Source: an uncultured Gammaproteobacteria bacterium | GTDB taxonomy: Bacteria > Patescibacteriota > Patescibacteriia > Magasanikbacterales > GWA2-37-8 | Direction of reading: 5' to 3' | Assembly: GCA_964465205.1 (NCBI GenBank) | Contig: CAYXJO010000003.1 | Location: forward strand, 14,693-78,692 | Length of the DNA: 64,000 bases | Notes under the pieces: generated by a model | Database searches by the model: none | Seen by the model: only the letters and a program-made list of their open reading frames with translations | What the model was told of the DNA's origin: nothing | In this document: one piece after another, positions 1 to 64,000 of the stretch | How the letters are laid out: every line of letters starts with the position of its first letter | How positions within the stretch are numbered: position 1 is the stretch's first letter | Position numbers and translations under genes: made by a program

Positions 1-3000
1 GCCGGTAATTTGCCATTTTTGCGTCCCGCTGTACAAAGTAATGCTTCGATGTTTGATTCCAATAATGGTGTTTGTTCGCTCACCGGTAGTTATTGTGATG
101 ATACTGTTTCAGTATTATCACAGTGTAAAGCGCAATTTACCATACAAAATAATACTTATTTTGCTTCTTCCACTCAAAATATTTGTTATGGCAAAAAAAG
201 TGGAACCACAACCTATTTTATTGGTTTGAATAATAGTCCATTATTCTGCTCTGATAGAAATACCTGTAGCAATGATGCCGGTTTTGCTCGTTGGAAACAA
301 GCAGGTGAATATACTGATTATGGATGCGATATACCTACCAATAAGGTTTTACCAACTTGTATTGTGCGTGCACAGCCAATTAAACGCTTTCTATTCACCA
401 ACCAGAAAAACAACGATGTTATTGGTATTCAGGTGTTTCCTAATCCCAAAGTGTTATCAGTAGAGCAGTGGTTCAACAATGACAAAACTTTGGGTGGACA
501 AGGTTTTTCCGGCAGGATGCAAACACTCACACTCGACGGTTTCCGTGCGGTGCGCGACAATAATAATATTTATGTTGATGTGTTTAATGTTAGTAGTGAT
601 AATGATGTTTATAACAAGAAATTTTTCTCCAACATTATATTGTTTAGTATCAATGCCGACGCCCAATCGGAAACTCGGCAGGTATTTGAGCAAATGCTGG
701 GCAATCTTCGGTTTAATACCAATTTAACCAATTATGGTTATTGTGAGAACAATGTTGAACAGTTCGGAGCTTCTACTACCTGTAAAACCGATTTTGATTG
801 TCCGCGCGGTCAGGTGTGTGCTAACCAGAAAATTAAGGTTCAAAGAAATTATCAGCGTTTGCGTGACTTGAAAGATATTTCGGTGGTATTGGGGCAATAT
901 TTCAATGCCAATAACCGCTACCCATCATTAAGTTCTGGTTCGTATTTACCGGGACAAACTTTAAGTACTTGGCCGGCTTGGACAGCGTTTAGCAATGCGG
1001 TGAATTACGCACTCAATCCCGATCCAATAAATAAAATGCCGATCGTAGGCACCTGTTCAGTTACCAGAGGTAAGATCTGTACCGGAGACAGCAGTCTGAA
1101 CGATGATGTGGTTTGTCCGACCGGCGAACATTGTATTATTCACGAACCAAATACTGGTTGGAGCACGGTTGATCGCCGATTTAGCTTTGCATGCCACCCT
1201 TCTTCATCTGTCTATCGATACATGTTCAATACGTCTACGGCCGGGTTCGAAGTTCGTGCTCATTTAGAGGAACCTTTTGCAACTTTGGGCCCATTACGTG
1301 GATTTAGTTATTGGTCGTTGTTCAAACAAAATTATTTTGGCAGTGATTGGAGTAAGTTTATAATAGATGGAGCCAACGGCGCTTGTATTACCGGAGAAGA
1401 AATCTCTACAGTTACTCAAGGTAGTTGTGGAGATGGTCAAGTGAATTTGGGCAAAGGCGAACAGTGTGATCCGCCTGGCGCAAAACAATATAATACCGAC
1501 GCTTGTGCCACTGGTGGAGCCAATGCCTCCGTGAAGACTTGCCAATCAAATTGTACTTGGAGCAGTGCCGCTAATATTCCGTGTTCCGGATTGGTGCGTA
1601 CTTGCGGTAATGGAGTGCTCGAACCGGGTGAAGCGTGTGATCAGGGCCGATTTAATGGTACTTATAATCATTGTAATTCTGCTTGTACCGGATTTGAAAA
1701 TAACACCAACGGTCGTTGTGGCGATGCGATAGCACAAGAGAAGAATGAGATTTGCGATATCATGAAGCCGCGTACCAGTGGTGGTTTGGGTATTTGTTCT
1801 GATGGTACGAAAAAAGGTGAATATTGCGCCAATGATGCCGAATGCCAATCGACGGTTAATAATGGAGTAGGTGTCTGTAAGACCCCAAATGTGGTAGGTG
1901 TGCGCTATGGTAAAACCAAGACTGAATCTTGTAATTTCGATTGTCAGTCGCGTGGTCCATATTGTGGCGATGGTATTGTCCAGCCGGAATTTGGCGAAGA
2001 ATGCGATGGTAATCAAAGTTGTACGACTTGGGACGGCAATCCGGGTAGACGTTACTGTTTGCCAAATTGTAAGCAAAAAATTACCTTACCAGCCAATTTG
2101 GCTGCTTGGTGGCAGCTAGATGACGCCAAGCCGTTAGCAGGCACAGCACCAGATTACACAAAATATAAATTTTATAGTACCAAAGTGAATCCAGATGGCA
2201 GTACGGTGTTAGATGATACAAATAATAATATTTATGCGATCAGCGAAATTAATAATAATGTGATTGATTTCGACAACCATGCTTCGGTTGTTATTTCTCC
2301 GAAATTACCGATACGTAAGCCGGGCTATTTAGGGTCTGGTTATGATGCCACCAATTATTCGTATGAATTCGGTTCAGAGACCTTCGCATCCACGACCTTG
2401 GAAATTGATCAGAGTGAAAATGGAAATGACGGCAGATCTTTGACCTATATGGCCTGGGTTTATCCAACCGGGCTTGAGAATATTAGGCGTCAAGTATTTA
2501 GCGCGGATTTAGGTGGTTTTGGTTGGTCATTGCTTAGTTCCAATGAAGGTGCACCAGCAGGGTTTAATACTTGGCAATTTTTCAATAATGGCGATGGTAG
2601 AATTAATACCGGCATGAAAGTAGACGTCGGCTATTGGCAGCATATAGCGGTTGTATACGACAGACAACAAGGAAAAGTGTTTTTTTATAAAAATGGTGGA
2701 GCTGATCCAAATAGTAGCACTGCGTTCAGTGGTTCAATATCGTATCGTCCATATACGAATAGTTCCGGTTATAGATATAACACCACTAAACAATATTTAC
2801 ATTTGGGTATCAATGCCGATCGTCGTTGGTGGTATGAGAGAATGTCTGGCCGATTTGACGAGATGATGGTGTTCAATAGAGCAGTAACCCAGTCGGAAAT
2901 CGAACAATATGTACGTGATGGTGCTTGGAAGTGTGAGCCGCTTACTCCGCCCACTAGTACACCCACCCCATCCAAATGCGGAAATGGCGTGGTAGAGTCC

Positions 3001-4620
3001 AACGAAGCCTGCGACAGTGTAGTTAGTGGTGTGAATAAAAATGGCATTGCTTGCACGCCAGAATATGGCAAGACTTGCAGTTATTGTTCTGCTGATTGTA
3101 AAAACAGAATTGATGTTCAACCAACGGAATACTGTGGTGACGGTAAATTACAATCCGGTAAAGAACAATGCGATGGCGATATCGGTTCTTGTATTGCTAC
3201 CAGTAGTATAAATGGAATTAATAATGTACCTAAATTACAAGTGTGTAACAATAATTGTCGCGTAGCCAGAGAAATTGCTCCTAATGCTTTTGGTAGGTAT
3301 TTTTTCAATAGTGAGACAGATAACCCGGTCAATGTAAATATTGGAGATTCCGGATCTACAGAAATGACTGTGGCGGGATGGTTTCGATTTGCGCCAGATT
3401 CACAGTCCGGTGGATTGGTGTTGGAGCGTAATATTGGTAGTGATAAATATATTAAGATTTATTTCGATGTCAGTCCGAGCAATAAATTACAAGTGAAAGT
3501 TCAAACTTGCGGAGACACTGGTAGTTATAGTGGTTGCGACATGACCTTACCGGGAATTTTTGGTGCGGAACCACTTAAACCAAGTGATTGGAATTTTATA
3601 GCTTTGCGTTTTAAAGCACCACTTGATTTTGTTTATACTCTAAACACGAATGATCCAATAGAGCAAGTGTCGTATTCAGTTATGGCAAAGTTAGTCACAG
3701 GTCAAGACTCGAATCTAATCCAAGGGAAACCTCCACTTTTAGTACGTTTGAGTCCTTATAAAATTAATGGTAGTGGTAGCATGGAATTTTTGGATTACGA
3801 TTCCGGTGCTCTCGCCGGTGCTACCGGCAGATGGAAAATATCAGGTGCTAATGCAGATGAATTCCATGGCCAAATTAGAAATTTGATGGTTTGGAACAGC
3901 TTGCAAACAGATGAGGAACTGCAGAATCTTTATCGTGCCGGTTTAGCGGATTGTGGTAACCCACCGCCAACTATGCCGCCCGCACCTCGTTGTCAACCAA
4001 CTTGTTCCGGTAGAAGTTGTGGTGCCGATGGTTGTGGTGGAAGTTGTGGTAGTTGTTCTGTTGCCAACACTACTTGTAGTCCTGCCGGTAATTGTGTTTG
4101 TGAACCAGAAACACCTGCTGAATTTTGTACTACTCACAATAGCCCGTGTAATGGCCTCACCGCTCTAAATCGTTGTAGCCAACAAATGACGGTAGCTAGT
4201 TGCGCTGCGCCGTGTAATAACAGTGTGGTTGGTAATAATACAATAGAAGGGGGCGAGGAGTGTGATGATGGTAATACTATAAGTGGTGATGGTTGCTCTA
4301 GTAGTGGAAAAATTGAATCCGGTTATGAATGTCCGCCGGTGGCGGGGAGTTGTAGAAAAAAATGTGGCAATGGCGCAACTGACCCGGGTGAAATTTGTGA
4401 TATTAAAAGCGGCTGTGGAGGTGGAACGGCTAGTGTGTGTTCAGCGTTGGGTGGTTGGTTAAGTACCCACAGTTCGTGGAATATTTACGGCAATGGATTG
4501 GGTTGGAGATGTGATGTTATGAGTGATAATTGCCAGCGTTGCAATACCACTTGTTCTGGAACTGATGCCACTTGTAGTACCGACGATGATGGTGTGACAT
4601 TTAATTGTGTTAATAACTAA
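1..4620 (+). CDS. Large secreted cysteine-rich repeat protein, 5'-truncated by window edge (ORF open to position 1). Contains at least 6 CGNG/CGDG...E.CD (Myxococcus-type cysteine-rich repeat, DUF4215-like) modules and two LamG/ConA-like lectin-fold segments
   Basis: 1536-codon open frame running off the 5' edge. Repeated motifs CGNGVLEPGEACDQG, CGDGIVQPEFGEECDGN, CGNGVVESNEACDS, CGDGKLQSGKEQCDGD, GGEECDDGNTISGDGCSS, CGNGATDPGEICD. LamG-like segments (LTYMAWVYPTG...WQHIAVVYD...FFYKNGG and MTVAGWFRF...WNFIALRF). Many Cys and N-x-S/T sites. Confidence 0.6.
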   Translation, partial: AGNLPFLRPAVQSNASMFDSNNGVCSLTGSYCDDTVSVLSQCKAQFTIQNNTYFASSTQNICYGKKSGTTTYFIGLNNSPLFCSDRNTCSNDAGFARWKQAGEYTDYGCDIPTNKVLPTCIVRAQPIKRFLFTNQKNNDVIGIQVFPNPKVLSVEQWFNNDKTLGGQGFSGRMQTLTLDGFRAVRDNNNIYVDVFNVSSDNDVYNKKFFSNIILFSINADAQSETRQVFEQMLGNLRFNTNLTNYGYCENNVEQFGASTTCKTDFDCPRGQVCANQKIKVQRNYQRLRDLKDISVVLGQYFNANNRYPSLSSGSYLPGQTLSTWPAWTAFSNAVNYALNPDPINKMPIVGTCSVTRGKICTGDSSLNDDVVCPTGEHCIIHEPNTGWSTVDRRFSFACHPSSSVYRYMFNTSTAGFEVRAHLEEPFATLGPLRGFSYWSLFKQNYFGSDWSKFIIDGANGACITGEEISTVTQGSCGDGQVNLGKGEQCDPPGAKQYNTDACATGGANASVKTCQSNCTWSSAANIPCSGLVRTCGNGVLEPGEACDQGRFNGTYNHCNSACTGFENNTNGRCGDAIAQEKNEICDIMKPRTSGGLGICSDGTKKGEYCANDAECQSTVNNGVGVCKTPNVVGVRYGKTKTESCNFDCQSRGPYCGDGIVQPEFGEECDGNQSCTTWDGNPGRRYCLPNCKQKITLPANLAAWWQLDDAKPLAGTAPDYTKYKFYSTKVNPDGSTVLDDTNNNIYAISEINNNVIDFDNHASVVISPKLPIRKPGYLGSGYDATNYSYEFGSETFASTTLEIDQSENGNDGRSLTYMAWVYPTGLENIRRQVFSADLGGFGWSLLSSNEGAPAGFNTWQFFNNGDGRINTGMKVDVGYWQHIAVVYDRQQGKVFFYKNGGADPNSSTAFSGSISYRPYTNSSGYRYNTTKQYLHLGINADRRWWYERMSGRFDEMMVFNRAVTQSEIEQYVRDGAWKCEPLTPPTSTPTPSKCGNGVVESNEACDSVVSGVNKNGIACTPEYGKTCSYCSADCKNRIDVQPTEYCGDGKLQSGKEQCDGDIGSCIATSSINGINNVPKLQVCNNNCRVAREIAPNAFGRYFFNSETDNPVNVNIGDSGSTEMTVAGWFRFAPDSQSGGLVLERNIGSDKYIKIYFDVSPSNKLQVKVQTCGDTGSYSGCDMTLPGIFGAEPLKPSDWNFIALRFKAPLDFVYTLNTNDPIEQVSYSVMAKLVTGQDSNLIQGKPPLLVRLSPYKINGSGSMEFLDYDSGALAGATGRWKISGANADEFHGQIRNLMVWNSLQTDEELQNLYRAGLADCGNPPPTMPPAPRCQPTCSGRSCGADGCGGSCGSCSVANTTCSPAGNCVCEPETPAEFCTTHNSPCNGLTALNRCSQQMTVASCAAPCNNSVVGNNTIEGGEECDDGNTISGDGCSSSGKIESGYECPPVAGSCRKKCGNGATDPGEICDIKSGCGGGTASVCSALGGWLSTHSSWNIYGNGLGWRCDVMSDNCQRCNTTCSGTDATCSTDDDGVTFNCVNN

Positions 4621-4632
4621 TTTTCGTTAATT

Positions 4633-5430
4633 ATGTTTGATGATCAAAATACTGTTGGGCAAGCTCCACAAAATCTACCCACCGAGCCGGCGGATATTTT
4701 TGCCGGTGTAGACAAAAGCTCCGCAGCTCCACCGGTAGCACCTGGCGCACCCAAAGATGCTTTGGGTGCGGGGTTGTTGCGCAAAGCGCCTTCCAGTGAC
4801 ACGATGGCCAATATGCCTGTAAGTGCTCAAGCGGTGTACAATGTCAAAGAGCCGGTAATAGGTAAAATTCTATTAATACTAATTGTCATTGCTGCGTTGG
4901 TTGGTGCCGGTATTGGAGGTTGGATGCTGTATAAATATTTTACCGCGCCAACAGTGCCAACTGTACCGACAGTGAACACCCCAGCTACAAATAATACACC
5001 TGCGTCAGAAAATCTAGGTAATACGCCGGTATCAGAGGAGCCGGCATCTGTGACACCAACCAATACCGCAGTTACGCCAGTATCTGTGCCCACCAGTAGT
5101 GTTTCGGTTGATATGGCTAATGACAAATTATTATTTGGCGAAGCAATTGATTCGGATAGAGACGGTTTGGATGATACGCGCGAAAAACAACTTGGTACCG
5201 ATATCGGTAAAACCGACACCGACGGTGATGGTTTGTCTGACGCCGACGAAGTAATTATTTGGAAGACCGATCCGCTCAACCCAGACACCGACGGTGATAA
5301 GTATCCAGATGGCACCGAAGTGCGTAATGGTTACAATCCGCTTGGCCCCGGCAAACTATTTGTCACTTCTGGCGCAGTATCCACGAGTACCAAAAATACC
5401 AGTACTACAACTACCAATACTACTAAATAA
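4633..5430 (+). CDS. Membrane-anchored protein: N-terminal TM helix, Thr/Pro/Val-rich linker, C-terminal thrombospondin type-3-like Ca-binding repeats (D-x-D-x-D-G)
   Basis: TM segment ILLILIVIAALVGAGIGGWMLY. Linker TAPTVPTVPTVNTPATNNTPAS. Repeats DSDRDGLDDT / DTDGDGLSDADE / DTDGDKYPDGTE. Paralog of next gene. Confidence 0.55.
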   Translation: MFDDQNTVGQAPQNLPTEPADIFAGVDKSSAAPPVAPGAPKDALGAGLLRKAPSSDTMANMPVSAQAVYNVKEPVIGKILLILIVIAALVGAGIGGWMLYKYFTAPTVPTVPTVNTPATNNTPASENLGNTPVSEEPASVTPTNTAVTPVSVPTSSVSVDMANDKLLFGEAIDSDRDGLDDTREKQLGTDIGKTDTDGDGLSDADEVIIWKTDPLNPDTDGDKYPDGTEVRNGYNPLGPGKLFVTSGAVSTSTKNTSTTTTNTTK

Positions 5431-5443
5431 TTATATATAATTT

Positions 5444-6637
5444 ATGTTTGGCAAAAAATCGCCAGACAATTCAAAAGAGTCAGTCGCTTTGTCCCAAATA
5501 CAGACCCAGGTGATTCCACCGGAATTTTATGCTGGTGCCAATCCGGTGGTAAAATTTAAAGAAATCAAAAAAGAATTTGTCGTCAATGAATCGGGGCAAG
5601 TTTTGTCTGCGGCCGAGCAAGCCATGCTCAAAAAAGCCAAAACTGCGGGTGGTGATAATAAGATGCATCCGGCCAATTTATTTACTAATCGCAAATTTTT
5701 GATTATTGGCGGAGTGATTTTGTTTGTTTTGTTTTTGGTTGGCGGTGGGATTTACTACTGGCTAGTGAATCGCCCGCAATCCCAGCCCACGGCGACACCG
5801 CCGGCTGTTACATATACTCCTACATCGGTACCGACAGAAGTCACTCCTGAACCCGTATCTCTACCAGTAGAGATGGCCACCACCACCCCGTCTTCTTCTT
5901 TGTCACAAGAGCCAGAATTGGTGTTCCCGGCCATTATCACCGGTGATAGTGAAGATTTAGACAATGATGGTATTACCGATATTGCCGAAGCAATTTTCAA
6001 GACTGACCCTTCTGTTCCAGATACCGATGGTGACAAATATTTAGATGGAAGCGAAGTGTACCACCTCTACGATCCGGCCAAAAAAACACCGGCCAAATTG
6101 ATTGATTCCGGCTTGGTAAAAGAGTTTGATAACCCGGTATTTGGTTACAAGGTTTATTATCCGTCTACTTGGGAGGTTGGCAACGTTGATCAAAAGTATC
6201 GGCAGGTTTTGTTTAGCGCGATTAATGGTGAGTATGTCGAGATAAGAATATTTGATATGGACCCAGGAGCGACGTTTGCAGATTGGTTCGCGAAATGGGC
6301 GCGAAGCGAGCGTTATTCCGATTTGCTGTCTTTTGACACCATGTTTGGCGGCATGGGTTGGAGACGTCCGGATAATTTGGTTAATTATTTTATGGACGGC
6401 ACGCAATATGTGTATGTGATGACTTATCATAGTCTGGATAATGTTGCGCCTATTAATTTCCGTATTGTTTCGCAAATGATAGCACGCAGCTTTCGATTGA
6501 CTGGCAATTATAATCCATTGCCGGTGCAGCCGCCAGCAGATCAATTTGTGCCCACCAGTACCGTCGATGTGGTGGTTGAACCAATCACCAACACCAATAC
6601 CCTTGAACAATCAAATAGTACCAGCTCCGTTTTATGA
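5444..6637 (+). CDS. Paralogous membrane-anchored protein: TM helix, TP-rich linker, TSP3-like repeats, plus extra C-terminal domain of unknown function
   Basis: TM FLIIGGVILFVLFLVGGGIYYWLV. Linker TATPPAVTYTPTSVPTEVTPEP. Repeats DSEDLDNDGITD / DTDGDKYLDGSE, same architecture as 4633..5430. Confidence 0.55.
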   Translation: MFGKKSPDNSKESVALSQIQTQVIPPEFYAGANPVVKFKEIKKEFVVNESGQVLSAAEQAMLKKAKTAGGDNKMHPANLFTNRKFLIIGGVILFVLFLVGGGIYYWLVNRPQSQPTATPPAVTYTPTSVPTEVTPEPVSLPVEMATTTPSSSLSQEPELVFPAIITGDSEDLDNDGITDIAEAIFKTDPSVPDTDGDKYLDGSEVYHLYDPAKKTPAKLIDSGLVKEFDNPVFGYKVYYPSTWEVGNVDQKYRQVLFSAINGEYVEIRIFDMDPGATFADWFAKWARSERYSDLLSFDTMFGGMGWRRPDNLVNYFMDGTQYVYVMTYHSLDNVAPINFRIVSQMIARSFRLTGNYNPLPVQPPADQFVPTSTVDVVVEPITNTNTLEQSNSTSSVL

Positions 6638-7062
6638 TCGCATCTTTTATCAATAAGGAGGTGCGCTGTCCACTGTCTGTTAATTTTATTACTAAAGTAA
6701 TTTCGAAAGCGGCGCGTTTCGAACCGAAATTAATTGGCGAAATCGAAATTATTGTGGTAGGTGATCGTGCTATGTGTGCACTCAATCGCCAATATCGAAA
6801 CAAAGACAAAGTAACAGATGTTTTGTCGTTCGCGTGGCAAGAGGATAAAAAAATTAAAGGATCAATGTTGGGGCAAATTTATATTTGTTACTCTCAGATA
6901 GTACGTCAAGCAAAAGAATATAAGGTATCTGTGAGACAAGAATTTGTACGTATGTTGGTACATGGAATGTTGCACTTAGTAGGGTATGATCATATGAGAC
7001 CGTCAGATGCAAAGAAAATGTTTGCCTTACAAGAAAAGATAATATTTACTGTTTTGAAATAA
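6634..7062 (+). CDS. ybeY: rRNA maturation endoribonuclease YbeY
   Basis: Zinc-binding H-x-x-x-H-x-x-x-x-x-H motif HGMLHLVGYDH in a ~140-aa protein. ATGA start/stop overlap with upstream gene. Confidence 0.85.
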   Translation: MIASFINKEVRCPLSVNFITKVISKAARFEPKLIGEIEIIVVGDRAMCALNRQYRNKDKVTDVLSFAWQEDKKIKGSMLGQIYICYSQIVRQAKEYKVSVRQEFVRMLVHGMLHLVGYDHMRPSDAKKMFALQEKIIFTVLK

Positions 7063-7073
7063 TTTACTGTGTT

Positions 7074-7448
7074 ATGTCGGTGATTTCTCTAAAGAGGTTG
7101 GGGGGGAGTATGCGTGATGCGGGGCGGGGCCTGTATTATACTTTTAAGACTGAACAAAATTTCCGTGTGCAGACATTATTGGCGATTGTGGCATTGATGC
7201 TAGCCGCCTATTTTCCATTGCGAACCTGGGAGACAATTCTGATTATTTTGCTAATAGTTATGGTGATGACAATGGAACTGCTAAACACCGCGGTAGAAAA
7301 ATTTGCCGATTTGTTGATCCCGCGTTTGCATCACTATATATCCACCATAAAAGACGTGATGGCGGCGGCGGTATTACTCACATCGATTGGCGCTGGGGTG
7401 ATTGGTATTATGATTTTTTTGCCCCACTTCATTAATTTTTTGAATTAG
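7074..7448 (+). CDS. dgkA: Diacylglycerol kinase / undecaprenol kinase family (DgkA)
   Basis: 124 aa, three TM helices, conserved ELLNTAVE motif. Classic ybeY-dgkA adjacency. Confidence 0.7.
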   Translation: MSVISLKRLGGSMRDAGRGLYYTFKTEQNFRVQTLLAIVALMLAAYFPLRTWETILIILLIVMVMTMELLNTAVEKFADLLIPRLHHYISTIKDVMAAAVLLTSIGAGVIGIMIFLPHFINFLN

Positions 7449-7456
7449 GGTATAAT
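7428..7456 (+). promoter_or_regulatory. sigma-70-like promoter for ftsA (TTCATT-17-TATAAT)
   Basis: TATAAT at 7451-7456 with TTCATT 17 nt upstream, ~40 nt before ftsA ATG. Confidence 0.35.
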
Positions 7457-7494
7457 GCTGATGTATCCACAGATACAGTAAAATCTCATTAGCT

Positions 7495-8769
7495 ATGAAA
7501 AAACCGACTCACAATTTAATTACCGGATTAGATATTGGCACTCATTCGGTGCGTATGGCGGTAGGTCAGATTCACGAAAGTGAAGATGGACATTTAGAGC
7601 TGCAATTACTAGGAGCGGCTGAGGTAAATTCCGAAGGGGTGAACAAGGGAGTAGTAAGTAGCATTGAAGATGTAGTATCTTCTGTTTCGGCGTGTTTGGA
7701 GCGTGCAGAGCGCATGGTGGGTACACCCATCGATAGGGCGTGGGTGGGTATTTCCGACCCTCACATTGTTACCCAAGCCAATAAGGGTGTGATAGTGGTT
7801 TCCAAAGCCAACAATGAGATTTCCGAAGAAGACGCCCAACGTGCTATTGAAACCGCTCGATCAATTGCTACCCCGCTTAATTATGAGGTATTACATGTTT
7901 TGCCCCGCGGATTTGCTGTGGATGGCCAGACTGGTATCAAAGACCCGGTGGGCATGACCGGAATTCGTTTGGAGGTAGATACGCATATTATCTTGGGTTC
8001 TACCGCTCAGATTAAAAACTTAACCAAAGCCATTTATCGTACCGGTTTGGAAATCGACGATTTAGTTTTGTCAATATTAGCTGCCGGTGAAGCCGTGTTA
8101 ACCACTCGTCAAAAAGAACTTGGTGTGGCGGTGGTGAACTTGGGTGGTTCGACCACTAGTTTGGCGGTATTTGAAGAAGGGGACATCTTGCGTATTGCGA
8201 CCATTCCAATTGGCTCGGAACATATCACCAATGATATCGCGATTGGTTTGCGTACTTCGGTAGATATTGCCGAAAAAGTAAAAGTAGAATACGGCGAATG
8301 TTTGTCCGAAAATGTATCCAAAACTGAAACCGTTGATTTGTTTAATCTGGGCGCACCAGATCATGAAATGGTCAAAAAACGTTATGTCAGTGAGATCATG
8401 GAAGCGAGGGTTGAGGAAATTATGAAAAAAATTGATGCTGAGCTGGCTAAAGTACAACGTAGCGGTTTGTTGCCGGCCGGTGTCGTGTTCACCGGGGCGG
8501 GATCGAAGTTGCCCGGCATTGTAGATGTGGCAAAAAAGTATTTACGCTTACCGGCCAGCTTGGGGTATTCTTTGAATTTTTCTAGCGTCACAGAAAAAGT
8601 AAATGATCTTGGATTTTCTACGGCCATTGGTTTGGTAAGATGGGGCGCCAATATGGCCAGTGTCGGACGTGCTGCCGGAAGATCTGATAGTGGAGTGATG
8701 GCTGGTATAAAAAAGGCCGGCGCGATGCAGGGTACAGTGCGTCGTTGGATTAAAGCATTAATCCCATAG
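7495..8769 (+). CDS. ftsA: Cell division protein FtsA (actin-like ATPase)
   Basis: N-terminal LITGLDIGTHSVRMAVG actin-fold phosphate-1 motif. ~420 aa. Immediately upstream of ftsZ. Confidence 0.85.
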   Translation: MKKPTHNLITGLDIGTHSVRMAVGQIHESEDGHLELQLLGAAEVNSEGVNKGVVSSIEDVVSSVSACLERAERMVGTPIDRAWVGISDPHIVTQANKGVIVVSKANNEISEEDAQRAIETARSIATPLNYEVLHVLPRGFAVDGQTGIKDPVGMTGIRLEVDTHIILGSTAQIKNLTKAIYRTGLEIDDLVLSILAAGEAVLTTRQKELGVAVVNLGGSTTSLAVFEEGDILRIATIPIGSEHITNDIAIGLRTSVDIAEKVKVEYGECLSENVSKTETVDLFNLGAPDHEMVKKRYVSEIMEARVEEIMKKIDAELAKVQRSGLLPAGVVFTGAGSKLPGIVDVAKKYLRLPASLGYSLNFSSVTEKVNDLGFSTAIGLVRWGANMASVGRAAGRSDSGVMAGIKKAGAMQGTVRRWIKALIP

Positions 8770-8803
8770 TGTTTAGAATACTAAAGTTATACACACGAGT
8801 GAT

Positions 8804-8830
8804 TTCTATTTTCTTGACAGTAAAATTCTT
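8804..8830 (+). promoter_or_regulatory. Candidate promoter for ftsZ (TTGACA ... TATACA)
   Basis: TTGACA at 8804-8809; -10-like TATACA/TACATT 11-15 nt downstream. Spacing suboptimal. Confidence 0.3.
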
Positions 8831-8947
8831 ACATTATACACTATATAGCGAGGTAACTCCCGCTATTTTGTTTGAATAGTGTGAACACTAAAATTGTTCA
8901 ATCAACTTTAGTCAAATAAATCCTTAGTTAGTTTGATTTAGAAATAT

Positions 8948-10162
8948 ATGCCACAAGTAAAACCAGAAATGGAAACTTTCGCTAAAATAAAGGTGGTGGG
9001 CGTAGGAGGTTCGGGGGGCGCCGCAGTAAACAGAATGATGGCCGGGAAAATTCGGGGGGTAGATTTTGTAGTTATGAATACCGATGTGCAGGCGTTGCAC
9101 CACAATAGCGCCCCATCCAAATTGCATATTGGTAAAAGTGTGACTCGCGGTTTGGGGGCAGGTATGGATCCAGAAGTAGGTAAGCGTGCTGCCGAAGAAA
9201 CACAAAATGAAATTCGCGATTTGCTCAAAGATACCGACATGGTATTTGTGACTTGTGGTTTGGGTGGCGGTACTGGATCTGGTGCTAGCCCGGTGGTGGC
9301 TGAGGTCGCCCGTGAATTAGGCGCACTCACTATCGCTGTGGTAACCAAACCTTTTGGTTTTGAGGGGGCGAAGCGTCGTGATATTGCCGAACAAGCTTGG
9401 GAACAATTAGTAAAGAATGTTGACGCTATTATTACCATACCCAATGATCGTATTTTGCAAGTGATCGACAAAAAAACCAGCCTACTGGATGCTTTCAAAA
9501 TTGTCGATGATGTTTTACATCAAGGTGTGCAGGGGATTTCTGAGCTGATTACTATTCCCGGTCTTATTAATGTAGATTTTGCGGATGTAAAAGCGATTAT
9601 GAAAGATGCCGGTTCAGCGCTTATGGGCATTGGTTTGGCCAGTGGTGAGAATAGAGCAATAGACGCTGCCAAAATGGCTATTTCCAGTCCGCTTTTGGAA
9701 TTATCCATTGATGGCGCGCATGGTATTTTGTTTACTATCACCGGTGGTCCAGATTTGACTATGGATGAAGTTAGTGAGGCCGCCAAAATTATTACCAGTT
9801 CCGCTTCCGAAGATGCCAAAATTATTTTTGGTTCAATTATTGATGAATCCATGACCGGCAGTATGCGTATTACTGTTATTGCCACCGGATTTGACGATCA
9901 TCGCGCACCTACTTCGGTTGACGAAGATCGGTCTTTCAAGTATACTCCCAGTACTTTTGTACGAAAATTGCAAAAAGAAGAAAAAGAAGAAGAAAAGAAG
10001 TTTTTGCAATTTACTGCTCATCGCACCTCATCGGCACCGGTTGTGCCAATGCGTCCTCCCAAAGAAGAAAGGCCGATTAATGTGCCGTTATCAACTCCGT
10101 CCACCGACGATAAAGACGAGTTGGAGATTCCTGCGTTCATTCGCAAAAAAATGGGAATGTAA
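8948..10162 (+). CDS. ftsZ: Cell division GTPase FtsZ
   Basis: Tubulin signature GGGTGSG ([20 protein letters not shown]), N-terminal [14 protein letters not shown], acidic/charged C-terminal tail. Confidence 0.95.
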
Positions 10163-10197
10163 TTACGAGAAAAATTATTCGGTAAATCCAAATAACT

Positions 10198-10653
10198 ATG
10201 CGTTGCCCGGTTTGTAACAATCGCGACACCAGTGTTGTGGATACTCGCCCGGCAGAAGACGGAATGTCGGTTCGACGTCGGCGTGAATGTGATAAATGTC
10301 GTTATCGTTTTTCTACTATAGAAGAGATAGGGCTTTTGGATATTATTGTTGTCAAAAATGACGGCCAACGCGAGAGTTATATGCGCGAGAAAGTAGAGAC
10401 GGGTATTCGGCGCTCGCTAACCAAACGCCCTTACAAACAAGACAGTTTTCATTGTCTAATTCATGATATTGAGCGTGATATACAAAAAAAGAAAAAGCGT
10501 GAAGTTAGTAGTCATGAAATTGGAGAGCTTATTATGAAGCACCTGCGTGGATTCGATAAAGTAGCCTATATTCGTTTTGCCAGTGTCTATCGTGACTTTA
10601 AGGATGTCAAAACATTTGAAAAAGAGTTAAGCAAATTAAAGAAAACTAATTAA
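10198..10653 (+). CDS. nrdR: Transcriptional repressor NrdR (zinc ribbon + ATP-cone)
   Basis: MRCPVCNNRDTSVVDTRPAEDGMSVRRRRECDKCRYRFSTIEEI is the canonical NrdR N-terminus. Confidence 0.9.
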   Translation: MRCPVCNNRDTSVVDTRPAEDGMSVRRRRECDKCRYRFSTIEEIGLLDIIVVKNDGQRESYMREKVETGIRRSLTKRPYKQDSFHCLIHDIERDIQKKKKREVSSHEIGELIMKHLRGFDKVAYIRFASVYRDFKDVKTFEKELSKLKKTN

Positions 10654-10657
10654 TTAT

Positions 10658-11161
10658 ATGTTTCGTCACAAAGGAGAGCCGACCAATCCCGATTCAAATA
10701 AAGAACGTGTGGAATTGGTTACGGAAAATAACCCTGTCGAAAAAAAAGAAAAGAAGTCGCAAGATATTTCCAAGGCGACAACCACAACATCCGACAGTTC
10801 CAAATTAGTGTCCAAAAAAGAGTTTACTCTACAGACCGTGGGGGAATTAATGGAAAAGAATTTGAAGTGGTCTCAAATTATTTACGAACAGAATCGTCGC
10901 ATTAATCGTAAATTAATTTGGATGTCAGTGATGAGCTGGCTCAAAGTGGCGGTGGTAGCCGCAGTGTTGGTGCTGGGATTGTGGTTTTTGCCTCCGTTGT
11001 TGAATAATGTATTTGGTCAATATCAGGCTCTACTGGGCGGAGAAGTGAATGCTGGGCTCAATGCTAGCCGCAATGCCAACAACCAAATGTTGCAAAAATT
11101 ATTTCAACTTCTTCCACTTGATAGCGCTCAGCAAGAGCAAATTAAAACGATTTTAAAATAA
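10658..11161 (+). CDS. Hypothetical membrane protein (single TM), lysine/serine-rich N-terminus
   Basis: ORF with TM VAVVAAVLVLGLWFLPPLL. Co-oriented between nrdR and pyk. Confidence 0.5.
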   Translation: MFRHKGEPTNPDSNKERVELVTENNPVEKKEKKSQDISKATTTTSDSSKLVSKKEFTLQTVGELMEKNLKWSQIIYEQNRRINRKLIWMSVMSWLKVAVVAAVLVLGLWFLPPLLNNVFGQYQALLGGEVNAGLNASRNANNQMLQKLFQLLPLDSAQQEQIKTILK

Positions 11162-11201
11162 AATTTTAAACAGATTTACGTTTTTACGGTATTTATTTTT
11201 T

Positions 11202-12647
11202 ATGTTCAAACATACCAAAATTGGTGTTACGATTGGTCCCGCATGTCAAGATGTTGATGTGCTTCGTTCTATGGTAAAAGCAGGCATGAATTTTGCTCGA
11301 TTGAATTTTTCTCATGGCACATATGAGAGTCATGCGGAAATTATCAAAAATTTGCGCGTGGTAGAGAAAGAGCTGCAAGAGCCGATTGCTATTTTGCAGG
11401 ATCTGCAGGGGCCAAAAATTCGTTTGGGCTTATTACCCAAAGAGGGTATAAAATTAGAACGCGGGCAAATGATTACTGTGAATACGGAAAAAGTGGAATA
11501 TGCCAATCAAGAATTGCCATTGGATTATCCCGGTTTACATACTTATCTCAATGCTGAGGAAACCATTCTAATTGACGATGGTCGCATTGAGCTTAAAATT
11601 ATTAAAATTGAAGGGGCCAAAATTTTTACTGAAGTCATTGAAGGCGGGGTGGCGTTGTCCCACAAAGGGCTAAACTTCCCTCAAAGTAAATTGGGGATAA
11701 CTATTTTGAGCAATAAAGACAAAGAAGATCTAAAATTTGGCGTAAAAGCTGGCGTGGATGTGGTGGCCCTATCATTTGTGCGCGGTGCCAAGGATATCTT
11801 AGATATTAAATTTTTAATTGATGAAATCAAAAAAGAGACCGGGATTGAAGAACAGAATAATTCGCCTATTAGCGTGATTGCCAAAATAGAATTGCACGAA
11901 GCGGTAGAAAATATTAAAGAAATTTTGGATGTTAGCGATGGGGTGATGATTGCTCGTGGGGATTTGGGCCTCGAGATGCCGGCTGCGCAGGTGCCGCTAA
12001 TTCAAAAAAGAATTATTGACTTAGCCAACGCTGCTGCCAAACCGGTGATTGTGGCTACGCAAATGTTGGATTCAATGCGCGAAACCAGTCGTCCTACCCG
12101 CGCCGAGGTGTCGGATGTGGCTAACGCTGTTATTGATCATGCGGATGCGCTTTTGCTTACCAACGAAACGGCGGTGGGCGTACATCCAGTATTGGTAGTG
12201 AAGACCATGGCAGATATTATTTTTACCACGGAAAAATCTAGCTATGATGATATGAATTTGCCACCGGCGCGCAAGAAGGGCATCCCGGTAGATGTGGCGA
12301 TTACCGAGTTGTCCAGATTGTTGGCCGAAGAGGTAAATGCCAAATTTATTTTGGCCGCTTCTATTACCGGCGAAACCGGCAGGCTTATATCCCATGTGCG
12401 TCCTAGTTTGCCGATTATGGTAGCCACCTCGACCGAACGTGTCCAAAGACAATTAAACATGTCTTGGGGGGTTAGACCTTTCGTGATGTTGCCATGTCAT
12501 TCAATTGAAGAATTGGTAGAGCGAGCGATGGCACATCTCAAACATATTCATGCGGTCAAGACAGGCGACGTGATGATTATTATCGCCGGCGAACCAGTTG
12601 GTATTGCCGGACATGTGAATTTGGTGGAAGTTAGAGAAGTGAAATAA
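11202..12647 (+). CDS. pyk: Pyruvate kinase
   Basis: TKIGVTIGPACQDVDVLRSMVKAGMNFARLNFSHG N-terminus; MIARGDLGLEMP active-site region. Confidence 0.9.
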   Translation: MFKHTKIGVTIGPACQDVDVLRSMVKAGMNFARLNFSHGTYESHAEIIKNLRVVEKELQEPIAILQDLQGPKIRLGLLPKEGIKLERGQMITVNTEKVEYANQELPLDYPGLHTYLNAEETILIDDGRIELKIIKIEGAKIFTEVIEGGVALSHKGLNFPQSKLGITILSNKDKEDLKFGVKAGVDVVALSFVRGAKDILDIKFLIDEIKKETGIEEQNNSPISVIAKIELHEAVENIKEILDVSDGVMIARGDLGLEMPAAQVPLIQKRIIDLANAAAKPVIVATQMLDSMRETSRPTRAEVSDVANAVIDHADALLLTNETAVGVHPVLVVKTMADIIFTTEKSSYDDMNLPPARKKGIPVDVAITELSRLLAEEVNAKFILAASITGETGRLISHVRPSLPIMVATSTERVQRQLNMSWGVRPFVMLPCHSIEELVERAMAHLKHIHAVKTGDVMIIIAGEPVGIAGHVNLVEVREVK

Positions 12648-12654
12648 TTAAAAT

Positions 12655-12760
12655 AAAAAACCGAATGTAATTTCTTTTGAGCGGGTTGTGTCGCCGTAGC
12701 GGCACCCTTTCGCGCTCGCGCGCGAAAAAAGCGAAAAAGATTTTACATTCGGTTTTTTTA
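12655..12760. terminator. Long inverted repeat (16-bp perfect arms AAAAAACCGAATGTAA / TTACATTCGGTTTTTT) enclosing a ~70-nt GC-rich nested-hairpin core, between convergent pyk and glyA; bidirectional terminator
   Basis: Arms at 12655-12670 and 12744-12759 flanked by A-run/T-run. Inner GAGCG..GGGTTGTGTCGCCGTAGCGGCACCC..CGCTC hairpins. Confidence 0.5.
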
Positions 12761-12765
12761 TTGTC

Positions 12766-14016
12766 TTATTTTAGTGTTGGATACAGAGGAAATTTGGCAG
12801 TGAGTTCTACGACTCGCTTTTTTATTTCCGCTAATTTTTCTTGGTTTTCAAAATTGGAAATAGCCTCGTCGATCCAACTGGCGATGGTGGTCATTTCGGT
12901 CTCTTTCATACCGCGCGTAGTGAGGGCGGGTGTGCCCAGGCGAATGCCGGACGGATCCATAGGGCTACGCGGATCATCAGGGATCATATTTTTGTTCACA
13001 GTAATACCAGCCAAATCAAGCGCGTGTTCGGCTTGTTTGCCAGATACATTTTTGCTACTAAATACATCAATTAGAAGCAGGTGATTATCGGTACCACCAA
13101 AACACAGTTTGTATCCCAATTTGTTGAATTCTGTTTCTAGTGCTTTGGCGTTTAATTTTATTTGTTTGGCATAATCTTTGAATTCTGGCTCAAGCGCTTC
13201 TTTGAAGGCCACCGCTTTGGCAGCGATGTTATTTTCGTGGGGGCCACCTTGGAAACCAGGGAACACGGACTTGTCTATTGCTTTGGCGAATTTTTCTTTG
13301 CACATAATCATGCCGCCGCGCGGACCACGCAAAGTTTTGTGGGTAGTAGTAGTAACGACGTCAAAAATCGGTACTGGATTGTTCATCTGTCCACCGGCTA
13401 TGAGCCCGGCAATATGCGCGATGTCTGCCATAGTAATAGCACCCACCTCGTCGGCGATTTTTTGAATAGCCGCATATTCAATTTCGCGTGAATAAGCGCT
13501 GTAACCTACCAGTATCATTTTGGGCTTGTATTCTAGTGCCATGGCGCGCAAATTGTCGAGATCAACTAGTCCTTGGGCATTAGTTTTGTAACGGATAAAC
13601 TTGAACACTTTGGTCATGTGAGTGACTGGATGCCCGTGGGATAAGTGTCCGCCGTGCGATAAATCCATGCCGAGAATAGTGTCGCCCGGTTCGAGTAAGG
13701 CGAAATACACCGCGATGTTGGCTGGTGCCCCCGAGAGCGGTTGGACGTTTACATGTTCAGCACCAAAAATTTGTTTTACTCTATCAATACACAGCTGTTC
13801 CACTTCGTCGATAAATTCACAGCCGCCATAATATCTTTTGCCTGGATAACCTTCGGAATATTTGTTGGTGAGTATCGATCCCAATGCCTCGAGTACGGCT
13901 GGAGATACAAAATTTTCAGAAGGGATCATTTCCAACCCTTCCTCTTGGCGTTTTTGCTCCCGTTTTATCGAGGCGTAAATATCCGGATCAAAGTCTGTTA
14001 GTTTTTGATTATGCAT
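12766..14016 (-). CDS. glyA: Serine hydroxymethyltransferase
   Basis: [41 protein letters not shown]-lysine region [14 protein letters not shown]. Confidence 0.95.
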
Positions 14017-14045
14017 AGTTTTTTAAATTTATTAGATTAGTGGGT

Positions 14046-14074
14046 ATTTTAGCGCAGGGTATAATTTTTGTCCA
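14046..14074 (-). promoter_or_regulatory. Candidate glyA promoter (minus strand TGGACA-17-TAAAAT)
   Basis: On minus strand: TGGACA, 17-nt spacer, TAAAAT ~25 nt upstream of glyA ATG. Overlaps a TTGACATTGTGTCAA palindrome at 14084-14098. Confidence 0.35.
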
Positions 14075-14118
14075 CACAACGATTTGACATTGTGTCAATA
14101 CTGCATTAATATGTGAAA

Positions 14119-14590
14119 GCTCTTTGTTTTTGATTCGTGTTTTGGGTACTAAACCATCTATCGGGAAGGAATTGGGCCAACCAATGCGACACACCAGAAA
14201 GGGTTTTTCAATCGGCGGCGGCACGTTCGTGAAAAAGAGCGTCTTGTACGCTCTAGAGCGGCGTGGGGTTCTGCGCAACCAGGGGATGCCGTTTCGGCAA
14301 AAGATTGCCATCACTCGGCAGTTGCTGCACGGGAGCGTAGAGGTACCGGTCACCGCTTTTCGGCGGGGCGACGACTATCAACGCCAGTGGCCCGGTACGG
14401 TCTATCTGTACAACCCCACCAAGGGTGTCTGTTTTGCTCTCGTGCCCGACCAGAATCTGGTGCCGGCGTGTTTCACGCCCAGGTTTACCCGGGAATTCGC
14501 CGCCAACTTCACCCCGGACATGCAAAAACAGCGCTGAAAGAAAGGAGACAACTACGCGAGGGGGCCTACGGGCCCTCTTTTATTTTTTGA
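14119..14590. ncRNA. GC-rich (~58% GC) anomalous island of uncertain nature, bounded on the plus strand by a strong sigma-70 promoter (TTGACA 14084-14089, 17 nt, TAATAT 14107-14112) and an intrinsic terminator (GAGGGGGCC-TAC-GGGCCCTC + T-run, 14561-14590). Either a structured ncRNA (weak ordered resemblance to RNase P RNA blocks on the minus strand) or a horizontally acquired basic 117-137-aa protein gene (plus-strand ORF 14124..14537)
   Basis: Abrupt GC jump in an AT-rich genome. Long ORFs open in several frames on both strands. Many local hairpins (CGTGTTTCACG, GAGCGTCTTGTACGCTC, GGTACCGG...CCGGTAC). Minus-strand reading shows GUCCGGGG, GGGUAAACCUGGG, CGUG-AAA-CACG, CCAG, ACGAGAGCAAAAC, GCAGAACCCC in rnpB-like order. 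It lacks the GGAAAG J3/4, a P4 partner and the GGUAAGAGCGCACC block. A minus-strand hairpin+U5 lies at 14231-14254. Confidence 0.35.
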
Positions 14591-14615
14591 TTAATTATAG
14601 TATAGTGTTTGCACT

Positions 14616-16394
14616 ATGGCGATACTTTTGACTATCGAAAATTTAAATAAGGCCTATGGCACTCGCATTATTTTCGAGAACGCGGATTTAGCGGTACAAG
14701 AAAAGCAAAAAATCGGCGTGATTGGTCGTAATGGCGCGGGCAAATCTACTTTATTGCGCATGATAGTGGGCGAAGAAGAATGTGATAGTGGGCAAATTAC
14801 CAAACATGATATTATGAGTTTGGGTTATTTGCGCCAACATGATGATTGCGGTATCGAGGAAACCGTGCAAGATTATTTGGAGCGGGTAACTGGTCGCGAA
14901 TCTTGGCATTGTGCCAAAATTGCCGGCCGGTTTGAAATGAAAGGCGAGATGTTGGATCAAAAGGTCTCTGCGCTTTCCGGTGGGTATCTAATGCGTGTCA
15001 AGCTCGCCATGATGTTGCTCACGGAACCAAATTTATTTTTATTGGATGAGCCGACCAATTATTTGGATGTTCATACTCAATTATTGCTGGAAAAGTTTTT
15101 GCGTAGTTACAATGGTGCGTTTATTATTGTCTCGCACGATCGTGAATTTCTCAAACGCACTTGTACCGAGACGTTGGATGTCGAAAATGGTAAATTGTTT
15201 TTTTATCCTCGTCCTATCGATGAATATTTGGCGTACAAAGAAGAGCGTTTGGCGTTTGCGAAATTGTATAATAAAAATATCGAGCGCGAACAAAAACATT
15301 TGCAAACGTTTGTGGATAGATTTCGCTACAAAGCATCCAAAGCCAAACAAGCGCAAAGTAAAATCAAAGCGATTGAGCGTTTGGAAAAGATTGATATCAG
15401 TAGCCCGCTCGCCAATGTGCGGATAGATATTCCGGGAGTGGAAGCGAAAAAAGGTTGTATAGTGCGTTGTGTGGATGTGGTGATTGGTTATCCCAATAAG
15501 ACCGTGGCGCAGAATATCAATTTGGAAATCGACCGCGGCGAACACGTGGGTATTATTGGCGATAATGGCGAAGGCAAGACCACCTTTCTCAAGACCTTGG
15601 CTGATGCTTTGCCAGTGATATCTGGTGTGGTGAAATGGGCGCCCGACACCCGCATTGCGTATTACGCTCAACACGTGGCCAGTGAACTTAGCCCCACCGA
15701 GAAAGTTTGGGCGTATTTGCGTCGCACAGCCGCGCGCGACATTAACGACGAAGAGGTGTTGCGTATGGCCGGTAATTTTTTGTTCCGCGATCATGAATTG
15801 GAAAAAGATATTGCGGTGCTTTCGGGTGGTGAGCGTTCGCGATTATGTTTGGCCGGCTTACTGCTCACCAAAAGTAATGTGATATTACTTGACGAACCTT
15901 CAAATCATTTGGACTTTGAAACCGTCGAGGCACTGGGTCGTGCTCTCGAAAATTTTGTTGGTACGGTATTTTTTGTCAGTCACAATCGTACTTTTGTAAA
16001 TTCGCTCGCATCGGTGATTATCGAAGTGAAGGGTGGGATGGTGAAAAAATATCCTGGTACATATGAGGATTATGTTTACGCACTCGAACAGTCGGTAGAA
16101 CGCGGGGGTGAAGCTGAATCAAACGGCGTCAAAAATATTGCGGTGGCAATGCCAACGTCGTCTGTGCCGACAAAATCATCCAGCCCCGAAGACTCTGATA
16201 AAGTTACCAAGAAAAAGATCAAAAAGATTGAAGATGAATTGGCTGAATTAGAAAAATTACAACAAATTTTATTTAAGAAGCAACAAAAAAATCCGGCCAA
16301 ATTTTTGCCGGATGATTATAAACGTTTGGGAGAAATTGGTGACGAGATAAAAATCAAAGAAGAGGAGTGGGCACAACTCCACGAAGGGTTATAG
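14616..16394 (+). CDS. ABC-F family ATPase (tandem ABC domains, no TM; EttA/Uup-like translation factor)
   Basis: Two Walker A (GRNGAGKST, GDNGEGKTT), two ABC signatures (LSGGYLMRVKLA, LSGGERSRLCLA), two Walker B (LLLDEPTNYLD, ILLDEPSNHLD), C-terminal K/E-rich coiled coil. Confidence 0.85.
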   Translation: MAILLTIENLNKAYGTRIIFENADLAVQEKQKIGVIGRNGAGKSTLLRMIVGEEECDSGQITKHDIMSLGYLRQHDDCGIEETVQDYLERVTGRESWHCAKIAGRFEMKGEMLDQKVSALSGGYLMRVKLAMMLLTEPNLFLLDEPTNYLDVHTQLLLEKFLRSYNGAFIIVSHDREFLKRTCTETLDVENGKLFFYPRPIDEYLAYKEERLAFAKLYNKNIEREQKHLQTFVDRFRYKASKAKQAQSKIKAIERLEKIDISSPLANVRIDIPGVEAKKGCIVRCVDVVIGYPNKTVAQNINLEIDRGEHVGIIGDNGEGKTTFLKTLADALPVISGVVKWAPDTRIAYYAQHVASELSPTEKVWAYLRRTAARDINDEEVLRMAGNFLFRDHELEKDIAVLSGGERSRLCLAGLLLTKSNVILLDEPSNHLDFETVEALGRALENFVGTVFFVSHNRTFVNSLASVIIEVKGGMVKKYPGTYEDYVYALEQSVERGGEAESNGVKNIAVAMPTSSVPTKSSSPEDSDKVTKKKIKKIEDELAELEKLQQILFKKQQKNPAKFLPDDYKRLGEIGDEIKIKEEEWAQLHEGL

Positions 16395-17978
16395 GCTTTT
16401 TACCATATAGCCGTTTTCGAGTCGGTATCCCATTTTTTGGTAATAACCACGTACACCCACGCCAGATATCACGGCGATTTTTTTTATTTTATTTTTTACA
16501 CAAATACTTTCGGCTTTTTTGAGTAAAGCTTTTCCCATGCCGGTGTGCTGCACTTCGCCGGTGCCGGCAATCGGAATCATCTGGCCATAGGTGTGCAGTT
16601 CGCGGATAAATGCCGGATAAATAGCTTGAATACTTTTTGGGTTCAAGCGCAAACGACAAAAAGCGAACACGATTTGGCGCTTGGTATCTTCGATACTCAA
16701 AAAGTGTTCAATCCCATCGGAGGCGCTGTATTTATCATCAAATAATTTTAATTTTATTTTTTTCGGATCAAAATTTTGATGACCGGCTTCACGACAGCGC
16801 AGGCAATGGCATTTCAATTTCTCCGCCGTCATTTGAGTCTGAATGGTTTGACGTAAATTGGTCACCAGATTGCCGGCTTGGATGTGGTGAGAGGGGATAT
16901 CGCGAATGAGGCGTGAAATACGCACATAGCGCGGCACTGTGGTTTTGAATTTTTTTAATACGTCAATGAGATTTTTATCGGAGTAGGGTTGGTATTTACC
17001 GGCACGGAGCCAATCGTACAGTTCGGAATTTTTTACCACTGTGCAAGGATAAATTTTGATCATATCCGGACGATAGGCAGAATTCGAAAAAATTTCTTGC
17101 ATCATTTTTAGATCTTTGGCCGGAGTGCTGCCAGGAAGTTGGGGCATGAGGTGAAAATCCACTTTGAAGCCGTAATTTTTGAGTAGTTCAGTGGCCCGTG
17201 TAACTGTCGCGGCGTCGTGTCCACGTTTTATAGTTTTCAAAATTTTGTTATCGATAGTTTGGACGCCAAGCTCAAGGCGGGTGCAACCAAGTGCGCGCAT
17301 GACCAGAATATTTTTTTCATTGATGTAGTCCGGACGGGTTTCGAGCGTGAGTCCGATGATACGATGGCGCGCATTTTCGTTTTTCTTTTGGGCCGCCAGT
17401 AGTTTCTTTTTTAGTGTGTCGATTTTTTCATTCGGTTTGGTTTGGGCGCGCGACAAATTACATGCTTCAAAGCAGCGTAAGATAAACCAATATTGGTAGG
17501 TGAGGGGATAAAAATTCCAGGTGCCACCTTTGATAATCAGTTCGATTTTATCGGTCGGGTGGCCGTTTTGGGCCAGTGTTTGCAGGCGTCGTAGCGTCTG
17601 CTCGTAGGGGTCAAATTTGAGCGCTAGGGCACGTGCGGCGGCTGGCTCGTCGGATAGGTAACTTTTAGGCATTCGGGCCTCTGTAGGGCAATATACGCAG
17701 TTTCCAGGGCATCCATAGGGCTTGGTGAGGTTGGTGATAATAGCCACTCCCGAGAGAGTGCGGACGGCCCGCTTAGTAAGGGATTTTTCCAGTGCTGGCA
17801 TGGGTTTTATCTTGCCGGATTTTACTAATTTATGGTATGCTTTGAGCAGGTCAGATTTGGCAATATCGCGGTCGAATTTTTGCCCACGCAAAATATCGCG
17901 ACGGATAGTGTCCAGGTCGCGTTTGGGGTTTTTGATACAAGCAAAAATAATTTGTTCAGCAATATGAATCATAAACAA
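16389..17978 (-). CDS. elp3: Elp3-family protein: radical SAM domain fused to C-terminal GNAT acetyltransferase (tRNA wobble uridine cm5U-type modification enzyme)
   Basis: Radical-SAM motif YGCPGNCVYCP. ~530 aa. C-terminal GNAT core QHTGMGKALLKKAE. Characteristic Elp3 segment DKIELIIKGGTWNFYP. TTG at 17978 or ATG at 17972. Confidence 0.8.
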   Translation of the reverse strand: MFMIHIAEQIIFACIKNPKRDLDTIRRDILRGQKFDRDIAKSDLLKAYHKLVKSGKIKPMPALEKSLTKRAVRTLSGVAIITNLTKPYGCPGNCVYCPTEARMPKSYLSDEPAAARALALKFDPYEQTLRRLQTLAQNGHPTDKIELIIKGGTWNFYPLTYQYWFILRCFEACNLSRAQTKPNEKIDTLKKKLLAAQKKNENARHRIIGLTLETRPDYINEKNILVMRALGCTRLELGVQTIDNKILKTIKRGHDAATVTRATELLKNYGFKVDFHLMPQLPGSTPAKDLKMMQEIFSNSAYRPDMIKIYPCTVVKNSELYDWLRAGKYQPYSDKNLIDVLKKFKTTVPRYVRISRLIRDIPSHHIQAGNLVTNLRQTIQTQMTAEKLKCHCLRCREAGHQNFDPKKIKLKLFDDKYSASDGIEHFLSIEDTKRQIVFAFCRLRLNPKSIQAIYPAFIRELHTYGQMIPIAGTGEVQHTGMGKALLKKAESICVKNKIKKIAVISGVGVRGYYQKMGYRLENGYMVKSL

Positions 17979-18020
17979 GCTCTAGCCATTATACGCAAAA
18001 CACGGCAAAATTACAATGTT

Positions 18021-18689
18021 ATGGCTCGGGAGTGGGACATTAGCCGCGGCCGACCATCGGGGGTGAAATTGTCGGCTTTGAAAAGAATAAAATCCAGCAA
18101 TCGGATTTTGGATTTGGGATGCGGTAATGCTTTTATGATGCCGTTTGTTTTGGAACGCGGGGCTACATATTTTGGGATAGATATTTCGAGTGCGCTTATC
18201 AAGGTCGCGCGTAAAAAATTTGCCAAAGAAATAAAATCCGGTGTGGCGGAATTACGCGTAGGTGAGGCGACTAAATTGCCGTACAAAAATAATTTTTTTG
18301 ACGGTGCGATTAGTTTTGCAGTGATGCATCATATTCCGTCGGAAAAATTGCGATTGAAATTTTTGCGGGAATTGCGGCGCGTGATGAAACCAGATGCGTG
18401 GGCGATGGTTATCAATTGGAATTTGCGTAATGAGTGGTCAGACAAAAGATTTGGGATTTCCGAACAATTAAAAAATCTCCAAAAGGGGACTGATAGGGGC
18501 GATGTGGTCGTGCCGTGGAAAGCGACGGCAGGAGAACAAGTTGAGAGATATATTCACGTTTTTGAAAAAAAAGAATTATTGGATTTGGCACGTGCGGCCG
18601 GATTCAAATCTATACGTGCGGAATTTTATCGGCGTGATGGTGGAAGAGAGAAGAATGGGGAGGAGTTGGTTTTAATTGTAAAAAAATAA
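18021..18689 (+). CDS. Trm9/ALKBH8-like class I SAM-dependent tRNA (carboxymethyluridine) methyltransferase
   Basis: LDLGCGNA SAM motif. FDGAISFAVMHHIPSEKLRLKFLRELRRVMKPDAWAMVINWN matches the Trm9 FD.AISIAV.HH....RR...E..RVL.PGG..LI..WA block. DVVVPW and RYIHVF match Trm9 DVFVPW / RYYHLY. Start could be 17964 (would overlap the elp3 start). Confidence 0.7.
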   Translation: MAREWDISRGRPSGVKLSALKRIKSSNRILDLGCGNAFMMPFVLERGATYFGIDISSALIKVARKKFAKEIKSGVAELRVGEATKLPYKNNFFDGAISFAVMHHIPSEKLRLKFLRELRRVMKPDAWAMVINWNLRNEWSDKRFGISEQLKNLQKGTDRGDVVVPWKATAGEQVERYIHVFEKKELLDLARAAGFKSIRAEFYRRDGGREKNGEELVLIVKK

Positions 18690-18713
18690 CCGCCCTCATA
18701 GTATAATAATTTT

Positions 18714-18812
18714 CTGGCGGCCAGACTTGTGCCTCTGGCACTACGCCCCGCTTCGGCGGGGTGCGATGGCCGCGGGCGAAAATTATTATCTATTTCGGGC
18801 GCTTTTTTTGTA
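18714..18812 (+). ncRNA. Candidate small structured RNA: GC-rich nested hairpins (GGCGGCCA...CCCCGC-UUCG-GCGGGG...UGGCCGCG) after a TATAAT box (18702-18707), ending at T7 run inside the palindrome TTTTTTTGTACAAAAAAA (18804-18821)
   Basis: Perfect 6-bp stem with UUCG tetraloop nested in an 8-bp outer stem. No ORF. No convincing -35. Identity unknown. Confidence 0.25.
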
Positions 18813-19046
18813 CAAAAAAACTCGCCAGAGGCCGCGCGAAGTGCGATGTGGCGAGTGATCGGTTGGCGATAAGAGGACTAGCTCTTTGTTTTTTGTTTTG
18901 CGTTTTCTTCCTCGATTTCTTTTTTTCTTTCTCTGCGACACTTTAGGTAGAGTTGTGCCGACACCATGCCTGCGAAAAAACAAATCAAGAATCCCCAGTC
19001 CATGTGTGTATTCCTCCCTGTGATAGGTATTGGGTCTTTGTGACTG

Positions 19047-19355
19047 TTAACGAACTAACGTGGCCAGAAAGACCAGGAACATCTCCACCGTCCACATGCC
19101 GACGATGATTCGCATCACCAGCCCTTTGCGACGGGACGGTAGAGTGGTAATGTATGCCACCATATCAACCAGCCCTAGGACGAGCCATGTCCAACGCTCG
19201 GATTGGAATCCGACGAATACCTCTGTCGGTCCGAACCAGACCGCATAGAGGGTTTTGAGAAAGTATAGAGGCGCGGCCATCGCGATGAACCCAAGAATGA
19301 ACTCGCCTCGCCTGGTCGCCATGATCTTCTCGACCCAAACCGTAAAACGCTCCAT
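19047..19355 (-). CDS. Small hypothetical membrane protein (3 predicted TM), GC-anomalous (~52% GC), probably horizontally acquired
   Basis: 102-aa ORF with hydrophobic segments FILGFIAMAAPLYF, WTWLVLGLVDMVAYI, MWTVEMFLVFLATL. Embedded in a 0.7-kb GC-rich island. Confidence 0.45.
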   Translation of the reverse strand: MERFTVWVEKIMATRRGEFILGFIAMAAPLYFLKTLYAVWFGPTEVFVGFQSERWTWLVLGLVDMVAYITTLPSRRKGLVMRIIVGMWTVEMFLVFLATLVR

Positions 19356-19384
19356 CCCTTCCTCCTTCGTTTCTGTGATTTGCT

Positions 19385-19484
19385 AAAACAAGATACATAC
19401 AATTTTGTTACCTTACGAGCCCGCATTAATTTGATTATTAATATTCGGGCGAGCTGGGTAATAAAATTGTATGTATCTTGTTTA
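19385..19484. repeat. Palindromic element copy A: perfect 21-bp inverted repeat (AAACAAGATACATACAATTTT) flanking a conserved ~55-nt hairpin core (inverted orientation relative to copies B/C); terminator of the GT4 gene
   Basis: Arms 19386-19406 / 19463-19483. Reverse-complemented core CCCAGCTCGCCCGAATATTAAT...ATTAATGCGGGCTCGTAAGG aligns with cores at 22262 and 61070. Confidence 0.6.
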
Positions 19485-20648
19485 CGCCTTAGCTGTTTTC
19501 AACTTCATCTCCGTTTTTCGTACCACCGCCGGACGCAAATATACCATTTCGGTACGCTCGGCAATATCTTGCCAATCGTATTTGCGCGCGACGATCATGC
19601 GATTTTTTCCACCGTTCTCTTTGCAGAGTTCGGTGTTTTTTAAAAGTGCGACTAATTTATTAGTAAGAGAATCAACATTGGTATTCGCAAACAAAAAGCG
19701 GCGATCATTTACAATCTCCATGTGTTCCGGGATGTCCGAAAGTAAAACCGGTTTGGCAAAAGACATAGCTTCCAAAACCGAAATCGGCAAACCCTCATTT
19801 TCGGAAGGGTGCACCAATAAAGCACAGTTGCGATATAAATTTTCTAATTTTTCACCACGTACCCAACCGGTAAACACAATACTTTTGTCGTTGCCGACCA
19901 TATCGTGTAATTCGTTTACGTAGCGATCGGTAAACACACCGTCACCGGCGATTACCAATTTATAGTCTTTCAAAAGTCCGCGGTATTTTTTTTGCGCATC
20001 TTTCCAGGCGCGAATCAAATAGTGAGCGCCCTTATGACGTACCAAGCGGGATACCATCAAAATATATTTTCCGGATTTCAAATTATACGGCATGTTTTTA
20101 TTAGCCGCTTTTAATTTTGGCAAATTGACACCATTGGGAATATAGCTAGTGTTGCACTGGTGTTCGTTCACACAATAATTATGCAAAGTTTTGGAAACAG
20201 TAATAGTTTCGTGCGGAAAAGTACAAGCCGCCATTTCACCCAAAGCCAACATGGTTTTGGCCACAAAACCCCATTTCTGATGATAGCGATCAATACAATG
20301 AAAAGTCGCCACCACTTTGATACTAGGGGCGAATACGCGCGGTATCCAGGCCATGAGTGATGGGCCCACGCCGTGGTAATGAATTACGTCTGGTTTTTGA
20401 AAAATAGCGTGAACAGTAGAAATAAAGGTATGAAAAATCGCATCCAAATTTTTGGTGTGGATAGTTGGAGTGTGAATAATTTTTACGCCTTTGTAAGAAG
20501 TAATTTTTTTCGGGGTGAACCAATTACGCGCATATACCAAAACCCCATGGCCGTTTTCGGCCAACTGCACAGACAATTCTTCTACGTGGCGTTCGATACC
20601 ACCGTAGACGGCTGGAATGCCTTTTTGTCCAATCATGGCAATTTTCAT
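19482..20648 (-). CDS. Glycosyltransferase family 4 (GT-B, Glyco_trans_4 + Glycos_transf_1 domains)
   Basis: N-terminal MKIAMIGQKGIPAVYGGIERHVEEL. C-terminal EGLPISVLEAMSFAKPVLLSD retaining-GT motif. Confidence 0.8.
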   Translation of the reverse strand: MKIAMIGQKGIPAVYGGIERHVEELSVQLAENGHGVLVYARNWFTPKKITSYKGVKIIHTPTIHTKNLDAIFHTFISTVHAIFQKPDVIHYHGVGPSLMAWIPRVFAPSIKVVATFHCIDRYHQKWGFVAKTMLALGEMAACTFPHETITVSKTLHNYCVNEHQCNTSYIPNGVNLPKLKAANKNMPYNLKSGKYILMVSRLVRHKGAHYLIRAWKDAQKKYRGLLKDYKLVIAGDGVFTDRYVNELHDMVGNDKSIVFTGWVRGEKLENLYRNCALLVHPSENEGLPISVLEAMSFAKPVLLSDIPEHMEIVNDRRFLFANTNVDSLTNKLVALLKNTELCKENGGKNRMIVARKYDWQDIAERTEMVYLRPAVVRKTEMKLKTAKA

Positions 20649-20863
20649 AAGATGAGATTTAGGTCTCGCGTTTATTCAATTTAACATACAAGTATAAGCC
20701 AACTTGAAATGTCACGTCGCTCGTAAATGGAAAAATGAATTTTCCCATTTCCTCGCGACTTGCCATTATAGCACAAATTAGGGGTCTTGTCAAGGGTTTT
20801 TAATGGATTTTGGCCGATATTAGCCAAAAACCAATAGCGGACAAGGTACTTGGGGGCCTCTGG

Positions 20864-20892
20864 TTGACTTATGTGGTAAAATAACATATAAT
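20864..20892 (+). promoter_or_regulatory. Strong sigma-70 promoter for tRNA-Val (TTGACT-17-TATAAT)
   Basis: TTGACT 20864-20869, 17-nt spacer, TATAAT 20887-20892, ~12 nt before the tRNA 5' end. Confidence 0.6.
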
Positions 20893-20904
20893 ATTTCTAC
20901 TTTC

Positions 20905-20978
20905 GGGTGTTTAGCTCAGTTGGTTAGAGCATCGCGTTTACATCGCGAGGGTCGAGGGTTCGAGCCCCCCAACACCCA
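20905..20978 (+). tRNA. tRNA-Val (anticodon TAC)
   Basis: Cloverleaf. Acceptor GGGTGTT/AACACCC. D-arm AGCTCAGTTGGTTAGAGC. Anticodon stem TCGCG/CGCGA with loop TTTACAT. T-arm GAGGG-TTCGAGC-CCCCC (one A-C mismatch). CCA not encoded. Confidence 0.88.
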
Positions 20979-20983
20979 CAAAA

Positions 20984-21017
20984 AACCCATCTAGTTGATG
21001 GTGTTTTTTTGTTTTTT
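20984..21017 (+). terminator. Weak intrinsic terminator after tRNA-Val (CCCATC-TAGTT-GATGG + T-rich run)
   Basis: 5-bp stem then TGTTTTTTTGTTTTTT. Confidence 0.4.
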
Positions 21018-21025
21018 GTGATAAA

Positions 21026-22231
21026 ATGTATTCAGCATTATCCATAAATAAAAATACTATGATCGCAGATCGTCCCATAGTTTTACATAAAGGTATTTAC
21101 AAAAAAATTGCCACCGTGCCGGAAGCAGTGTTTATGATTACCGGTATGACCATTGGTGCTGGTGTGTTAGGCTTGCCGTTTGTGGTGGCGCAAGTCGGGC
21201 TCAAAGTCGGTTTAATTTATATTTTTGTACTTGGTATCGTCATGCTGTTTCTCAATCTCATGATGGGTGAAATTGCCGTACGTACCAAGGAGTCTTTGCA
21301 GCTGCCCGGGTTTGCCGGAAAATATTTAGGCAAATGGGCGAAATACTTGCTTTCTTTTACAATAATTTCCAGCTCCATCGGCGTTTTACTCGCATACATA
21401 GTGGGTGAAGGCGAGACGCTGGCGGCATTGTTGGGTGGCGATCCGATGTATTGGAGTGTTGGATTTTGGGTGGTGGGCAGTTTGTTTGTGATGCGCGGCT
21501 TGCAGACAATAAAAGGAATAGAAAAAGTCTTGAGTATTTTGGTGATGGCGATTATTGCGGCGTTGTCTTTTTACTTTTTACCAAAAATGGATCCCGGTAC
21601 ATGGTCGTTGGTGGATTTTAGTAAAATATTTTTGCCATACGGCGTAATTTTATTTGCATTGCACGCTACGCCGGCAGTAGTAGAGGCGCACGCGCTTTTG
21701 CCCGGAAGCCAAATGCATTTTCGACGCGCGGTAATGATTGGTACTCTGGTGCCAATGGTACTGTACATGCTGTTCGCGGCCGCAGTGGTGGGTGTGGGTG
21801 GCCGGGCTACCACTCCGGTGGCCACTATTGGCTTGGGTGCTTTTTATGGTGGTTGGGTGATGGTGGTGGGTAATTTATTTGCCGCACTAGCAATGGGCAC
21901 GGCTTTTATGGGCATGGGTATGGCGCTCAAACAGACTTATACTTGGGATTTAAAAATTAATGTGTGGCTGGCCAACGCACTGACGTTGGTAGTACCGCTT
22001 ATTTTGTTCGTCTTGGGACTCAAAAATTTTGTGGCGATTTTGGACGTAGTCGGTGGTGTGTTTATTGGTATTGAAGCAATTATGATTGTGGCGATTTGTA
22101 GTGCGGCGCGACATCGCGGTGATATCGACGGTACGCGTTTTGGTCTCAAATATTTTTGGCCGATTGCGGTGCCGGTACTGATTGTGTTTTCTCTTGCTAG
22201 TTTGATTAGTGTGGGGAAGTTATTGTATTAA
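21026..22231 (+). CDS. Amino acid permease-like transporter (11-12 TM; aromatic amino acid/Aa_trans-type)
   Basis: Polytopic hydrophobic 401-aa protein. N-terminal ITGMTIGAGVLGLPFVVAQ motif typical of Trp/Tyr-permease/Aa_trans families. Confidence 0.55.
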   Translation: MYSALSINKNTMIADRPIVLHKGIYKKIATVPEAVFMITGMTIGAGVLGLPFVVAQVGLKVGLIYIFVLGIVMLFLNLMMGEIAVRTKESLQLPGFAGKYLGKWAKYLLSFTIISSSIGVLLAYIVGEGETLAALLGGDPMYWSVGFWVVGSLFVMRGLQTIKGIEKVLSILVMAIIAALSFYFLPKMDPGTWSLVDFSKIFLPYGVILFALHATPAVVEAHALLPGSQMHFRRAVMIGTLVPMVLYMLFAAAVVGVGGRATTPVATIGLGAFYGGWVMVVGNLFAALAMGTAFMGMGMALKQTYTWDLKINVWLANALTLVVPLILFVLGLKNFVAILDVVGGVFIGIEAIMIVAICSAARHRGDIDGTRFGLKYFWPIAVPVLIVFSLASLISVGKLLY

Positions 22232-22239
22232 AAATAAAA

Positions 22240-22338
22240 AACAGACCGGTATTAACATTTTAGTGCCCAGTTCGCCCGAATATTGATTTCAAATCAACGT
22301 GGGCTCATAAGTCACCAAAATGTTAATACCGGTCTTTA
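22240..22338. repeat. Palindromic element copy B: 19-bp perfect inverted repeat (AGACCGGTATTAACATTTT) flanking conserved core; bidirectional terminator between convergent genes
   Basis: Arms 22243-22261 / 22317-22335. Core AGTGCCCAGTTCGCCCGAATATTGATTTCAAATCAACGTGGGCTCATAAG. Confidence 0.6.
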
Positions 22339-22356
22339 GTTTTACTAAATTCCCAA

Positions 22357-24102
22357 TTATTCCGTCACCAAATATCCAGCCTCGTATCCCAGATCATCTT
22401 CGGGCAATTGGTTGTTCAAATTCGGCGCGGACAGAGAAAAGTTTTTCTCGGTAAATTTATCGGTGGCGGTAAAAGAAATATTTTTTATCAGCGCAATGTC
22501 GTGGTCGACTAGAGTGGCAGCAGGCGTGACTGCGACTTCGAAATACAAACCAGTAATACTATTGGCGGGAATGGCGGTGTGCCCCCAGGTAGCGGCCTGT
22601 GCAATTTCGTCGAGCGTAATTTTTGGTCCAATACTCACGCTTTGTTTGCCGGTAAATTCCACGCCGGGTGAAAGGGTCGCGCTAAAGCGCGCATTTTTGA
22701 TTTCGTTAGTGGTATTAAGTACCTGTACAAAAATCCAATATTTGGTAGTTTCGCCCACACGTGGTGGTAGCACGCCGCGACCAACCTGATCACCTTCGGG
22801 GGTAAAATATCTGGTTTGAGCGGATAGTTTCAACTCAGTAGGAATTGGTAATTTGAGCGACTGTCCGGGATTGGCGAAATTTTGTCCGGCTAGCCCCGCC
22901 ACTTCGCCACCCACTACCGGTGTAATTTCCATATTAACATTTTCTTTTTGTCCCAAAGAAAAAGAGGGCAGTAGTTTGATATTTAATTCAGTGCTGTCTT
23001 CTGATGCGGGTTTGAGGCTGGCTAGTAGTGTACGCTTGTTTTTGTCGATTACGATTTCTCCCCCTTGCATGGTCAATCCGTTTAGTCTGGCGGTCGTTTT
23101 TGTGTCCACTACGTTTTCGGGTGTAATTTTAAGTTTAACCACGGCGTTTTTTATTTCGTACGCGCCGGTATTTTTCCAATTTACGCGCACCGGTAATATG
23201 GTGCCCGGTTCAGCATATCGGGTGTCATTTGCGATTACTGCTGATGACTGGGCGGTAGCGGATATTATATTTATGTTAGCGGTGTCGGTTTTTTGCACAA
23301 TCGTATTATTGTTGGCACTCACCGCTACGGTGAAACTGATGGTGCCCAAATCTTTTTCAACAACGATATTACCAGTGAATGGTCGCTTCTCGTTTGGGTT
23401 TAGTGCAAAGTCGGTAGAGGTGGTATCAAATGCCAGCGTTGGATTGTTGGTAGAAATTTTTATATGTTCGATTTTGTCCGCGCCGGTATTTTGAATGGTA
23501 TAAGTAAATGGCACAGTGGCACCGGATAGAGAAGTGGTAGCAATGTCCAGTTTGGTTTTGATAACCGTATCCGGTAAGTTGATAATCGCCGAAGCAGTTT
23601 TTTGTTCGGGCGGACGCTTTTCTTCTACTGGCTGATATGATAGATAAACTTTGAGCGGTGTGGCAGTGCCCGGGGTTGCCCACAGTGTGCCAAATATTTC
23701 CGCCGTACCTTTGCCGCCGGCTGTTATCGTACCCAAGTCGATCACGGATTGTTCGGATAAGTATGTTGCTGGCGTACGAGTGCGGTCAATTACGAATCCT
23801 GGTGGCAGATGGACGCTAAGTGCGGCAGGAGACAATTTGAATTTGGTACGGTTGGCGTAAGTTACTACCAGTCGCATCTGATCGCCGCTCTCTAGCCGCA
23901 TGTCACCCCAAGAAACACCAAGATCAATAAAACCAGATAAGCTGGGTTTCCAGAAAAAGAAAACCAACGACGCCCCCAGCATAATAATGGCGGTGGCCAA
24001 AAGTATCATGTCAAAAACAAACAGTTTTTTGGCATGACGATAAATCCCATAATAACGTGTATGGAAATGGCGATGACAAAAACCTAAAATTGGTTTAAAC
24101 AT
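22357..24102 (-). CDS. Large membrane-anchored extracellular protein (N-terminal TM, repeated beta-rich/Ig-like DUF11-type segments)
   Basis: 581-aa ORF. TM ILLATAIIMLGASLVFFFW near N-terminus. Remainder T/S/N/V-rich beta-strand-like repeats. Confidence 0.55.
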   Translation of the reverse strand: MFKPILGFCHRHFHTRYYGIYRHAKKLFVFDMILLATAIIMLGASLVFFFWKPSLSGFIDLGVSWGDMRLESGDQMRLVVTYANRTKFKLSPAALSVHLPPGFVIDRTRTPATYLSEQSVIDLGTITAGGKGTAEIFGTLWATPGTATPLKVYLSYQPVEEKRPPEQKTASAIINLPDTVIKTKLDIATTSLSGATVPFTYTIQNTGADKIEHIKISTNNPTLAFDTTSTDFALNPNEKRPFTGNIVVEKDLGTISFTVAVSANNNTIVQKTDTANINIISATAQSSAVIANDTRYAEPGTILPVRVNWKNTGAYEIKNAVVKLKITPENVVDTKTTARLNGLTMQGGEIVIDKNKRTLLASLKPASEDSTELNIKLLPSFSLGQKENVNMEITPVVGGEVAGLAGQNFANPGQSLKLPIPTELKLSAQTRYFTPEGDQVGRGVLPPRVGETTKYWIFVQVLNTTNEIKNARFSATLSPGVEFTGKQSVSIGPKITLDEIAQAATWGHTAIPANSITGLYFEVAVTPAATLVDHDIALIKNISFTATDKFTEKNFSLSAPNLNNQLPEDDLGYEAGYLVTE

Positions 24103-24167
24103 ATATTTAAAATAGTTGGTTGTATTATATCCGTAATTTCGTTTTGGGGCAAACCTGTAGGACGGGT

Positions 24168-24202
24168 AAATAAAAACCAGCGTGTCTATGACGACACGCT
24201 GG
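24168..24202 (-). terminator. Intrinsic terminator for the HTH regulator gene (minus strand)
   Basis: Perfect 10-bp stem CCAGCGTGTC/GACACGCTGG with 6-nt loop. On minus strand followed by TTTTTATTTA. Confidence 0.55.
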
Positions 24203-24214
24203 TTTGTGAATTAT

Positions 24215-24598
24215 TTAGTTGGGTTTCTCTTCTGTTTTTTCAGTTTCGTTTTTTTCTGTAATTGGTGTGGGGTTAGTTTGGGTTTTTTCGGTTTTGGGTT
24301 TGTTGGCCACAGATTTCGGGTTGGGGGAGTAAAGTGGGTTTTTGATCTTCCATTTATCCACAAATTGTCCGATGCCACGATTGGCCAGTTTGTTCTTTAC
24401 AGTCGTATGGCGTTGTGACCATTTTACCAGACTTTCAAAATTTAGTTTGTATCTACCGGCCACAATTACATAAGTAACTTCTTGAGCAGCTACAGCTCGG
24501 CGAATGGTCTGTGTGTTCACGCCAAATAGCCTGGCAGCCTCTGATACAGAGACCCTTACCAGCTCTTTGTTATCCGTCGGTTTAGTTGTCTCAGCCAT
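24215..24598 (-). CDS. Helix-turn-helix DNA-binding regulator (MerR/excisionase-like HTH at N-terminus, K/T/E-rich low-complexity tail)
   Basis: RVSVSEAARLFGVNTQTIRRAVAAQEV HTH. Located divergent from ECF sigma gene with palindromic operators in between. Confidence 0.6.
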   Translation of the reverse strand: MAETTKPTDNKELVRVSVSEAARLFGVNTQTIRRAVAAQEVTYVIVAGRYKLNFESLVKWSQRHTTVKNKLANRGIGQFVDKWKIKNPLYSPNPKSVANKPKTEKTQTNPTPITEKNETEKTEEKPN

Positions 24599-24601
24599 AG
24601 A

Positions 24602-24625
24602 TTTGTATAGATTAGTGTATACAAA
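24602..24625. promoter_or_regulatory. Operator-like palindrome A (TTTGTATAGATTAGTGTATACAAA), abuts HTH regulator start codon
   Basis: 22/24 match to perfect palindrome TTTGTATACACTAGTGTATACAAA. Confidence 0.5.
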
Positions 24626-24689
24626 TCATAGCACATTTTGAGTATTTTGTCAAGTACCCGAAGTCTCTTTTGGGCTATTTTCTATAAAA

Positions 24690-24713
24690 TTTGTATACAC
24701 TAGTCTATACAAA
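24690..24713. promoter_or_regulatory. Operator-like palindrome B (TTTGTATACACTAGTCTATACAAA)
   Basis: 23/24 match to the perfect palindrome. Confidence 0.5.
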
Positions 24714-24758
24714 TTTTAGTTTATCAGTAGTTTTTTAGCCAAAAAATAAACATCGAAG

Positions 24759-24782
24759 TTTGTATACACTAGTGTATACAAA
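24759..24782. promoter_or_regulatory. Operator-like palindrome C: perfect 24-bp palindrome TTTGTATACACTAGTGTATACAAA
   Basis: Perfect dyad symmetry. Third of three sites spaced 88 and 69 bp apart. Confidence 0.55.
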
Positions 24783-25036
24783 CGAGTATATATAGAAATA
24801 TATTGAAACCCAAATCAGTATATATAAGACAAAAGCATGGTATATTCCGCGGCTGTTTTTATCCACAGATTACCCTTTTTTGTTTGACCGAGGTGCTTTT
24901 TTCTGATAGTATTATGTTCACTTGAATATAGCGGGAAATGATAGTATTTCCTTTTTTTGGTAGTAAGTTCTAATAGTTGCAGAATTGGTGGTAACACGGT
25001 AACTGTAACATTTAATTAATTATTACGTCTTCTATA

Positions 25037-25582
25037 ATGTCCTCTATTTCCGAAAAATTATTACTGTACCGCCTGCAAAGCAAACACGACCCAGAGGCCT
25101 TCGCTGCCCTTTACGACGAATACATCAAACGAATTTACCGCTTCGTCTATTTTAAAGTTAATAATGCCACCGAGGCGGAAGATATCACTTCTGAAGTTTT
25201 TCTCAAAGCTTGGAACTATATCATTAATAATGATGGCGCGGAGATAAAAAGTTTTTCCGGTTTGCTCTATCGCATTGCGCGCAACAGTATCATTGATCTG
25301 TATCGTCATAAAGCGACGCACAATGAAACAGTGCTCGAGCCGGAACAAGAAATCGGCGATGGTGGAAAATGGTATGCCGACCTCAATAAACAAATTGACA
25401 ATCAGAAAATAATTCAAGCGATAAAAAAATTAAAACAAGAATATCAAGAAGTCGTCACTCTCAAATATGTGGATGAACTCCAGATAGAAGAGATTGCCGA
25501 GATCACCGGTAAGGGAAATATCGCGGTGCGCGTCACACTCCATCGCGCTATAAAAAAATTAAAAGATCTGGTAGGGGAGTAA
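25037..25582 (+). CDS. ECF-type RNA polymerase sigma-70 family factor
   Basis: Region 2 (YDEYIKRIYRFVYFKVNNATEAEDITSEVFLKAWNY) and region 4 HTH (EIAEITGKGNIAVRVTLHRAIKKLK). 181 aa. Confidence 0.8.
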   Translation: MSSISEKLLLYRLQSKHDPEAFAALYDEYIKRIYRFVYFKVNNATEAEDITSEVFLKAWNYIINNDGAEIKSFSGLLYRIARNSIIDLYRHKATHNETVLEPEQEIGDGGKWYADLNKQIDNQKIIQAIKKLKQEYQEVVTLKYVDELQIEEIAEITGKGNIAVRVTLHRAIKKLKDLVGE

Positions 25583-25613
25583 TAAATAAAATTTCAAGAC
25601 TTAAATTGCCAAC

Positions 25614-26963
25614 ATGTCACACGACATCAAAGCACAACTCAAGGGTCTGAAACACACCGCGGTGAATCCGCGTGAAGATTGGTTGCAAAACAACCGTGCT
25701 TTGTTGTTGTCTCAAGTACGCAATACCGTGGGGGCCAAACATGAATCCAGTTTCAATCTCAACCAGGTTTGGTCTGCTCTATCTATTTTCTTGCCAACTT
25801 CATTTGTATATAATGTTATGCGTCCGGTGGCAGTACTCGCCATCGTGCTTATGGTTGGTACTAGTGGTTGGATTGCGACCGTGGATGCTTCTTTTGAATC
25901 TCTGCCCGGTGATACTCTGTATGGCGCCAAGCGTGCAGTAGAGAAAACCCAACTTGCACTCACTTCTTTGTCTGGCAACAAAACCGCAGAGACCAAACTG
26001 CACGCCACTTTTGCTTTGCGTCGCGTATCAGAAGTGAAAAAGATTTCCGTGAGCAGTGATCCGGTGAAGCAAGCCAAAGTGCCGGAAGCCATGGCGGATC
26101 TCAAAACCGAAATTCAAGCAGTCAATAATAGCTTGGATCAAGTAAAGCCGGTGGTCAGTGCCGATACTATTAAAGATGTCAAAAAAGACACCGAAGAAGT
26201 CAAAGCCGTACTGGAAACCATTAAAGATAATTTACAAAGCGCGCCGATCAGCAGTGAAAGTTTGGCGGCTGTTTCCGAAGCCAAGGATTTGGCCAAAGAT
26301 ACTGCGGTCAAAGCCGTAGAGATTATTGTGGACAAACATTTGGCTGGTGATACCAGTGTGACCAAAGAAGAAGTGAAAAAAGAATTAGACAAAACTCTGG
26401 CCAGTGCCGCTACCGATATTACCGAAAACAAACAAAATATCGAAGGCGTGAAAACAATTGTCGATGCGGTGACTACCGAAGTAAAAGGTTTGGTGGCTGA
26501 TTCCAAAACCCTCAATTCATCTGTGTCCACCGGTACCGCTCAGAATCTCACTGCCCAAATGACCGAAATTGCATCCACCACCAAGGCCGCCGCCATTCAA
26601 ACTGATGCGGCCGCAGTTGATGGCGATAAAAAAATTGCCGAGGCCAAAATTTTGATTGGTAATAATGATCTGGCTCAAGCCGTAGCAAAAGTAAAAGAAA
26701 TCACCGCTGTGTCCAAATCAGCGGAAAAAATAAAAGATGATGCTTTGCAAACAGTGCAGAATGTTTTACCGATTGTAAGTGTAGTGAAAGACGCTCCGAT
26801 GCCGGTCTCACCAACTTCGACCAAGATTGAAGTGAAAATTGCCACTAGCACCGAAGTTACCAGCACTACTTTGCCGGTACAGATTATCGTATCTAGTACG
26901 GCACATACAGCGGCCAATACTATGGCTCCGGCAATGAAAGTAGTAGTGCCGGTGAAAAAATAA
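25614..26963 (+). CDS. Membrane protein downstream of ECF sigma (single TM, long A/K/T/E-rich coiled-coil ectodomain); possible anti-sigma factor
   Basis: TM VAVLAIVLMVGTSGWIATV at residues ~70-90. No zinc-finger anti-sigma motif, so function is inferred from position only. Confidence 0.4.
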   Translation: MSHDIKAQLKGLKHTAVNPREDWLQNNRALLLSQVRNTVGAKHESSFNLNQVWSALSIFLPTSFVYNVMRPVAVLAIVLMVGTSGWIATVDASFESLPGDTLYGAKRAVEKTQLALTSLSGNKTAETKLHATFALRRVSEVKKISVSSDPVKQAKVPEAMADLKTEIQAVNNSLDQVKPVVSADTIKDVKKDTEEVKAVLETIKDNLQSAPISSESLAAVSEAKDLAKDTAVKAVEIIVDKHLAGDTSVTKEEVKKELDKTLASAATDITENKQNIEGVKTIVDAVTTEVKGLVADSKTLNSSVSTGTAQNLTAQMTEIASTTKAAAIQTDAAAVDGDKKIAEAKILIGNNDLAQAVAKVKEITAVSKSAEKIKDDALQTVQNVLPIVSVVKDAPMPVSPTSTKIEVKIATSTEVTSTTLPVQIIVSSTAHTAANTMAPAMKVVVPVKK

Positions 26964-27229
26964 TAGTTTAAGTTTTGTCTTTCGCGGAGAGTGCAATTAT
27001 GTTGCGTTATCCGAGAGAGATAAAAGTTAGTCAGTTAATTACAAGTCTAGCAAAGGTCGAGGGAACATATAGTTCTCGTTAGGCTTTTTGTGCGGCGATT
27101 ATTGTGTAAACCGGCGTTGACCTCTCGCGCGAGCGAGAAAACAGCGCTGGGCGCGCAATGTCGTCGAAACTTTATTCGTTTGACGGGTCCTTCTGGGCAC
27201 GCGCAAGCGGATAAGGATTATTATTTACT

Positions 27230-30200
27230 ATGAACAACGTATTAAAATTAGGTAAAAAAATCTTTACCTTCAGCGTTGTCGCCACAACTATCATGTGGTC
27301 TTTGGGCGTTGCCACTTTGGTTCCGTCCGTTGCCCAGGCTGCCGACGTATGTCCGGCTGGCTTGGCTGCCAACGACGTAGTCAAAGTCGGTAAGAACCCG
27401 AAACTATATGTGTTGGGCGCCGACTTGAAGCTCATCAACTCTATTGACAACCAAGTTGTCACTAAAGCTGGTAAAAAATATTATTTCAGCGCGTTTAAAT
27501 CTTGGAATATCGATGATAACTACGGTACTATCAAGAATATCTCCGCTGAATGTTTCTCCGCTCTTGGTATGGCCGGCAAAGCGTTCGGCTATCGCCCTGG
27601 TTCCCAATTACTCAAACATCCGGTCACCGGCAATTTGATTGTCGTTCTCCCGGGTCGTTCTTGGGCCAACATCTCTGAAGCTGCGGCTACTGCTTTGTAT
27701 GGCTATTCTGCCAGCATGGTTTTGCCGACCTTCACTGATAATGACTTTATCTATTCCCTTGATGGTGGCCAGAAGGCCGACATCACTGCTTCTGTTGCTC
27801 ACGACGGTATGTTCGTGAAACAGGACAGCAAAGTGTACTATGTAACCGGTGGTAAATTGGTCGAAGTGACCGAAGCCGGTGTAGCCGCCAACCGCGTCCG
27901 CACCAGCATCATCCGCTCCGTTGCCACCACTGGTCTTACTGTAGACACTGCCAAATACGATTCTAATGTCGTATCTGTGTCCGATCGTACTGGTACCGGT
28001 ATTACTCCGGGCACCACTGGTCCGGTCGTAACTGGCAACATGACTGTGTCTTTGGCTGCGAACACCCCAGCAACTGCTGGCGTTCCTTACAAAGCCACTC
28101 ACGTTCCGTTCCTCACCTTCAATATCAATTCTTTGAATGCCGCTACTATTTCTAGTATCACATTCAAGAGAATTGGCTTGGGTGACAACGACAACTTCTT
28201 GAAAGTTTGGTTGGAAAAAGACGGAACCCCAGTTTCCAATGCTCAAACTGTTGGTAGTGATGACACTGTGATCTTGTCTCCGAACATGCTCGTGTCTGCT
28301 GGCAACACCACTTTGACTTTGGTGGCCAATTTGGCTACTGCTGGTGCCAGCACCGCCATGGAAGATGGCTTCCAGGTGACCGCTGTTGACGCTGGTACCG
28401 GTGTTACTGTTGCTGGTCTTCCAGTATCTGGTAACAAAATGAACTATCGTGCAGTTGAAGTGAACAGTGTTACTTTGACTGACAAGGGTTCTGACGCCAG
28501 TGTAAAAGTAGGAGATACCGGCGCCATCTTGGGCGAGTTCTCCATGCAATATACTTCTGGCAACGATACCAAAGGTTCATTTGAATTCATCCGCTTGCGC
28601 AATACCGGTGATGCAAATCTTACCGATTTGTCCAACTTGGTGTTGACCGAGAATGGCGTAGCTGTGTCCGCTCCGGCGGCCGTCAGCGGTGATTATGTCA
28701 CCTTCGTATTGAACAATGACGCCAAATTGATTGGCGACAGCAAGACCCGCAATTTCGAACTTACCGCTACTATCAACGGTGGTGAGAATGCCAAGACCTA
28801 CAATTTCGTCTTGAAAGATGTCCGCGATATTTATGTCAAAGACGCCTACAATGGCTATGGCGCTTCTGTTACTAAGAATAACTTGAACTGCAACACCGAA
28901 ACCGACGAATTGTGTGTCTATACTTTGGATGCTGGTCAATTCACCGTTTCCAACGATGATTCCAACCCAAATAACAGCAAATACATCAAGAACACCAAAA
29001 ACATCACCGCCATGGTTGCCAAGATGAAACTTGGTCAGGGCGTGAATGTCGAAGGTTTGAAAGTGTACCTTGCCAGCGGTACTACTGCCGCTTCGGTATC
29101 TGAAGTCAATGCTGATATCGAACGCGTACAATTGTATGTGGGCGATCGCAGAATCGGCACTGTGTCTGCTGTGACCGATGGCGGTGGTGCTATTACCACC
29201 CATTACTATGATTTTGACACCAGCTTCTCTTTGAAGAATGCTGACCTTGTCAAAATAGTGGTGGATCTCAAATCCAACGCTGCCAATCATACTTATAAAT
29301 TCACCTTCAGTTCCAGCAACTTTGTCACCCCAGAATACACCAACGGTGACACTGTGCCGACCGCTTCTCGCAGTGGTGTTGTTACTAGCAACAACCTCGA
29401 GATCACCAGCTCTACTGTAACTGTAGTGGAGAATGATGGTTACACTACCGATCAAACCTTCTTGATTGGTTCTACCAATCAGAAATTGATGCAGGTTTTG
29501 GTGAGCGCCGGCTCTTCTGCCGATGTCTATATCAAGACTTTGAAATTCAGCATGTCTAGCACTTCTGCCTACTCTTACTTCACCAACATGTATGTCATGT
29601 TCGATGGTGTAAAGTTTGATTTGACCAAAGACATGACTTCTGGTGGTACTGTCAGCTTTACTGGTATCAACAAATTGTTGGCGAAAAATGCTCAAACTAC
29701 CGTGGCCTTATACGCCGATGTGCAGACTGGCTTGGAGAACAACGCCACTTCCACCTTTACCTTGGCCAACACGGACAATGGTACTGTGATGGAAGATAGC
29801 GAAGGTACTGCTACTGCGTTCACCGCAGTAACCACTCCTCGCTTGAAATTCGTTAGCTCCGGCACTTTGTCGGTGTCTACCGATTCTGCGACCCCGTTGT
29901 CTTCTTTGGCTATCGCCGGTCAAACCGTTGATTTAGCCACCTGGAGACTGTCGGATCAAAATGGTGCTGTTGATGTGACCGATGTGTACGTCGCTAATAC
30001 CGACGGATCTGTATCGTCCTTGTCAACCAGCGCTGCCGACTTCATGGTCAGCAAATATCAACTTGTCTGGAAGGGCAATGTGATCGCCGAAGCCGCTCCT
30101 GTGAGTGGTAAGGTTCACTTTGATCTTGCTTCCGACAAATATATTGCTGTTGCCAATGGTGGAACTGAAAAAATCACTGTCCGCGCGGTGTTGAATAACA

Positions 30201-30892
30201 TCAGCAACGTTGCGAACACTGGTAAACAGTTCAAATTGGCCTTGTATGCCATGGAAGCCCAGAACAAGAGTGGTACCACTCTCAGCTCTATTACCGGTGT
30301 TGCGACTAGCGACAGCTATGTCTCTACTACCGCGAAATTCGGTAATAGCATTATGACTGTGAAGACCGCTCCGACCTTGGCTACCGTGAATACCCTCGGC
30401 ACATTGTCCAACGGCGCCACTGAAATCTACAGATTTACAGTGACTGCTCCGGTAAATGGTGATGTGACTTGGAATAAAGTGGTATTGTCTGTCGGTGGTT
30501 CCTGTACCGGCGGTACTGTGGCCGTCTGTCTCGGTGACACCACTGCCATGCGTATCAAATCTGGCGGTACTAATATCCCAGCCACTTTCTCCACCTCGTC
30601 TGGTAAACTTACCATCGATTTGACTGGTGTAGAGAGTGTGTCTGCCAACTCTTCGGTTACCTACTATGTAGAAGCCGATTTGGCTCACTGGACCATTGCC
30701 GATGACACCTTAACCGTTAGTATCAAAGACGCGGGTGCTGGCTTCAACACTCCTGGTGCTTATGACGTGACTGCCACCACTTTCCGCTGGGCTGATAACT
30801 CCGGTGTGTACGAATCTACCACCGATGAACAGTGGTACAATGGTTACAAAGTGTCTGGTTTGGACACTGCCACCTACAAACTTCAGAAATAA
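27230..30892 (+). CDS. Giant secreted cell-surface protein (signal peptide, 1,220 aa, beta-rich Ig-like repeats; S-layer/adhesin-like)
   Basis: Signal peptide MNNVLKLGKKIFTFSVVATTIMWSLGVATLVPSVAQA. T/S/V/N-rich beta repeats throughout. Two strong terminators follow. Confidence 0.65.
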   Translation: MNNVLKLGKKIFTFSVVATTIMWSLGVATLVPSVAQAADVCPAGLAANDVVKVGKNPKLYVLGADLKLINSIDNQVVTKAGKKYYFSAFKSWNIDDNYGTIKNISAECFSALGMAGKAFGYRPGSQLLKHPVTGNLIVVLPGRSWANISEAAATALYGYSASMVLPTFTDNDFIYSLDGGQKADITASVAHDGMFVKQDSKVYYVTGGKLVEVTEAGVAANRVRTSIIRSVATTGLTVDTAKYDSNVVSVSDRTGTGITPGTTGPVVTGNMTVSLAANTPATAGVPYKATHVPFLTFNINSLNAATISSITFKRIGLGDNDNFLKVWLEKDGTPVSNAQTVGSDDTVILSPNMLVSAGNTTLTLVANLATAGASTAMEDGFQVTAVDAGTGVTVAGLPVSGNKMNYRAVEVNSVTLTDKGSDASVKVGDTGAILGEFSMQYTSGNDTKGSFEFIRLRNTGDANLTDLSNLVLTENGVAVSAPAAVSGDYVTFVLNNDAKLIGDSKTRNFELTATINGGENAKTYNFVLKDVRDIYVKDAYNGYGASVTKNNLNCNTETDELCVYTLDAGQFTVSNDDSNPNNSKYIKNTKNITAMVAKMKLGQGVNVEGLKVYLASGTTAASVSEVNADIERVQLYVGDRRIGTVSAVTDGGGAITTHYYDFDTSFSLKNADLVKIVVDLKSNAANHTYKFTFSSSNFVTPEYTNGDTVPTASRSGVVTSNNLEITSSTVTVVENDGYTTDQTFLIGSTNQKLMQVLVSAGSSADVYIKTLKFSMSSTSAYSYFTNMYVMFDGVKFDLTKDMTSGGTVSFTGINKLLAKNAQTTVALYADVQTGLENNATSTFTLANTDNGTVMEDSEGTATAFTAVTTPRLKFVSSGTLSVSTDSATPLSSLAIAGQTVDLATWRLSDQNGAVDVTDVYVANTDGSVSSLSTSAADFMVSKYQLVWKGNVIAEAAPVSGKVHFDLASDKYIAVANGGTEKITVRAVLNNISNVANTGKQFKLALYAMEAQNKSGTTLSSITGVATSDSYVSTTAKFGNSIMTVKTAPTLATVNTLGTLSNGATEIYRFTVTAPVNGDVTWNKVVLSVGGSCTGGTVAVCLGDTTAMRIKSGGTNIPATFSTSSGKLTIDLTGVESVSANSSVTYYVEADLAHWTIADDTLTVSIKDAGAGFNTPGAYDVTATTFRWADNSGVYESTTDEQWYNGYKVSGLDTATYKLQK

Positions 30893-30929
30893 GTTTGAAT
30901 GGTAAAACTCCCTTAAACAGAGTTTCCAA

Positions 30930-30957
30930 AAACCGCCCTTCACGGGGCGGTTTTTTG
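30930..30957 (+). terminator. Intrinsic terminator (CCGCCC-TTCAC-GGGGCGG + T6)
   Basis: GC stem then TTTTTTGG, 40 nt after stop of the giant surface protein gene. Confidence 0.8.
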
Positions 30958-31057
30958 GTAGTTGGGGTCAAATGTTTTTGTGGGCGAAAGTTATCCACAG
31001 GGATGAAAATTGGGGACGCGCCGAAAATGTGATATAATATTTATGAGGAAGGGGAAA

Positions 31058-31088
31058 TGATCTTGAGGAAACTCAAGATCGTTTTTTT
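31058..31088 (+). terminator. Second intrinsic terminator (TGATCTTGAG-GAAA-CTCAAGATCG + T7)
   Basis: Perfect 10-bp stem, GAAA loop, T7 run. Confidence 0.75.
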
Positions 31089-31131
31089 AAGAGATAATTA
31101 TATCAATTGTTTTTAATTTTTGCTTAAAAAT

Positions 31132-31659
31132 ATGTATAAAAAAATGCGTATTTGGGTGGTGATAGTGGCTTTTTTGGTTTTGGTGGTTGGTGGTGCCGGA
31201 GTGTTCTTCGGGTATAGTTGGTTTTTGGGCAAACAGGCACGGGTGCTAAGTGGCACGGCACGGCCAAAATTTCCTTATCGAGATTACAGTATCGAGGAAT
31301 TAAATAAATTGTACCCACAAGAATTGAATGTGGATGTACCGACCACGCGTACACCAGAAGAGACTCATGCATTGTTTGTGGCGGCATTGAAAAAGGGCGA
31401 TTTCGATGAAGCGGTGAATTGTTGTTTTCGTAGTGGGGACAGAGCCAAGACTTTGGAATTTTTGAATGGAGTGAAGCAAAAGGGGATGTTGGATTTGATG
31501 ATTGGGGATATTACGCGTGATTTTGAGAAGGATATGATGTTGGATACGATGGCGACTTATGTATTTTCTGGCACTGGTCCAAAAGGTGAAAAAAATATGG
31601 CTGGTACTATGCATTTTAGAAAAAATTCCGAAGGTATTTGGTATATTGAATCGTTATAG
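31132..31659 (+). CDS. Hypothetical membrane-anchored protein (N-terminal TM)
   Basis: TM IWVVIVAFLVLVVGGAGVFFGYSWF. TTG at 31120 or ATG at 31132. Confidence 0.5.
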   Translation: MYKKMRIWVVIVAFLVLVVGGAGVFFGYSWFLGKQARVLSGTARPKFPYRDYSIEELNKLYPQELNVDVPTTRTPEETHALFVAALKKGDFDEAVNCCFRSGDRAKTLEFLNGVKQKGMLDLMIGDITRDFEKDMMLDTMATYVFSGTGPKGEKNMAGTMHFRKNSEGIWYIESL

Positions 31660-31661
31660 AT

Positions 31662-34157
31662 ATGTGGTCAAGGAGGAAAAATATTTTTCAAATTTTTTGG
31701 TTAGCAATTTTAGCAGGCTCGGCTTGGATTATTCCGGGCCGAGTTTTGGCTTATGATACCAATGTCGCCCACCCAAATATTGCCGAACTGGCAGCTCAAA
31801 TATATAATGAACGATTTCCAAATCAACAGTTGAGTCTGGCGGATATGGAAAATATTAAGCTCGGAGCGCGGCTGGAAGATGTGCCTACTCGGTGGTATCA
31901 GCATTTCTATGACCCCATACACGGCCGCGGTATTTGGTTCAATGACAACAAACAAACCGCCTTGAGCTGGGCCACTGATCCATTTGCTCAAGTGAATTTT
32001 TCATTGGGAGATAATAGTTGGCAAAGAGCCATTAGTGATTGGCAAAAAGGGGATAGGGCACTAGCTATGCAAGAATTGGGTCACACCATTCATCTAATCT
32101 CTGATATGGCGGTGCCGGCACACACACGCGACGATATTCATCCGGCCGGCGATTCATATGAACAGTATGTGAAAAACAATTGGTCGAGCGCGGTTGCGGG
32201 TTTGCGTTATGACTTCCGAAGTTTGAATAGCTTAAATACCGCTTTTTATGCTTTGGCCAAATATTCCAATGGTAACTTTTATAGTGATGATACGATTGAG
32301 CATTGGAATTATAAAATAATTAATATCTCTGGTCATGACAGAAAATATTTTAATAAAAGAAATTATTTGTTCGCCAAAACTGCCGACGGTCATTATTTGT
32401 ATGGTTTTGAAAATTTGATTTGGACGGCTAGCATTAAAGATGTTAGGTATGACGAGATTCTCAACAGCTATGCCTCCCGCCTTATCCCACAAGCTGTGGG
32501 TTATAGTGCCGGAATGATAGATTTATTTTTTCGAGAAGCCACCAAAAAACAAACAGAAAAACTACCTTGGTTGCGCTCCAATTTATCTGGTGTAGTAGAT
32601 ACCGCCGGCGGTGCGGCTCTTACTGCGGCCGAAGGGGCCAAGGATTGGCTTGTCGGCTCCAATGTGTGGGGAGAGGGTGTGCAACAAATTGGCGAAGATG
32701 CACTACGTCAAGTGGATATTACCATGACTGAAAAGGCCCAAATAGCGCGAGGCGAAATTCCACCCGCTACGCCGCCCATATCCGATTCGCCTATAGCAGC
32801 CACAGATTCTGTTTCTACTCCCACGCCATCAAACAGGCCTGCTGTAACTACCACCACCATTGTAGCCACTCCTATTACTTCGACTCCAATATATACTGGC
32901 GGTGGCAGTGCGTATGGCGGTGGCAATGTGCCTGTTCCCGAATCTGAGCCAACCTCTACAATACCTACCTCCACACCACCCACCGATCCCCCCACTTCTA
33001 CGCCGATTACTACCTCTACTCCTAGCCCGACCTCTACCCCTGAAGTGCCCACACCCACCTCTACCCCCACTTCTACGCCAGAGACTCCTACCACAACCCC
33101 AGAAACCCCTACCAGCACCCCAGGCACTCCTACTACCACTCCAGACGATACACCACCTGCCATGCCCACAATTATACTCGCTACACCAGACGCTAGCCGT
33201 CCGATAGTGCAAATTTCAGTCACTTCCACGGACGCTTCGTCTTCGCCGGTCGCATTTGATATTGTTTATACCACTGCACTGTCCCCACTAGATACCGATT
33301 GGAAGCCATTTATAGTCAGTAGTACCGCCACCGTACACAATTTCACTGCTCGGCGCGGATTGATTTATCAATTTCGCGCTCGTGCTATTGATCAAGTCGG
33401 CAATGTTTCAGATTTTTCCAAAATTGCGAGTACCACCTTTGATCAAATTAGTCTAAATGGCACGCAAAGCGAATCCGAACGTGTTTTGACTGCCGAAAAT
33501 AGTCCGTATTTAATAAACGGTAATCAGTGTTATATTATTCCGGCTGGCACCAAACTTACCATTGAAGCGGGGGTGGAAATCAAGATTGGCAAATATCTTT
33601 GTATAATGGTGAATGGTATTTTGGATGCCCAGGGTGATAGTGATGCGCATATTACTTTCTCTCAGCTTAACCCGGGTGAATATTGGGCGCAGATATTTTT
33701 GAATTCCGCTACCGCAACTTTTAATTATGCTGATATTACGGGTGGCGATACAGGTGGGTTATTTGTTTGGAAGCGGGGATTGGTATTTGCAGATAATAAT
33801 TCCTATTTGGAATTAAACAATTCTACTGTTGACGACTTGTATGAAATGGCCGGTGCCGCGGTTGGTGCCAAAGATTCAGTGGTCAAAATACGTGATAGTG
33901 TTTTGGCGGACACCGGCATATCTTCCAATTGTGGTAATAACGTTTGTAATCACGGTATCCGAGCTGGTGGCGGAACATTATATTTGGATAATGTGCTGCT
34001 TCGCAATGTGGTATATGGTATACGCGCCGGCTTACCCGGGTACCAGTCGTATCCTGTGGTATATTCAAACAACTTTTCCAGCATTATGGGCGAGAATATC
34101 GGAGTTTTATTTATGCCGGATAATGAGTATTTTATCCGCACTTCTACTCCTGTTTGA
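31662..34157 (+). CDS. Secreted multidomain protein: N-terminal zinc-dependent phospholipase C / P1-nuclease-like domain, long Thr/Pro/Ser-rich linker, FN3-like segment and C-terminal right-handed beta-helix-like region
   Basis: Signal peptide. WYQHFYDP and ELGHTIHLISDMAVPAHTRDD resemble the HFYDP and L..H..D...P.H zinc-ligand motifs of Bacillus PLC. (TP)n linker at aa ~367-505. NNSYLELNNSTV / GGDTGGLF beta-helix-like repeats. Confidence 0.5.
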   Translation: MWSRRKNIFQIFWLAILAGSAWIIPGRVLAYDTNVAHPNIAELAAQIYNERFPNQQLSLADMENIKLGARLEDVPTRWYQHFYDPIHGRGIWFNDNKQTALSWATDPFAQVNFSLGDNSWQRAISDWQKGDRALAMQELGHTIHLISDMAVPAHTRDDIHPAGDSYEQYVKNNWSSAVAGLRYDFRSLNSLNTAFYALAKYSNGNFYSDDTIEHWNYKIINISGHDRKYFNKRNYLFAKTADGHYLYGFENLIWTASIKDVRYDEILNSYASRLIPQAVGYSAGMIDLFFREATKKQTEKLPWLRSNLSGVVDTAGGAALTAAEGAKDWLVGSNVWGEGVQQIGEDALRQVDITMTEKAQIARGEIPPATPPISDSPIAATDSVSTPTPSNRPAVTTTTIVATPITSTPIYTGGGSAYGGGNVPVPESEPTSTIPTSTPPTDPPTSTPITTSTPSPTSTPEVPTPTSTPTSTPETPTTTPETPTSTPGTPTTTPDDTPPAMPTIILATPDASRPIVQISVTSTDASSSPVAFDIVYTTALSPLDTDWKPFIVSSTATVHNFTARRGLIYQFRARAIDQVGNVSDFSKIASTTFDQISLNGTQSESERVLTAENSPYLINGNQCYIIPAGTKLTIEAGVEIKIGKYLCIMVNGILDAQGDSDAHITFSQLNPGEYWAQIFLNSATATFNYADITGGDTGGLFVWKRGLVFADNNSYLELNNSTVDDLYEMAGAAVGAKDSVVKIRDSVLADTGISSNCGNNVCNHGIRAGGGTLYLDNVLLRNVVYGIRAGLPGYQSYPVVYSNNFSSIMGENIGVLFMPDNEYFIRTSTPV
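32760..33180 (+). repeat. Low-complexity Thr/Pro/Ser-rich coding repeat (TSTP/TPET units) within the PLC-like gene; generates spurious antisense ORFs
   Basis: Translation TSTPITTSTPSPTSTPEVPTPTSTPTSTPETPTTTPETPTSTPGTPTTTP. Locally GC-rich. Confidence 0.7.
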
Positions 34158-34163
34158 AGTGTT

Positions 34164-34192
34164 TGACACCCAAGTCTATTTTCGGTAATATA
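34164..34192 (+). promoter_or_regulatory. sigma-70 promoter (TTGACA-17-TAATAT) at head of the glycan island
   Basis: TTGACA 34164-34169, 17-nt spacer, TAATAT 34187-34192. Followed by two perfect palindromes (34228-34250, 34263-34293) in the leader. Confidence 0.5.
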
Positions 34193-34308
34193 TAGAGGCA
34201 AAAAATTAGTAAAATTTAGTATTTTTATATGGCATTTTTAATGCCATATATTCTCATTCGTTCAATAATGATTAAACACATTTAATCATTATTTCACTCA
34301 TTACGAAT

Positions 34309-36393
34309 ATGCGCAAAACCCTCGAACAGGTGGTAAAAATTTTAATTTACGCCACTTTTTTTGTACCACTAATTGTGGTACCGTCGTCGTTTATTTTTCC
34401 GTTTATTGTACCGAAAATTCTAATGTTTAGATCGCTGGTGGAAATTATGTTGGGGGCTTATGTCCTGCTACTAATTATCAATTGGCAAGAATACAAGCCG
34501 CGATTTACCGCGCTCAACTTGACTTTGGCCGCATTTTTACTCAGTTTTGCGCTTTCGACTTTTTTTGGGGTTGATCCGTATCATAGTTTTTGGGATAATC
34601 ACGAACGTATGTTGGGGTTGTTTACCATTATTCACTGTGTGATATATTATTTCATTTGTACCGCCATGTTTCGCACTTGGGCCGATTGGAAATGGGCGTT
34701 GCGCGGGTTTCTCTTGGCCGGTGCGGCCGTGATGTTTGTGGCTTTTATGCAAACCCAGAATCCCAATCTTTTATTGGGTCAGGGATCGTCGCGTACTGCT
34801 AGTACGTTGGGCAACCCAATTTATGTGGGTGGCTATGGGTTGTTTTTGACATTTGTAGCGTTTTTGTTGGCCATACGCGAGAAAAATAATGTCTGGCGAG
34901 CAGTAGAAATAGTTTTGGGACTGTTGGCATTCTTGGCGATTTTTTGGAGTGGCACGCGTGGTTCGCTATTGGGATTTGTGGCGGGTGCGGCGGTAGCGGT
35001 ATTGGGTTATATAGTAGTGCTCAAAGAACACAAAAAAATTCGTTGGAGTCTGATAGGCATTGCGATTTTGGGAGTAGTAGCGATTGGTTTATTATATGGA
35101 TTTCGCAAAACCGAATTTGTTACCAATTTGCCGGCAGTGGGGCGTACGGTCAACACTTCTTTGGCCGATGTGCAGGCCAGTCCGCGTTGGATTGCTTGGA
35201 CGATTGCAATCCAGAGTTGGAAAGATATGCCGATTTTTGGTTGGGGTCCGAATAATTTTTTCTATGCATTCAATGATCACTATAATCCGCGCTCGTTGGA
35301 TTTTGGATATGGCGAAACTTGGTTTGATAACGCCCACAATATTATTGTAAATACCTTGGCGGTGCAGGGGACATTTGGTATTCTCACTTATTTGGCTGTT
35401 TTTGTCATCGGAGTGTTATCGCTCATCTTAGCCTGGCGTAAATTTGGACTTAATTTCCATATTGCGGTAGTTGGTTCGGCGTTTTTGGTAGCACACTTAG
35501 TGGGCAATATTACTGTGTTTGAAAATCCAACATCATATTTGTATTTCATGTTTTGGCTGGCATTTCTAAATAGTGTGGCGAATCCGCGTGAACAAAAAAA
35601 CGCGGAAGTAGAGGACAAAACCAAAAAAGTAGTGGCTAAATCCGCAGCGCCAGATCGCAAGATTGGTGCCGGGGCGATCTCCGGGGTAGGGGTGGTAGTA
35701 ATGATTTTTGTGTTTGTGTTTAATATCCAACCGGCGCGAGCTAATATGATGACATTGGACGCGATTCGTTATCTATCTCAAGACGTGATTTTGGCCGTAC
35801 CAGCGATGAAAACCGCTCTGGAGTTCAATTCTCCGCATATTGATGATATTCGAGCAGATATTGGCCGTACCGCGGCCCAGACATTGGGAGCGGCATATCA
35901 GAAATTAGGCAAAGATCGTAGTAATGAGATACTGCAGATCGCTTATGATAATTTAAAGAAAAATTTAATTTTGCATCCTTTGGATATTCGCAATCAGCTG
36001 ACTTTGGCGCAACTCGCGCAACTTGGCGCAGTGATTAACCAGAATATTAATTTTATCTTGGATGCAGAGAAATTTTTGGATGATGCCCAGGTCAAATCTC
36101 CACGTCGCCAGCAGGTAGCTTATGCTTTGGCCGGAGTGAAAATGCAATTAGGTAAAAATGCCGAAGCGTTTAAAATTTTAGAACAGACCATTACCGACAA
36201 TCCGCGCGTTGCCGAGAGTTATTGGCGGCTAGCTTATGCATATAAGGTGTTGGGCAATCAGGTAAAAGCCGTGGAGGTTCTTAATTTGGCGAACAAAAAC
36301 GGCGTGGTATTTGGCGAACAGGATCAAGGGATAGTGTCTCAGATACTTGCACCCACGCCCAGTTCTTCTGCGGCGGTGAAGATCAATAAGTAA
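34309..36393 (+). CDS. O-antigen ligase/polymerase-like (Wzy_C) polytopic membrane protein with C-terminal TPR repeats
   Basis: ~12 TM N-terminal domain (FWSGTRGSLLGF Wzy_C-like loop). C-terminal soluble TPR-like helices (AYALAGVKMQLGKNAEAFKILEQTITDNPRVAESYWRLAYAYKVLGN). Confidence 0.65.
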   Translation: MRKTLEQVVKILIYATFFVPLIVVPSSFIFPFIVPKILMFRSLVEIMLGAYVLLLIINWQEYKPRFTALNLTLAAFLLSFALSTFFGVDPYHSFWDNHERMLGLFTIIHCVIYYFICTAMFRTWADWKWALRGFLLAGAAVMFVAFMQTQNPNLLLGQGSSRTASTLGNPIYVGGYGLFLTFVAFLLAIREKNNVWRAVEIVLGLLAFLAIFWSGTRGSLLGFVAGAAVAVLGYIVVLKEHKKIRWSLIGIAILGVVAIGLLYGFRKTEFVTNLPAVGRTVNTSLADVQASPRWIAWTIAIQSWKDMPIFGWGPNNFFYAFNDHYNPRSLDFGYGETWFDNAHNIIVNTLAVQGTFGILTYLAVFVIGVLSLILAWRKFGLNFHIAVVGSAFLVAHLVGNITVFENPTSYLYFMFWLAFLNSVANPREQKNAEVEDKTKKVVAKSAAPDRKIGAGAISGVGVVVMIFVFVFNIQPARANMMTLDAIRYLSQDVILAVPAMKTALEFNSPHIDDIRADIGRTAAQTLGAAYQKLGKDRSNEILQIAYDNLKKNLILHPLDIRNQLTLAQLAQLGAVINQNINFILDAEKFLDDAQVKSPRRQQVAYALAGVKMQLGKNAEAFKILEQTITDNPRVAESYWRLAYAYKVLGNQVKAVEVLNLANKNGVVFGEQDQGIVSQILAPTPSSSAAVKINK

Positions 36394-36409
36394 ATTGTAG
36401 CACCTACAT

Positions 36410-37126
36410 ATGTTTTTTTCAGTCGTAATCCCGGTGTACAACGAGGAGCGACGTATACCCAGAAGCATTGATCAGATTTTTGATTTTTTTGCCGGTTTTA
36501 CTGACCACCGAATAGAAATAATTTTTGTGAACGACGGATCGTCTGATCAAACTGCCAAGGTATTACAAGATTACCAAACGAAATATAAATTCAAAGTTAT
36601 TGATTACACAGTGAATCGCGGCAAGGGTTACGCTGTAAAACAAGGGGCGTTGGCCGCTGGTGGTGATTGGATAATATTTTTTGATATTGATTTGGCTACT
36701 CCCTTGAATGAGTTCAATCATTTATTGCAGTTTATGAAATCAGACGACCGACTAATTATTGGTAGTCGTCGTTTGGGTGAATCGAAAATTGAAAAAAGTG
36801 AATCAAGTATCCGAGTGTTTTTGGGTCAGGGTTTCACCAAGTTGTCCAATATTTTGGTGCCCGGCATTACCGATTTCACTTGTGGTTTCAAATGTTTTTC
36901 TCGGCAAGCGGCGCAAACTATTTTTCCTTTGGCGCGAATTGATCGTTGGGGTTTTGACACGGAATTATTGTATATAGCCAAACTAAAGAAGTTGTCTATA
37001 CGTCAAATGCCGGTAGCTTGGGCACATGACAATGATTCACGAGTTAATGTAATTAAAGCCGTGATCAGTTCGTTTCGCGAATTGTGTCAGATGAAGTGGA
37101 ATCAAATCAAGGGTTTGTATAAATAA
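36410..37126 (+). CDS. GT2 glycosyltransferase, dolichol/polyprenol-phosphate sugar synthase (DPM1/GtrB-like)
   Basis: VVIPVYNEERRI, FVNDGSSDQT (DxD region), 238 aa soluble GT-A. Confidence 0.8.
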   Translation: MFFSVVIPVYNEERRIPRSIDQIFDFFAGFTDHRIEIIFVNDGSSDQTAKVLQDYQTKYKFKVIDYTVNRGKGYAVKQGALAAGGDWIIFFDIDLATPLNEFNHLLQFMKSDDRLIIGSRRLGESKIEKSESSIRVFLGQGFTKLSNILVPGITDFTCGFKCFSRQAAQTIFPLARIDRWGFDTELLYIAKLKKLSIRQMPVAWAHDNDSRVNVIKAVISSFRELCQMKWNQIKGLYK

Positions 37127-37132
37127 GTTTTT

Positions 37133-38650
37133 ATGGAAAGATTATCATTAAAACAAAAAATGATTTATACTGGTTTGGCGGGGTGGATGGTTGCTCTATG
37201 TTGGACTGTGGTTTGTTTCTGGACTACCCCAGCCAATAATTGTAGTATTTTTTCTCGTTTGAATTTGAGCCATCATCCAATATCGGTATTTTTTTTGCCG
37301 GTATTTTTTATTTTGTTGAGTTTTAGTTCTTATTACGCCTATGTTTTATTTGCCTCTGGTAAAACGAATGAATATAACGATAGCACGCTTGCAAAGAAAC
37401 TTGTTAACGTATTTCCGTTTTTAGTTATTGTTCTGGCTTTAATCATTCCAACGTTTAATAATTACGATTTTAGTTTTTATTTCAATTCCGGCAAGTTTAT
37501 GGCCACAAATAATCTGCATATTTATAACAGCAGTTGGCCAACTGTAAATTATTTCTTTTGTCCATTATTTGACGCCAATGTAGTATCGGGTTATATGTAT
37601 GGTCCGTTAATTGGCTTATTACTGTATGGTTTGTTCTTGACCGCCGGAGGAAAATTTTTATTTTTCTATATTATTTGGAAACTCCTGATGTTAGCTGGTT
37701 TGATTTTTTGTATTTTTTTAACAAAGCGAATCATCGAGATTGTTCACCCTGGTTATTTTACTGCAAAAAAAGATTCCTTATTATGGCTTTGGATTTCTCA
37801 GCCTCTAATTATGTGGGAATGGGTTGCTAGCGGACATTTTGAATCTGTTTGGTTGCCGTTTTTGCTCGCGGCGGTATTTTTTTCATTGCGTAGAAAGTGG
37901 TGGTTGGTATTTGTGTTTCTTACCATAGGCGCATGGTTAAAATTTTTACCGATCTTGATAGCACCATGGTTCGTTCTTTGGTGGTGGCAAGACACTAACA
38001 AAGCAAATTACAAGACAAATGTAATTCATGTGTTGATAGCGCTCGCTTGTTCGTTTTTAATAACAATCATGTCTTGGGCTCCGTTTTGGGAGGGGGTTTC
38101 AACGATCCATCCGATACAGATGCAGACGAAATGGGCAGTTAACAGTTTATTCTCTTCTACTTATTATTCAATACGACCATTATTCGATAAGATCTTTCTA
38201 ATCAACCCCCACTGGTACTTGACCAGACTGCTCCATTTTTCACTGCTTGTATTGGTGGTATATTTATTGTACCCATTAATTAAGAAAGCCTTGGCAGTTT
38301 TGATTCGTAAATCGTTTTTAAGTCCAACAGATTATATCAACGCCATTTTTATTACGTTCTTTGTTTATTTATCTGTTTGGCAAAAATCTTTTTGGCCATG
38401 GTATGTTTCGTGGCTGCTGCCTTTTGGTTTTATTTTGTTGACTGAGATTAGGTCGAAAGCATTCTTTCGTTTGTTGGTTTGGTTGAGCATATGCCCGTTA
38501 TATTTATATGTTGTTTGGATGGTGGGTGGTATTCCGTTTCCGTCAGAAAAGCTTTGGCTCCAATGGCTTTTGATGTTATTGAGTTGGCTGGTTCCATTTA
38601 TTTTTTTCTTGAAATGGAGAAAAGAGGGCTACAATCTTAATAATTTATAA
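37133..38650 (+). CDS. Polytopic membrane protein, probable GT-C fold glycosyltransferase (partner of upstream GT2)
   Basis: 505 aa, >10 TM, aromatic-rich. Immediately downstream of DPM1-like GT2. Confidence 0.45.
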   Translation: MERLSLKQKMIYTGLAGWMVALCWTVVCFWTTPANNCSIFSRLNLSHHPISVFFLPVFFILLSFSSYYAYVLFASGKTNEYNDSTLAKKLVNVFPFLVIVLALIIPTFNNYDFSFYFNSGKFMATNNLHIYNSSWPTVNYFFCPLFDANVVSGYMYGPLIGLLLYGLFLTAGGKFLFFYIIWKLLMLAGLIFCIFLTKRIIEIVHPGYFTAKKDSLLWLWISQPLIMWEWVASGHFESVWLPFLLAAVFFSLRRKWWLVFVFLTIGAWLKFLPILIAPWFVLWWWQDTNKANYKTNVIHVLIALACSFLITIMSWAPFWEGVSTIHPIQMQTKWAVNSLFSSTYYSIRPLFDKIFLINPHWYLTRLLHFSLLVLVVYLLYPLIKKALAVLIRKSFLSPTDYINAIFITFFVYLSVWQKSFWPWYVSWLLPFGFILLTEIRSKAFFRLLVWLSICPLYLYVVWMVGGIPFPSEKLWLQWLLMLLSWLVPFIFFLKWRKEGYNLNNL

Positions 38651-38655
38651 GTTTT

Positions 38656-39459
38656 ATGATAACTAGTGATGTTATCATTAATTTACGTAAGAGGTGTTTG
38701 TTTGTGATTAGACAAATTTATCGTTTGTTGATAATTTTTCCGTTTTTAATAGTTGTGCAAATAATTCACATATTGACTAATTATTTCTGTAAAAAAAATA
38801 CAACAGAGCCTTTAGTTGACAATTGTTTTGTGGTATCATCGGTGATTTTCCCCCACCCGCGCAGATTGACATATGCGTCTCGGCGCTCAGTTTTTACCCC
38901 CGATCAACGAATTGCACAAACGATTGAAACCGTACTCTCTATTAGGAAATATGCTTCAAGTGCCAAAATAATTTTAGTGGAGGGGGGTATGGTAGGGGAC
39001 TTGCCAAAAACTTTACTGTCTTTGGTTGATGAATACATCTATGTTGGCGGTAAATCGTTGGTGAGGTGGGCTTGTGATAGTTGGTTCAAGAGTTTAGGCG
39101 AGGCCATGATGCTATTGTCCGCTGCCAAACAGATTGAGAAAATCCGTGCCAAATTATATTTTAAAATTAGCGGACGTTATGTTTTGAATGAGCAATTCAA
39201 TCCATCTGATTATGTTATTGAAAAATTTAGTTTTCATTCCATTAGGTCAGATTTTTTTTCTACCAGGTTATATAGTTTTCCCGGTGAACTGTTTAGTATC
39301 TGGACAGTCGCCTTATTGAAAGGTTTGCCATATAATTTGATGGATTATCCAATTGAGCATACTTTGTACAAATTTATACCAAAAAAATTTATTAGTGCGG
39401 TAGCCACTTTGGGGATAGGTGGTTTAGACGCCACCGGAGGGTTAGGGGTGCGTGAATAA
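38656..39459 (+). CDS. Hypothetical protein (N-terminal TM), unknown function, inside glycan island
   Basis: 267-aa ORF, no recognisable motif. Confidence 0.4.
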   Translation: MITSDVIINLRKRCLFVIRQIYRLLIIFPFLIVVQIIHILTNYFCKKNTTEPLVDNCFVVSSVIFPHPRRLTYASRRSVFTPDQRIAQTIETVLSIRKYASSAKIILVEGGMVGDLPKTLLSLVDEYIYVGGKSLVRWACDSWFKSLGEAMMLLSAAKQIEKIRAKLYFKISGRYVLNEQFNPSDYVIEKFSFHSIRSDFFSTRLYSFPGELFSIWTVALLKGLPYNLMDYPIEHTLYKFIPKKFISAVATLGIGGLDATGGLGVRE

Positions 39460-39462
39460 CAT

Positions 39463-40758
39463 ATGTTTGATCATATCAAAAAAATATTATCCAAGAAGAC
39501 ATTGCATGAGTTTGGTTTTGTATATTTTGGAGCATTGATAAATGGTGTTTCTTTGTTTGCGCTTAATGCTATTTTGGCTCGTCATCTCACTACTGACTTA
39601 TTTGGTATTTTTACATTGGCAGTTTTGGTATTAAGCACCGTGGCGGAGTTGTCTGACTTTGGTCTAAATGCCGGGTTGTTGCGTTTTGTACCATTTTATT
39701 TAGCTACCGAACAGTTGGAAAAAATGAAACAATTGGTGAAAACGGTTTGGGTTTGGCGGGTTAGTTTGTCTTGGGCGCTATCGATATTTTGTCTGCTCGC
39801 ATCTTCGTTTTTGGCAAAATATGTTTTTGGGCGTGCTGTTATTGCACCATATATTGCGTTTGCTTCACTGGGAATTGGTGGAGTGATTCTATTGGGATTC
39901 GTGTCTACTTTTTTGCACGCCAAACAGGATTTTTTTCGTAGCGCCACCGCACAGACTCTCAAAGGAACACTGCGTTTAGTTATGGTCATCGCGCTGGTGT
40001 TGCTCAAAGTTGACAATCTATTTGCGTATTTGGCTGTGTATACTTTTGTGCCTTGGATTTTATTTTTTATTTATTATAAATTTTTACCAGAAAATTTTCG
40101 TAAAATCGAGATTGACATTGATTCAAAAAAACAATTACATACTCAACTGGCCCAATTTAGTACCTGGCTAACCATTTCATCGTTGTTGTCAATAGTTGCC
40201 AGCCGAGTTGATCAGGCCATGATTAGCAATTTGCTGGGCTTACAAGAAGTTGCAATATTTGTAGTTGCTTATCAATTGATACAATTTTATCCGTTAATAT
40301 ATAATTCTATCTCTTCGGTAATGATGCCCAAAGTGAGCGCGTTGCACAACAAAGTGGATTTGACCAATACTGTCTTTAAGTTGGCAAAGTGGGTATTATT
40401 GGTAGTATTATTATTGGCGATTGTAATATATCCTTCCCAATATATAATCATATTATTGTTTGGCACCAAATATGCCGCCGCAATGCCGGTATATTTAATT
40501 TTGGCTTATAGCTTGTTGCTAAATATCATATCTATTCCTTTCTCCCTTATTATTACAGTATTTAATAAAACTAATTTAGTGGCAATGTCTGGAGTTTTAC
40601 AAATTATTATTAATGTTGTTTTTAATTTCATATTGTTGCCGAGATTTGGTTTGATGGGCGCGGCCTACACCTTCGGCATAGGTTTGTTGGTCGGTCTGTT
40701 GTACAATGTTGTTTGCGCACTTTTTTTATTCAAGAAGCGCGATTTTAGGTTGGCATAA
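39463..40758 (+). CDS. Wzx-like oligosaccharide flippase (polysaccharide biosynthesis protein, MOP superfamily)
   Basis: 431 aa, ~12-14 TM, typical Polysacc_synt topology and size. Confidence 0.7.
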   Translation: MFDHIKKILSKKTLHEFGFVYFGALINGVSLFALNAILARHLTTDLFGIFTLAVLVLSTVAELSDFGLNAGLLRFVPFYLATEQLEKMKQLVKTVWVWRVSLSWALSIFCLLASSFLAKYVFGRAVIAPYIAFASLGIGGVILLGFVSTFLHAKQDFFRSATAQTLKGTLRLVMVIALVLLKVDNLFAYLAVYTFVPWILFFIYYKFLPENFRKIEIDIDSKKQLHTQLAQFSTWLTISSLLSIVASRVDQAMISNLLGLQEVAIFVVAYQLIQFYPLIYNSISSVMMPKVSALHNKVDLTNTVFKLAKWVLLVVLLLAIVIYPSQYIIILLFGTKYAAAMPVYLILAYSLLLNIISIPFSLIITVFNKTNLVAMSGVLQIIINVVFNFILLPRFGLMGAAYTFGIGLLVGLLYNVVCALFLFKKRDFRLA

Positions 40759-40764
40759 ATTTAT

Positions 40765-41424
40765 ATGAATCATAATTATCAATTGGATATCAATCCTTTT
40801 ACTACACATACCATGTTGTTGGCAGAAGTGCCGAATGATGCAAATGTTTTGGAGATCGGCACGGCTTCCGGTTATCTTGGTAGATATCTAATTAAGAATA
40901 AGAGTTGTGTGGTGAGTGGGGTGGAGCCATTTGAGGGTGCGTACAATCACGCCGTGTCTTGTGGTTATCGAAAAATTGTTAATAAAAGCGCGGAACAGAC
41001 TATCGCCAACGATGATTTTGTTGGGGAAAAGTTCGATGTTATTTTGTTGGCCGATGTGCTGGAACATTTGGTGGATCCGACACAGGTTTTACGTGATTTA
41101 AAAAAATATCTTAAGCCCGACGGTCGCATTGTTATCTCTCTTCCTAACGTGGCGTATTTTGAGGTGCGTCTTAGTTTGTTGTTTGGCAGGTGGAATATGA
41201 CCGAAGCTGGTATACTTGATAAAACGCATTTGCATTTTTTTACCATGAATACCGCCAGAGATTTGATTGTGAATTCCGGATTGGTAGTAGAAAAGTGTCG
41301 CCCACTTTCCGGTACTTTTGAACGATTTGGATATAATAAACTATTTCGAATCGGCCAAAAATTATTATTTATGTTTCCGAAACTGTTTGCTTATCAGATT
41401 TTATTAGTAGCTCGTTTGGATTAA
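40765..41424 (+). CDS. Class I SAM-dependent methyltransferase (paralog of 51476..52144)
   Basis: VLEIGTASGYLGRY motif I. LLADVLEHL. ~45% identical over full length to the 51476 gene. Confidence 0.75.
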   Translation: MNHNYQLDINPFTTHTMLLAEVPNDANVLEIGTASGYLGRYLIKNKSCVVSGVEPFEGAYNHAVSCGYRKIVNKSAEQTIANDDFVGEKFDVILLADVLEHLVDPTQVLRDLKKYLKPDGRIVISLPNVAYFEVRLSLLFGRWNMTEAGILDKTHLHFFTMNTARDLIVNSGLVVEKCRPLSGTFERFGYNKLFRIGQKLLFMFPKLFAYQILLVARLD

Positions 41425-41431
41425 TCAAAAT

Positions 41432-42223
41432 ATGCCAACTATTACTGCCCATTGTTTGGTAAAAAATGAAGAAAATTTTGTTGGTTATGCCATTAGATCG
41501 GTGGTTGATTTTGTTGATAAAATTATTGTGTTTGATACCGGATCTACAGATAAGACGGTGAGAATAGTACAAGAATTAGCCGTTGAATATCCACACAAGA
41601 TTTTATTTGAAGAAAAGGGCGAGTGTGATAAACAACGCCATACTCAATTGCGCCAAGAGATGTTGGACAGAACCACTACCGATTGGTTTATGGTTTTAGA
41701 TGGCGATGAGGTATGGACGAAGCGGGGAATGGAGGAAGTAAGCGAAGTTATTGCAAATAATAATTCAATAGAATGTTTAGTGGCCCCTTTTTATTTGTGT
41801 GTAGGGGATATTTATCATAGATATTATAAAAGAAGTAACTTTCGAATACTTAACAGAGTTGGTTCTTTTTCTCCACGAATTATTCAAAAGACACAGGATA
41901 TTCATTGGAGTGGCGCGTATGGAAATGATACGTTATTATTTGGAGACGGATCTATTATTAACAACTTGGAGAATACATTGTTTTTAAAACATAAATACTG
42001 GCACCTAACCAATTTACCCAGATCGTCCTTTGACCACACAGACTTTAGTTCTAATGGTAATCGATCTGAAAAAAGAAGGATAACACACTTTTTAATTGGC
42101 AGAAAAATTAAAGACAAAATTCCCGAGGTTTTTGGTGATGATTTTTATCATTTAGGACATATTATGTCGGTAATAAATTTTTTAAAATTATTAATATCTA
42201 AGGTGCGGTTTTTGAATGTGTAA
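41432..42223 (+). CDS. GT2-like glycosyltransferase (paralog-like to 50017..50829)
   Basis: HCLVKNEENFVGYAIRSVVDFVDKIIVFDTGSTDKT and DGDEVW (DxD). Confidence 0.6.
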   Translation: MPTITAHCLVKNEENFVGYAIRSVVDFVDKIIVFDTGSTDKTVRIVQELAVEYPHKILFEEKGECDKQRHTQLRQEMLDRTTTDWFMVLDGDEVWTKRGMEEVSEVIANNNSIECLVAPFYLCVGDIYHRYYKRSNFRILNRVGSFSPRIIQKTQDIHWSGAYGNDTLLFGDGSIINNLENTLFLKHKYWHLTNLPRSSFDHTDFSSNGNRSEKRRITHFLIGRKIKDKIPEVFGDDFYHLGHIMSVINFLKLLISKVRFLNV

Positions 42224-42237
42224 TATTGTTTGTTATA

Positions 42238-43226
42238 TGAACATTTTAGTAACCGGTGGCGCCGGGTATATTGGCTCTCACTTTGTTAATAAGTTGAAAA
42301 AAACGGAAAACGTTAATATTTTTGTACTCGATAATTTTTCACAAGGTAAAAATAATATTATAATTAGTGATAATATTAAATATTTCGATGTTGATTTATT
42401 GGATAAACAGGCTGTAAGTAGAGTATGCCAAGAAAATCGTATTGACATTGTAGCCCACTTTGCCGCCTTGGCCAGTGTGCCAGATTCAATTCTCTCACCC
42501 AATGATTATTATTATAATAATGTTGTTGGAGGATTGAATTTACTTAGTGCAATGATTGAAAATAGAATTAACAAGATAATTTTTTCATCTTCAGCATCGG
42601 TTTATGGGGAGCCAACAACAGAAGATATCAAAGAAGATCATCCAAAATTTCCAACCAATCCGTATGGTTATACAAAACTTGTATTTGAAAATATCCTCAA
42701 AGACTACTATAGGGCATATAATATAAAGTCAGTCTCCTTTAGATATTTTTGCGCTTCTGGCTGTGATGAATCTGGCCTAGTTGGTGAGTTTCATAATCCA
42801 GAAACTCACATTATTCCGTCTTTGATTAAAAATATAATGGGAGATAGTAAAGAATTCTGTGTTTACGGGGATGACTATCCTACCAAAGACGGTAGTGGTG
42901 TTCGAGATTATATTCATGTAAACGATTTGGCTGAAGCACATATATTGGCCATGGACAAGTTGTTGAACGGTCGGGATATGTGTGAGTTTTATAATTTAGG
43001 GATCAATAAGGGTTTTTCTGTTTGGGAGTTAGTTGAAACAGTTGAAAAGATCTCTGGAATCAAAATCAATTGTAAAATAAAAGGGCGCAGATCAGGCGAT
43101 CCGTCGAGATTGGTTGCGGATGCTTCTAAAGCAAGTAGAGAGTTGGGTTGGAGGCCAAAATATGTTAATATAGAAAACATAATCAAGACAGCTTATGATT
43201 TTTTTATTATTAATAAAAAAAGATGA
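42238..43226 (+). CDS. galE: UDP-glucose 4-epimerase
   Basis: ILVTGGAGYIGSH Rossmann motif. YGYTK catalytic YxxxK. DGSGVRDYIHVNDLAEAH. Confidence 0.8.
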
Positions 43227-43966
43227 AAGCTTTAATTTTGGCAGCTGGTTTAGGTACCAGATTGCGTCCCGTAACCAATACTATTCCAAAACCATTAGTA
43301 CCTATCGCCGGTAGGCCGCTGTTATGGTTTCACCTAGAATCTTTGCGCCATTACGGTATTGTTGAAGTTCTAATCAACACCCATTATTTGTCAGAAGAAA
43401 TAAACGGATTCATTTCTAGTTATAATAGCAAACAGTCAGACATGAGAGTGGTAGCTGTTTATGAAGAAAATTTATTAGGGAGTGCTGGAACATTGAAAAA
43501 AAATATAGATTTTTTTCAAAATGAAAAAAATTTTTTTGTTGTGTATGGTGATAATTTAACCAATATAAACTATGATAAATTAGCGCAAGAGCATGTCCGT
43601 AATTGTGGCGTAGCAACAATAGCCTCGTATTATGAAGCGCATCCGGAATCAAAGGGAATTGTAGTGTGCGATGGTCATAAACAGATTGTCCGTTTTATTG
43701 AAAAACCAAAAAGCGTAGAAGTTGTTAGCCACCAGGCCAATGCTGGTGTGTACGTGTTGAATGCAAAAATTTTTGATTATCTGTCTCATCTTGAATCGGG
43801 TATAATAGATTTTGGGAAAGATTTGTTTCCCTTAATTTTGCAACAAGGTGGCAAGCTGTACACCTATGAGATGGATGAATTTTTGTTGGATGTAGGCACT
43901 TTAGAGAATTATAATTTAGCGCAAGAAAAAATTCAAGAAATTAAATTTAATTTTATATATGAGTAA
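43223..43966 (+). CDS. Sugar-1-phosphate nucleotidylyltransferase (candidate D-glycero-alpha-D-manno-heptose 1-phosphate guanylyltransferase HddC)
   Basis: MKALILAAGLGTRLRPVTNTIPKPLVPIAGRPLL NTP_transferase N-terminus. Context with hddA/gmhA/gmhB. Confidence 0.65.
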   Translation: MKALILAAGLGTRLRPVTNTIPKPLVPIAGRPLLWFHLESLRHYGIVEVLINTHYLSEEINGFISSYNSKQSDMRVVAVYEENLLGSAGTLKKNIDFFQNEKNFFVVYGDNLTNINYDKLAQEHVRNCGVATIASYYEAHPESKGIVVCDGHKQIVRFIEKPKSVEVVSHQANAGVYVLNAKIFDYLSHLESGIIDFGKDLFPLILQQGGKLYTYEMDEFLLDVGTLENYNLAQEKIQEIKFNFIYE

Positions 43967-44654
43967 TTTACTTCAAGAGGCACACGAGACTCACTGGAGG
44001 GATAAGCAAGCAGACAATCATGATAATTTTTTTAGGAATTTATTGGTAAAAGAAATAATTACAAAAGCACCCAGAAATGCTAAGATTTTAGATTTGGCTT
44101 GTGGCAACGGTGATATTACGGAGTATTTGACAAAATTCGGTTTTACCAACGTTTGTTCGGTGGATTTTTCTTTAGAAGGAACGGAAATGACTAAAAGTCG
44201 AGGTGGTAAAAATGTGCTGCTTGCGGATATTTGTGAAAAATTACCATACACAGACGCAAGTTTTGATTATGTGTTTTGGCTTGATAATATTGAGCATCTG
44301 TATTCTCCGCAAAGTGCTATGGATAATATTAAGCGTATTATTAAAAAAGACGGCCAACTGGTATTGTCGTTGCCAAATATGGGGTATTGGTTTTATAGAT
44401 TGTACTATCTAAAGAACGGGATTGTTGTTGGTACAGACGGTGTATTGCCTGATGGTCATATTAATATGCCGTGGGAATTTCAGCATATACGATTTTTTAA
44501 TGAAAAGATGATTAGAAAATTTTTAAGTATTAATGGCTTTAAAAAAATCGAAATTAAGCCATATCATAATGGAAGTAAAATAAAAAATTTTATTAGCAAT
44601 ATTTACCCAAGATTATTGGCAGATGGTTTTTTGATATCTGCTAATCAAACATAA
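43959..44654 (+). CDS. Class I SAM-dependent methyltransferase
   Basis: ILDLACGNGDITEYL motif I; LDNIEHL. Confidence 0.7.
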   Translation: MSNLLQEAHETHWRDKQADNHDNFFRNLLVKEIITKAPRNAKILDLACGNGDITEYLTKFGFTNVCSVDFSLEGTEMTKSRGGKNVLLADICEKLPYTDASFDYVFWLDNIEHLYSPQSAMDNIKRIIKKDGQLVLSLPNMGYWFYRLYYLKNGIVVGTDGVLPDGHINMPWEFQHIRFFNEKMIRKFLSINGFKKIEIKPYHNGSKIKNFISNIYPRLLADGFLISANQT

Positions 44655-44673
44655 CCAGTTTTTTATAATATTT

Positions 44674-46020
44674 ATGCAATTAAAGGATACAATTAATATT
44701 CTTTCTATAACGACTGATTTGGGTATTGGCGGTACTGCCCGCCAAATAATTACTGTAGACAAGTATTTGAATAAAGATATTTTTAATCATTATATAGCGT
44801 CTGTTGGGTCTTCTGATAATGTCCGAAAAAAAGATTTGGATAGTTCGAAAGTATTTTGTGTGGAAAATATTGTTGAAATTAAAGATATAATAAGAAAATT
44901 TAATATCGACGTTGTATATTGTCACCGTCATGGTAGGAACGAAAGTATTTACGACAAGATTGCTGAGCAATTTTCTCACAGTGTTGTGTTGGTAGAATTG
45001 AATACCTTTAGTGTAAAAGATAATGGGATTTTTGGTCGCAGGATAGACAAGCAAATTTTTGTGAGCAAAACTAATGTCGTTAAATTTTGCAAACAAAATA
45101 ATCTACAGTTTGATTGCAATCGCCACAAAGTAGTTCATGCGTTAGTCGATTGTAATAATTTTTTAAATAACCAACCAACCAGTCGGGAGATATATGATTA
45201 CAAAAACAAGTTGGACTTAAATGGTTTTTTTGTGGTGGGCAGGATAGCACGTCCAGTCATGGACAAATGGGATGACAAAACAGTTATATTTTGGAAAAAA
45301 ATTTGTACAAAAAATCCTAGAGTAAAATTTGTGATTTACGGGGTGCCCGAAGAGCGCAAAAAGTATTTAATTAATTCTGGTATTCAAGATAATTTGATAA
45401 TTTGTAATCCCACCTCAAATGACAAACAGTTGTCGTTGTTTTATAGTAGTATCGATGCCTTGATTCAATTTAGTCCAATAGGTGAATGTAGCTGTGCTAC
45501 TATTGCAGAAGCAATGCTTTTTAAAAAGCCAATTATAGTTACCTCCACACCGTTTCCGCATTTTGTGGGAAAGAGAGTTCACACCAAAGATAATGGACAG
45601 ATTGAGCAAATTGAGAATGGTGTGAATGGTTATGTAGTCAAAAGCGCGACTGCAGCCGCAAGTGCTATAAATTTTTTGGCAAATAATCCAACGAAATCAC
45701 GAGAGTTTGGGTTGCGCAATAATCAGGAAGTGTTAAATAAATATGACGCGTCAATTGGTATCAAGACTCTGGAAAGTATATTTATTGAAGGCGTAAAAGC
45801 AAAGAGGGGGGTGTTGAGTCAAAAAATAGAAGACTACTTTAACAATTTAATTATTTACCCAGATAAGACAATGATTGAAAATTGGTTCAAAGAGTATTAT
45901 GATAGGTTGAGTAATGTCTATGGCCAGAATTATCATGACAATATTTTGGATTGGGGATTTTATACAAAAAATTCGTTGATAAGAAAATTTAAAACATTTT
46001 TAAAGTTTTTTAATTTATGA
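44674..46020 (+). CDS. Glycosyltransferase family 1/4 (GT-B)
   Basis: C-terminal IAEAMLFKKPIIVT...NGVNGYVV typical of Glycos_transf_1. Confidence 0.6.
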   Translation: MQLKDTINILSITTDLGIGGTARQIITVDKYLNKDIFNHYIASVGSSDNVRKKDLDSSKVFCVENIVEIKDIIRKFNIDVVYCHRHGRNESIYDKIAEQFSHSVVLVELNTFSVKDNGIFGRRIDKQIFVSKTNVVKFCKQNNLQFDCNRHKVVHALVDCNNFLNNQPTSREIYDYKNKLDLNGFFVVGRIARPVMDKWDDKTVIFWKKICTKNPRVKFVIYGVPEERKKYLINSGIQDNLIICNPTSNDKQLSLFYSSIDALIQFSPIGECSCATIAEAMLFKKPIIVTSTPFPHFVGKRVHTKDNGQIEQIENGVNGYVVKSATAAASAINFLANNPTKSREFGLRNNQEVLNKYDASIGIKTLESIFIEGVKAKRGVLSQKIEDYFNNLIIYPDKTMIENWFKEYYDRLSNVYGQNYHDNILDWGFYTKNSLIRKFKTFLKFFNL

Positions 46021-47024
46021 TTATAGTAAGGGCACCATTACGAGTTAGTTTTGTTGGTGGGGGAACTGATTTGGCGGATTTTTACACAAGATATCCCGGC
46101 CGAGTCATTTCAACCACTATTGATAAATATATTTATTTAGTGATAAATCCAGCTTATCGCATGAATGATTATATTTTAAAATATCAAATAACTGAAAAAG
46201 TTGCGAATCCGCGCGATATTGTCCACAATCGTTTCAGAGCAGCCCTATTAGAATTTGGGATGACAGAAAAGGGTGTGGAAATAGGCACTTTTGCCGATGT
46301 GCCTGCAAAAACTGGTTTGGGCTCATCTTCAAGTTTTACAGTCGCGCTCATTAAGGGCCTAAACGCATATTTTGGTCGAACAATTAGTAGTATTCAGGCT
46401 GCCGAAGAAGCTTGTAGGTTGGAGATAGAAGTGCTGCAAGAACCAATTGGAAAGCAAGATCAGTATGCGGCAGCATTTGGTGGTTTTAATATTTTTCAGT
46501 TCAATTCTGATGGCACTGTGGACAGAGAACCGGTTTTAGTAGATTATAGGGTGAAAGCTAATTTTGAGGACCACTTACTACTTTTTTTTACCGGCATAAC
46601 CAGAAATGCATCTGATGTTTTAACTGATCAGAGGTCAAAAATTGAAAAAAATTTTAATACATATAAACAAATGTCCGACTCGGTTTATGAATTTAGGGAT
46701 AAATTATTGTCAGGTGATATTCGTGGGCTGGCCGACATGTTACATGAAGCCTGGCTTAGAAAAAAAAGTTTAAGTAATAACATATCAAATTCGTCGATTG
46801 ATTTGCTTTATGAGTCAGGTATAAAAGCGGGGGCATGGGGTGGAAAAATTCTTGGTGCTGGCGGAGGAGGGTGTGTTTTATTTATTGCTCCACCAGAGAA
46901 GCACGGTATAATTAGAGATGAAATAAAAAAAGTTGCCCAAGCCAATCAATTGAATGATTCTAAAATGATCCCAATATCATTTACTCAGTCTGGAGCAAAT
47001 ATAATTTTTAACTCTAGCCGTTAA
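46017..47024 (+). CDS. hddA: D-glycero-alpha-D-manno-heptose 7-phosphate kinase (GHMP kinase)
   Basis: MIIVRAPLRVSFVGGGTDLADFY N-terminus and GLGSSSSFTVALIKG GHMP ATP motif. Adjacent gmhA/gmhB. Confidence 0.8.
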   Translation: MIIVRAPLRVSFVGGGTDLADFYTRYPGRVISTTIDKYIYLVINPAYRMNDYILKYQITEKVANPRDIVHNRFRAALLEFGMTEKGVEIGTFADVPAKTGLGSSSSFTVALIKGLNAYFGRTISSIQAAEEACRLEIEVLQEPIGKQDQYAAAFGGFNIFQFNSDGTVDREPVLVDYRVKANFEDHLLLFFTGITRNASDVLTDQRSKIEKNFNTYKQMSDSVYEFRDKLLSGDIRGLADMLHEAWLRKKSLSNNISNSSIDLLYESGIKAGAWGGKILGAGGGGCVLFIAPPEKHGIIRDEIKKVAQANQLNDSKMIPISFTQSGANIIFNSSR

Positions 47025-47026
47025 TT

Positions 47027-47632
47027 ATGGAAAATTATATAAAAAAATACATTAATGATTCAACTAAAGCTCTTAACTCCGTGTCGTCTAAGGAAATCGC
47101 CAAAGCCATTAATATTATTGAAGCAGTCTTTGAACGTGATGGTAGAATTTATATTTTTGGTAATGGCGGTTCTTTGGCTTTGGCTACACATTGGGTAAGT
47201 GATTTTAATAAGACTGTTTTTAGTCATAATCTAGATTTACATCAAAGAAGATTTCAGGCGATTAGGTTGCCGTCGACCGAGGAAGAGTTGTCGGCTTGGG
47301 CCAATGATATAGGTTATGATATGGTATTTGCTGGCCCCTTGCAGAATTATTTGCAAGAAACTGATTGTATTATCGCTATCAGCAGTTCCGGAAATTCAGC
47401 TAACATAATAAAGGCTGTAGAATTGGCAAAATCACGACATATACAAGTTATTGGCCTTTCTGGTTTTGATGGAGGTAGATTAAATGAGTTATCTGACGCT
47501 AAAATTTTGATTCCCACAGAGAAGGGGAAGTATGGTTTAGTGGAGGGCGCGCACGCTGTCATACTGCACTTAATTACTGTATATTTTCAGGACTATTTTG
47601 ATCACACTTTAAGAAAGTCGCATGGTCAATAA
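47027..47632 (+). CDS. gmhA: Sedoheptulose 7-phosphate isomerase (SIS domain)
   Basis: GRIYIFGNGGSLALATHWVSDF SIS motif, ~200 aa. Confidence 0.85.
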   Translation: MENYIKKYINDSTKALNSVSSKEIAKAINIIEAVFERDGRIYIFGNGGSLALATHWVSDFNKTVFSHNLDLHQRRFQAIRLPSTEEELSAWANDIGYDMVFAGPLQNYLQETDCIIAISSSGNSANIIKAVELAKSRHIQVIGLSGFDGGRLNELSDAKILIPTEKGKYGLVEGAHAVILHLITVYFQDYFDHTLRKSHGQ

Positions 47633-48113
47633 TTTAAAAAAAATTGTTTTTTTAGATAGAGATGGTGTTGTTAATAAAAAGGCTCCCGAACATGAATATA
47701 TAAAAAGGTTGGGTGAATTTGTTTTTAATGAAGGAATTTTTGAGTTGCTGCGCGATTATCAGAAACAAGGTTTCGAATTTGTAGTAATAACCAACCAAAG
47801 AGGTGTCGCTAGAGGGCACATGACCAATGAAGATGTTTTGGGTATACACGAGTATATGCGAAGCGTAATGAAATTTAGGGGGATAAAATTGTTGGATATT
47901 TTTGTATGTCCGCACGAACAGGATGCGTGTGACTGTCGCAAACCTAAACCGGGAATGTTAGAACAGGCGGTAAAGAAATATTGTATAGATAAAGAAAATT
48001 CTGTACTAATCAGCGATTCGAAGTGTGACATAGAAATGGGAAAAATATTTGGGATTGGTAAAAATGTGTTAGTTAGTACTGATTCGTTAAAAGTTTTAGA
48101 TATTGCGAGATGA
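47622..48113 (+). CDS. gmhB: D,D-heptose 1,7-bisphosphate phosphatase (HAD family)
   Basis: FLDRDGVVNK HAD motif I. VVITNQRG. Zinc-binding CxH...C.CRKPKPGM signature. Confidence 0.85.
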   Translation: MVNNLKKIVFLDRDGVVNKKAPEHEYIKRLGEFVFNEGIFELLRDYQKQGFEFVVITNQRGVARGHMTNEDVLGIHEYMRSVMKFRGIKLLDIFVCPHEQDACDCRKPKPGMLEQAVKKYCIDKENSVLISDSKCDIEMGKIFGIGKNVLVSTDSLKVLDIAR

Positions 48114-48161
48114 CCACTGTGGTTTTGTTTATCAATGTTATAATGTAGATTTAAAAAAAAT

Positions 48162-48854
48162 ATGAAACTCAGTATCATTATACCGGTTTACAACGAAATT
48201 AAAACAATTGACAAAGTATTAGACACTATCAAACACGTTGATGTCCCCGGTTGGGAAAAAGAAATCATTGTGATTGATGATTTCTCTACCGACGGCACTC
48301 GAGAGCGCTTGCGAGCTATGAACACTAATTTCACAATGCTCTATCACGATACCAATCGTGGTAAGGGGGCAGCGTTACGCACTGGTTTTGCTCAAGCGAC
48401 CGGTGATTATGTGGTTATTCAAGATGCTGATTTGGAATATGACTCCAATGAATATGTTAATTTGTTGGCTCCGGTGGATAAATACCAAGCTGATGTTGTG
48501 TTGGGTTCGCGTTTCATGGGCGGCGAAGCCCATCGTGTGGTATATTTTTGGCACTATGTTGGGAATAAGATTTTAACAGTTTTTTCTAACATGTTTACCA
48601 ATTTGAATGTGAGTGATATGGAAACTTGTTATAAATTAGTTAAAAGAGATATTCTGTCGCGTATTAAATTAGAACAAGATCGTTTTGGTTTTGAACCGGA
48701 AATCATGGCTAAATTATCCAAAATTAAAGATATCAAAATTTTTGAAGTAGGCATTTCTTATAATGGTCGCACCTACGCCGAAGGGAAGAAGATAACCTGG
48801 AAAGATGGTTTTAAAGCGCTTTATTGCATTGTTAAATATGGGTTATTTAATTAA
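48162..48854 (+). CDS. GT2 polyprenol-phosphate glycosyltransferase (DPM1/GtrB-like)
   Basis: LSIIIPVYNE, VIDDFSTDGT, DADLEYD (DxD). Confidence 0.8.
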   Translation: MKLSIIIPVYNEIKTIDKVLDTIKHVDVPGWEKEIIVIDDFSTDGTRERLRAMNTNFTMLYHDTNRGKGAALRTGFAQATGDYVVIQDADLEYDSNEYVNLLAPVDKYQADVVLGSRFMGGEAHRVVYFWHYVGNKILTVFSNMFTNLNVSDMETCYKLVKRDILSRIKLEQDRFGFEPEIMAKLSKIKDIKIFEVGISYNGRTYAEGKKITWKDGFKALYCIVKYGLFN

Positions 48855-50010
48855 TCTATTCAAACGTAAACCGTGGTTGATTTTGTTGGTGCTGGCCACT
48901 ACCAATTTAATTATTTTTTGGCGTTTATTCGGTTTCCATATCAACAATGATACCGAGGGTTTTATATATTTGATTGATTTTTTCAAAGGTAAAGTAGATT
49001 ATTTTGCTTATCAAAATCGTTATCTTAATCCGTTCTATGCTGTGGTGTCCTCAACTTTTTTGTTTTTTCTTTCTGCTACGCAGAGTTTGATATTGATAAA
49101 CATTGTATTTTATTTCGGTTTAGTATTTGTTACTTATGATTTACTCGGCAGAGTATTCAAGAATCGTATGGTTGGTTTGGTGAGTGCACTATTTGTCATG
49201 ACTGCCTATCCCATGTTGCGTTACGCCCTTACACAAGTACAGGATGTTGGCGGGTATTTTTGGTTTCTATTTACTATTTATTGTGGCTGGTGTTGGTGGG
49301 AAGACAAAAATTGGCGCTGGTTATTTGTGGGGAGTGTATCTGTATCTTTTGGGGTACTCACCAAAGAGAGCGGTTGTATGGGGGCGTTATTTGTAGGAAT
49401 TTTGTTTTTGATTAATCAAGTGTCATGGAAAAATAAGTTGACGCACATATTTTTATTTTCTGTTTTGCCTCTAATTGCCATTGTTGTCAACAATATCCGG
49501 GGCGCCGATGTTGCCTATAATTCTGGCCGCTGGTTTATTTGGAATTGGCAAATCTACGCAAAACAACATTATACGTTTATTAAATGGTTCGGTGTCAATG
49601 TTACGACCTATAATATTTTGTGGATTTTTGTTTTAATCGGGTTATATTTTTTATACAAAAATTGGCACACGATAGATAAAAATATTAAAATTTATTTTTT
49701 GGCAATAGTTCCGTCCAGTCTGTCGTATTTTGCATGGCCAATATTTATTGGTCGAACAGTATTTATATCGGCTTGGCTATTTATTGCAATTGCAGCTTAC
49801 GGAATATTGGAATGGTATCGAATTGCTAATCGATATCGGTGGGTGGTTTTGGTGTCATTGGTAGTGTGTTTGTTGTCTCCTTATCTATTACAAATTACGC
49901 TTCGGTATGCTAATATATTTGGTATAATGGAGCAGTGCAGGTATTATCCTGGATGTGTTTGGCGCATCTTTTGGGAGAACCGAGAAAGTTATAGTAAATT
50001 AGGAATTTAA
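48838..50010 (+). CDS. Polytopic membrane protein, probable GT-C glycosyltransferase (PMT/ArnT-like), partner of upstream GT2
   Basis: ~390 aa, >10 TM, Trp/Phe-rich. Alternative start 48805. Confidence 0.45.
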   Translation: MGYLINLFKRKPWLILLVLATTNLIIFWRLFGFHINNDTEGFIYLIDFFKGKVDYFAYQNRYLNPFYAVVSSTFLFFLSATQSLILINIVFYFGLVFVTYDLLGRVFKNRMVGLVSALFVMTAYPMLRYALTQVQDVGGYFWFLFTIYCGWCWWEDKNWRWLFVGSVSVSFGVLTKESGCMGALFVGILFLINQVSWKNKLTHIFLFSVLPLIAIVVNNIRGADVAYNSGRWFIWNWQIYAKQHYTFIKWFGVNVTTYNILWIFVLIGLYFLYKNWHTIDKNIKIYFLAIVPSSLSYFAWPIFIGRTVFISAWLFIAIAAYGILEWYRIANRYRWVVLVSLVVCLLSPYLLQITLRYANIFGIMEQCRYYPGCVWRIFWENRESYSKLGI

Positions 50011-50016
50011 TTTTTT

Positions 50017-50829
50017 ATGTTATCTGCTTGCTTGGTGGTCTACAATGAAGAAAAAATGATCGCCCGTTGTTTGGACAGCATCAAAGATTTGGTTGATGAA
50101 ATTATTGTTATTCACGACGGTGAGTGTAGTGACCGTACTTTGGAAATCGCTAGAAAATATACTGATAAAATTTTTGTGCAGCCACATATTGGGGAAGCGG
50201 AAGAACATCGAGTTTTCGCCTTAAATCAAGCAAAAGGTGATTGGGTATTACAAATTGATGCGGATGAATATTTAGATATCACTGATCATGAACGGATAAA
50301 ACAACTAATAAGCCACGATGAATATAATGGTTTCTTGTTAAAATGGGAACTTTGGGACGGGAAAAAAGCCATCACTTTCTCGGGTTTAAAGAAACTGTGT
50401 TTATACAAAAAAGATCATTTCCATTACATCGGTGTACCGCATGATTCGGGCTTGGTAGATGGTGGCGTTCAATCATTAGACATATTTTTGCATCACCGTC
50501 CGGCGTATAATAACGTCGCTTGGTCTGCTTTTTTGAAAAAAACGAAAAAATGGGTGCCAATTCACGCGAAATATTTTTTTCCCGAATTAGCAAGGATCAA
50601 ATGTTTTAATATTAGTCCAGAAAAATGGGTTAATTACACTAAACAGGTTAGAAGACATCCGATTTTTTTTATAGTTTTTCACCCTTTAAAAATATTTTTT
50701 GGCCAACTTAAGAATGGTCTGGGAACAAATTTTACCGGACTCAATCTGTTATTACAGCAATATTGGTATTACGTCCTACTTTATTTACGAATATGGTCAT
50801 TAAATAAAAAAAATAAAAATACATTATGA
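50017..50829 (+). CDS. GT2-like glycosyltransferase
   Basis: [36 protein letters not shown]; QIDADEY (DxD). Confidence 0.6.
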
Positions 50830-51467
50830 GTTTATTTTCAAAATTGTTAAGTAGAATAGAACTTTTTTGGCGGTGCCTAGGTAAAACACATGGTCAAATT
50901 GAAGCGCTCAGGGCAAGATATTTTTTAACCAAAAATTCTTTTTGTAATAATGTTGTGACAGTAGGAGACTGGACGTATGTTCATCCTAGTGCGCGTGTAT
51001 ATGCTTGGAGGCAAGAAGAAAAATGCCGGATTGGAAAATTTTGCTCAATAGCTAGTCAAGTAAAAATTATCGTCGGGGGCAATCATGATCATAAAAATAA
51101 GGTTTCCAACTATCCTTTACAAGCTAAGTTTTTTAGAAGTATTGATTTAGAATCGTCTACCAAAGGTCCGGTCGTTATTGGCAACGATGTCTGGATTGGA
51201 ATGAATGCGACAATTTTATCCGGTGTAAATATTGGTGATGGAGCCGTGATCGGTGCTCAATCAGTGATTGCCAAGGACGTTCCACCATATGCCATCGTGG
51301 TTGGTAACCCTGCCAGAATCGTAGGTGCCAGATTTAATGAAGAAATTATTGGTAAATTGATGAAAATTCGATGGTGGGACTGGACAGATCTAGAGATAAG
51401 AGATCGAGTCGGTGATTTTGAGGTCGGCGCAGTAGATGATTTTGTTAGGAAGTATCAAATTATTTAG
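50826..51467 (+). CDS. Hexapeptide-repeat (LbH) acetyltransferase, Vat/CatB-like sugar O-acetyltransferase
   Basis: [44 protein letters not shown] left-handed beta-helix repeats. Confidence 0.75.
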
Positions 51468-51475
51468 TCGATTAT

Positions 51476-52144
51476 ATGTCTTCAAAAATGGTTTATTATT
51501 TTTTAAAAGACGCGACCAGTACGCACATGTTGATATTAAATCAAGTTGACCACAATAGTAAGGTGTTGGACATTGGTTGTGCTGGTGGGTATTTGGGCGA
51601 GTATCTGATTAAACAAAAAAAATGTGAGGTTTATGGTATTGAACCAGATACTGATTCTGCCCAAGATGCCCAACAAAGGGGGTATGTAAGAATAATAAAT
51701 AAGAACGCGGAAGAGGGCATTGCAGAATTGGCAGGAATACATTTTGACTACATTATTTTAGCTGATGTATTGGAACATCTTGTCGAACCAGAACTAGTAT
51801 TGCAGAAAATAAAAAACAATTTAGCTCCCAACGGAAAAGTAATTATCTCTTTGCCAAATATAGCACATTATTCTGTGCGGCTATCATTGTTATTAGGGAG
51901 GTGGAACATGAAAGATTGTGGTATTATGGATAAAACTCACCTTCATTTTTATACTTTAAAGACAGCTAAGATGTTAATTGAACGGTGTGGTTTAGAGGTT
52001 TTAAATTTTCGACCCAGAGGCGATCTCGAAACTTGGTTTAAAAAAATAAATATGGAGTGGTTGGGGAAAAAGATATTATTCGGGTGGTCAGAATTATTTG
52101 CTGTTCAATTTATTTTTTTAGGTAGAATAAATAATAATAAGTAA
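51476..52144 (+). CDS. Class I SAM-dependent methyltransferase (paralog of 40765..41424)
   Basis: VLDIGCAGGYLGEY; ILADVLEHLVEP; colinear with the 40765 gene. Confidence 0.75.
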   Translation: MSSKMVYYFLKDATSTHMLILNQVDHNSKVLDIGCAGGYLGEYLIKQKKCEVYGIEPDTDSAQDAQQRGYVRIINKNAEEGIAELAGIHFDYIILADVLEHLVEPELVLQKIKNNLAPNGKVIISLPNIAHYSVRLSLLLGRWNMKDCGIMDKTHLHFYTLKTAKMLIERCGLEVLNFRPRGDLETWFKKINMEWLGKKILFGWSELFAVQFIFLGRINNNK

Positions 52145-52209
52145 ATTTTAAATCAGGAGTTATTTTGCCTGATGCGATTATAATATATAAAATATTTAAG
52201 ACAGTTCAT

Positions 52210-52833
52210 ATGCAAAATCAGCATTATTGGGATCAGTATTGGCGAGAAAATAAAAACAAAGAAACCCTCTTTAATACTTTAGTAGCCTTTGCTCGCAAAT
52301 ATTATTTTGCCAGAGCTTTTGCCAAATTTATCAATAAACATTATCCGGTAGCTGGTAAAACTGTGTGTGAAATTGGTGTGGGGTCAGGATTGACCATGAG
52401 TTATCTCAAAAAAATGGGTGCCAAGAAATGTGTAGGATTGGATTATTCGCAGGAGTCGATCAAGATGGCGAAAGATGCCAATCCGGATTGTGAATTTGTT
52501 TTTGCGGATGCGTTTAATAATAATCTGCCAGATAAGCAATTTGATATTATTTATTCCTTGGGCTTGTTGGAACATTACAATAAAGATGAACAGCGCGCCT
52601 TGATTGCCGAACAAAAACGTTTGGCCAAGGAATGTGTCTTTATCGAGGTGCCTTACGATGTTTTTTACTTTCGGTGGCTATTTGCGATTAATCGTCGCTT
52701 GGGTCGCACCAATACATTTAGTGACGAAGAGCTTTTTACTAAAAAAACCTTTAAGGATTTAGGTTTGACTGGCAAGAGTTATTTGATGCCGTCTGCCGGG
52801 TATCTTACTATTGGCCATTTCGAATTTTTATAA
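52210..52833 (+). CDS. Class I SAM-dependent methyltransferase
   Basis: CEIGVGSGLTMSYL motif I; LGLLEHY. TTG at 52165 possible. Confidence 0.65.
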   Translation: MQNQHYWDQYWRENKNKETLFNTLVAFARKYYFARAFAKFINKHYPVAGKTVCEIGVGSGLTMSYLKKMGAKKCVGLDYSQESIKMAKDANPDCEFVFADAFNNNLPDKQFDIIYSLGLLEHYNKDEQRALIAEQKRLAKECVFIEVPYDVFYFRWLFAINRRLGRTNTFSDEELFTKKTFKDLGLTGKSYLMPSAGYLTIGHFEFL

Positions 52834-52839
52834 TTTTTT

Positions 52840-54324
52840 ATGTTTATCCATAATGAGTGGTGTAAAAAAATTTTTGCCTATAAATATTTTGATTATATTT
52901 TAGTGACCATCACCGCTTTGACAGTTGGCATGTTTAGGTTGGCGCGTCCAAGTTTGTGGCTTGATGAGGCGATTAGTATAGTGTGGGCTGCCAAAAAACC
53001 ATTATTGTGGATCTGGGAGAATGTTCCCAAGTCGGACCTGCATCCGCCGCTATACTACTCCGTATTGCACTTTTGGCAGTTGGTATTTGGCGATTCGGTA
53101 TTTTCAATTAGAAGTTTATCGGTGTTGTTTTTTGTGGGCAGTAGCATTTTAATCTATTTTTGGGTCAATCGATTATTCAATTCGCGTCGTATTGCCATAC
53201 TCACTAGTTTGATTTTTATCACCAATCCTTTCGCGGTTTTGTATGCCCAAGAGGTGAGATCTTATTCTTTCTTGATTTTTTGTTTGCTTTTGAATAGTTG
53301 GTTTTTTTATTCAATACTATTCCTGAATAATAATTCCAAAAAATATCTACTTGGTTATTTTTTAACTGCGTTAATTTTGTCATATACCAATGTGTTGGTT
53401 TTGTTTGGGTTTACTTCCCACTTTATCATTTTGCTGTTCCATAAAGACAAAAGGCAGTTTAAAAAACTATTTTTATGTTACGTGGTATTGGCACTAGCCT
53501 ATATTCCGGTATTAAAGATATTATCCAGTGCAAATAGCTTTGACTACTCCTACTATTATAAAGAAAATTTTAATATATTTTTGAAAGCCGTGGTGGCTAT
53601 TTCTGGTTTTATCGGTGCCAGAATTAATGTGTTAAACGGCAAACAACATATTTATGGTTTGTTGGCGCTTAGTTTACTAATATATTTTGGTGTTTTTTTG
53701 TTGTTGGTGTGGCGAATCAGATTAATTAATAAATTCATCTTGAGTTTTTTTGTTCTATCTTTTGGGATGACTTTGATTGCCTCACATATCAAATTCCCCG
53801 TGCCTGATCCAAAGTATTTTTATGTTGCTTTTCCATTTTTTATTTTATTGGTTGGCAATACCATGGCTATTACTAATAAAAAAATAAGTTGGATTATTTT
53901 TTCCGTGGTATTGATTTTGAATTTGGTTTTTTTATATAATTATTTTTTTGTTAAGTCATATGAACGAGAGAATTGGAAGAGCGCTGTCGGAATGATTGAA
54001 AACGACTATACTTCTCACAAGTTTGTTCGTGGATTATCCATTACCCCGAGTAGTTTATTTTATACCCCCTGGTCTTACTACAGTCATCACCTGATGCCGG
54101 AATCCAGCTTTTTACAATACGGTAATTCAACTTCCTCTATTCAGCGAGTTTATTCGGAGTATGGTGGCTCACAAAACGACGTGATATACCTGTCGCGTTT
54201 TCTTTCCAACATGTATGATCCTAGTGATAGTATTTACAATTTTCTTATTAGTCAGGGCTACGAAAAAACACAGGTATTTCAAGATACCAAGGTGGAATTT
54301 TGGCGATTGGAAAAAATTAAATAA
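52840..54324 (+). CDS. GT-C family membrane glycosyltransferase (PMT_2 / ArnT / GT39-83-like)
   Basis: RPSLWLDEAISIVWA (conserved DE-containing first periplasmic loop of PMT/ArnT family), ~12 TM, 494 aa. Confidence 0.6.
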   Translation: MFIHNEWCKKIFAYKYFDYILVTITALTVGMFRLARPSLWLDEAISIVWAAKKPLLWIWENVPKSDLHPPLYYSVLHFWQLVFGDSVFSIRSLSVLFFVGSSILIYFWVNRLFNSRRIAILTSLIFITNPFAVLYAQEVRSYSFLIFCLLLNSWFFYSILFLNNNSKKYLLGYFLTALILSYTNVLVLFGFTSHFIILLFHKDKRQFKKLFLCYVVLALAYIPVLKILSSANSFDYSYYYKENFNIFLKAVVAISGFIGARINVLNGKQHIYGLLALSLLIYFGVFLLLVWRIRLINKFILSFFVLSFGMTLIASHIKFPVPDPKYFYVAFPFFILLVGNTMAITNKKISWIIFSVVLILNLVFLYNYFFVKSYERENWKSAVGMIENDYTSHKFVRGLSITPSSLFYTPWSYYSHHLMPESSFLQYGNSTSSIQRVYSEYGGSQNDVIYLSRFLSNMYDPSDSIYNFLISQGYEKTQVFQDTKVEFWRLEKIK

Positions 54325-54345
54325 TGTGATAAGGTAATCTCGAGT

Positions 54346-55209
54346 ATGCGAATACCAGTTTCTACAATAATGCTTAGTTACAACACTAAAGATTTAACTC
54401 GTAAAGCTTTGAAGGCGTTATTTTGTGGTTCGGCCATACCTGCGCAGGTTATTGTTGTAGATAATAATTCTCAAGATGGTAGTGCAGCGATGGTTAGAAG
54501 TGAATTTCCGCAAGTAACTTTGATTGAAAATGAAGATAATATAGGTTTTGCTAAAGCCAACAATTTGGCCATTAGACAGTATGTTGATCAGCCGTATATT
54601 TGGCTTTTGAATAGCGATACTGAAGTAGGGAAGGATAGTTTGCTGAATTTGTTTGATTATTTAGAAGCACATAAAGAAGTTGTGGGTGTCGAGCCGTCGT
54701 TGGTGTATCCCGACAGATCGTTGCAATCGGTGGGCGGATTTTTTCCAACTTCAACCAATGTTCTATTATACTTATTTCCCGTTTCATTCTTTTTTCCACA
54801 AACTTTAAAGCGCAAAATACGCGGAATGTCTTTGTACCCACAGCCGATTCCAGAAACGGGATTGCTTTTGGATTATATTACGGGTGCGGCTAGTATGTTT
54901 CGTCGTTCGATATTAGACGAGGTGGGATTATTGGGGGAGGAGTATTTTATGTACTTTGAAGAAACTGATTTATGCTGGAGAATAAAACAGGCCGGACATA
55001 AGTTGTTAGCTGTCAACACTGATCCGGTAATGCATGTTTATGGGGGTAGCTATAAGAAAAAAACCGACCCTAATCGTTTAAAAATTTTTTTGCAAAGTTT
55101 AAAAATATTTGTCAATAAAAATTACACTGGTTTTAGAAAATATTTTATTCTCGCAGAAATATTTTTGTTTGGCCGATTAAGTATTTGGATAAAAGGACTA
55201 AAAAAATAA
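54346..55209 (+). CDS. GT2 glycosyltransferase
   Basis: VSTIMLSYNT, VVDNNSQDGS, NSDTEV (DxD). Confidence 0.8.
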   Translation: MRIPVSTIMLSYNTKDLTRKALKALFCGSAIPAQVIVVDNNSQDGSAAMVRSEFPQVTLIENEDNIGFAKANNLAIRQYVDQPYIWLLNSDTEVGKDSLLNLFDYLEAHKEVVGVEPSLVYPDRSLQSVGGFFPTSTNVLLYLFPVSFFFPQTLKRKIRGMSLYPQPIPETGLLLDYITGAASMFRRSILDEVGLLGEEYFMYFEETDLCWRIKQAGHKLLAVNTDPVMHVYGGSYKKKTDPNRLKIFLQSLKIFVNKNYTGFRKYFILAEIFLFGRLSIWIKGLKK

Positions 55210-55213
55210 TTGT

Positions 55214-56173
55214 ATGTTTTCTCTAGTAATCACAGTTTTAAACGAGCGTCAAAACCTGCAACGTTGGTTGGAGAGTATTTTGAATCAAACCGTACTGCCC
55301 GATGAAATAGTTGTGGTTGATGGCGGTTCGACTGATGGTACGCGGGAATTACTTGATAGTTTTGCTGCGCAAAATAAAATTTTGAAAGTTTTTAGTAAAC
55401 CGGGCAATATTGCCTCGGGGAGAAACTATGGTATCAGCCAGGCCAGCAGCGATATCATTGTGGTAACAGATGCTGGTTGTATTTATAATAAAGAGTGGTT
55501 TCGTAAACTAACAAACGTGTTTGCTAATCCCAATGTGGCGTGGGCCGCCTCGGCTTTTGGTCCTTGGTTGGAGCGTGAAGATAACATGGGAAAATATTTG
55601 ATTGCTGCCGCTACCACCCCTGCCCCGAGTGAATTTAGAAAAGATTGGTTGCCATCTAGTCGATCAGTGGCTTTTCGCAAAGATGTTTGGGAGAAAGTAG
55701 GTAGTTATCCGGAATGGATTCCAATTTGTGAGGATATAGTTTTTGATTTGGCGATTATCAAATTATTTGGCAAGCCGACATTAGTGCGAGAGCCCTTGGT
55801 GTTCTGGCGTCCCAGACCGAATTGGCGCGCGTTTTTGAAACAGTTGTATCGCTATACCAAAAGTGATGGCCATGGCAATTTGTGGCTAGGGCGACAATTA
55901 ACCAGGTATACTGTTTATGGAGCTGCTGTCATTTTGTTGTGGTTGGCGGGGGATGTTAGTTGGTTATTTGTTTGGCCGATTATTTTGGGGTTATTTGTTT
56001 ATTGTTGGAAATTTTGGAAACGTTGGTTGGTGTTTACTCAGACACTGCCGACTATACCGAGACTGATTGGTTTGGTTGTTTTACCCATAGTTATTGCTTT
56101 GGGAGACTGTGCAAAAATGGCTGGTTGGCCGGTTGGGGTTTATGAAAGAATAATGCATAAAAAATATGTTTAA
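55214..56173 (+). CDS. GT2 glycosyltransferase with C-terminal membrane anchor
   Basis: LVITVLNE, VVDGGSTDGT, VTDAGC; C-terminal TM helices. Confidence 0.75.
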   Translation: MFSLVITVLNERQNLQRWLESILNQTVLPDEIVVVDGGSTDGTRELLDSFAAQNKILKVFSKPGNIASGRNYGISQASSDIIVVTDAGCIYNKEWFRKLTNVFANPNVAWAASAFGPWLEREDNMGKYLIAAATTPAPSEFRKDWLPSSRSVAFRKDVWEKVGSYPEWIPICEDIVFDLAIIKLFGKPTLVREPLVFWRPRPNWRAFLKQLYRYTKSDGHGNLWLGRQLTRYTVYGAAVILLWLAGDVSWLFVWPIILGLFVYCWKFWKRWLVFTQTLPTIPRLIGLVVLPIVIALGDCAKMAGWPVGVYERIMHKKYV

Positions 56174-56894
56174 TACTGTTTTTTTAGTATTGATCTCATT
56201 GTTGGCAATATATTTAATTTGGTTTTTGTTGAGGATGTTGTTTTGTCTGGTCTATGTGAAACTGGCTCAGCACCGCAAGACAAATAGTAATCAATCGGGG
56301 GTTGTTGAATCAAAGGAAGTATCTGGTAGCCAACAAAACAAAATAAAAAAAATTATAGCAGTAGCTGTTAGTGGATTTTTTCGTTACCAAATTATTATTG
56401 TTGGTAGAATTCCGTCGCATTTTATTAGAAAATTTTTATATCGTCATGTATTTGGTATGAAAATAGGTTCACGAGCGGTGATTTATAGTGGTGCAGAAAT
56501 TCGCAGTCCGTGGAATATTACAATCGACGAAGGTACTATTATTGGCGATGAAAGCAAGTTGGATGGTCGCAATGGTTTGATTATTGGTAAAAATGTGAAT
56601 TTGAGTACTGGTGTTTGGCTTTGGACCGATGAGCACGATGTGAATGATCCATATTTTCGCAGTAATAATAAAGGTGGACCAATCGTAATTGCTGATCGTG
56701 TATGGCTGGGTGGGCGTGTGATTGTATTACCTGGAGTAAAATTGGCTGAAGGCGCGGTGGTGGCGTCTGGGGCGGTAGTGACAAAAGACGTGGACCAATA
56801 TACTATAGTGGGTGGCGTACCTGCCAGGCCAATAGGCGAACGCAATCGTGATTTAAAATACGAATTTGATGGTAGTCATTTGTGGTTTTATTAA
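56166..56894 (+). CDS. Hexapeptide-repeat acetyltransferase with N-terminal TM anchor (WcaF/WbbJ-like)
   Basis: N-terminal TM, then IGKNVNLSTGVWLWT...VWLGGRVIVLPGVKLAEGAVVASGAVV LbH repeats. Confidence 0.7.
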   Translation: MFNTVFLVLISLLAIYLIWFLLRMLFCLVYVKLAQHRKTNSNQSGVVESKEVSGSQQNKIKKIIAVAVSGFFRYQIIIVGRIPSHFIRKFLYRHVFGMKIGSRAVIYSGAEIRSPWNITIDEGTIIGDESKLDGRNGLIIGKNVNLSTGVWLWTDEHDVNDPYFRSNNKGGPIVIADRVWLGGRVIVLPGVKLAEGAVVASGAVVTKDVDQYTIVGGVPARPIGERNRDLKYEFDGSHLWFY

Positions 56895-56897
56895 ATT

Positions 56898-57755
56898 ATG
56901 AAATTATCAATCATTATAGTCAATTGGAATACCGAGGAATTGTTGCGCCAGCTTTTGGTCATGATTTCTCGTTATGTGGTCGGATTAGATTATGAAGTAA
57001 TAGTGGTAGATAATAATTCTGGTGACGACAGTGTCACAATGTTGAAAAAAGAATTTCCGCAAGTGAAATTAATCGCCAATGACGATAACTTAGGTTTTGC
57101 CAAAGCCAATAATCAAGGGATGGCTGTTGCTTCGGGAGAGTACATGATGTTGCTAAACACAGATATCATATTGCATAATAATGCTATTGGAATGTTGGTT
57201 GACTTTTTAGATACACATCCAGACGTTACCATGGTTGGCCCGCAATTACTCAATAAAGACGGTACTTTCCAGCATGCCTGCCGGCGTAATTTGCCTAATC
57301 CTATTAATTCATTTTTTCATATCTTTGGCTTTACAAAGATATTTAAACACAGTAAACTGGTTAGTGGTTACAAGCGTCAAAATGATGATCCAAATACTAC
57401 TGGCCCAACCGAGGCTATTTCTGGTGCGGCAATGATGTTTCGACGTGGTTTTTATGAAGCCTGTGGGGGGTTAGATGAGAACTTTTTCTTTTACGGAGAA
57501 GACATCGATTTTTGTAAACGAGTGTATGACAGTGGTGGGCAAATAGTATACGTGAGCGCTGCCAAGATAGTGCATTTGGGAGGAGAAAGTAGCAAAAAAC
57601 GCCGTCGAAGTGCACTCAGTAATTTTTATGATGCAATGTGGCGTTATTATCGCAAACATTTTTATCATCAGCACAATTTGGTTCTGAATATTGTGGTGTG
57701 GGTGGGCATAAAATTGAGATTGGGTATAGCTATAGTGATAAATTATTTTAAATAA
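56898..57755 (+). CDS. GT2 glycosyltransferase
   Basis: [26 protein letters not shown]. Confidence 0.8.
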
Positions 57756-57756
57756 T

Positions 57757-58698
57757 ATGAAGACAGCATTGATTACTGGCGGAGCGGGATTTATTGGATC
57801 ACATTTGTGCGAACGTTTGTTGGCCGATGGGTATCGGGTGATTTGTGTTGATAATTTATTTACTAGTAGTCGAGAAAATATAAAACATTTAGAGAGTAAT
57901 GGAAATTTTCTGTTTATTGAACACGATATTGTTAATCCTCTAAATTTAGACGACAAAATAGATGAAATCTACAATTTAGCTTGTCCCGCTTCGCCGGTTC
58001 ACTATCAACGGGATGCGATATTTACTGTTAAAACAAATATAATCGGCGCAATAAATATCTTAGATTTGGCCCGTACCAAAGGTGCGGTTGTTTTCCAATC
58101 TTCGACCTCGGAAGTGTATGGTGACCCAAGCGTTCATCCCCAGGTAGAATCTTATCGGGGCAACGTGAATCCAATTGGCCCACGTGCTTGTTATGATGAG
58201 GGCAAACGCTGCGCCGAGACCTTGTTTTTCGATTACAATCGTATGTATAACGTGCCCATAAAGGTGGTGCGTATATTTAATACGTTCGGTCCCCGTATGG
58301 ATAGTAATGATGGCCGGGTGGTGTCAAATTTTATTGTCCAAGCTTTGAAAAATGAAGATATTACTATTTATGGTGACGGCACCCAGACGCGTAGTTTTTG
58401 TTATGTCGATGACTTAATTAATGGTTTCGTAAAGATGATGGCTAGTGACCGGAGTGTTATCGGTCCGGTGAACTTAGGGAATCCCCAAGAAATTACCGTT
58501 AAAACCATGGCCGAAGCTATTATTGAAATGACGGGATCAAAAAGTAAAATAGTATATCAAGATTTACCCACAGATGATCCCACCAGAAGGTGTCCGGATA
58601 TCACTTTGGCCAAAACAAAATTAGGTTGGCAGCCACAGGTGGATTGGAAGGTTGGAATAGAAAAAACTATTAAATATTTCCAAACTATAATTAGATAA
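57757..58698 (+). CDS. uxs: UDP-glucuronate decarboxylase (UDP-xylose synthase)
   Basis: [49 protein letters not shown] catalytic YxxxK. Follows eukaryote/bacterial UXS pattern. Confidence 0.8.
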
Positions 58699-58701
58699 TT
58701 T

Positions 58702-60108
58702 ATGCGTGTTTTATATATTGGTGGAGGTTTTGTGGGGAGTTGTTCGGCGGCAGTATCGGCCGATAGCGGGCACGAAACTTTGGTCTTTGATACCGATCAG
58801 AAAAAAATAGAAATGCTCGGCTCGCAAGATCGTGACGCTATACAAAGCTGCCTGTTTGAGGATGGGTTAGCAGATTTGTTGATTAAGAATAAAGATAGAA
58901 TTCGATTTACTTACGATTATGGTCAAGTGGATAAATTTTTGGATGATTGCGATGTGATTTTTATGTGTTTGCCAACACCGGAAGTAGGGGAGACTGGTGA
59001 AACTAATTTGAGTTATTATCTTACAGCTCTAGAGCAAATATCCAAGAGTTTGGCTAAACGCAATGGTGGAAAACAAGAAAAATATGTGGTGGTAGTGAAC
59101 AAGAGCACAGTACCGATAGATATGATAAATAAAACCGATGAGGTGTTAAAGAGTGCCGGTGTTATTAATTGTGGGGCTGTGTCCAATCCAGAATTTTTGG
59201 TGGAAGGCAAGGCGGTACATTGTTCTATTCGCCCATATCGAATTGTGGTGGGCGCCTGGAACGACATCGATTTTGTGGTGATGCGCAAATTGTATGAACG
59301 ATTTTGCACATCTTCTACCGTGCAGTATATTGAAGTGAATCCCAAAGAGGCGGCGGCCGGTAAACTATTAGCCAATTATGTGCTATTTAACAAATTGGCG
59401 GTGTGTTTTGATGTGGTTGGCCGCGCTTGCGAGACTTTTGCGGATTTGCAATTTGAAAACGTGCGAAAAATATTAGTCAGTGAACCGAGAATTGGTAATT
59501 GGGGTCTTTATGATAGTTTGTATGCGGGCGGTAGTTGTTTTATAAAAGACGCGCGTTCTTTGGCTTATCAATTACAGACCAATGGACAAAACGCAGTGAT
59601 GGTAAATGAAACTTATTTGGCCAATCGCAGACAGTTGGAGCTGTTTATTGGCCGGGCGGAACGAGATGCTCGATTTGATTGGCATGATAAAGTCGTGGTG
59701 ATTTTTGGGCTAAGTTTCAAGCAAGATACTAACGACATTAGAAATGCTCCCAGTATTGACATCGTAAACTTTCTTCTAGAAAAACAAGTAAAAGAAATTC
59801 ATGTGCATGATCCGGTATCGATTCCGATGTTCAAAAAAGCGTTTGATGTCACCAAAGATGCTCGATTTGATAAAATAAAATATTTTGATAACGAATCTGA
59901 CGCGCTAGTGAACACACAAGCGGCAATCGTCGCCACTGATTGGCCAAAGTATCGTACTTTGGGTGATTTGATTCTGGGGCAATGTAAATCGCCGTATTTG
60001 GTAATGGATGGACGTAGAATGTTAGCTCAACAGTATGGTGATTTAATTGCGGCGGGGTTTGATTTGGTAGCGGTGGGCAGCCACTTTGTTTCTAATGATC
60101 GTAAATAA
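58702..60108 (+). CDS. ugd: UDP-glucose 6-dehydrogenase
   Basis: LYIGGGFVGSCSAAV NAD motif, NPEFLVEGKAV, catalytic-Cys motif GGSCFIKD. Confidence 0.88.
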   Translation: MRVLYIGGGFVGSCSAAVSADSGHETLVFDTDQKKIEMLGSQDRDAIQSCLFEDGLADLLIKNKDRIRFTYDYGQVDKFLDDCDVIFMCLPTPEVGETGETNLSYYLTALEQISKSLAKRNGGKQEKYVVVVNKSTVPIDMINKTDEVLKSAGVINCGAVSNPEFLVEGKAVHCSIRPYRIVVGAWNDIDFVVMRKLYERFCTSSTVQYIEVNPKEAAAGKLLANYVLFNKLAVCFDVVGRACETFADLQFENVRKILVSEPRIGNWGLYDSLYAGGSCFIKDARSLAYQLQTNGQNAVMVNETYLANRRQLELFIGRAERDARFDWHDKVVVIFGLSFKQDTNDIRNAPSIDIVNFLLEKQVKEIHVHDPVSIPMFKKAFDVTKDARFDKIKYFDNESDALVNTQAAIVATDWPKYRTLGDLILGQCKSPYLVMDGRRMLAQQYGDLIAAGFDLVAVGSHFVSNDRK

Positions 60109-60123
60109 TATATTAAGATAATT

Positions 60124-61038
60124 ATGTCTCATTACCTGGTTACTGGTGGAGCGGGTTTTATTGGTGCCAATTTGGTCAAACAGCTTTTGGCTGATGGCCA
60201 CACCGTCACTGTATTGGATAATTATGTCGCCGGGAAAAAATCAGAACGCCACCATACGGCCGCGACTTATGTAGATGGGGATGTACGAAATCCGGCAGAT
60301 TTGGATAAAGTGTGCGTTGGGATTGAAGGTATTTTTCATTTGGCCGCGTTGCCGCGGGTGTCGTATTCAGTAGAATATCCCGACATTACGCATGATGTGA
60401 ATGTGGGTGGTACATTGCAAGTCTTGCTCGCCGCTCGTCGTCATAATATCAAACGAGTAGTGTTTTCGTCTTCTGCCTCGGTGTATGGTGAGCGGGATAG
60501 TCACGAGTTGTTAAACGAGCAGGCTAAACACAATCCTTCCAGTCCGTATGCTTTGCATAAGTCTATTGGCGAACAGTATTGTCGCTTGTTTTCCCAATTA
60601 TATGGATTGCAGACGGTCAGTTTGATATATTTTAATGTTTATGGACCGTATTTTGATCCGGATGGCGCGTACGCTCTGGTGGTAGGTAAGTTTTTAAAAC
60701 AAAAACAAGAAAATAAACCAATGACTGTTTGTGGTGATGGTGAATATTATCGCGATTATGTGCACGTGGCAGAAGTAGTGCGTGCCAATATTTTGGCTAT
60801 GCAATCCGATCGGGTGGGTAAGGGCGAAAGCATTAATATTGGTTGTGGTCGCCCGACTACAGTGAATGAGTTGGTAAAAATCATGGGCGGAGAATTTGTT
60901 TATATACCGGCTCGGTTGGGTGATCCCAGGTTTTCCGGTGCTGATAATACCAAAGCTAAGGAGCTACTCGATTGGGAGCCAACTATTAAATTGGAAGACG
61001 GCATTGCTCAACTGAAAAAAGAATGGAAAGTAGAATAA
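60124..61038 (+). CDS. NAD-dependent sugar-nucleotide epimerase (WbpP/UDP-GlcNAc or UDP-xylose 4-epimerase-like)
   Basis: [29 protein letters not shown] (YxxxK). Downstream of ugd-uxs. Confidence 0.75.
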   Translation: MSHYLVTGGAGFIGANLVKQLLADGHTVTVLDNYVAGKKSERHHTAATYVDGDVRNPADLDKVCVGIEGIFHLAALPRVSYSVEYPDITHDVNVGGTLQVLLAARRHNIKRVVFSSSASVYGERDSHELLNEQAKHNPSSPYALHKSIGEQYCRLFSQLYGLQTVSLIYFNVYGPYFDPDGAYALVVGKFLKQKQENKPMTVCGDGEYYRDYVHVAEVVRANILAMQSDRVGKGESINIGCGRPTTVNELVKIMGGEFVYIPARLGDPRFSGADNTKAKELLDWEPTIKLEDGIAQLKKEWKVE

Positions 61039-61046
61039 ATTCAAAT

Positions 61047-61145
61047 TAAAAAACGGTTATACAATTTTAGTGCCCAGCTCGCCCGAATATTGATTTTATA
61101 TCAATGTGGGCTAGTAAGGCACAAAAATTGTATAACCGTTTTTAG
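61047..61145. repeat. Palindromic element copy C: 20-bp perfect inverted repeat (AAAAACGGTTATACAATTTT) flanking conserved core; bidirectional terminator between epimerase and rpmA
   Basis: Arms 61049-61068 / 61123-61143. Core AGTGCCCAGCTCGCCCGAATATTGATTTTATATCAATGTGGGCTAGTAAGGCAC. Confidence 0.6.
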
Positions 61146-61157
61146 TTTTAGATTGGC

Positions 61158-61433
61158 TTACACTACTACATTAGCAAATTTAGCCAGTTTGAGGCTGCCG
61201 TCAAAACGGCGGCGTTTGGCTTGGGTAAATTTGACTTTACCGGCGCGCGCAGCGAACAGAGAATCGTCGCCAGCTTTTTTTACGCCTACTCCCGGATGAA
61301 TTTTGGTACCGCGTTGGCGGACAATGATCATCCCGGTTTTAATAGCTTCTCCAGCGTGGACCTTGATACCAAGACGTTTCGCTTGTGAATCGCGGCCCAA
61401 CCGTGTAGAACCACCTGCTTTTTTATGAGACAT
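61158..61433 (-). CDS. rpmA: 50S ribosomal protein L27
   Basis: [29 protein letters not shown] is the canonical L27 N-terminus; 91 aa. Confidence 0.9.
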
Positions 61434-61468
61434 ATTGTTTAAAAATGAGGTTTTTAATGCTGGCCTTC

Positions 61469-61497
61469 ATAATATCATTTTGGTTAAATTTTGTCAA
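61469..61497 (-). promoter_or_regulatory. sigma-70 promoter for rpmA (minus strand TTGACA-17-TATTAT)
   Basis: Reverse complement shows TTGACA, 17-nt spacer, TATTAT ~35 nt upstream of rpmA ATG. Confidence 0.5.
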
Positions 61498-61595
61498 GCC
61501 TAAAATGAATTTGGGGCCCTAAAATTCAACTTGTCAAAATAGTCCAAAAATGATAGGATAAATGTAATTAAAAATGAACAAAAATCGAACTTTGT

Positions 61596-61970
61596 TTGGT
61601 TTTTTATCGTTTATTTATGCTTTACTCACCAAAATTGTTTTTACGTGATTGGTGGATCCTTATTCCTTTGATTCTTATCGGTTTTTTGCAGTTGTGGGGA
61701 TGGTGGTACGTGATTGCGCATATTCACGCTAGTGTTGGGCAGGTGTTTTTGCATTACACTTCGCTTTTTGGTGTCGATTTGGTGGGGGACTGGTGGAAGA
61801 TGTATTATCTTCCAATAGGCGGATCAGCGATGTTGATAGTTAACTTTTTAATAGCTTTTTTGTGCTATCGTAATGATAAATTTTTGGCACGTTTTCTTTG
61901 TTTCTTTACTGCATTGTTAGAATTATTTTTGTCGATGGCGATTTGGTTAATTGTGGGTTTAAATATTTAA
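61596..61970 (+). CDS. Small hypothetical membrane protein (3-4 TM)
   Basis: 124-aa hydrophobic ORF directly upstream of SEDS gene. Confidence 0.45.
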   Translation: MVFYRLFMLYSPKLFLRDWWILIPLILIGFLQLWGWWYVIAHIHASVGQVFLHYTSLFGVDLVGDWWKMYYLPIGGSAMLIVNFLIAFLCYRNDKFLARFLCFFTALLELFLSMAIWLIVGLNI

Positions 61971-61971
61971 T

Positions 61972-63075
61972 ATGCATGATGAGCGCCGTATTCATAAGGT
62001 TGATCGTTGGTTTCTTATCTATTTGGGTATTTTAGTAATATTCGGTTTGATAATTTTGACATCAGCTAGCGCGCCGGTTGGTTATGAAAAGTTCAAAGAT
62101 ACTTATTTTTTTATAAAACGTCAGGTGTGGTATGGTTTGTTACCGGGTATAATTGCGTTTTTGTTCTTGGCCAGAATCAAATATGATAATTGGCGTAAAC
62201 TAAGTTGGGTAATTTATGGTGTGTCGTTATTGCTTTTGGCGTTGGTATTTGTACCGGGAGTAGGCATGGTGATTAATGGTTCGCGTAGTTGGTTGGGTTT
62301 GGGGCCTTCCACTTTTCAACCTTCTGAATTTGCCAAACTAGCCATCGTTATTATGGCGGCCAGTTTGTTGTCGGAAAAAACCCGACTGATACATGATTGG
62401 AAGAATGGTTTATTGCCAGTATTGGCAATTTTGGCGCCAGCTTTTTTATTAATTTTATTACAGCCAGATGTTGGCACTCTTTCTATTTTGGTAGTAATTA
62501 TTTTTATCATGCTGTATATGGCGCGCGCTCCCAAAATTTATTTGATCATTTTAGGGCTTTTGGGAATTATTGCTTTTGCGGGCTTGATGTTCGCGGCTCC
62601 ATACCGTGTCGCCCGTCTAACTGTATTTTTGCATCCCGAGTTAGATCCGCGCGGGGTGGGGTATCACATCAATCAAGCTTTCTTGGCAATTGGTTCGGGC
62701 GGTTTTTGGGGGTTGGGCTTAGGGAATTCGCGTCAAAAGTTTCAATATTTACCGGAAGCCAGCGCGGATTCTGTGTTCGCGGTAATGGCCGAGGAAACAG
62801 GTTTCTTGATTTCTGCTGCATTTGTAATTTTAGTTTTGTTGTTATGTTGGCGTGGACTTAAAATTGCCAAAGAGGCACCTGATGAATTTGGACGTTTATT
62901 GGCCGGAGGTGTGGTCGTGTGGATAGCGTGGCAGTCTTGTCTGAATGTGGGCGCGATGGTGGGAATTCTGCCACTCACCGGCGTGCCATTACCATTTGTT
63001 AGTCATGGTGGTTCGGCGATGATGATGGCTTTTGCCGCCATGGGGCTGGTAGCGGGTGTGAGCCGAGGAAAGTAG
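61972..63075 (+). CDS. ftsW: SEDS-family peptidoglycan glycosyltransferase (FtsW/RodA)
   Basis: PSEFAKLAIVIMAASLL, LPEASADSVFAVMAEETGF, GVPLPFVSHGGSAMMM C-terminal motif. Confidence 0.85.
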   Translation: MHDERRIHKVDRWFLIYLGILVIFGLIILTSASAPVGYEKFKDTYFFIKRQVWYGLLPGIIAFLFLARIKYDNWRKLSWVIYGVSLLLLALVFVPGVGMVINGSRSWLGLGPSTFQPSEFAKLAIVIMAASLLSEKTRLIHDWKNGLLPVLAILAPAFLLILLQPDVGTLSILVVIIFIMLYMARAPKIYLIILGLLGIIAFAGLMFAAPYRVARLTVFLHPELDPRGVGYHINQAFLAIGSGGFWGLGLGNSRQKFQYLPEASADSVFAVMAEETGFLISAAFVILVLLLCWRGLKIAKEAPDEFGRLLAGGVVVWIAWQSCLNVGAMVGILPLTGVPLPFVSHGGSAMMMAFAAMGLVAGVSRGK

Positions 63076-63147
63076 CCAATATTTTGACAATCGCGCTGTG
63101 TTATTTGTAATAAGATAATTGATTAAAATAATAAAAATATTTTTTAT

Positions 63148-64000
63148 ATGCGTATCTTAGTTACTGGAGGAGCGGGGTTTATCGGGTCCAATTTTATTCG
63201 TCATATATTGAATAAATATCCAAATTATTCAATAGTTAATTTGGATTTTTTGACTTATGCGGGTAACTTGGAAAATTTGCGTGATTTTGAATCTGATCCC
63301 CGATATCGGTTTGTAAAAGGAGACATAGCCGATAAGAAATTAGTAGAAAGTTTAATTAAAGATGTAGATGCGATTGTGCATTTTGCCGCCGAATCACATG
63401 TCGATCGTTCGATTCTGGACAGTGCGGCTTTTATACATACCAATATTATTGGCACCCATACTTTACTTGAGGCAGCCAAAAGTAATGGCAATAAAAGGTT
63501 TCATCATGTTTCTACCGATGAGGTGTTTGGTGCATTGACGAGTCAAGATCCGCCTTTTGATGAAAACACAAATTATTCTCCGCGTAGTCCGTATTCGGCC
63601 AGCAAAGCCGCCTCTGATCATTTGGTTCGAGCTTATTTTCATACTTATGGTTTGCCAATTACCATTTCGAATTGTTCGAATAATTATGGTCCGTATCAAT
63701 TTCCAGAAAAGTTACATGGATTATTTATAACCAATTTGATTGAAGGCAAGAAAGTGCCAGTGTATGGCGACGGTATGCAAATTCGCGATTGGTTATATGT
63801 TGGTGATCACTGCGCGGCAATTGATACGATATTGCATAAAGGCAAAATAGGAGAGACGTATTGTGTTGGCGGTAATAGCGAAAAACCAAACCTAGCAATC
63901 ACGAAAGAGATTTTGAAATTGTTGGATAAAAGCGAAGACATGATTGAATATGTCAAAGATCGTCCTGGTCACGATCGTAGATATGCGATTAATTTTACTA
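63148..64000 (+). CDS. rfbB: dTDP-glucose 4,6-dehydratase, 3'-truncated by window edge
   Basis: [46 protein letters not shown] (YxxxK), NCSNNYGPYQFPEKL. ORF runs off the window. Confidence 0.85.
   Translation, partial: MRILVTGGAGFIGSNFIRHILNKYPNYSIVNLDFLTYAGNLENLRDFESDPRYRFVKGDIADKKLVESLIKDVDAIVHFAAESHVDRSILDSAAFIHTNIIGTHTLLEAAKSNGNKRFHHVSTDEVFGALTSQDPPFDENTNYSPRSPYSASKAASDHLVRAYFHTYGLPITISNCSNNYGPYQFPEKLHGLFITNLIEGKKVPVYGDGMQIRDWLYVGDHCAAIDTILHKGKIGETYCVGGNSEKPNLAITKEILKLLDKSEDMIEYVKDRPGHDRRYAINFT

What the first reader, a model, noticed from the sequence alone, without database searches (positions are those of the whole stretch)
14075..14600. GC-rich 0.45-kb island between glyA and the ABC-F gene with its own promoter and terminator: unidentified structured RNA or foreign small basic protein gene
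GC content jumps to ~58% in a ~37% genome. On the plus strand there is a near-consensus promoter (TTGACA-17-TAATAT, 14084-14112). A textbook terminator lies at 14561-14590 and brackets a 137-codon ORF (TTG start; first ATG gives 117 aa, very basic). The sequence is also dense in local hairpins. On the minus strand it shows an ordered series of RNase P RNA-like blocks (GUCCGGGG ... GGGUAAACCUGGG ... CGUG-AAA-CACG ... ACCAG ... ACGAGAGCAAAAC ... GCAGAACCCC) ending in a hairpin+U5 (14231-14254). I could not place P3, the GGAAAG junction, the P4 3' strand or the GGUAAGAGCGCACC block. The rnpB identity is therefore unproven. Either answer is interesting: a divergent RNase P RNA, a novel ncRNA, or an HGT-derived gene.
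Basis: seen in the sequence. Interest (0 to 1): 0.6.

Follow-up and report, generated by a model that had tools for sequence, protein, structure and literature searches.

The report
Orphan small basic protein gene
The GC-rich island is not an RNase P or other structured RNA but a probably unannotated gene for a 117-residue basic protein. It belongs to a very rare family in candidate-phylum (Magasanikbacteria) genomes, and its predicted fold resembles colicin-D-type RNA-cutting toxins.

Summary
Window 14176-14575 is the most GC-rich 400 nt of the window (0.59 against a mean of 0.41). The promoter, the terminator and the 137-codon ORF are all present.

The RNA reading fails:
- Three Rfam scans give no RNase P or any other credible family.
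- Fold-energy z-scores are ordinary.
- Four orthologous loci share no consensus RNA structure.

The island is a protein gene, CDS 14184-14537 (+), 117 aa, pI 10.7.
- An exhaustive phmmer search finds three homologs (E 2e-16 to 2e-11), and all three alignments begin at or near the first ATG.
- All four genes lie divergently next to glyA, each with its own promoter, Shine-Dalgarno sequence and terminator.
- Identity by codon position is 0.54/0.61/0.34, the signature of coding sequence.

AlphaFold models of two members (pLDDT 88 and 87) both match colicin D and CdiA-CT tRNase domains best (TM about 0.5). However, the family has no invariant histidine and no neighbouring immunity gene.

The gene diverges 5-12 times faster than its neighbours. 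Its GC3 exceeds that of flanking genes in all four loci, and this is unexplained.

Verdict: an ordinary kind of object (a small gene) from a new orphan family. RNA-targeting function is inferred, not shown.

The parts
14046..14074 (-). Promoter-like site of glyA (TGGACA-17-TAAAAT), divergent from the small gene's promoter
   Evidence: An equivalent TGGACA-17-TACAAT is readable in L084, L086 and L087.
14084..14112 (+). Sigma-70-type promoter of the small gene (TTGACA-17-TAATAT); the inferred transcription start is near 14119
   Evidence: The homologous loci carry TTGACT-17/18-TAAGGT/TAGGAT at the same relative place. The transcription start is inferred, not measured.
14164..14171 (+). Shine-Dalgarno-like GGAAGGAA in a 5' UTR of about 65 nt, 12 nt before the ATG
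   Evidence: Read. L084 has GGAAGGAAGG 7 nt before its ATG, L086 has GGAGG and L087 has AAGGAGG.
14184..14537 (+). CDS of a 117-aa basic protein (pI 10.7) from an orphan family; stop TGA at 14535-14537
   Evidence: Homologs at E 2.2e-16, 6.0e-15 and 2.2e-11; the two best align from residue 21 of the 137-aa ORF, which is this ATG, and the third from residue 28. 23 invariant columns. Codon-position identity 0.54/0.61/0.34. GC1/2/3 = 0.585/0.453/0.726. AF2 pLDDT 88.1, pTM 0.80.
14558..14590 (+). Intrinsic terminator (9-bp stem, 6 G-C, loop 4, T-run) ending the monocistronic unit 21 nt after the stop
   Evidence: Comparable G+C hairpin plus T-run after the stop codon in L084, L086 and L087.
14601..14606 (+). 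Context: -10-like TATAGT of the ABC-F gene's own promoter, 9 nt before its ATG (14616)
   Evidence: Read. The same layout occurs in L081/L084 (TATAAT, 10 nt before the ATG) and L082. Inferred, not measured.
12766..14016 (-). Context: glyA (serine hydroxymethyltransferase), the only neighbour conserved in all four loci
14616..16394 (+). Context: ABC-F ATPase gene, downstream neighbour in the window and L084/L085 only

Best explanation
The island is a monocistronic protein-coding gene.

Layout: a sigma-70-type promoter (14084-14112) drives an mRNA with a 5' UTR of about 65 nt and a GGAAGGAA ribosome-binding site. Translation starts at ATG 14184 and stops at 14537. An intrinsic terminator (14558-14590) ends the transcript and insulates the downstream ABC-F gene, which has its own -10 box.

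Product: a 117-aa, strongly basic protein. Only four members of its family are known, all placed divergently beside glyA in Magasanikbacteria-like genomes.

Inferred function: the protein is predicted with high confidence to adopt an alpha/beta fold with the element order pre-beta, pre-alpha, alpha, beta1-beta4, C-terminal helix. This most resembles the colicin D / CdiA-CT tRNase (BECR) fold. I therefore infer that it binds RNA (tRNA, or ribosome-bound RNA) and possibly cleaves it. With no invariant histidine, any catalysis would have to use Lys/Arg/Tyr as RelE does, or the protein may only bind RNA.

The high GC comes from unusual codon usage (GC3 0.73) together with Gly/Ala/Arg/Pro-rich composition, not from RNA structure.

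Sub-confidences: protein-coding gene 0.95; BECR-like fold 0.6; actual RNase activity 0.3.
For: Coding:
- phmmer against 1.84 billion representatives gives three homologs of 106-118 aa. The two best align from the first ATG, the third from residue 28 of the 137-aa ORF.
- The alignment has 23 invariant columns.
- All homologs are independently syntenic with glyA.
- Promoter, SD and terminator recur in all four loci.
- Identity by codon position is 0.537/0.606/0.342; pN 0.44 is below pS 0.71.
- GC3>GC1>GC2 in this frame.

Against an RNA:
- No Rfam family and no tmRNA.
- Ordinary MFE z-scores.
- RNAalifold consensus energy is only -12.8 kcal/mol over 372 columns.

Fold:
- Two AF2 models built with different lead sequences have pLDDT 88.1 and 86.6 and the same order of secondary-structure elements.
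- For both, the top nine PDB Foldseek hits are colicin D tRNase domains and CdiA-CT toxins (E 4e-3 to 0.2, prob up to 1.0, TM 0.4-0.56). HigB follows weakly, and colicin E5 appears at rank 33.
- The element order matches the colicin-like and RelE-like topologies described in bioRxiv 10.64898/2026.08.28.747851.
Against: - No Foldseek hit reaches E<=0.001 against PDB, and TM of about 0.5 is borderline.
- No sequence-profile link to any Pfam, NCBIfam, PHROG or PADLOC family.
- There is no invariant histidine at all, whereas colicin-like members usually carry one in the pre-alpha helix or beta4.
- There is no room for, and no sign of, an adjacent immunity or antitoxin gene in any of the four loci.
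- The AF2 alignment has only four sequences.
- The excess GC3 in all four loci is not explained by this model.
- The SD-to-ATG spacing of 12 nt in the window is long.
Confidence: 0.85

Rival explanations
1. A divergent RNase P RNA (rnpB) of about 360 nt is transcribed from the minus strand, from about 14590 to the hairpin+U5 near 14231.
For: - Short motifs in the right order (GUCCGGGG ... CAGAACCCC), read.
- A minus-strand promoter-like site at 14622-14594.
- A plausible length and high GC.
- No rnpB anywhere else in the 64-kb window.
Against: - No RNase P model (bacterial A or B, archaeal, nuclear) reaches E<=10 in 751-nt or 401-nt searches with lax filters, or the gathering score.
- The minus-strand MFE z-score is -0.31.
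- Three of the motif blocks are codons for conserved residues of the plus-strand protein.
- The third-position substitution pattern is that of coding sequence.
- Orthologous loci have no conserved structure.
- The minus-strand promoter and hairpin are not conserved in L084.
Confidence: 0.01
2. A novel structured non-coding RNA, or a cis-regulatory 5' leader or attenuator (promoter ... terminator) controlling the downstream ABC-F gene, as in antibiotic-resistance ABC-F leaders.
For: - The promoter, then about 440 nt, then a strong terminator 26 nt before the ABC-F ATG, all on the same strand.
- High GC in a lower-GC genome.
Against: - The ABC-F gene has its own -10 box after the terminator, and this layout is conserved in L084 and L082.
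- In L086 and L087 the small gene is present without ABC-F; a Nudix-like gene lies on the other strand.
- The ABC-F homolog in L082 lacks any such leader.
- The region shows the coding signature, an ordinary MFE z-score of -1.31 and no consensus structure.
Confidence: 0.03
3. The window's copy is a recently acquired foreign allele: the resident small gene was replaced in place by a divergent homolog from a higher-GC donor.
For: - GC3 of 0.726 exceeds every one of the 46 ORFs of at least 200 aa in the window (maximum 0.529).
- The protein is only 40% identical to the syntenic ortholog in L084, whereas the flanking proteins are 83-92% identical.
- The small gene (with ABC-F in two loci) is absent from all 80 representative glyA loci.
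Against: - All four family members have raised GC3 relative to their own neighbours, so the bias is a family trait.
- No homolog exists in any higher-GC lineage, plasmid or phage collection.
- The regulatory layout is the same in all four loci.
- The divergence between window and L084 also covers the intergenic region, without a sharp cassette boundary.
Confidence: 0.2
4. The protein is a small DNA-binding regulator of the divergently transcribed glyA gene rather than an RNA-targeting protein.
For: - Divergent, back-to-back promoters with glyA in 4 of 4 loci, while the other neighbour varies between ABC-F and Nudix.
- The protein is strongly basic.
Against: - No helix-turn-helix, ribbon-helix-helix or other DNA-binding family is detected.
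- Neither PDB fold search returns a DNA-binding protein in the top ranks.
- Most relatives express glyA without this gene.
- A rate of change of dN 0.66 is unusual for a dedicated regulator of a housekeeping gene.
Confidence: 0.12

Closest known systems
Colicin D C-terminal tRNase domain and CdiA-CT(NC101)/CdiA-CT(O32:H37) toxins (colicin-like group of the BECR fold)
   Same: - These are the best structural matches for two independently led AF2 models.
- Similar size, about 90-110 residues.
- The same order of elements: extra N-terminal beta strands, pre-alpha, core alpha, short beta1, then a beta2-beta4 meander.
- Basic surface charge.
   Different: - No detectable sequence similarity.
- No invariant histidine or KH motif.
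- A free-standing cytoplasmic protein, not the C-terminal domain of a secreted toxin.
- No immunity gene next to it.
- An extra helix (residues 62-68) between beta1 and beta2.
- TM is only about 0.45-0.55.
RelE/HigB-type type II toxins (RelE-like group of the BECR fold)
   Same: - Free-standing basic proteins of about 100 aa.
[quoted passage not shown]
- Many lack a catalytic histidine and use Lys/Arg/Tyr. This family has invariant K40, Y74 and Y76 and a conserved basic residue at position 6.
   Different: - HigB matches are weak (prob 0.1-0.2, rmsd above 8 A).
- No Pfam RelE/ParE/HigB hit.
- No upstream or downstream antitoxin gene.
- The unit is monocistronic, with its own promoter and terminator.
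Bacterial RNase P RNA (Rfam RF00010/RF00011)
   Same: Comparable length and GC content; a few short motifs on the minus strand.
   Different: No covariance-model match at any threshold tried. The sequence evolves as a protein-coding gene on the other strand.

Membership tests
Bacterial RNase P RNA (RF00010/RF00011; also RF00373, RF00009) | Match to the family covariance model (P4 pseudoknot strands, CR-I to CR-V, overall helices) | tested here: not met
   No hit at the gathering score on the whole window. No hit at E<=10 on 13950-14700 or 14200-14600, both strands.
Bacterial RNase P RNA (RF00010/RF00011; also RF00373, RF00009) | Conservation as RNA: paired positions covary, with no three-base periodicity | tested here: not met
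   Identity by codon position is 0.54/0.61/0.34 across four orthologs. RNAalifold gives -12.8 kcal/mol over 372 columns.
Protein-coding gene (generic) | Homologous ORFs of similar length in other genomes, substitutions concentrated at third positions, and start and stop flanked by SD and terminator | tested here: met
   signals read.
BECR-fold ribonucleases, colicin-like group | Core topology pre-alpha + alpha-beta1-beta2-beta3-beta4 | tested here: met
   DSSP order in both AF2 models: E7-10, E14-17, H18-26, H37-49, E52-54, (H62-68), E73-77, E82-87, E92-97. This rests on predicted models, not solved structures.
BECR-fold ribonucleases, colicin-like group | Significant structural superposition on solved members | tested here: inconclusive
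BECR-fold ribonucleases, colicin-like group | Conserved catalytic histidine (often a K-H pair) on the pre-alpha helix and/or beta4 | tested here: not met
   None of the 23 invariant columns is a histidine. The His in the YLYH motif is Asn in the window protein.
BECR-fold ribonucleases, colicin-like group | Adjacent cognate immunity gene, or fusion to a delivery domain | tested here: not met
   Monocistronic in all four loci. The neighbours are glyA, ABC-F or a Nudix-like gene.
BECR-fold ribonucleases, colicin-like group | Metal-independent RNA cleavage giving a 2',3'-cyclic phosphate | not testable with these tools
   Needs biochemistry.
RelE/ParE type II toxin-antitoxin toxins | Profile match to RelE/ParE/HigB/YoeB families | tested here: not met
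   No Pfam, NCBIfam or PADLOC hit at E<=1 for any of the four members.
RelE/ParE type II toxin-antitoxin toxins | Bicistronic operon with an antitoxin gene | tested here: not met
   The 5' UTR is 40-65 nt and the stop-to-terminator distance 20-40 nt. The antisense open frames are explained by the scarcity of TTA/CTA/TCA codons.
ABC-F 5' leader / attenuator | Leader and ABC-F gene form one transcription unit, and the leader co-occurs with the ABC-F gene | tested here: not met
   A separate -10 box follows the terminator. The small gene occurs without ABC-F in L086 and L087, and ABC-F occurs without it in L082 and L035.

The most novel reading that the evidence does not exclude
A free-standing colicin-D-like RNase without any immunity partner is kept next to glyA in a few ultra-small CPR bacteria. 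It diversifies 5-12 times faster than its neighbours and has a distinctive GC3-rich coding style. This would be either a self-limited or ribosome-dependent RNA-cleaving regulator, or an effector used against hosts or competitors, representing a new histidine-less branch of the BECR superfamily.
Probability: 0.15. Interest if true: 0.6.

Novelty: new variant of a known kind. Interest (0 to 1): 0.3.

Why it matters
It removes a false lead: there is no unusual RNase P RNA or new ncRNA here.

It also points to a gene that gene callers probably missed. The protein is absent from a 15-billion-protein collection that does contain its neighbour.

If the fold assignment holds, the four-member family would be a new, histidine-less, immunity-less, free-standing relative of colicin D / CdiA-CT tRNases in Patescibacteria. 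That is of some interest for how RNase toxin folds are recruited to non-conflict or unusual conflict roles in reduced genomes.

The family-wide excess of GC3 together with very fast protein divergence is an unexplained evolutionary pattern that could be followed up. Overall this is a modest finding.

Tried and rejected
RNA searches
- RNase P, tmRNA or any Rfam family: nothing.
- Thermodynamic structure signal: z -1.31 and -0.31. Consensus structure of four orthologs: negligible.

First protein searches
- The word-indexed search with the 137-aa ORF found nothing. Only the exhaustive phmmer run found the family.
- P0123, an 834-aa protein with ten tandem repeats matching query residues 78-106, was rejected as a repeat-inflated motif match.

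Attempts to enlarge the family all found no new member
- Profile search of 5.8 billion proteins.
- HMM against six-frame ORFs of 80 glyA loci.
- blastn/nhmmer of the island and tblastn of the 137-aa ORF against those loci.
- Degenerate-pattern scans of metagenome and viral contigs.
- A 16-mer from the shared glyA promoter scanned across metagenomes, followed by an HMM search of the 111 loci recovered.
- tblastn against plasmids and phages.

Other leads
- Staphylococcal nuclease similarity (profile against PDB sequences, E 0.02) was rejected. The order of secondary-structure elements differs, and SNase is absent from the top 50 hits of both PDB Foldseek searches.
- ABC-F leader or attenuator idea: rejected (see rivals).
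- An antisense protein gene: the long antisense open frames follow from having only 0-2 TTA/CTA/TCA codons.

Not possible or not informative
- Exact look-ups of the window's own proteins in the contig index returned nothing. The source record's annotation therefore could not be inspected.

Full report
**Observation.**
The window averages 41% GC. The 400-nt stretch 14176-14575 is its most GC-rich part (0.592; mean 0.411, sd 0.053), while the flanking genes are about 44-45% GC. So the island is real, but the background is not 37%.

The sigma-70-like promoter TTGACA-17-TAATAT (14084-14112, +) and the intrinsic terminator (stem 14558-14579 plus a T-run) are both found by the consensus scan. The 137-codon ORF 14124-14537 exists. 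Its first ATG is at 14184. (The sequence ruler labels the first base of each line.)

The claim of unusually dense hairpins does not hold. MFE z-scores against dinucleotide shuffles are -1.31 on the plus strand and -0.31 on the minus strand.

**RNA hypotheses.**
- Rfam 15 at gathering thresholds finds only tRNA-Val (20905-20978) in the whole window.
- Permissive searches (E<=10) of 13950-14700 and 14200-14600 on both strands give only chance-level hits to a Tetrahymena snoRNA, a PreQ1 fragment and a plant miRNA. No RNase P model appears.
- ARAGORN finds no tmRNA.
- Three of the 'RNase P-like blocks' on the minus strand are, on the plus strand, codons for conserved residues: G28-V-L, C-F84-A-L-V and P99-R100-F101.

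**Organism and synteny.**
glyA relatives place the window in Candidatus Magasanikbacteria (Patescibacteria/CPR), with a best identity of 88%.

In about 80 representative genomes the island has no nucleotide or protein counterpart. In the closest ones glyA directly follows a radical-SAM gene, the homolog of window 16389-17978. Window 14017-16388 (the island plus the ABC-F gene) is therefore extra relative to them.

The ABC-F protein itself is native to the clade, with many Magasanikbacteria homologs at 61-65% identity and one at 83%.

**The island is a protein gene.**
The word-indexed protein search found nothing. The exhaustive phmmer search of 1.84 billion cluster representatives found three proteins:

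| Protein | Length | E-value |
|---|---|---|
| P0121 | 118 aa | 2.2e-16 |
| P0122 | 107 aa | 6.0e-15 |
| P0124 | 106 aa | 2.2e-11 |

P0121 and P0122 align from query residue 21, which is the first ATG; P0124 aligns from residue 28. A fourth hit, a repeat protein, is spurious. The four-way alignment has 23 invariant columns.

The genomic contexts give independent confirmation.
- In L084 (11 kb) the order is glyA(-), small gene(+), ABC-F(+), radical SAM(-), exactly as in the window. glyA is 92% identical; ABC-F is 87% identical in the tblastn alignment over 507 residues and 83% over the full length.
- L085 repeats this arrangement from another sample.
- In L086 and L087 the small gene again lies divergently beside glyA, but it is followed by a terminator and a Nudix-like gene on the other strand.

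All four loci have a TTGAC[AT]-17/18 promoter, a GGAGG-type SD and a G+C hairpin with a T-run after the stop.

Across all pairs, nucleotide identity by codon position is 0.537/0.606/0.342. Between the window and L084, pN is 0.44 against pS 0.71. An RNAalifold consensus of the four genes has only -12.8 kcal/mol over 372 columns.

The terminator does not make the island a leader of ABC-F. A -10 box (TATAGT, 14601-14606) follows the terminator, and this layout is conserved in L084 and L082. The small gene also occurs without ABC-F.

**What the protein may be.**
It is basic in all four members (pI 9.9-10.7). It matches no Pfam, NCBIfam, PHROG or PADLOC family.

AlphaFold2 on the four-sequence alignment gives a confident model (pLDDT 88.1, pTM 0.80). 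A second model led by P0122 gives pLDDT 86.6 and the same element order.

Foldseek against the PDB puts the following at ranks 1-9 for both models:
- the colicin D tRNase domain (1tfo, 1v74, 5znm, 1tfk);
- the EF-Tu-dependent CdiA-CT toxin of E. coli NC101 (5i4q, 5i4r);
- CdiA-CT O32:H37 (8ey4).

These hits have E 4e-3 to 0.2, probability 0.57-1.0 and TM 0.4-0.56. HigB toxins follow weakly. Viral-structure matches are uncharacterised phage proteins at similar scores.

The element order is extra N-terminal strands, pre-alpha, alpha, short beta1, beta2-beta4, then a C-terminal helix. This matches the colicin-like and RelE-like topologies described in a recent BECR classification (bioRxiv 10.64898/2026.08.28.747851).

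The family nevertheless fails two usual features of colicin-like toxins:
- it has no invariant histidine;
- it has no adjacent immunity gene or delivery domain.

I therefore file it as 'works like / looks like' a BECR RNA-targeting protein, not as a demonstrated member. RNase activity is an inference, at about 0.3. A weak sequence-profile hit to staphylococcal nuclease (E 0.02) is discounted.

**Evolutionary oddities (unexplained).**

| Gene (window vs L084) | dN |
|---|---|
| small gene | 0.66 |
| ABC-F | 0.13 |
| radical SAM | 0.10 |
| glyA | 0.055 |

| Locus | GC3 of small gene | GC3 of flanking genes |
|---|---|---|
| window | 0.726 | 0.45-0.48 |
| L084 | 0.576 | 0.46-0.48 |
| L086 | 0.364 | 0.17-0.30 |
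| L087 | 0.604 | 0.435 |

The window value exceeds that of every ORF of at least 200 aa in the window (maximum 0.529).

Because the bias is family-wide and the location is conserved, a one-off import from a distant donor is not the simplest reading. Allelic replacement remains possible (about 0.2).

The window's own protein is absent from the 15-billion-protein collection. No hit above 41% identity was returned, although its neighbour ABC-F is present as P0001. This suggests that gene callers skipped the gene.

**Verdict.**
The feature is real and is now explained as a small monocistronic protein-coding gene of a new, very rare family. The RNase P and ncRNA interpretations are refuted. Interest is modest (0.3). 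It rests on the possible immunity-less, histidine-less colicin-D-like fold and on the unexplained GC3 and evolutionary-rate pattern.

Noticed in passing
window 14596-14618; L084 5140-5170; L082 120-150: The ABC-F gene's -10-like box (TATAGT / TATAAT / TATTCT) lies only 9-10 nt before its ATG, and no Shine-Dalgarno sequence is visible. This suggests a leaderless or near-leaderless ABC-F mRNA conserved in these Magasanikbacteria.
   Followed up: partly
window 14017-16388 versus L001-L007 (about 3330-4000): The small gene plus the ABC-F gene sit between the radical-SAM (ELP3-like) gene and glyA. In most related genomes those two genes are adjacent and co-oriented. In L035 (Uhrbacteria) an ABC-F gene (41% identity) lies near glyA, with a different 497-aa gene between them.
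   Followed up: partly
window 32745-33200 (inside ORF 31662-34157, +): The second-highest GC peak of the window (0.57-0.60) is a Pro/Thr/Ser-rich low-complexity linker in an 831-aa protein. It is not an RNA or a foreign island.
   Followed up: partly
window 36000-54000: GC falls to 0.33-0.39 here, against 0.42-0.47 in the first half of the window. This is a broad compositional shift that was not examined.
   Followed up: no
L084 4621-4636, L086 148-163, L087 609-624: An identical 16-mer (AGTATTGTATTACGAG) covers the -10 box and spacer of the glyA promoter in the three homologous loci, but it is not present in the window. The spacer is unusually conserved for loci whose glyA proteins are 78-92% identical to the window's. 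It could be an operator.
   Followed up: partly
P0123 (834 aa): A protein made of about ten near-identical repeats of about 80 aa. Its motif NTIYVYSPANGTCPAV resembles the family's conserved TVYLYNPTKGVCFAL. It was judged a repeat-inflated chance match, but the shared beta-hairpin-like motif was not examined.
   Followed up: no

Follow-up and report, generated by a model that had tools for sequence, protein, structure and literature searches.

A predicted Elp3–Trm9-type gene pair for tRNA wobble uridine modification in a Patescibacteria-type bacterium

Two divergent genes in the analysed stretch of DNA (64,000 nucleotides, here called the window) likely encode a self-contained pathway of the archaeal/eukaryotic (Elongator) type that builds the C5 side chain of wobble uridine U34 in tRNA in two steps. 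This reading is made from sequence. The minus-strand gene product is a predicted tRNA U34 carboxymethyl (cm5U) synthase, Elp3, and its plus-strand neighbour is a predicted carboxyl methyltransferase that converts cm5U34 to mcm5U34. Genomic context is the strongest evidence for this reading of the pair. The kind of pathway is already known from archaea and eukaryotes, and what is new here is the bacterial carrier. Wobble modifications of the xm5U34 class adjust how split codon boxes are decoded. The routes to them as described are MnmE/MnmG in bacteria and Elp3/Elongator together with Trm9 in archaea and eukaryotes. The features of the locus are as follows.

16389..17972, minus strand: Elp3 gene, 527 aa from ATG 17972, with radical-SAM and GNAT/KAT domains (TIGR01211, Pfam and PDB matches)
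17688..17711, minus strand: radical-SAM [4Fe-4S] cysteine motif CPGNCVYC; C88, C92 and C95 in 527-aa numbering (translation check)
16794..16811, minus strand: CxCxxC zinc-binding cysteines in the linker between the Elp3 domains (alignment and translation)
16425..16718, minus strand: GNAT/KAT (acetyl-CoA) domain of Elp3, within the full-length TIGR01211 match
16533-16550, minus strand: QHTGMG loop (QHxGxG) of Elp3, residue 475
17964..17972, no strand assigned: divergent start-codon overlap ATGAATCAT, 9 nt, with no intergenic DNA
17988..18016, minus strand: sigma-70-like promoter match TTGTAA-17-TATAAT, 10/12 consensus matches, candidate only
17964..18689, plus strand: Trm9-like class I SAM-dependent methyltransferase, 241 aa (Pfam, family profile, synteny with Elp3)
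18108..18128, plus strand: SAM-binding motif I LDLGCGN; D50 corresponds to ScTrm9 D72
18327..18332, plus strand: HH dyad H122 and H123, corresponding to ScTrm9 H115 and H116
18510..18563, plus strand: VPW (W185, corresponding to ScTrm9 W168) and RYIHVF (R195, corresponding to ScTrm9 R241) (alignment and translation)

The Elp3 gene and its abundance in bacteria

The minus-strand ORF extends over 16389..17978 and encodes 529 aa if begun at TTG 17978, which is in frame and adds 2 aa. The start at ATG 17972 is the NCBI gene call, and an identical 527-aa product is present in an NCBI-derived collection. The original prediction of a full-length Elp3 on this strand is borne out by a match to TIGR01211 ELP3 with E 4e-161 and 537 bits, against a curated cutoff of 350. 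The match covers residues 18-529 of the ORF (529-aa form) and positions 13-522 of the 522 in the model. Pfam gives Radical_SAM, Radical_SAM_C and a GNAT match, with Acetyltransf_10 and Acetyltransf_1 scoring slightly under their cutoffs on the C-terminus. In the PDB, M. infernus Elp3 (397 bits) and D. mccartyi Elp3 (355 bits) are matched, and the human and yeast proteins follow at 281-300 bits, below the archaeal ones.

The radical-SAM cysteine triad, on which the original prediction made the assignment depend, is retained. C88, C92 and C95 align with C23, C27 and C30 of D. mccartyi Elp3 with identical CX3CX2C spacing. The sequence CHCLRC at residue 388 aligns with CrCirC of the D. mccartyi and M. 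infernus enzymes (PMC6367351). The acetyl-CoA-pocket residues K77, K193, E386 and Y441 named for D. mccartyi Elp3 (PMC6367351) all have conserved counterparts in the phmmer alignment to 5l7j. The N-terminal extension of 66 aa, 15 of them Lys or Arg, resembles the archaeal one, which has been tied to substrate/tRNA recognition (PMC6367351, PMC7663514).

Bacterial Elp3 had been taken to be rare, and this does not hold for the lineages seen here. A search at E<=1e-60 gives at least 7,992 protein clusters, a candidate set to which no domain filter was applied. Each of the best 120 matches is at least 56% identical, and the named ones among them are labelled Patescibacteria-type. A 2020 review confines bacterial Elp3 to Dehalococcoides and describes xcm5U34 derivatives in bacterial Elp3 carriers as being without direct evidence (PMC7663514). 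In contrast to the picture in that review, uncultivated bacterial lineages abound in Elp3, and there it is almost always accompanied by a Trm9-like methyltransferase.

The methyltransferase and its active site

The plus-strand ORF spans 17832..18689, with the family-conserved start placed at ATG 17964 by alignment. Public annotation gives the family a generic label and truncates the gene in this genome. Pfam assigns Methyltransf_11 (E 3e-20) and Methyltransf_25, and the AlphaFold2 model (pLDDT 92.3) has a Rossmann-like strand order. A curated Trm9 model is present in neither Pfam nor NCBIfam. The first PDB match of the family profile is, by a narrow margin, Trm9 from Y. lipolytica (5cm2_Z, 85.4 bits), and the whole domain is aligned, including DVxVPW and RYxH. 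The near-equal matches 3sm3 and 1ve3 are without the essential second histidine, and 3sm3 is also without VPW. The identity to Y. lipolytica Trm9 is ~27% for the methyltransferase here and 25-32% across the family. Several family members are named TRM9 by JGI; other sources label homologues ‘UbiE’ or ‘class I SAM-dependent methyltransferase’.

The motifs quoted earlier as a Trm9 signature, FFDGAISFAVMHHIPSEKLRLKFLRELRRVMKPDAWAMVINW, DVVVPW and RYIHVF, are all found in the plus-strand ORF. Residues R29, D72, H116, W145, W168, R241, Y243 and N271 are essential in ScTrm9, H116 being essential for catalysis (PMC4678810). They map to R28, D50, H123, W152, W185, R195, I197 and N231, where N231 is placed from motif position alone, and 7/8 are kept. 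The remaining one, Tyr243, is replaced by Ile197 at a position that varies across the family. Among 80 species-level relatives, R28, D50 and W152 are each present in 80/80, H123 in 78/80 and R195 in 75/80. W185 is Trp in 66/80 and Phe or Tyr in 13 more; the I197 position is Tyr in 28/80, and N231, on the motif-position mapping, is kept in 65/80.

Genomic pairing and the shared start codons

The co-occurrence survey covered 80 species-level GTDB genomes, found with the methyltransferase as the sole seed and labelled Patescibacteria, Chloroflexota and DPANN/Crenarchaeota. The proposed coupling is evident throughout this sample, with Elp3 within 8 kb of the methyltransferase in 68/80 genomes and head to head in 64/80. 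Close relatives carry the same pair. Elp3 lies beside the same methyltransferase family in loci labelled Crenarchaeota, Pacearchaeota and Woesearchaeota, and one Crenarchaeota-labelled locus (L032) has the pair in tandem arrangement, in agreement with the clustered Elp3 and Trm9 genes of Sulfolobus solfataricus (PMC2584109). An Elp3-seeded scan finds the methyltransferase at 5/7 testable loci. Elp3 is absent within reach at 8 methyltransferase loci, including that of the closest GTDB relative (L001). The only conserved neighbour of the methyltransferase is Elp3, present as a full ORF in 60/80, with the next cluster at 12/80; no conserved third gene is found among the neighbours at the 80 loci. 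Elp3 and the methyltransferase are a tight two-gene module. Their genomic coupling is strongly supported and points to a functional link in which Elp3 would supply the cm5U substrate. Chance is ruled out by the HMM E-values together with the conserved synteny.

The start codons had been placed within ~50 bp of each other or overlapping, and they do overlap: the two ATGs share 9 nt at 17964-17972, or 15 nt if Elp3 begins at TTG 17978. Related loci have a CATG junction (2-nt overlap) or a CATATG junction (0-nt gap). Because the genes lie head to head without a spacer, each promoter must sit within the opening codons of its neighbour. The promoter match at 17988..18016 lies in methyltransferase codons 9-18 and is placed for Elp3, with a leader of at most ~9 nt. 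Sigma-70-like sites in this region show no enrichment against shuffles. Across loci, -10 boxes with leaderless-mRNA spacing are strongly enriched. In 22/34 spaced loci a TATAAT-like hexamer ends exactly 6 nt ahead of the methyltransferase start; at the Elp3 start this spacing occurs in 8/28 abutting loci, and the control rate is 1.4%. This -10 box geometry suggests that the transcripts of the pair are probably leaderless or nearly so. As a case of divergent genes whose start codons overlap and whose promoters appear to be leaderless, the pair is a clean one.

The proposed pathway and its alternatives

In the first step, the radical-SAM domain of Elp3 would generate a 5'-deoxyadenosyl radical, and this would activate the acetyl moiety of the GNAT-bound acetyl-CoA. 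The activated acetyl group would then be joined to C5 of U34, giving cm5U34. We infer this chemistry via homology to the characterised archaeal enzyme. In the second step, the methyltransferase would methyl-esterify the carboxyl group in a SAM-dependent reaction, converting cm5U34 to mcm5U34, as we infer from the conserved Trm9 active-site residues and the conserved gene pairing.

The methyltransferase could partner Elp3 and still perform other chemistry, acting on another Elp3-derived intermediate or a neighbouring position, so that the end nucleoside is not mcm5U. The position of ScTrm9 Y243 lacks conservation, W185 is Phe or Tyr in 13 relatives, Trm112 is not found near the pair (a weak test with a YcaR query), and the family is just 25-32% identical to Y. 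lipolytica Trm9. Moreover, H. volcanii without Trm9 rapidly turns cm5U into other products (PMC6144793), and side-chain chemistry can therefore vary. Against this stand R28, H122/H123, W152, R195 and N231, the proposed positioners of the carboxylate and the uracil ring, which are kept almost invariably, and we regard a different end product as unlikely.

Two further readings detach the enzyme from the Elp3 product. That it is a generic UbiE/Methyltransf_11 enzyme with a small-molecule or lipid substrate, adjacent to Elp3 by historical accident, is very improbable. Such an identity would fit the generic domains given by Pfam and NCBIfam, the name ‘UbiE’ that several sources give to homologues, and fold searches in which many natural-product methyltransferases reach similar scores. 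However, a best match to UbiE without Trm9 signature, which would have spoken against the original prediction, is not what we find: the signature is kept, and UbiE, MenG and the other NCBIfam models stay at or below 52 bits, far under cutoffs of 155-460. In particular, TIGR01934 reaches 48 bits where the cutoff is 158 and the PRK00216 variants 30-47 where it is 216-378, and a UbiE/MenG identity is disfavoured. Historical accident also fits poorly with a head-to-head Elp3 in 64/80 genomes, which span several phyla and both bacteria and archaea, and with no other conserved neighbour. E. coli CmoM/SmtA converts cmo5U34 to mcmo5U34 by methyl-esterification. A functional analogue of CmoM, working on the oxyacetic-acid pathway and not on the Elp3 product, would share the chemistry, a carboxyl methyl ester on the U34 side chain, and 2.2 kb off is a gene for tRNA-Val(UAC), a tRNA that in Proteobacteria is typically a cmo5U substrate. 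This origin of the substrate is nevertheless extremely improbable, as no NCBIfam model, CmoM-type included, reaches its cutoff, the conserved partner is Elp3, a CmoA/CmoB-like cluster is absent among the neighbours of the 80 loci, and the active-site signature is of Trm9 type.

The preferred two-step pathway has its closest counterpart in the archaeal Elp3 and Trm9(-Trm112) system. Both have a stand-alone Elp3 without Elp1, 2, 4, 5 or 6, a long N-terminal extension and zinc cysteines, M. infernus Elp3 being the best solved match, and both have a physically clustered Trm9-type partner (PMC6144793, PMC2584109). Unlike the archaeal system, the host here is a Patescibacteria-type bacterium, and the genes are divergent with overlapping starts rather than simply clustered. 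Further differences are that Ile replaces the Tyr of ScTrm9 Y243 and that a Trm112 partner was not found near the pair (weak test). Eukaryotic Elongator (Elp1-6) with Trm9-Trm112 or ALKBH8-TRMT112 shares the predicted chemistry, Elp3 to cm5U and Trm9 to mcm5U, as well as the Elp3 catalytic residues and the seven essential Trm9 residues kept here. In contrast to it, the present pair is without accessory Elongator subunits and without AlkB or RRM domains, a Trm112 gene was not found nearby (weak test), and identity to Y. lipolytica Trm9 is only ~27%. The structurally characterised D. mccartyi Elp3 (5L7J) is likewise bacterial and stand-alone, with the same cysteine spacing and K77/K193/E386/Y441, but is without the ~66-aa N-terminal extension. 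Its activity is reported to be weak (PMC7663514), and a Trm9 partner is unmentioned in the literature found. The bacterial MnmE/MnmG (+ MnmC) xm5U34 pathway acts on the same atom, the wobble uridine C5, with the same presumed decoding role, whereas its enzymes are unrelated and use GTPase/FAD/folate with glycine or ammonium instead of radical SAM and acetyl-CoA.

Eukaryotic and archaeal Trm9 depend on Trm112. With phmmer, no Trm112-like ORF is found in the window or at 86 loci, a weak test with a YcaR query. In archaea, Trm9-Trm112 of H. volcanii produces mcm5U (PMC6144793). We tentatively raise the possibility, itself rather doubtful, that Patescibacteria and Chloroflexota (Anaerolineae) possess, as a two-gene module, an mcm5U34 pathway of archaeal/eukaryotic type that is autonomous and Trm112-independent, with a possible role as stand-in for MnmE/MnmG. 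Its back-to-back leaderless promoters would each lie in the opening codons of the other gene, and this would account for the shared CATG, CATATG or ATGAATCAT starts. If this were true, wobble chemistry of the mcm5U type would be common across bacteria, and there would be a Trm9 that naturally does without Trm112. The pair itself predicts mcm5U in bacteria, concretely and testably, and the family supplies Trm9 candidates whose activity may not require Trm112.

Family identity and catalytic residues of the two genes

Two long open reading frames are found exactly where the original prediction had placed them.

16389..17978, minus strand: Elp3 ORF, 529 aa from TTG; ATG 17972 gives 527 aa
Open from 17832, plus strand: methyltransferase ORF; the conserved N-terminus is ATG 17964, giving 241 aa beginning MNHKQALAIIRK

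The minus-strand gene is an Elp3, and it is full length as had been claimed. It matches the TIGR01211 (ELP3) profile end to end with 537 bits (curated cutoff 350). Its 527-aa product is present as an exact match in an NCBI-derived protein collection. The top solved relatives are the Elp3 of Methanocaldococcus infernus (397 bits) and then that of Dehalococcoides mccartyi (355 bits); the mouse, human and yeast Elp3 structures score 281–300 bits. Pairwise alignment places C88, C92 and C95 on C23, C27 and C30 of D. mccartyi Elp3 with identical CX3CX2C spacing, and the predicted radical-SAM cysteine triad is thus present. The acetyl-CoA pocket residues described for D. mccartyi Elp3, K77, K193, E386 and Y441 (PMC6367351), are all kept in the alignment. 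A CxCxxC zinc motif and QHTGMG are also found. Compared with D. mccartyi Elp3, the window Elp3 carries an extra 66-residue N-terminal extension with 15 Lys/Arg residues. The N-terminal extension of archaeal Elp3 has been tied to substrate and tRNA recognition (PMC6367351, PMC7663514).

The methyltransferase start at ATG 17964 was set by alignment of 27 family members. The public gene call (P0001, an NCBI-derived protein record) has 193 aa and is 99% identical over 80% of the query. It lacks the first 48 residues (window 17964–18107), including R28, the counterpart of the essential R29 of yeast Trm9 (ScTrm9). This call is almost certainly a start-codon error, presumably because the true start overlaps that of Elp3.

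Pfam identifies only generic class I domains in the methyltransferase (Methyltransf_11 and Methyltransf_25). Pfam and NCBIfam contain no Trm9-specific model, and therefore they offer no direct curated test of Trm9 identity. Among solved structures, Yarrowia lipolytica Trm9 (5cm2_Z) ranks third with the single sequence as query and first with the family profile (85.4 bits), the latter with a slight margin over two uncharacterised archaeal methyltransferases, 3sm3 (84.0 bits) and 1ve3 (83.0 bits). The essential second histidine is missing from both of these, as is the VPW motif from 3sm3. Judged from sequence, the active site is the feature that discriminates Trm9 from these near-tied structures.

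ScTrm9 depends on eight residues both in vivo and in vitro (Létoquart et al., PMC4678810). Their counterparts were located by alignment to 5cm2_Z (HMMER) and to 80 species-level relatives (MAFFT), and only Y243 is not kept in the window methyltransferase.

Essential ScTrm9 residues, their counterparts in the window methyltransferase and conservation among 80 relatives
R29: R28; kept in 80/80
D72: D50; kept in 80/80
H116: H123; kept in 78/80
W145: W152; kept in 80/80
W168: W185; W in 66/80, F or Y in 13 more
R241: R195; kept in 75/80
Y243: I197; Y in 28/80, variable
N271: N231; kept in 65/80, mapped by motif position only

The Y. lipolytica Trm9 fragment is covered essentially end to end in the alignments with all 81 family members, at about 25–32% identity among the matches listed. 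Several members carry the JGI name "TRM9". The Trm9-like assignment also withstands comparison with UbiE and other generic families: all NCBIfam models score far below their cutoffs (UbiE/MenG, 48 bits against 158), and the Trm9 residues are kept except Y243. Catalytic residues are conserved in both Elp3 and the methyltransferase.

Pairing of Elp3 and the methyltransferase across genomes

A GTDB scan of one genome per species, with methyltransferase patterns as the only seed, gave 80 loci. In 68 of these, tblastn with the window Elp3 as query finds Elp3 in the flanks, head to head with the methyltransferase in 64 and on the same strand in four. The coupling proposed from the single locus is therefore borne out across genomes, and the pairing is conserved. 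Elp3 is also the only conserved neighbour when ORFs of at least 90 aa are clustered, being present as a full ORF in 60/80 loci; the next cluster reaches 12/80. Eight loci with 2.5 kb or more of upstream sequence lack Elp3 (L001, L015, L020, L046, L049, L061, L063 and L074, with a reach of 2.5–8 kb), and four are untestable. L001 carries the closest GTDB relative of the window methyltransferase (49% identity). All eight Elp3-free members keep R28, D50, H122, H123, W152, R195 and N231, and therefore Elp3 may be encoded elsewhere in these genomes.

The record titles of the 80 loci name Patescibacteria (Saccharibacteria, Paceibacterota, Portnoy-, Kerfeld-, Kuenen-, Moran-, Komeili- and Gracilibacteria), Chloroflexota (Anaerolineae) and Fermentibacteria among other bacteria, and Pacearchaeota, Woesearchaeota and Crenarchaeota among archaea. 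Some of the MAGs are labelled, as recorded, Gammaproteobacteria, Bdellovibrionales or Nitrosomonadaceae. The closest methyltransferase relatives (54–76% identity) show the same Elp3 pair within a syntenic housekeeping region of FtsZ, NrdR, pyruvate kinase, SHMT, Elp3, methyltransferase and GT4. An Elp3-seeded metagenome scan of eight loci found the methyltransferase in 5 of the 7 testable ones, too few for a rate.

Bacterial Elp3 had been described as rare in the original prediction. Instead, Elp3 is abundant in these lineages, with at least 7,992 protein clusters at E ≤ 1e-60 among up to 8,000 candidates taken from any domain. The best 120 of these clusters are at least 56% identical, and the source-named entries among them bear Patescibacteria, Magasanikbacteria or Parcubacteria labels.

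In L089, a related locus on the 963-kb contig Ga0265297_10000003, Elp3 is 65–68% identical to that of the window and the adjoining methyltransferase only 35%. It seems that the methyltransferase partner evolves much faster than Elp3 or that two methyltransferase subfamilies exist. The subfamily of the window is marked by a KEIKSG insertion and an NGEELVL C-terminus.

Gene junction, putative promoters and surroundings

The close or overlapping starts that had been suspected are found as a 9-nt overlap of the two ATGs (ATGAATCAT, 17964–17972). In four close relatives (L083–L086) the gene calls place the Elp3 and methyltransferase starts on adjacent bases 6000/6001, with the sequence CATATG. Among 63 divergent pairs, with starts picked nearest to the alignment-extrapolated N-termini, 11 overlap and 14 have a 0–20 bp spacer; CATG, a 2-nt overlap of two ATGs, is common to nine. 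The junction is labile: the DNA of L081, another close relative, is 79–83% identical to the window, yet its spacer is about 220 bp versus −9 in the window.

With no spacer, promoters must sit within the partner gene. On the minus strand of the window, a TTGTAA-17-TATAAT match lies at 18016..17988, within methyltransferase codons 9–18, leaving 9 nt to TTG 17978 and 15 nt to ATG 17972. It amounts to no more than a consensus match, in a region that shows no enrichment for such sites. Of the 34 loci whose spacers exceed 60 bp, 22 have a TANNNT hexamer, in most cases a perfect TATAAT, that stops exactly 6 nt short of the methyltransferase start; they are found among the Chloroflexota-type loci L041–L080 (start near locus position 8001) and in L002, L003, L006, L007, L010 and L017. 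The hexamer occurs at the same spacing before the Elp3 start in 8/28 abutting loci, inside methyltransferase codons 3–5; in the CATG-overlap loci it is of TATTCT or TATCTT type. At random ATGs this spacing is found in 1.4%. Across 20 Chloroflexota-type loci it is seen in 36/162 large ORFs, of which an estimated 20 or so are the methyltransferase genes themselves; the remainder amount to about 12% of the other ORFs. Leaderless mRNAs are expected to have such a distance of 6 nt between −10 box and start codon. These sites point to possible promoter use at the Elp3/methyltransferase pair.

The window consists of a housekeeping region (YbeY, DagK, FtsA, SHMT, ABC-F protein) followed from about 34 kb by a low-GC polysaccharide cluster. 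By synteny with L083 and L085, FtsZ, NrdR and pyruvate kinase would be expected upstream of SHMT. No further tRNA-modification gene is found among the window ORFs scanned, part of the window being annotated. Two insertions flank the pair and contain the following ORFs.

14184-14537: GC-rich ORF, 59% GC, no match in Pfam or Rfam
14616-16394: ABC-F-type ATPase, its stop overlapping the Elp3 stop by 6 nt
19047-19355, minus strand: 102-aa ORF, hydrophobic-looking, no Pfam match

Window 14001-16396 is a window-specific 2.4-kb insertion relative to L081, where SHMT directly adjoins Elp3; L083 and L085 have a NUDIX gene in its place. By eye, an apparent terminator hairpin follows the GC-rich ORF. The GC-rich stretch 14017-14615 was considered as a non-coding RNA and rejected (no Rfam match at E ≤ 1, fold z-score −1.4). 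A window-specific insertion of about 0.8 kb (18688-19478) separates the methyltransferase from the GT4 glycosyltransferase; L081 does not have it, and there the gap between the two genes is 17 bp. Window 34000-64000 has a GC content of 0.33–0.41 versus about 0.44, with all sizeable genes on the plus strand, and resembles a polysaccharide or cell-envelope gene cluster. Five of its ORFs were scanned (up to 40758), giving three matches: a Wzy_C O-antigen ligase-like protein, a GT2 glycosyltransferase and a Polysacc_synt flippase.

Nine loci, mostly Saccharibacteria-labelled, have a co-oriented tRNA-Arg(CCG) 3' of the methyltransferase, between a few nt and about 480 nt away (L002, L004, L005, L006, L010, L012, L014, L018 and L019). 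It has C34 and is therefore not an Elp3 substrate. The window lineage keeps a tRNA-Val(UAC) 1.4–4.5 kb downstream of the methyltransferase (window copy 20905-20979). We rejected it as a substrate marker because its conservation is confined to lineage synteny, other lineages having tRNA-Arg(CCG). Both placements look like lineage synteny and not like a functional link.

A proposed route to mcm5U34

The pathway from Elp3 via Trm9 to mcm5U is established in eukaryotes and in Haloferax volcanii, and the radical-SAM/acetyl-CoA mechanism is established for archaeal Elp3. The best-supported reading of the pair, and a probable one, is a two-step pathway to mcm5U34. Elp3 would form cm5U34 by the radical-SAM/acetyl-CoA mechanism, and the Trm9-like enzyme would then methyl-esterify cm5U34 to mcm5U34. 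Both enzyme activities, the tRNA substrates and the independence from Trm112 are predicted here from genes and residues. A search of the window and of the flanks of 86 loci with an approximate E. coli YcaR sequence gave no Trm112-like ORF, which is a weak negative.

The conserved pairing could also be read as a methyltransferase that acts on an Elp3 product but by another reaction; set beside the essential Trm9 residues retained at the active site, this is unlikely. The generic Pfam domains would fit a generic methyltransferase whose adjacency to Elp3 is accidental, a reading that sits poorly with Elp3 as the one conserved neighbour and is very improbable. We give slightly less credence still to a CmoM-like enzyme working on cmo5U, which would likewise methyl-esterify a carboxyl group on a U34 side chain and has to be set against the same Trm9 residues and the same Elp3 partner.

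The two-step pathway to mcm5U34 can be compared with earlier reports. In Haloferax volcanii mcm5U is made by Trm9-Trm112 (PMC6144793), and Elp3-Trm9 gene clustering in Sulfolobus was noted in 2008 (PMC2584109). A 2020 review confined bacterial Elp3 to the D. mccartyi clade and considered xcm5U in bacteria to be without evidence (PMC7663514); a 2026 paper speaks of "numerous bacteria" (PMC13315578). We found no report of a bacterial Trm9 partner or of a Patescibacteria Elp3 in a search that most subscription journals lay outside, which is not proof of absence. The type of pathway is known, and what is new is a bacterial member of the Elp3-Trm9-type system. Its distinctive traits are possibly that no linked Trm112 is found and that the divergent starts overlap. 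If the methyltransferase is indeed active without Trm112, it would be a Trm112-independent Trm9.

Follow-up and report, generated by a model that had tools for sequence, protein, structure and literature searches.

The region between positions 34309 and 61038 of a 64,000-nucleotide stretch of DNA from a Patescibacteria (CPR) bacterium (the window) is filled with glycosylation genes, which raises the question of what glycan is assembled there, on which carrier and for which acceptor. An initial annotation had read this island as a candidate protein O-glycosylation system with three pairs of a DPM1/GtrB-like GT2 and a membrane-bound GT-C glycosyltransferase. Family searches and a comparison with 27 related Patescibacteria loci (26 informative for the first module, 12 with enough upstream flank) make it very likely that the island is an operon-like surface-glycan biosynthesis locus operating on a lipid carrier with extracytoplasmic GT-C steps. 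Genes and proteins are designated by their start positions.

Organization of the island

As initially described, the island is co-directional: its 28 open reading frames all lie on the + strand and are separated by no more than 48 nt or overlap slightly (Table 1). Its G+C content is 0.33-0.41 compared to 0.42-0.47 upstream, and the next gene after the last island gene is rpmA on the - strand (61158-61433). Besides the synthase/GT-C modules, the island encodes a Wzx flippase, a Wzy_C-TPR enzyme, seven further nucleotide-sugar (cytoplasmic-type) glycosyltransferases, four methyltransferases and two acetyltransferases. Five SAM methyltransferases had been counted before, of which Pfam recovers the four at 40765, 43959, 51476 and 52165; the two LbH acetyltransferases are the hexapeptide enzymes 50826 and 56166.

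Table 1. Protein-coding features of the island and of the block upstream of it.
Position (strand)	Product	Matches and features
25037..25582 (+)	ECF-type sigma-70 factor, first gene of conserved upstream block	Pfam Sigma70_r2, Sigma70_r4_2
25614..26963 (+)	Single-pass membrane protein, candidate anti-sigma partner	Pfam DUF5667; TM helix aa 72-90
27230..30892 (+)	Secreted Thr-rich protein, 1220 aa	Signal-peptide-like N-terminus
31120..31659 (+)	Single-pass membrane protein, 179 aa	TM helix aa 11-29; no Pfam match
31662..34157 (+)	Secreted protein, 831 aa	Thr/Pro/Ser-rich linker
34309..36393 (+)	Polytopic O-antigen ligase/O-oligosaccharyltransferase-type enzyme	Wzy_C; C-terminal TPR domain
36410..37126 (+)	TM-less GT2, candidate polyprenyl-phosphate-sugar synthase, 238 aa	
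37133..38650 (+)	GT-C glycosyltransferase, 505 aa	ALG3/PIG-M/PimE/ALG6 structural class
38656..39459 (+)	Membrane-anchored GT-A-fold glycosyltransferase, 267 aa	Family without Pfam model
39463..40758 (+)	Wzx-type (MOP superfamily) lipid-linked sugar flippase	Pfam Polysacc_synt, Polysacc_synt_3
40765..41424 (+)	SAM methyltransferase 1	Pfam Methyltransf_23 and related
41432..42223 (+)	GT2, not synthase-like, conserved core	Pfam Glycos_transf_2
42216..43226 (+)	UDP-glucose 4-epimerase (GalE)	NCBIfam galE 382.9 bits (cut-off 262.3)
43223..43966 (+)	Sugar-1-phosphate nucleotidyltransferase, HddC- or ManC-like	Pfam NTP_transferase; NCBIfam HddC E 2.4e-26, below cut-off
43959..44654 (+)	SAM methyltransferase 2	Pfam Methyltransf_11 and related
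44674..46020 (+)	GT4 (GT-B fold) glycosyltransferase	Pfam Glycos_transf_1
46017..47024 (+)	GHMP kinase, HddA-like (heptose-7-P kinase)	NCBIfam HddA E 6.8e-50, below cut-off
47027..47632 (+)	SIS-domain isomerase, GmhA-like	NCBIfam gmhA E ~1e-28, below cut-off
47622..48113 (+)	HAD-IIIA phosphatase, GmhB-like	NCBIfam GmhB E 1.8e-42, 144.9 bits (cut-off 178)
48162..48854 (+)	TM-less GT2, candidate polyprenyl-phosphate-sugar synthase, 230 aa	
48805..50010 (+)	PMT_2-type GT-C, 401 aa	50-nt overlap with preceding GT2 gene
50017..50829 (+)	GT2, not synthase-like	Pfam Glycos_transf_2; NCBIfam weak SunS, TIGR04283 only
50826..51467 (+)	Hexapeptide-repeat O-acetyltransferase, Vat/CatB-like	Pfam Hexapep, NCBIfam
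51476..52144 (+)	SAM methyltransferase 3	Pfam MetW, Methyltransf_23
52165..52833 (+)	SAM methyltransferase 4	Pfam Methyltransf_25, Methyltransf_11
52840..54324 (+)	PMT_2-type GT-C, orphan module 3, 494 aa	
54346..55209 (+)	GT2, rhamnosyltransferase/GlfT1 type	
55214..56173 (+)	GT2, GtrB-like architecture, 319 aa	Two C-terminal TM helices, aa 239-257, 278-296
56166..56894 (+)	WcaF-like hexapeptide acetyltransferase	Pfam Hexapep; NCBIfam WcaF family E 2.6e-30; N-terminal TM helix aa 4-22
56898..57755 (+)	GT2 glycosyltransferase	Pfam Glycos_transf_2, Glyco_tranf_2_3
57757..58698 (+)	SDR nucleotide-sugar dehydratase or decarboxylase	Pfam Epimerase, GDP_Man_Dehyd; NCBIfam matches below cut-offs
58702..60108 (+)	Nucleotide-sugar 6-dehydrogenase (UDP-glucose dehydrogenase type)	NCBIfam NDP-sugDHase 229 bits (cut-off 189.8)
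60124..61038 (+)	SDR nucleotide-sugar epimerase, GalE- or TviC-like, last island gene	Pfam Epimerase; NCBIfam matches below cut-offs

A GDP-heptose pathway is likely encoded in the island. The GmhA-, HddA- and GmhB-like genes and the sugar-1-phosphate nucleotidyltransferase gene agree with the heptose part of the heptose/xylose glycan proposed earlier, with all heptose-pathway enzymes scoring below the NCBIfam equivalog cut-offs. The xylose part is unproven: the UDP-glucose dehydrogenase and the two SDR enzymes all lack a match at equivalog cut-off, and SDR 57757 may act like UXS or the ArnA C-terminus. Two of the further glycosyltransferases recur in related loci. Orthologues of GT2 41432, which has a weak SunS match as its sole NCBIfam hit, are found in 21 of the 27 loci (246-339 bits). 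Of these 27 loci, 14 have the 38656 gene within the cassette. Its product gave no match in Pfam, NCBIfam or PDB sequence searches; the AF2 model (pLDDT 94.9) most resembled glycogenin (GT8) and GT6 enzymes in Foldseek (E ~1e-6).

Two candidate synthase/GT-C modules and a third GT-C

The first module consists of GT2 36410 and GT-C 37133. Top NCBIfam matches of the GT2 were PgfS, ArnC, PpgS and Dol-P-hexose transferase, and top PDB matches were Pyrococcus furiosus DPMS (5mlz), GtrB (5ekp) and ArnC. An orthologous GT2 gene stands directly upstream of the GT-C gene in 18 of 26 informative loci, mostly with one methyltransferase gene in between, and six of the remaining eight have, 3-4.5 kb upstream, a gene for an ArnC/GtrB-type GT2 with an SDLQDPP motif and two TM helices at the C-terminus.

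In the second module, GT2 48162 matched AglJ (NCBIfam, E 1.5e-31) as well as PpgS, PgfS and ArnC, and aligned with DPMS 5mlz over the full length (3.6e-18). Its partner 48805, initially annotated from 48838, scored 33.3 bits with Pfam PMT_2 (gathering cut-off 26.1). Single-protein GT2+PMT_2 fusions of 618-673 aa account for 15 of the 85 homologues of 48805. When one of them (P0033) was aligned end to end with the window proteins, its N-terminal half was 46% identical to 48162 and its C-terminal half 59% to 48805. All three stand-alone homologues examined are preceded immediately by a gene for a GT2 of 200-236 aa. D49 and T50, located after TM1, are invariant in the 48805 family. Since TM1 of the fusion is preceded by the GT2 domain, which is cytoplasmic, the loop carrying these residues would lie outside.

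The third GT-C, 52840, also exceeded the PMT_2 cut-off (47.1 bits vs 26.1) and matched the NCBIfam mannosyltransferase MT1671 family (E 7e-14, aa 15-380). It displays a W-L-D41-E42 motif after TM1 and an HPPLYY motif. No dedicated synthase gene was found adjoining it, and methyltransferase gene 52165 fills the slot that holds a DPM1-like GT2 gene in two relatives (L001, L005). GT2 54346, the partner originally proposed, was rejected as a DPM1/GtrB-like synthase: its best NCBIfam matches were rhamnosyltransferase (E 3.2e-13), GlfT1 and MftF, and the PDB sequence search returned none. What is left of the third pair is a GT-C beside an ordinary GT2. The following GT2, 55214, carries TDAG instead of DxD. 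It matched synthases weakly (ArnC, PgfS and AglJ at E 0.0003-0.008 in NCBIfam; DPMS 5mlz over aa 3-253, E 3.6e-6). Synthase-type best matches were limited to 36410 and 48162 and did not occur among the other five GT2s.

Two of the three postulated pairs, 36410/37133 and 48162/48805, are thus well supported. Wzy polymerases or transporters among the three polytopic proteins would have refuted the initial reading, but none was of either kind. The central idea of cytoplasmic polyprenyl-phosphate loading and extracytoplasmic GT-C transfer is upheld for these two modules by family matches, conserved adjacency and recurrent fusions.

A Wzy_C-TPR enzyme and a Wzx flippase

The initial annotation listed 34309 and gave no role to a Wzy_C-TPR enzyme or a Wzx flippase. 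Protein 34309 scored 67.9 bits with Pfam Wzy_C (cut-off 31.7) and carries TPR matches at aa 604-661. Between 12 and 13 TM helices were predicted; placing the TPR domain outside the membrane is a hand-made hydropathy argument that requires the 13th helix. Orthologues were found in 17 loci. R217, R293 and H343, invariant across 16 orthologues, match the R/R/H set common to WaaL and PglL (PMC3643930), and the combination of Wzy_C with a C-terminal TPR has been described for WsfB and PglL (PMC2943079). Wzx 39463, with a weak WzxE match, is kept in 25 of the 27 related loci. The Wzy_C-TPR enzyme, the flippase and the seven nucleotide-sugar-type glycosyltransferases together suggest a lipid-linked oligo- or polysaccharide, which would be decorated by the GT-Cs.

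Secreted proteins encoded upstream

In nine of 12 informative loci the Wzy_C-TPR gene is immediately preceded by a conserved block in the order sigma factor, DUF5667 protein, secreted protein of about 1230 aa; the homologues of the 1220-aa protein at this place measure 1227-1307 aa. Orthologues of the DUF5667 protein occur in seven loci, and L010, L019, L020 and L025 have a sigma factor orthologue upstream of the cassette. The 1220-aa protein had no Pfam or PDB match and contains no known domain. As a candidate for the major surface (S-layer-like) protein, it could serve as glycan acceptor or as glycan-anchored partner. The 831-aa protein, a candidate O-glycosylation target, gave a weak Zn_dep_PLPC match below cut-off; a homologue is encoded upstream of the cassette in L003, preceded there by a small ORF similar to 31120.

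Long Thr/Pro/Ser-rich linkers had been ascribed to four proteins. In a composition scan, S/T/P exceeded 60% over about 150 residues (aa 367-514) of the 831-aa protein. The single-pass membrane proteins 5444 and 4633 have rich stretches right after the TM helix (46 aa of the same kind in 5444; a peak of 57% in a 30-aa window in 4633), and the 1220-aa protein contains 24% S/T/P overall without a dense linker. Genes of O-oligosaccharyltransferases often adjoin their targets, as in 21 of 31 cases for pglL (PMC3643930).

Proposed pathway and alternatives

Family assignments indicate that UDP-Gal would be supplied in the cytoplasm by GalE and a uronic acid by UDP-glucose dehydrogenase; GDP-D-glycero-D-manno-heptose probably comes from the GmhA-, HddA-, GmhB- and HddC-like enzymes. 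After initiation by a priming enzyme encoded elsewhere, the seven GT2, GT4 and GT-A glycosyltransferases may build an oligosaccharide on undecaprenyl phosphate, to be tailored by the four methyltransferases and two acetyltransferases. Wzx would move the lipid-linked glycan and/or polyprenyl-phosphate-monosaccharides across the membrane. In the best supported step, the TM-less DPM1-like GT2s 36410 and 48162 would load single sugars on polyprenyl phosphate for GT-Cs 37133 and 48805 to pass on at the outer membrane face; 52840 would act likewise with a donor from either synthase or from GT2 55214. We regard nucleotide-sugar supply and this loading and transfer step, taken together, as highly probable. 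The final step is the least certain: the Wzy_C-TPR enzyme may move the finished glycan to Ser, Thr or Tyr residues of neighbouring secreted proteins, the candidates being the conserved one of 1220 aa and perhaps that of 831 aa. Attachment to neighbouring secreted proteins is probable as a general reading; for a protein end-point through Wzy_C-TPR, our confidence stays just short of even.

Should the acceptor be a protein, en bloc transfer by Wzy_C-TPR is more likely than the Pmt-type O-mannosylation put forward initially. This earlier reading is unsupported because no window protein matched Pfam PMT (PF02366) or YfhO at E <=0.01, one GT2 had been misassigned, and the closest GT-C relatives (ALG3, PIG-M, PimE, ALG6 and the Rv1635c-type mannosyltransferase) act on lipid-linked glycans or lipoglycans.

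A strong rival is that the island makes a wall polysaccharide instead of a glycoprotein. The Wzy_C family also includes polymerases and ligases, and NCBIfam matches of 34309 include the teichuronic acid polymerase TuaE (E 8e-8), with no match to Pfam PglL_A (PF15864). Conserved synteny does link the surface proteins to the island, as the initial annotation supposed, but it is equally expected if a wall polysaccharide made by the island serves as anchor for the large protein, and it cannot separate a glycosylated protein from one anchored to the glycan. Wzz/PCP, LCP ligase and priming transferase genes were absent from the island and from the recurrent genes of the 27 related loci, which counted for an S-layer-like model; the window as a whole contains no priming phosphoglycosyltransferase, which counts against it, as do the absence of a GtrA-type flippase, the lack of a dedicated synthase gene for 52840 and the below-cut-off scores of the heptose-pathway enzymes. 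Our best, still tentative, model is a pathway resembling S-layer glycan synthesis in Paenibacillus alvei.

The transfer to protein postulated here would follow the route of P. alvei WsfB and of PglL. The P. alvei locus also encodes WsfH and WsfD, a lipid-phosphate-glucose synthase and a membrane transferase for the branching glucose, a precedent for synthase/GT-C modules within an S-layer glycan locus. As a whole, the island probably functions in the manner of slg (S-layer-glycan) loci in Gram-positive bacteria; the pathway logic known from those bacteria is unstudied in Patescibacteria.

Organization of the island and its surroundings

The island comprises 28 ORFs, every one of them on the plus strand, separated by gaps of at most 48 nt or overlapping by a few bases. 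Its upstream boundary is the gene of an 831-aa secreted protein; downstream it ends at rpmA (ribosomal protein L27), beyond which come a small membrane ORF and ftsW. Housekeeping genes elsewhere in the window are ybeY, ftsA, ftsZ, nrdR, glyA and those of pyruvate kinase and an ABC-F protein. The sole RNA gene detected in the window encodes tRNA-Val (TAC). Rfam and tRNA scans of the island found nothing, and promoter and terminator scans gave results not above the shuffled expectation. The window also encodes a 528-aa protein with Radical_SAM, Radical_SAM_C and GNAT acetyltransferase domains. Elp3, which modifies the wobble uridine of tRNA and is uncommon in bacteria, has this domain architecture.

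The G+C content is 0.42-0.47 in the upstream and housekeeping part and 0.33-0.41 in the island, with a minimum of 0.33-0.36 at 42-54 kb. This low-G+C stretch coincides with the island genes that differ among related genomes, and the dip together with the variable genes is consistent with an exchange of glycan-tailoring genes.

Coordinates of features in the window and in related loci (island proteins are named in the text by their gene start positions in the window)
Feature	Sequence	Coordinates	Strand	Remark
Pair of adjacent single-pass membrane proteins	window	4633-5430, 5444-6637		just upstream of ybeY, ftsA, ftsZ
528-aa protein	window	16389-17978	-	Elp3 architecture
tRNA-Val (TAC)	window	20905-20979		sole RNA gene detected
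Sigma / DUF5667 / 1220-aa protein block	window	25037-30892		genes at 25037, 25614, 27230
831-aa secreted protein	window	31662-34157		upstream boundary of island
Glycosylation island	window	34309-61038	+	28 ORFs
267-aa GT-A protein	window	38656-39459	+	predicted GT-A fold
GT2 protein	window	41432-42223	+	SunS-family match
Low-G+C stretch	window	42000-54000		variable gene content
GT2 protein	window	50017-50829	+	SunS-family match
Methyltransferase	window	52165-52833	+	directly before 52840
rpmA	window	61158-61433	-	downstream end of island
Asparagine synthase homologue	L001	5147-7030		absent from window
DPM1-like GT2	L001	12943-13665
DPM1-like GT2	L005	16529-17224
MBOAT O-acyltransferase	L006	9775-11250		absent from window
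ABC-transporter ATPase	L020	15413-16726		absent from window
GT2-PMT_2 fusion	L028	8425 onward
GT2-PMT_2 fusion	L030	6368 onward

Close relatives of the island proteins all came from Patescibacteria MAGs (Magasanikbacteria, Paceibacterota, Parcubacteria), which makes the 'CPR-like' host guessed in the initial annotation a reasonable one. 'Uncultured Gammaproteobacteria' is the record title of many MAGs bearing the cassette, and 'Candidatus Udaeobacter' that of one (L001, L002, L004-L006, L011, L018, L021, L023-L025, L027, L008); mislabelling of the records or mis-binning of contigs is the probable cause.

Among the nucleotide-sugar genes, GalE scored above the NCBIfam equivalog cut-off and a nucleotide-sugar 6-dehydrogenase (58702) above the subfamily cut-off. 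Heptose-pathway models were matched as well (GmhA, E 4e-28; HddA, 7e-50; GmhB, 2e-42; HddC, 2e-26), each as best or near-best match and all under equivalog cut-offs. The HddC match is that of a nucleotidyltransferase that is HddC/ManC-like, and a further two SDR enzymes also lie below the NCBIfam cut-offs. The island also encodes a GT4, SAM methyltransferases (four) and hexapeptide acetyltransferases (two), and a Wzx-type flippase (39463) was recognized by Pfam Polysacc_synt (66.5 bits) and Polysacc_synt_3 (60.7 bits). A small flippase of the GtrA/GtcA type was not found: there is no GtrA-like Pfam match among the 28 island proteins, and the intergenic spaces are too short for an extra gene. 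GtrA does not recur in the related loci either. Wzz/PCP, LCP and priming phosphoglycosyltransferases were found neither among the Pfam-scanned window proteins nor among the recurrent accessory genes of 27 related loci. Scanning the window and these loci for the WbaP/PglC motif 'DE[LIVM]PQ' and for WecA/MraY motifs, using crude regular expressions that could miss divergent enzymes, detected one WbaP-like gene only, in L005. Wzz/PCP and the priming enzyme may be encoded elsewhere in the genome. Accessory genes seen in relatives and absent from the window encode an asparagine synthase homologue, an MBOAT O-acyltransferase and an ABC-transporter ATPase.

Three polytopic proteins of the GT-C type

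The gathering score of Pfam PMT_2 (26.1 bits) was exceeded by 48805 (401 aa, 33.3 bits) and 52840 (494 aa, 47.1 bits). In NCBIfam, residues 15-380 of the latter also matched the model of the MT1671-type mannosyltransferase from M. tuberculosis at an E-value of 7e-14, far under the equivalog cut-off. Directly after the first transmembrane (TM) helix, 52840 displays the residues W-L-D41-E42, and it contains an HPPLYY motif; the corresponding residues of 48805 are D49-T50-E51. The island has polytopic GT-C-fold transferases in which an extracytoplasmic loop contains a conserved acidic motif. A loop-1 Asp-Glu motif is common also to ArnT-like enzymes whose acceptors are not proteins.

The third polytopic protein, 37133 (505 aa), lacks a DE motif in the first loop and gave no match in our local Pfam copy, which does not include PF26314, or in NCBIfam, even at E <= 10. 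All of its 30 database homologues carry the precomputed family PF26314; one partial homologue additionally carries GT87 (PF09594) and one is named alpha-1,6-mannosyltransferase by JGI. A literature search on PF26314 found nothing. The fold of 37133 is that of the ALG3/PIG-M/PimE/ALG6 class of GT-C enzymes. Given the PMT_2 and MT1671 matches and the PF26314/GT87 homologues, all three polytopic proteins are GT-C glycosyltransferases, as had been proposed for 37133, 48805 (then placed at 48838) and 52840, and not Wzy polymerases or transporters.

No window protein matched Pfam PMT (PF02366), MIR or PMT_4TMC at E <= 0.01. Matches to PF02366 were weak, precomputed and restricted to homologues of 48805, many of which carry them. 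Pfam YfhO was matched by none of the three GT-Cs at E <= 0.01 and by 37133 not even at E <= 10. PDB sequence searches returned nothing for 37133 and the 267-aa protein (both as profiles), 52840, the GT2 protein 54346 and the 1220-aa protein. The closest relatives of the window GT-Cs act on lipid-linked glycans or lipoglycans. The acceptor class cannot be read from the GT-C family alone: depending on the species, YfhO members use teichoic acids or proteins.

Two GT2 proteins resemble polyprenyl-phosphate-sugar synthases

Pfam Glycos_transf_2 was found in seven island proteins, and two of them alone (36410 and 48162) resemble polyprenyl-phosphate-sugar synthases. The best NCBIfam match of 36410 (238 aa) was PgfS (3.6e-20), followed by ArnC, PpgS and Dol-P-hexose transferase; in the PDB it matched DPMS (5mlz, 7.9e-15), GtrB (5ekp) and ArnC. 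For 48162 (230 aa), the NCBIfam matches were AglJ (1.5e-31), PpgS, PgfS and ArnC, and the PDB match to DPMS 5mlz was full-length at 3.6e-18. All NCBIfam scores are far under the equivalog cut-offs, and the putative assignment of both proteins as synthases is one of type-level similarity only. Neither protein has TM helices, and human DPM1, PpgS and GacI likewise have none.

The other GT2 proteins displayed different affinities. 54346, claimed at first as a third DPM1/GtrB-like enzyme beside 36410 and 48162, matched rhamnosyltransferase, GlfT1 and MftF models, so that the claim stands for two of the three proteins. No synthase-type NCBIfam model matched 41432 or 50017 at E <= 1e-6. Their sole NCBIfam match is to the N-terminal GT2 region in peptide S-glycosyltransferases of the SunS family; it is weak (E about 1e-11) and probably reflects generic GT-A similarity only. 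For 56898 there were marginal ArnC and PgfS matches only (27 and 25.6 bits, E about 1e-6). We considered 55214 (319 aa) as a candidate for the missing third synthase on account of its GtrB-like length and its pair of C-terminal TM helices; it displays TDAG instead of DxD and a marginal similarity to synthases (ArnC, PgfS, AglJ).

Synthases and GT-C proteins are linked in related genomes

Related loci were collected by scanning the 37133 profile against one genome per species (GTDB), which yielded 27 loci, and the ORFs of these loci were searched with the island proteins. In 18 of the 26 informative loci, the GT-C orthologue is directly preceded by an orthologue of 36410 (319-386 bits), usually with a gene for a methyltransferase of ~245 aa in between, which the window does not have. 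Six of the other eight loci (L008, L009, L014, L018, L021, L022) harbor an ArnC/GtrB-type GT2 of 312-318 aa with the motif SDLQDPP and two C-terminal TM helices, located 3-4.5 kb upstream of the GT-C gene. The 505-aa GT-C family therefore travels with a lipid-phosphate-sugar synthase of either type. Between the two genes of these six loci sits a DegT-like aminotransferase gene, which suggests an amino sugar as the lipid-linked donor there; the GT2 and aminotransferase genes fall at about 5-7.7 kb in locus coordinates.

Coupling was even covalent in the family of 48805. Among 85 homologues, 15 are single proteins of 618-673 aa with GT2 and PMT_2/PMT domains, and 70 are stand-alone. In one such fusion (P0033, from a Magasanikbacteria MAG), residues 1-224 align with the entire 48162 at 46% identity and residues 233-618 with residues 18-400 of 48805 at 59% identity. 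The three stand-alone homologues that were checked all have a GT2 gene of 200-236 aa immediately upstream, and each of their loci contains a second GT2+PMT pair or a fusion of 733-737 aa. At the level of sequence, the fusions are strong evidence that 48162 and 48805 would act together. The GT2 domain of a fusion must be cytoplasmic; the first TM helix consequently runs from inside to outside, and the loop of 48805 with the invariant D49-T50 faces outward. To our knowledge, a recurrent covalent fusion of synthase and GT-C has not been described for characterised systems.

GT2-PMT_2 fusions of 618-737 aa with a DPM1-like GT2 part (P0033, P0036, P0065 and others, including those in L028 and L030) recur in Patescibacteria, often beside a split pair, resulting in tandem module arrays. 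We rejected the idea that the overlap of 48162 and 48805 marks a broken fusion or pseudogene, given the 70 stand-alone homologues and a similar short overlap or gap in other genomes.

Synthase-GT-C linkage is thus borne out for two of the three pairs that had been named. The third, 54346/52840, did not hold, as the neighbouring GT2 is not synthase-like and 52840 has no adjacent synthase gene in the window. In L001 and L005, the slot occupied in the window by the methyltransferase gene before 52840 contains a DPM1-like GT2. The window appears, from this gene order, to have lost or replaced the third synthase.

The Wzy_C-TPR protein and a 267-aa GT-A protein

The first protein of the island, 34309 (694 aa), matched Pfam Wzy_C with 67.9 bits. 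TPR matches at residues 604-661 were all under the gathering scores (TPR_19, 23.2 versus 25; TPR_14, 18.4 versus 23.5; TPR_16, 18.2 versus 32.7 bits), and the PDB matches of the protein were to engineered TPR proteins only, with no WaaL or PglL structure among them. It is the only candidate for a Wzy polymerase; its TuaE match (E 8e-8) is far below the cut-off, and the domain is shared by polymerases, ligases and oligosaccharyltransferases (OTases). R217, R293 and H343 are invariant in 16 orthologues and, judged by motif context and not by an alignment to WaaL or PglL, would be equivalent to R215, R288 and H338 of WaaL. An Arg/Arg/His set is common to WaaL and PglL (PMC3643930). PglL_A (PF15864) did not match 34309 at E <= 0.01. 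This motif is also absent from PilO (PMC3643930) and hence not required for O-OTase activity. Hydropathy analysis displayed 12 clear TM helices and a possible further one at residues 408-424; with a 13th helix, the TPR domain would come to lie outside and the K/R-rich loop 425-451 on the inner side.

The 267-aa protein 38656 matched no Pfam or NCBIfam model. Its predicted model (pLDDT 94.9) has a GT-A fold nearest to retaining GT8/GT6 enzymes. The N-terminus forms a long TM helix with a charge bias of +4 on the N side and 0 on the C side, which hints that the catalytic domain of the modelled protein could face outward, unusual for a GT-A enzyme.

A conserved core follows a block with a giant secreted protein

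Comparison of the loci revealed a conserved gene order: Wzy_C-TPR, GT2 synthase, (methyltransferase), GT-C, (267-aa GT-A), Wzx, (methyltransferase) and a GT2 of the 41432 type. Genes farther downstream vary between loci, in agreement with the G+C profile. Conservation continues beyond the island start given in the initial annotation. Directly 5' of the Wzy_C-TPR gene, homologues of the ECF sigma factor (25037), the DUF5667 membrane protein (25614) and the Thr-rich, secreted 1220-aa protein (27230) occur in the same order in nine of the 12 loci with enough upstream sequence (L010, L017, L019, L020, L023-L027). A DUF5667 protein is thus also present in the window outside the island; in several relatives, DUF5667 proteins end in S/T/P-rich tails. 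In the window, the genes of the 831-aa protein and of a small membrane protein separate this block from the Wzy_C-TPR gene; in L003, counterparts of both precede the cassette.

The 1220-aa protein (~1230 aa in relatives) has a putative signal peptide, 12% Thr and 24% S/T/P, and no Pfam match. In the 831-aa protein, about 150 residues consist of S/T/P to more than 60%. The adjacent single-pass membrane proteins 4633 and 5444 each exhibit an S/T/P-rich stretch between the TM helix, which it directly adjoins, and calcium-binding repeats of the bacterial TSP3 type.

Discussion

The gene content agrees with a lipid-carrier glycan pathway whose GT-C enzymes add sugars following export, the logic of 'multi-component transmembrane glycosylation' as reviewed for wall polymers of Gram-positive bacteria, where TM-less synthases and Wzx-type flippases also occur (PMC8035078). 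The model that we prefer, tentatively but as one that could well be right, is that the glycan is O-linked en bloc to the neighbouring secreted proteins and that the GT-Cs act on the glycan. The Wzy_C-TPR enzyme would carry out this O-linkage to the adjacent secreted proteins. The third GT-C, 52840, could share the synthase of another module, as is known for GttA in Listeria, where one synthase serves two GT-Cs (PMC8035078). Our preference comes from the ligase/OTase-type residues and the TPR domain of the Wzy_C protein, the conserved adjacent secreted protein and the lack of chain-length and wall-ligation genes. Quite possible as well, and accounting for the same genes nearly as well, is a wall or capsular polysaccharide locus of teichuronic-acid-like or SCWP-like type. 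Here, Wzx would flip the repeat unit, the Wzy_C-TPR protein would be a Wzy/TuaE-type polymerase, the GT2/GT-C modules would add side-chain sugars (cf. GacI/GacK/GacL, CsdAB and GtsABC), and linkage to peptidoglycan or lipid would be left to enzymes encoded elsewhere. The 1220-aa protein would be a surface-layer protein that binds the polymer and is not glycosylated, which would explain the synteny. Wzx and Wzy_C are the classical Wzy-dependent pair, and NCBIfam returned TuaE for 34309, TuaG for the GT2s and TuaD for 58702. The closest relatives of the GT-Cs work on glycans or lipoglycans, the low G+C content and variable mid-island genes resemble O-antigen and capsule loci, and Firmicutes provide examples of wall polysaccharides decorated by PMT_2-type GT-Cs together with a Wzx-type flippase and a GT-A partner that is either TM-less or TM-anchored (PMC8035078). 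However, Wzz/PCP, an LCP ligase and a priming transferase were not found in the window and do not recur in the 27 loci, and the Wzy_C protein has kept the R/R/H residues and TPR domain of O-OTases such as WsfB and PglL. Moreover, seven cytoplasmic glycosyltransferases and three GT-Cs would produce a very large repeat unit.

Direct transfer of single sugars from polyprenyl-phosphate-sugars to Ser/Thr residues of the disordered extracytoplasmic linkers in 31662, 4633 and 5444 by one or more of the GT-Cs, the Pmt/Pgf-type mechanism of the initial annotation, is unlikely, and it could coexist with en bloc transfer or with a polysaccharide. Such transfer is carried out by GtrB/PgtC2 and PgfS/PgfM1 in streptococci and by Ppm1/Pmt in actinobacteria. 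The window does encode matching linkers in the 831-aa protein and, in juxtamembrane position, in 4633 and 5444. PgfS is the best NCBIfam match of 36410, the DE motif in loop 1 of 52840 is typical of PMT/ArnT-like enzymes, and many homologues of 48805 carry the weak precomputed PF02366 matches. In streptococci, a GT2 synthase and a GT-C have been shown to O-glycosylate extracytoplasmic IDRs rich in S/T (PMC12041528), but these streptococcal GT-Cs belong to the YfhO family, and by profile the window GT-Cs are neither PMT nor YfhO. Their closest relatives act on lipid-linked glycans or lipoarabinomannan (MT1671 family), GT-C family membership does not give the acceptor class, and Wzx, Wzy_C-TPR and seven other glycosyltransferases would be left without a role. 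Most of the island stays unexplained by the Pmt-type proposal. For the initial annotation as a whole, the observation was confirmed in part and its interpretation supported in part. Very improbable is a lipoglycan resembling lipomannan or LAM, in which the DPM1-like synthases would act as Ppm1 and GT-Cs similar to PimE/MptA and Rv1635c would elongate and cap a membrane-anchored glycolipid on the outer face. The GT87 match and the alpha-1,6-mannosyltransferase name among 37133 homologues and the MT1671 family match of 52840 would fit, and the logic of Ppm1 plus GT-C is established in mycobacteria (PMC3485146, PMC12041525). Identity to the mycobacterial enzymes is 11-14%, however; PimA/PimB-type phosphatidylinositol-mannoside enzymes and acyltransferases were not identified, and Wzx, Wzy_C-TPR and the diverse non-mannose sugar pathways would have no explanation.

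Taking the preferred model further, the region from 25037 to about 42200 might constitute a surface-protein glycosylation system specific to Patescibacteria, a proposal that we put forward as doubtful but possible. It would consist of an ECF sigma factor, an anti-sigma factor, the secreted protein of ~1230 aa, Wzy_C-TPR, a polyprenyl-phosphate-sugar synthase, a GT-C of the PimE/ALG3 class, a new GT-A family, Wzx and a GT2. The giant protein would be an S-layer or major surface protein, glycosylated en bloc by Wzy_C-TPR as O-oligosaccharyltransferase, and split or fused GT2-GT-C modules, variable between strains, would diversify the glycan outside the cell. If true, this system would be a candidate determinant of host attachment and phage/host recognition in CPR. 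The Patescibacteria (CPR) are a large, mostly uncultivated radiation of ultrasmall and mostly episymbiotic bacteria, whose cultivated members are attached to other microbes. The surface is central to their biology for this reason; our literature search found no paper on glycosylation machinery in CPR. The cassette, which joins a large secreted protein, a ligase/OTase-type enzyme and lipid-carrier glycosylation modules in a conserved manner, provides a testable candidate. For a phylum with an essentially unstudied surface biology, the conserved association of this cassette with a giant secreted protein and a putative sigma/anti-sigma pair is noteworthy, as is the use of an ALG3/PIG-M/PimE-class GT-C within a bacterial surface-glycan cassette. 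Two families, the 505-aa GT-C and the 267-aa GT-A (no Pfam model), come without usable annotation. The natural GT2-GT-C fusions fix topology and partner choice and could become compact structural or glyco-engineering tools. Characterised counterparts exist for all components and for the logic as a whole, and for each step they are found in Firmicutes, Actinobacteria or Proteobacteria; no new principle is involved.

Comparison with known systems

The closest whole-locus analogue that we found, likened by its published description and not by sequence, is the S-layer glycan (slg) locus of Paenibacillus alvei CCM 2051T (PMC2943079). Its WsfB is a Wzy_C enzyme with a C-terminal TPR motif, predicted to be an O-oligosaccharyltransferase, and its WsfH and WsfD, a lipid-phosphate-glucose synthase and a membrane transferase, add a branching glucose (PMC2943079). 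Both features, Wzy_C with C-terminal TPR and the pair of synthase and membrane transferase, are common to the two loci. They likewise share the grouping of nucleotide-sugar, glycosyltransferase and tailoring genes with a surface-protein gene nearby (spaA in P. alvei), and the related locus L001 contains a counterpart of wsfA, an asparagine-synthase homologue. In contrast, P. alvei exports the glycan by a Wzm/Wzt ABC transporter instead of Wzx and encodes its priming enzyme WsfP inside the locus, whereas the window has none. Unlike P. alvei, the island contains three GT-Cs and TM-less synthases, and its relatives encode fused synthase-GT-C proteins.

The module logic is that of the Gram-positive wall-polymer systems GacI/J/K/L, CsbB/GtcA/YfhO, GtlA/GtlB, CsdAB and GtsABC (PMC8035078) and of Gtr and ArnC/ArnT in Gram-negatives, in which a GT-A enzyme (GT2) makes the C55-P-sugar and a GT-C, often of PMT_2 type, transfers it outside. 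Genes of these systems are usually adjacent, and they offer precedents for a TM-less synthase (GacI), a Wzx-type flippase (GacK) and one synthase for two GT-Cs (GttA). The island differs in having neither a flippase of GtrA/GtcA type nor a GacJ-like helper, and one of its GT-Cs belongs to the ALG3/PIG-M/PimE structural class, unlike those of the ArnT/PMT_2/YfhO-class systems. With protein O-glycosylation of the streptococcal Pgf type and of the Pmt type, it has in common a candidate synthase and a GT-C that would act outside the membrane as well as candidate S/T/P-rich linkers in the window. The window GT-Cs match neither the Pfam model of the streptococcal YfhO family nor that of Pmt (GT39), and a whole oligosaccharide-assembly toolkit is carried by the island, in contrast to the simple Pgf/Pmt systems.

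PglL, PilO and WaaL (PMC3643930) resemble the Wzy_C-TPR protein in their Wzy_C domain, in the invariant Arg/Arg/His residues in and around the large external loop and in the location of the gene beside that of a candidate target protein. The island protein deviates from them by the lack of the PglL_A motif and by its long C-terminal TPR extension, and its neighbour is a 1220-aa secreted protein instead of a pilin. Furthermore, the host is presumably monoderm and without a lipid A-core acceptor. As with mycobacterial Ppm1 and PimE, MptA/B and Rv1635c (PMC3485146, PMC12041525), a DPM1-like synthase would feed GT-Cs, and 52840 matches the Rv1635c-type family; unlike there, identity is low, PIM pathway genes are lacking and the sugars are probably not mannose alone.
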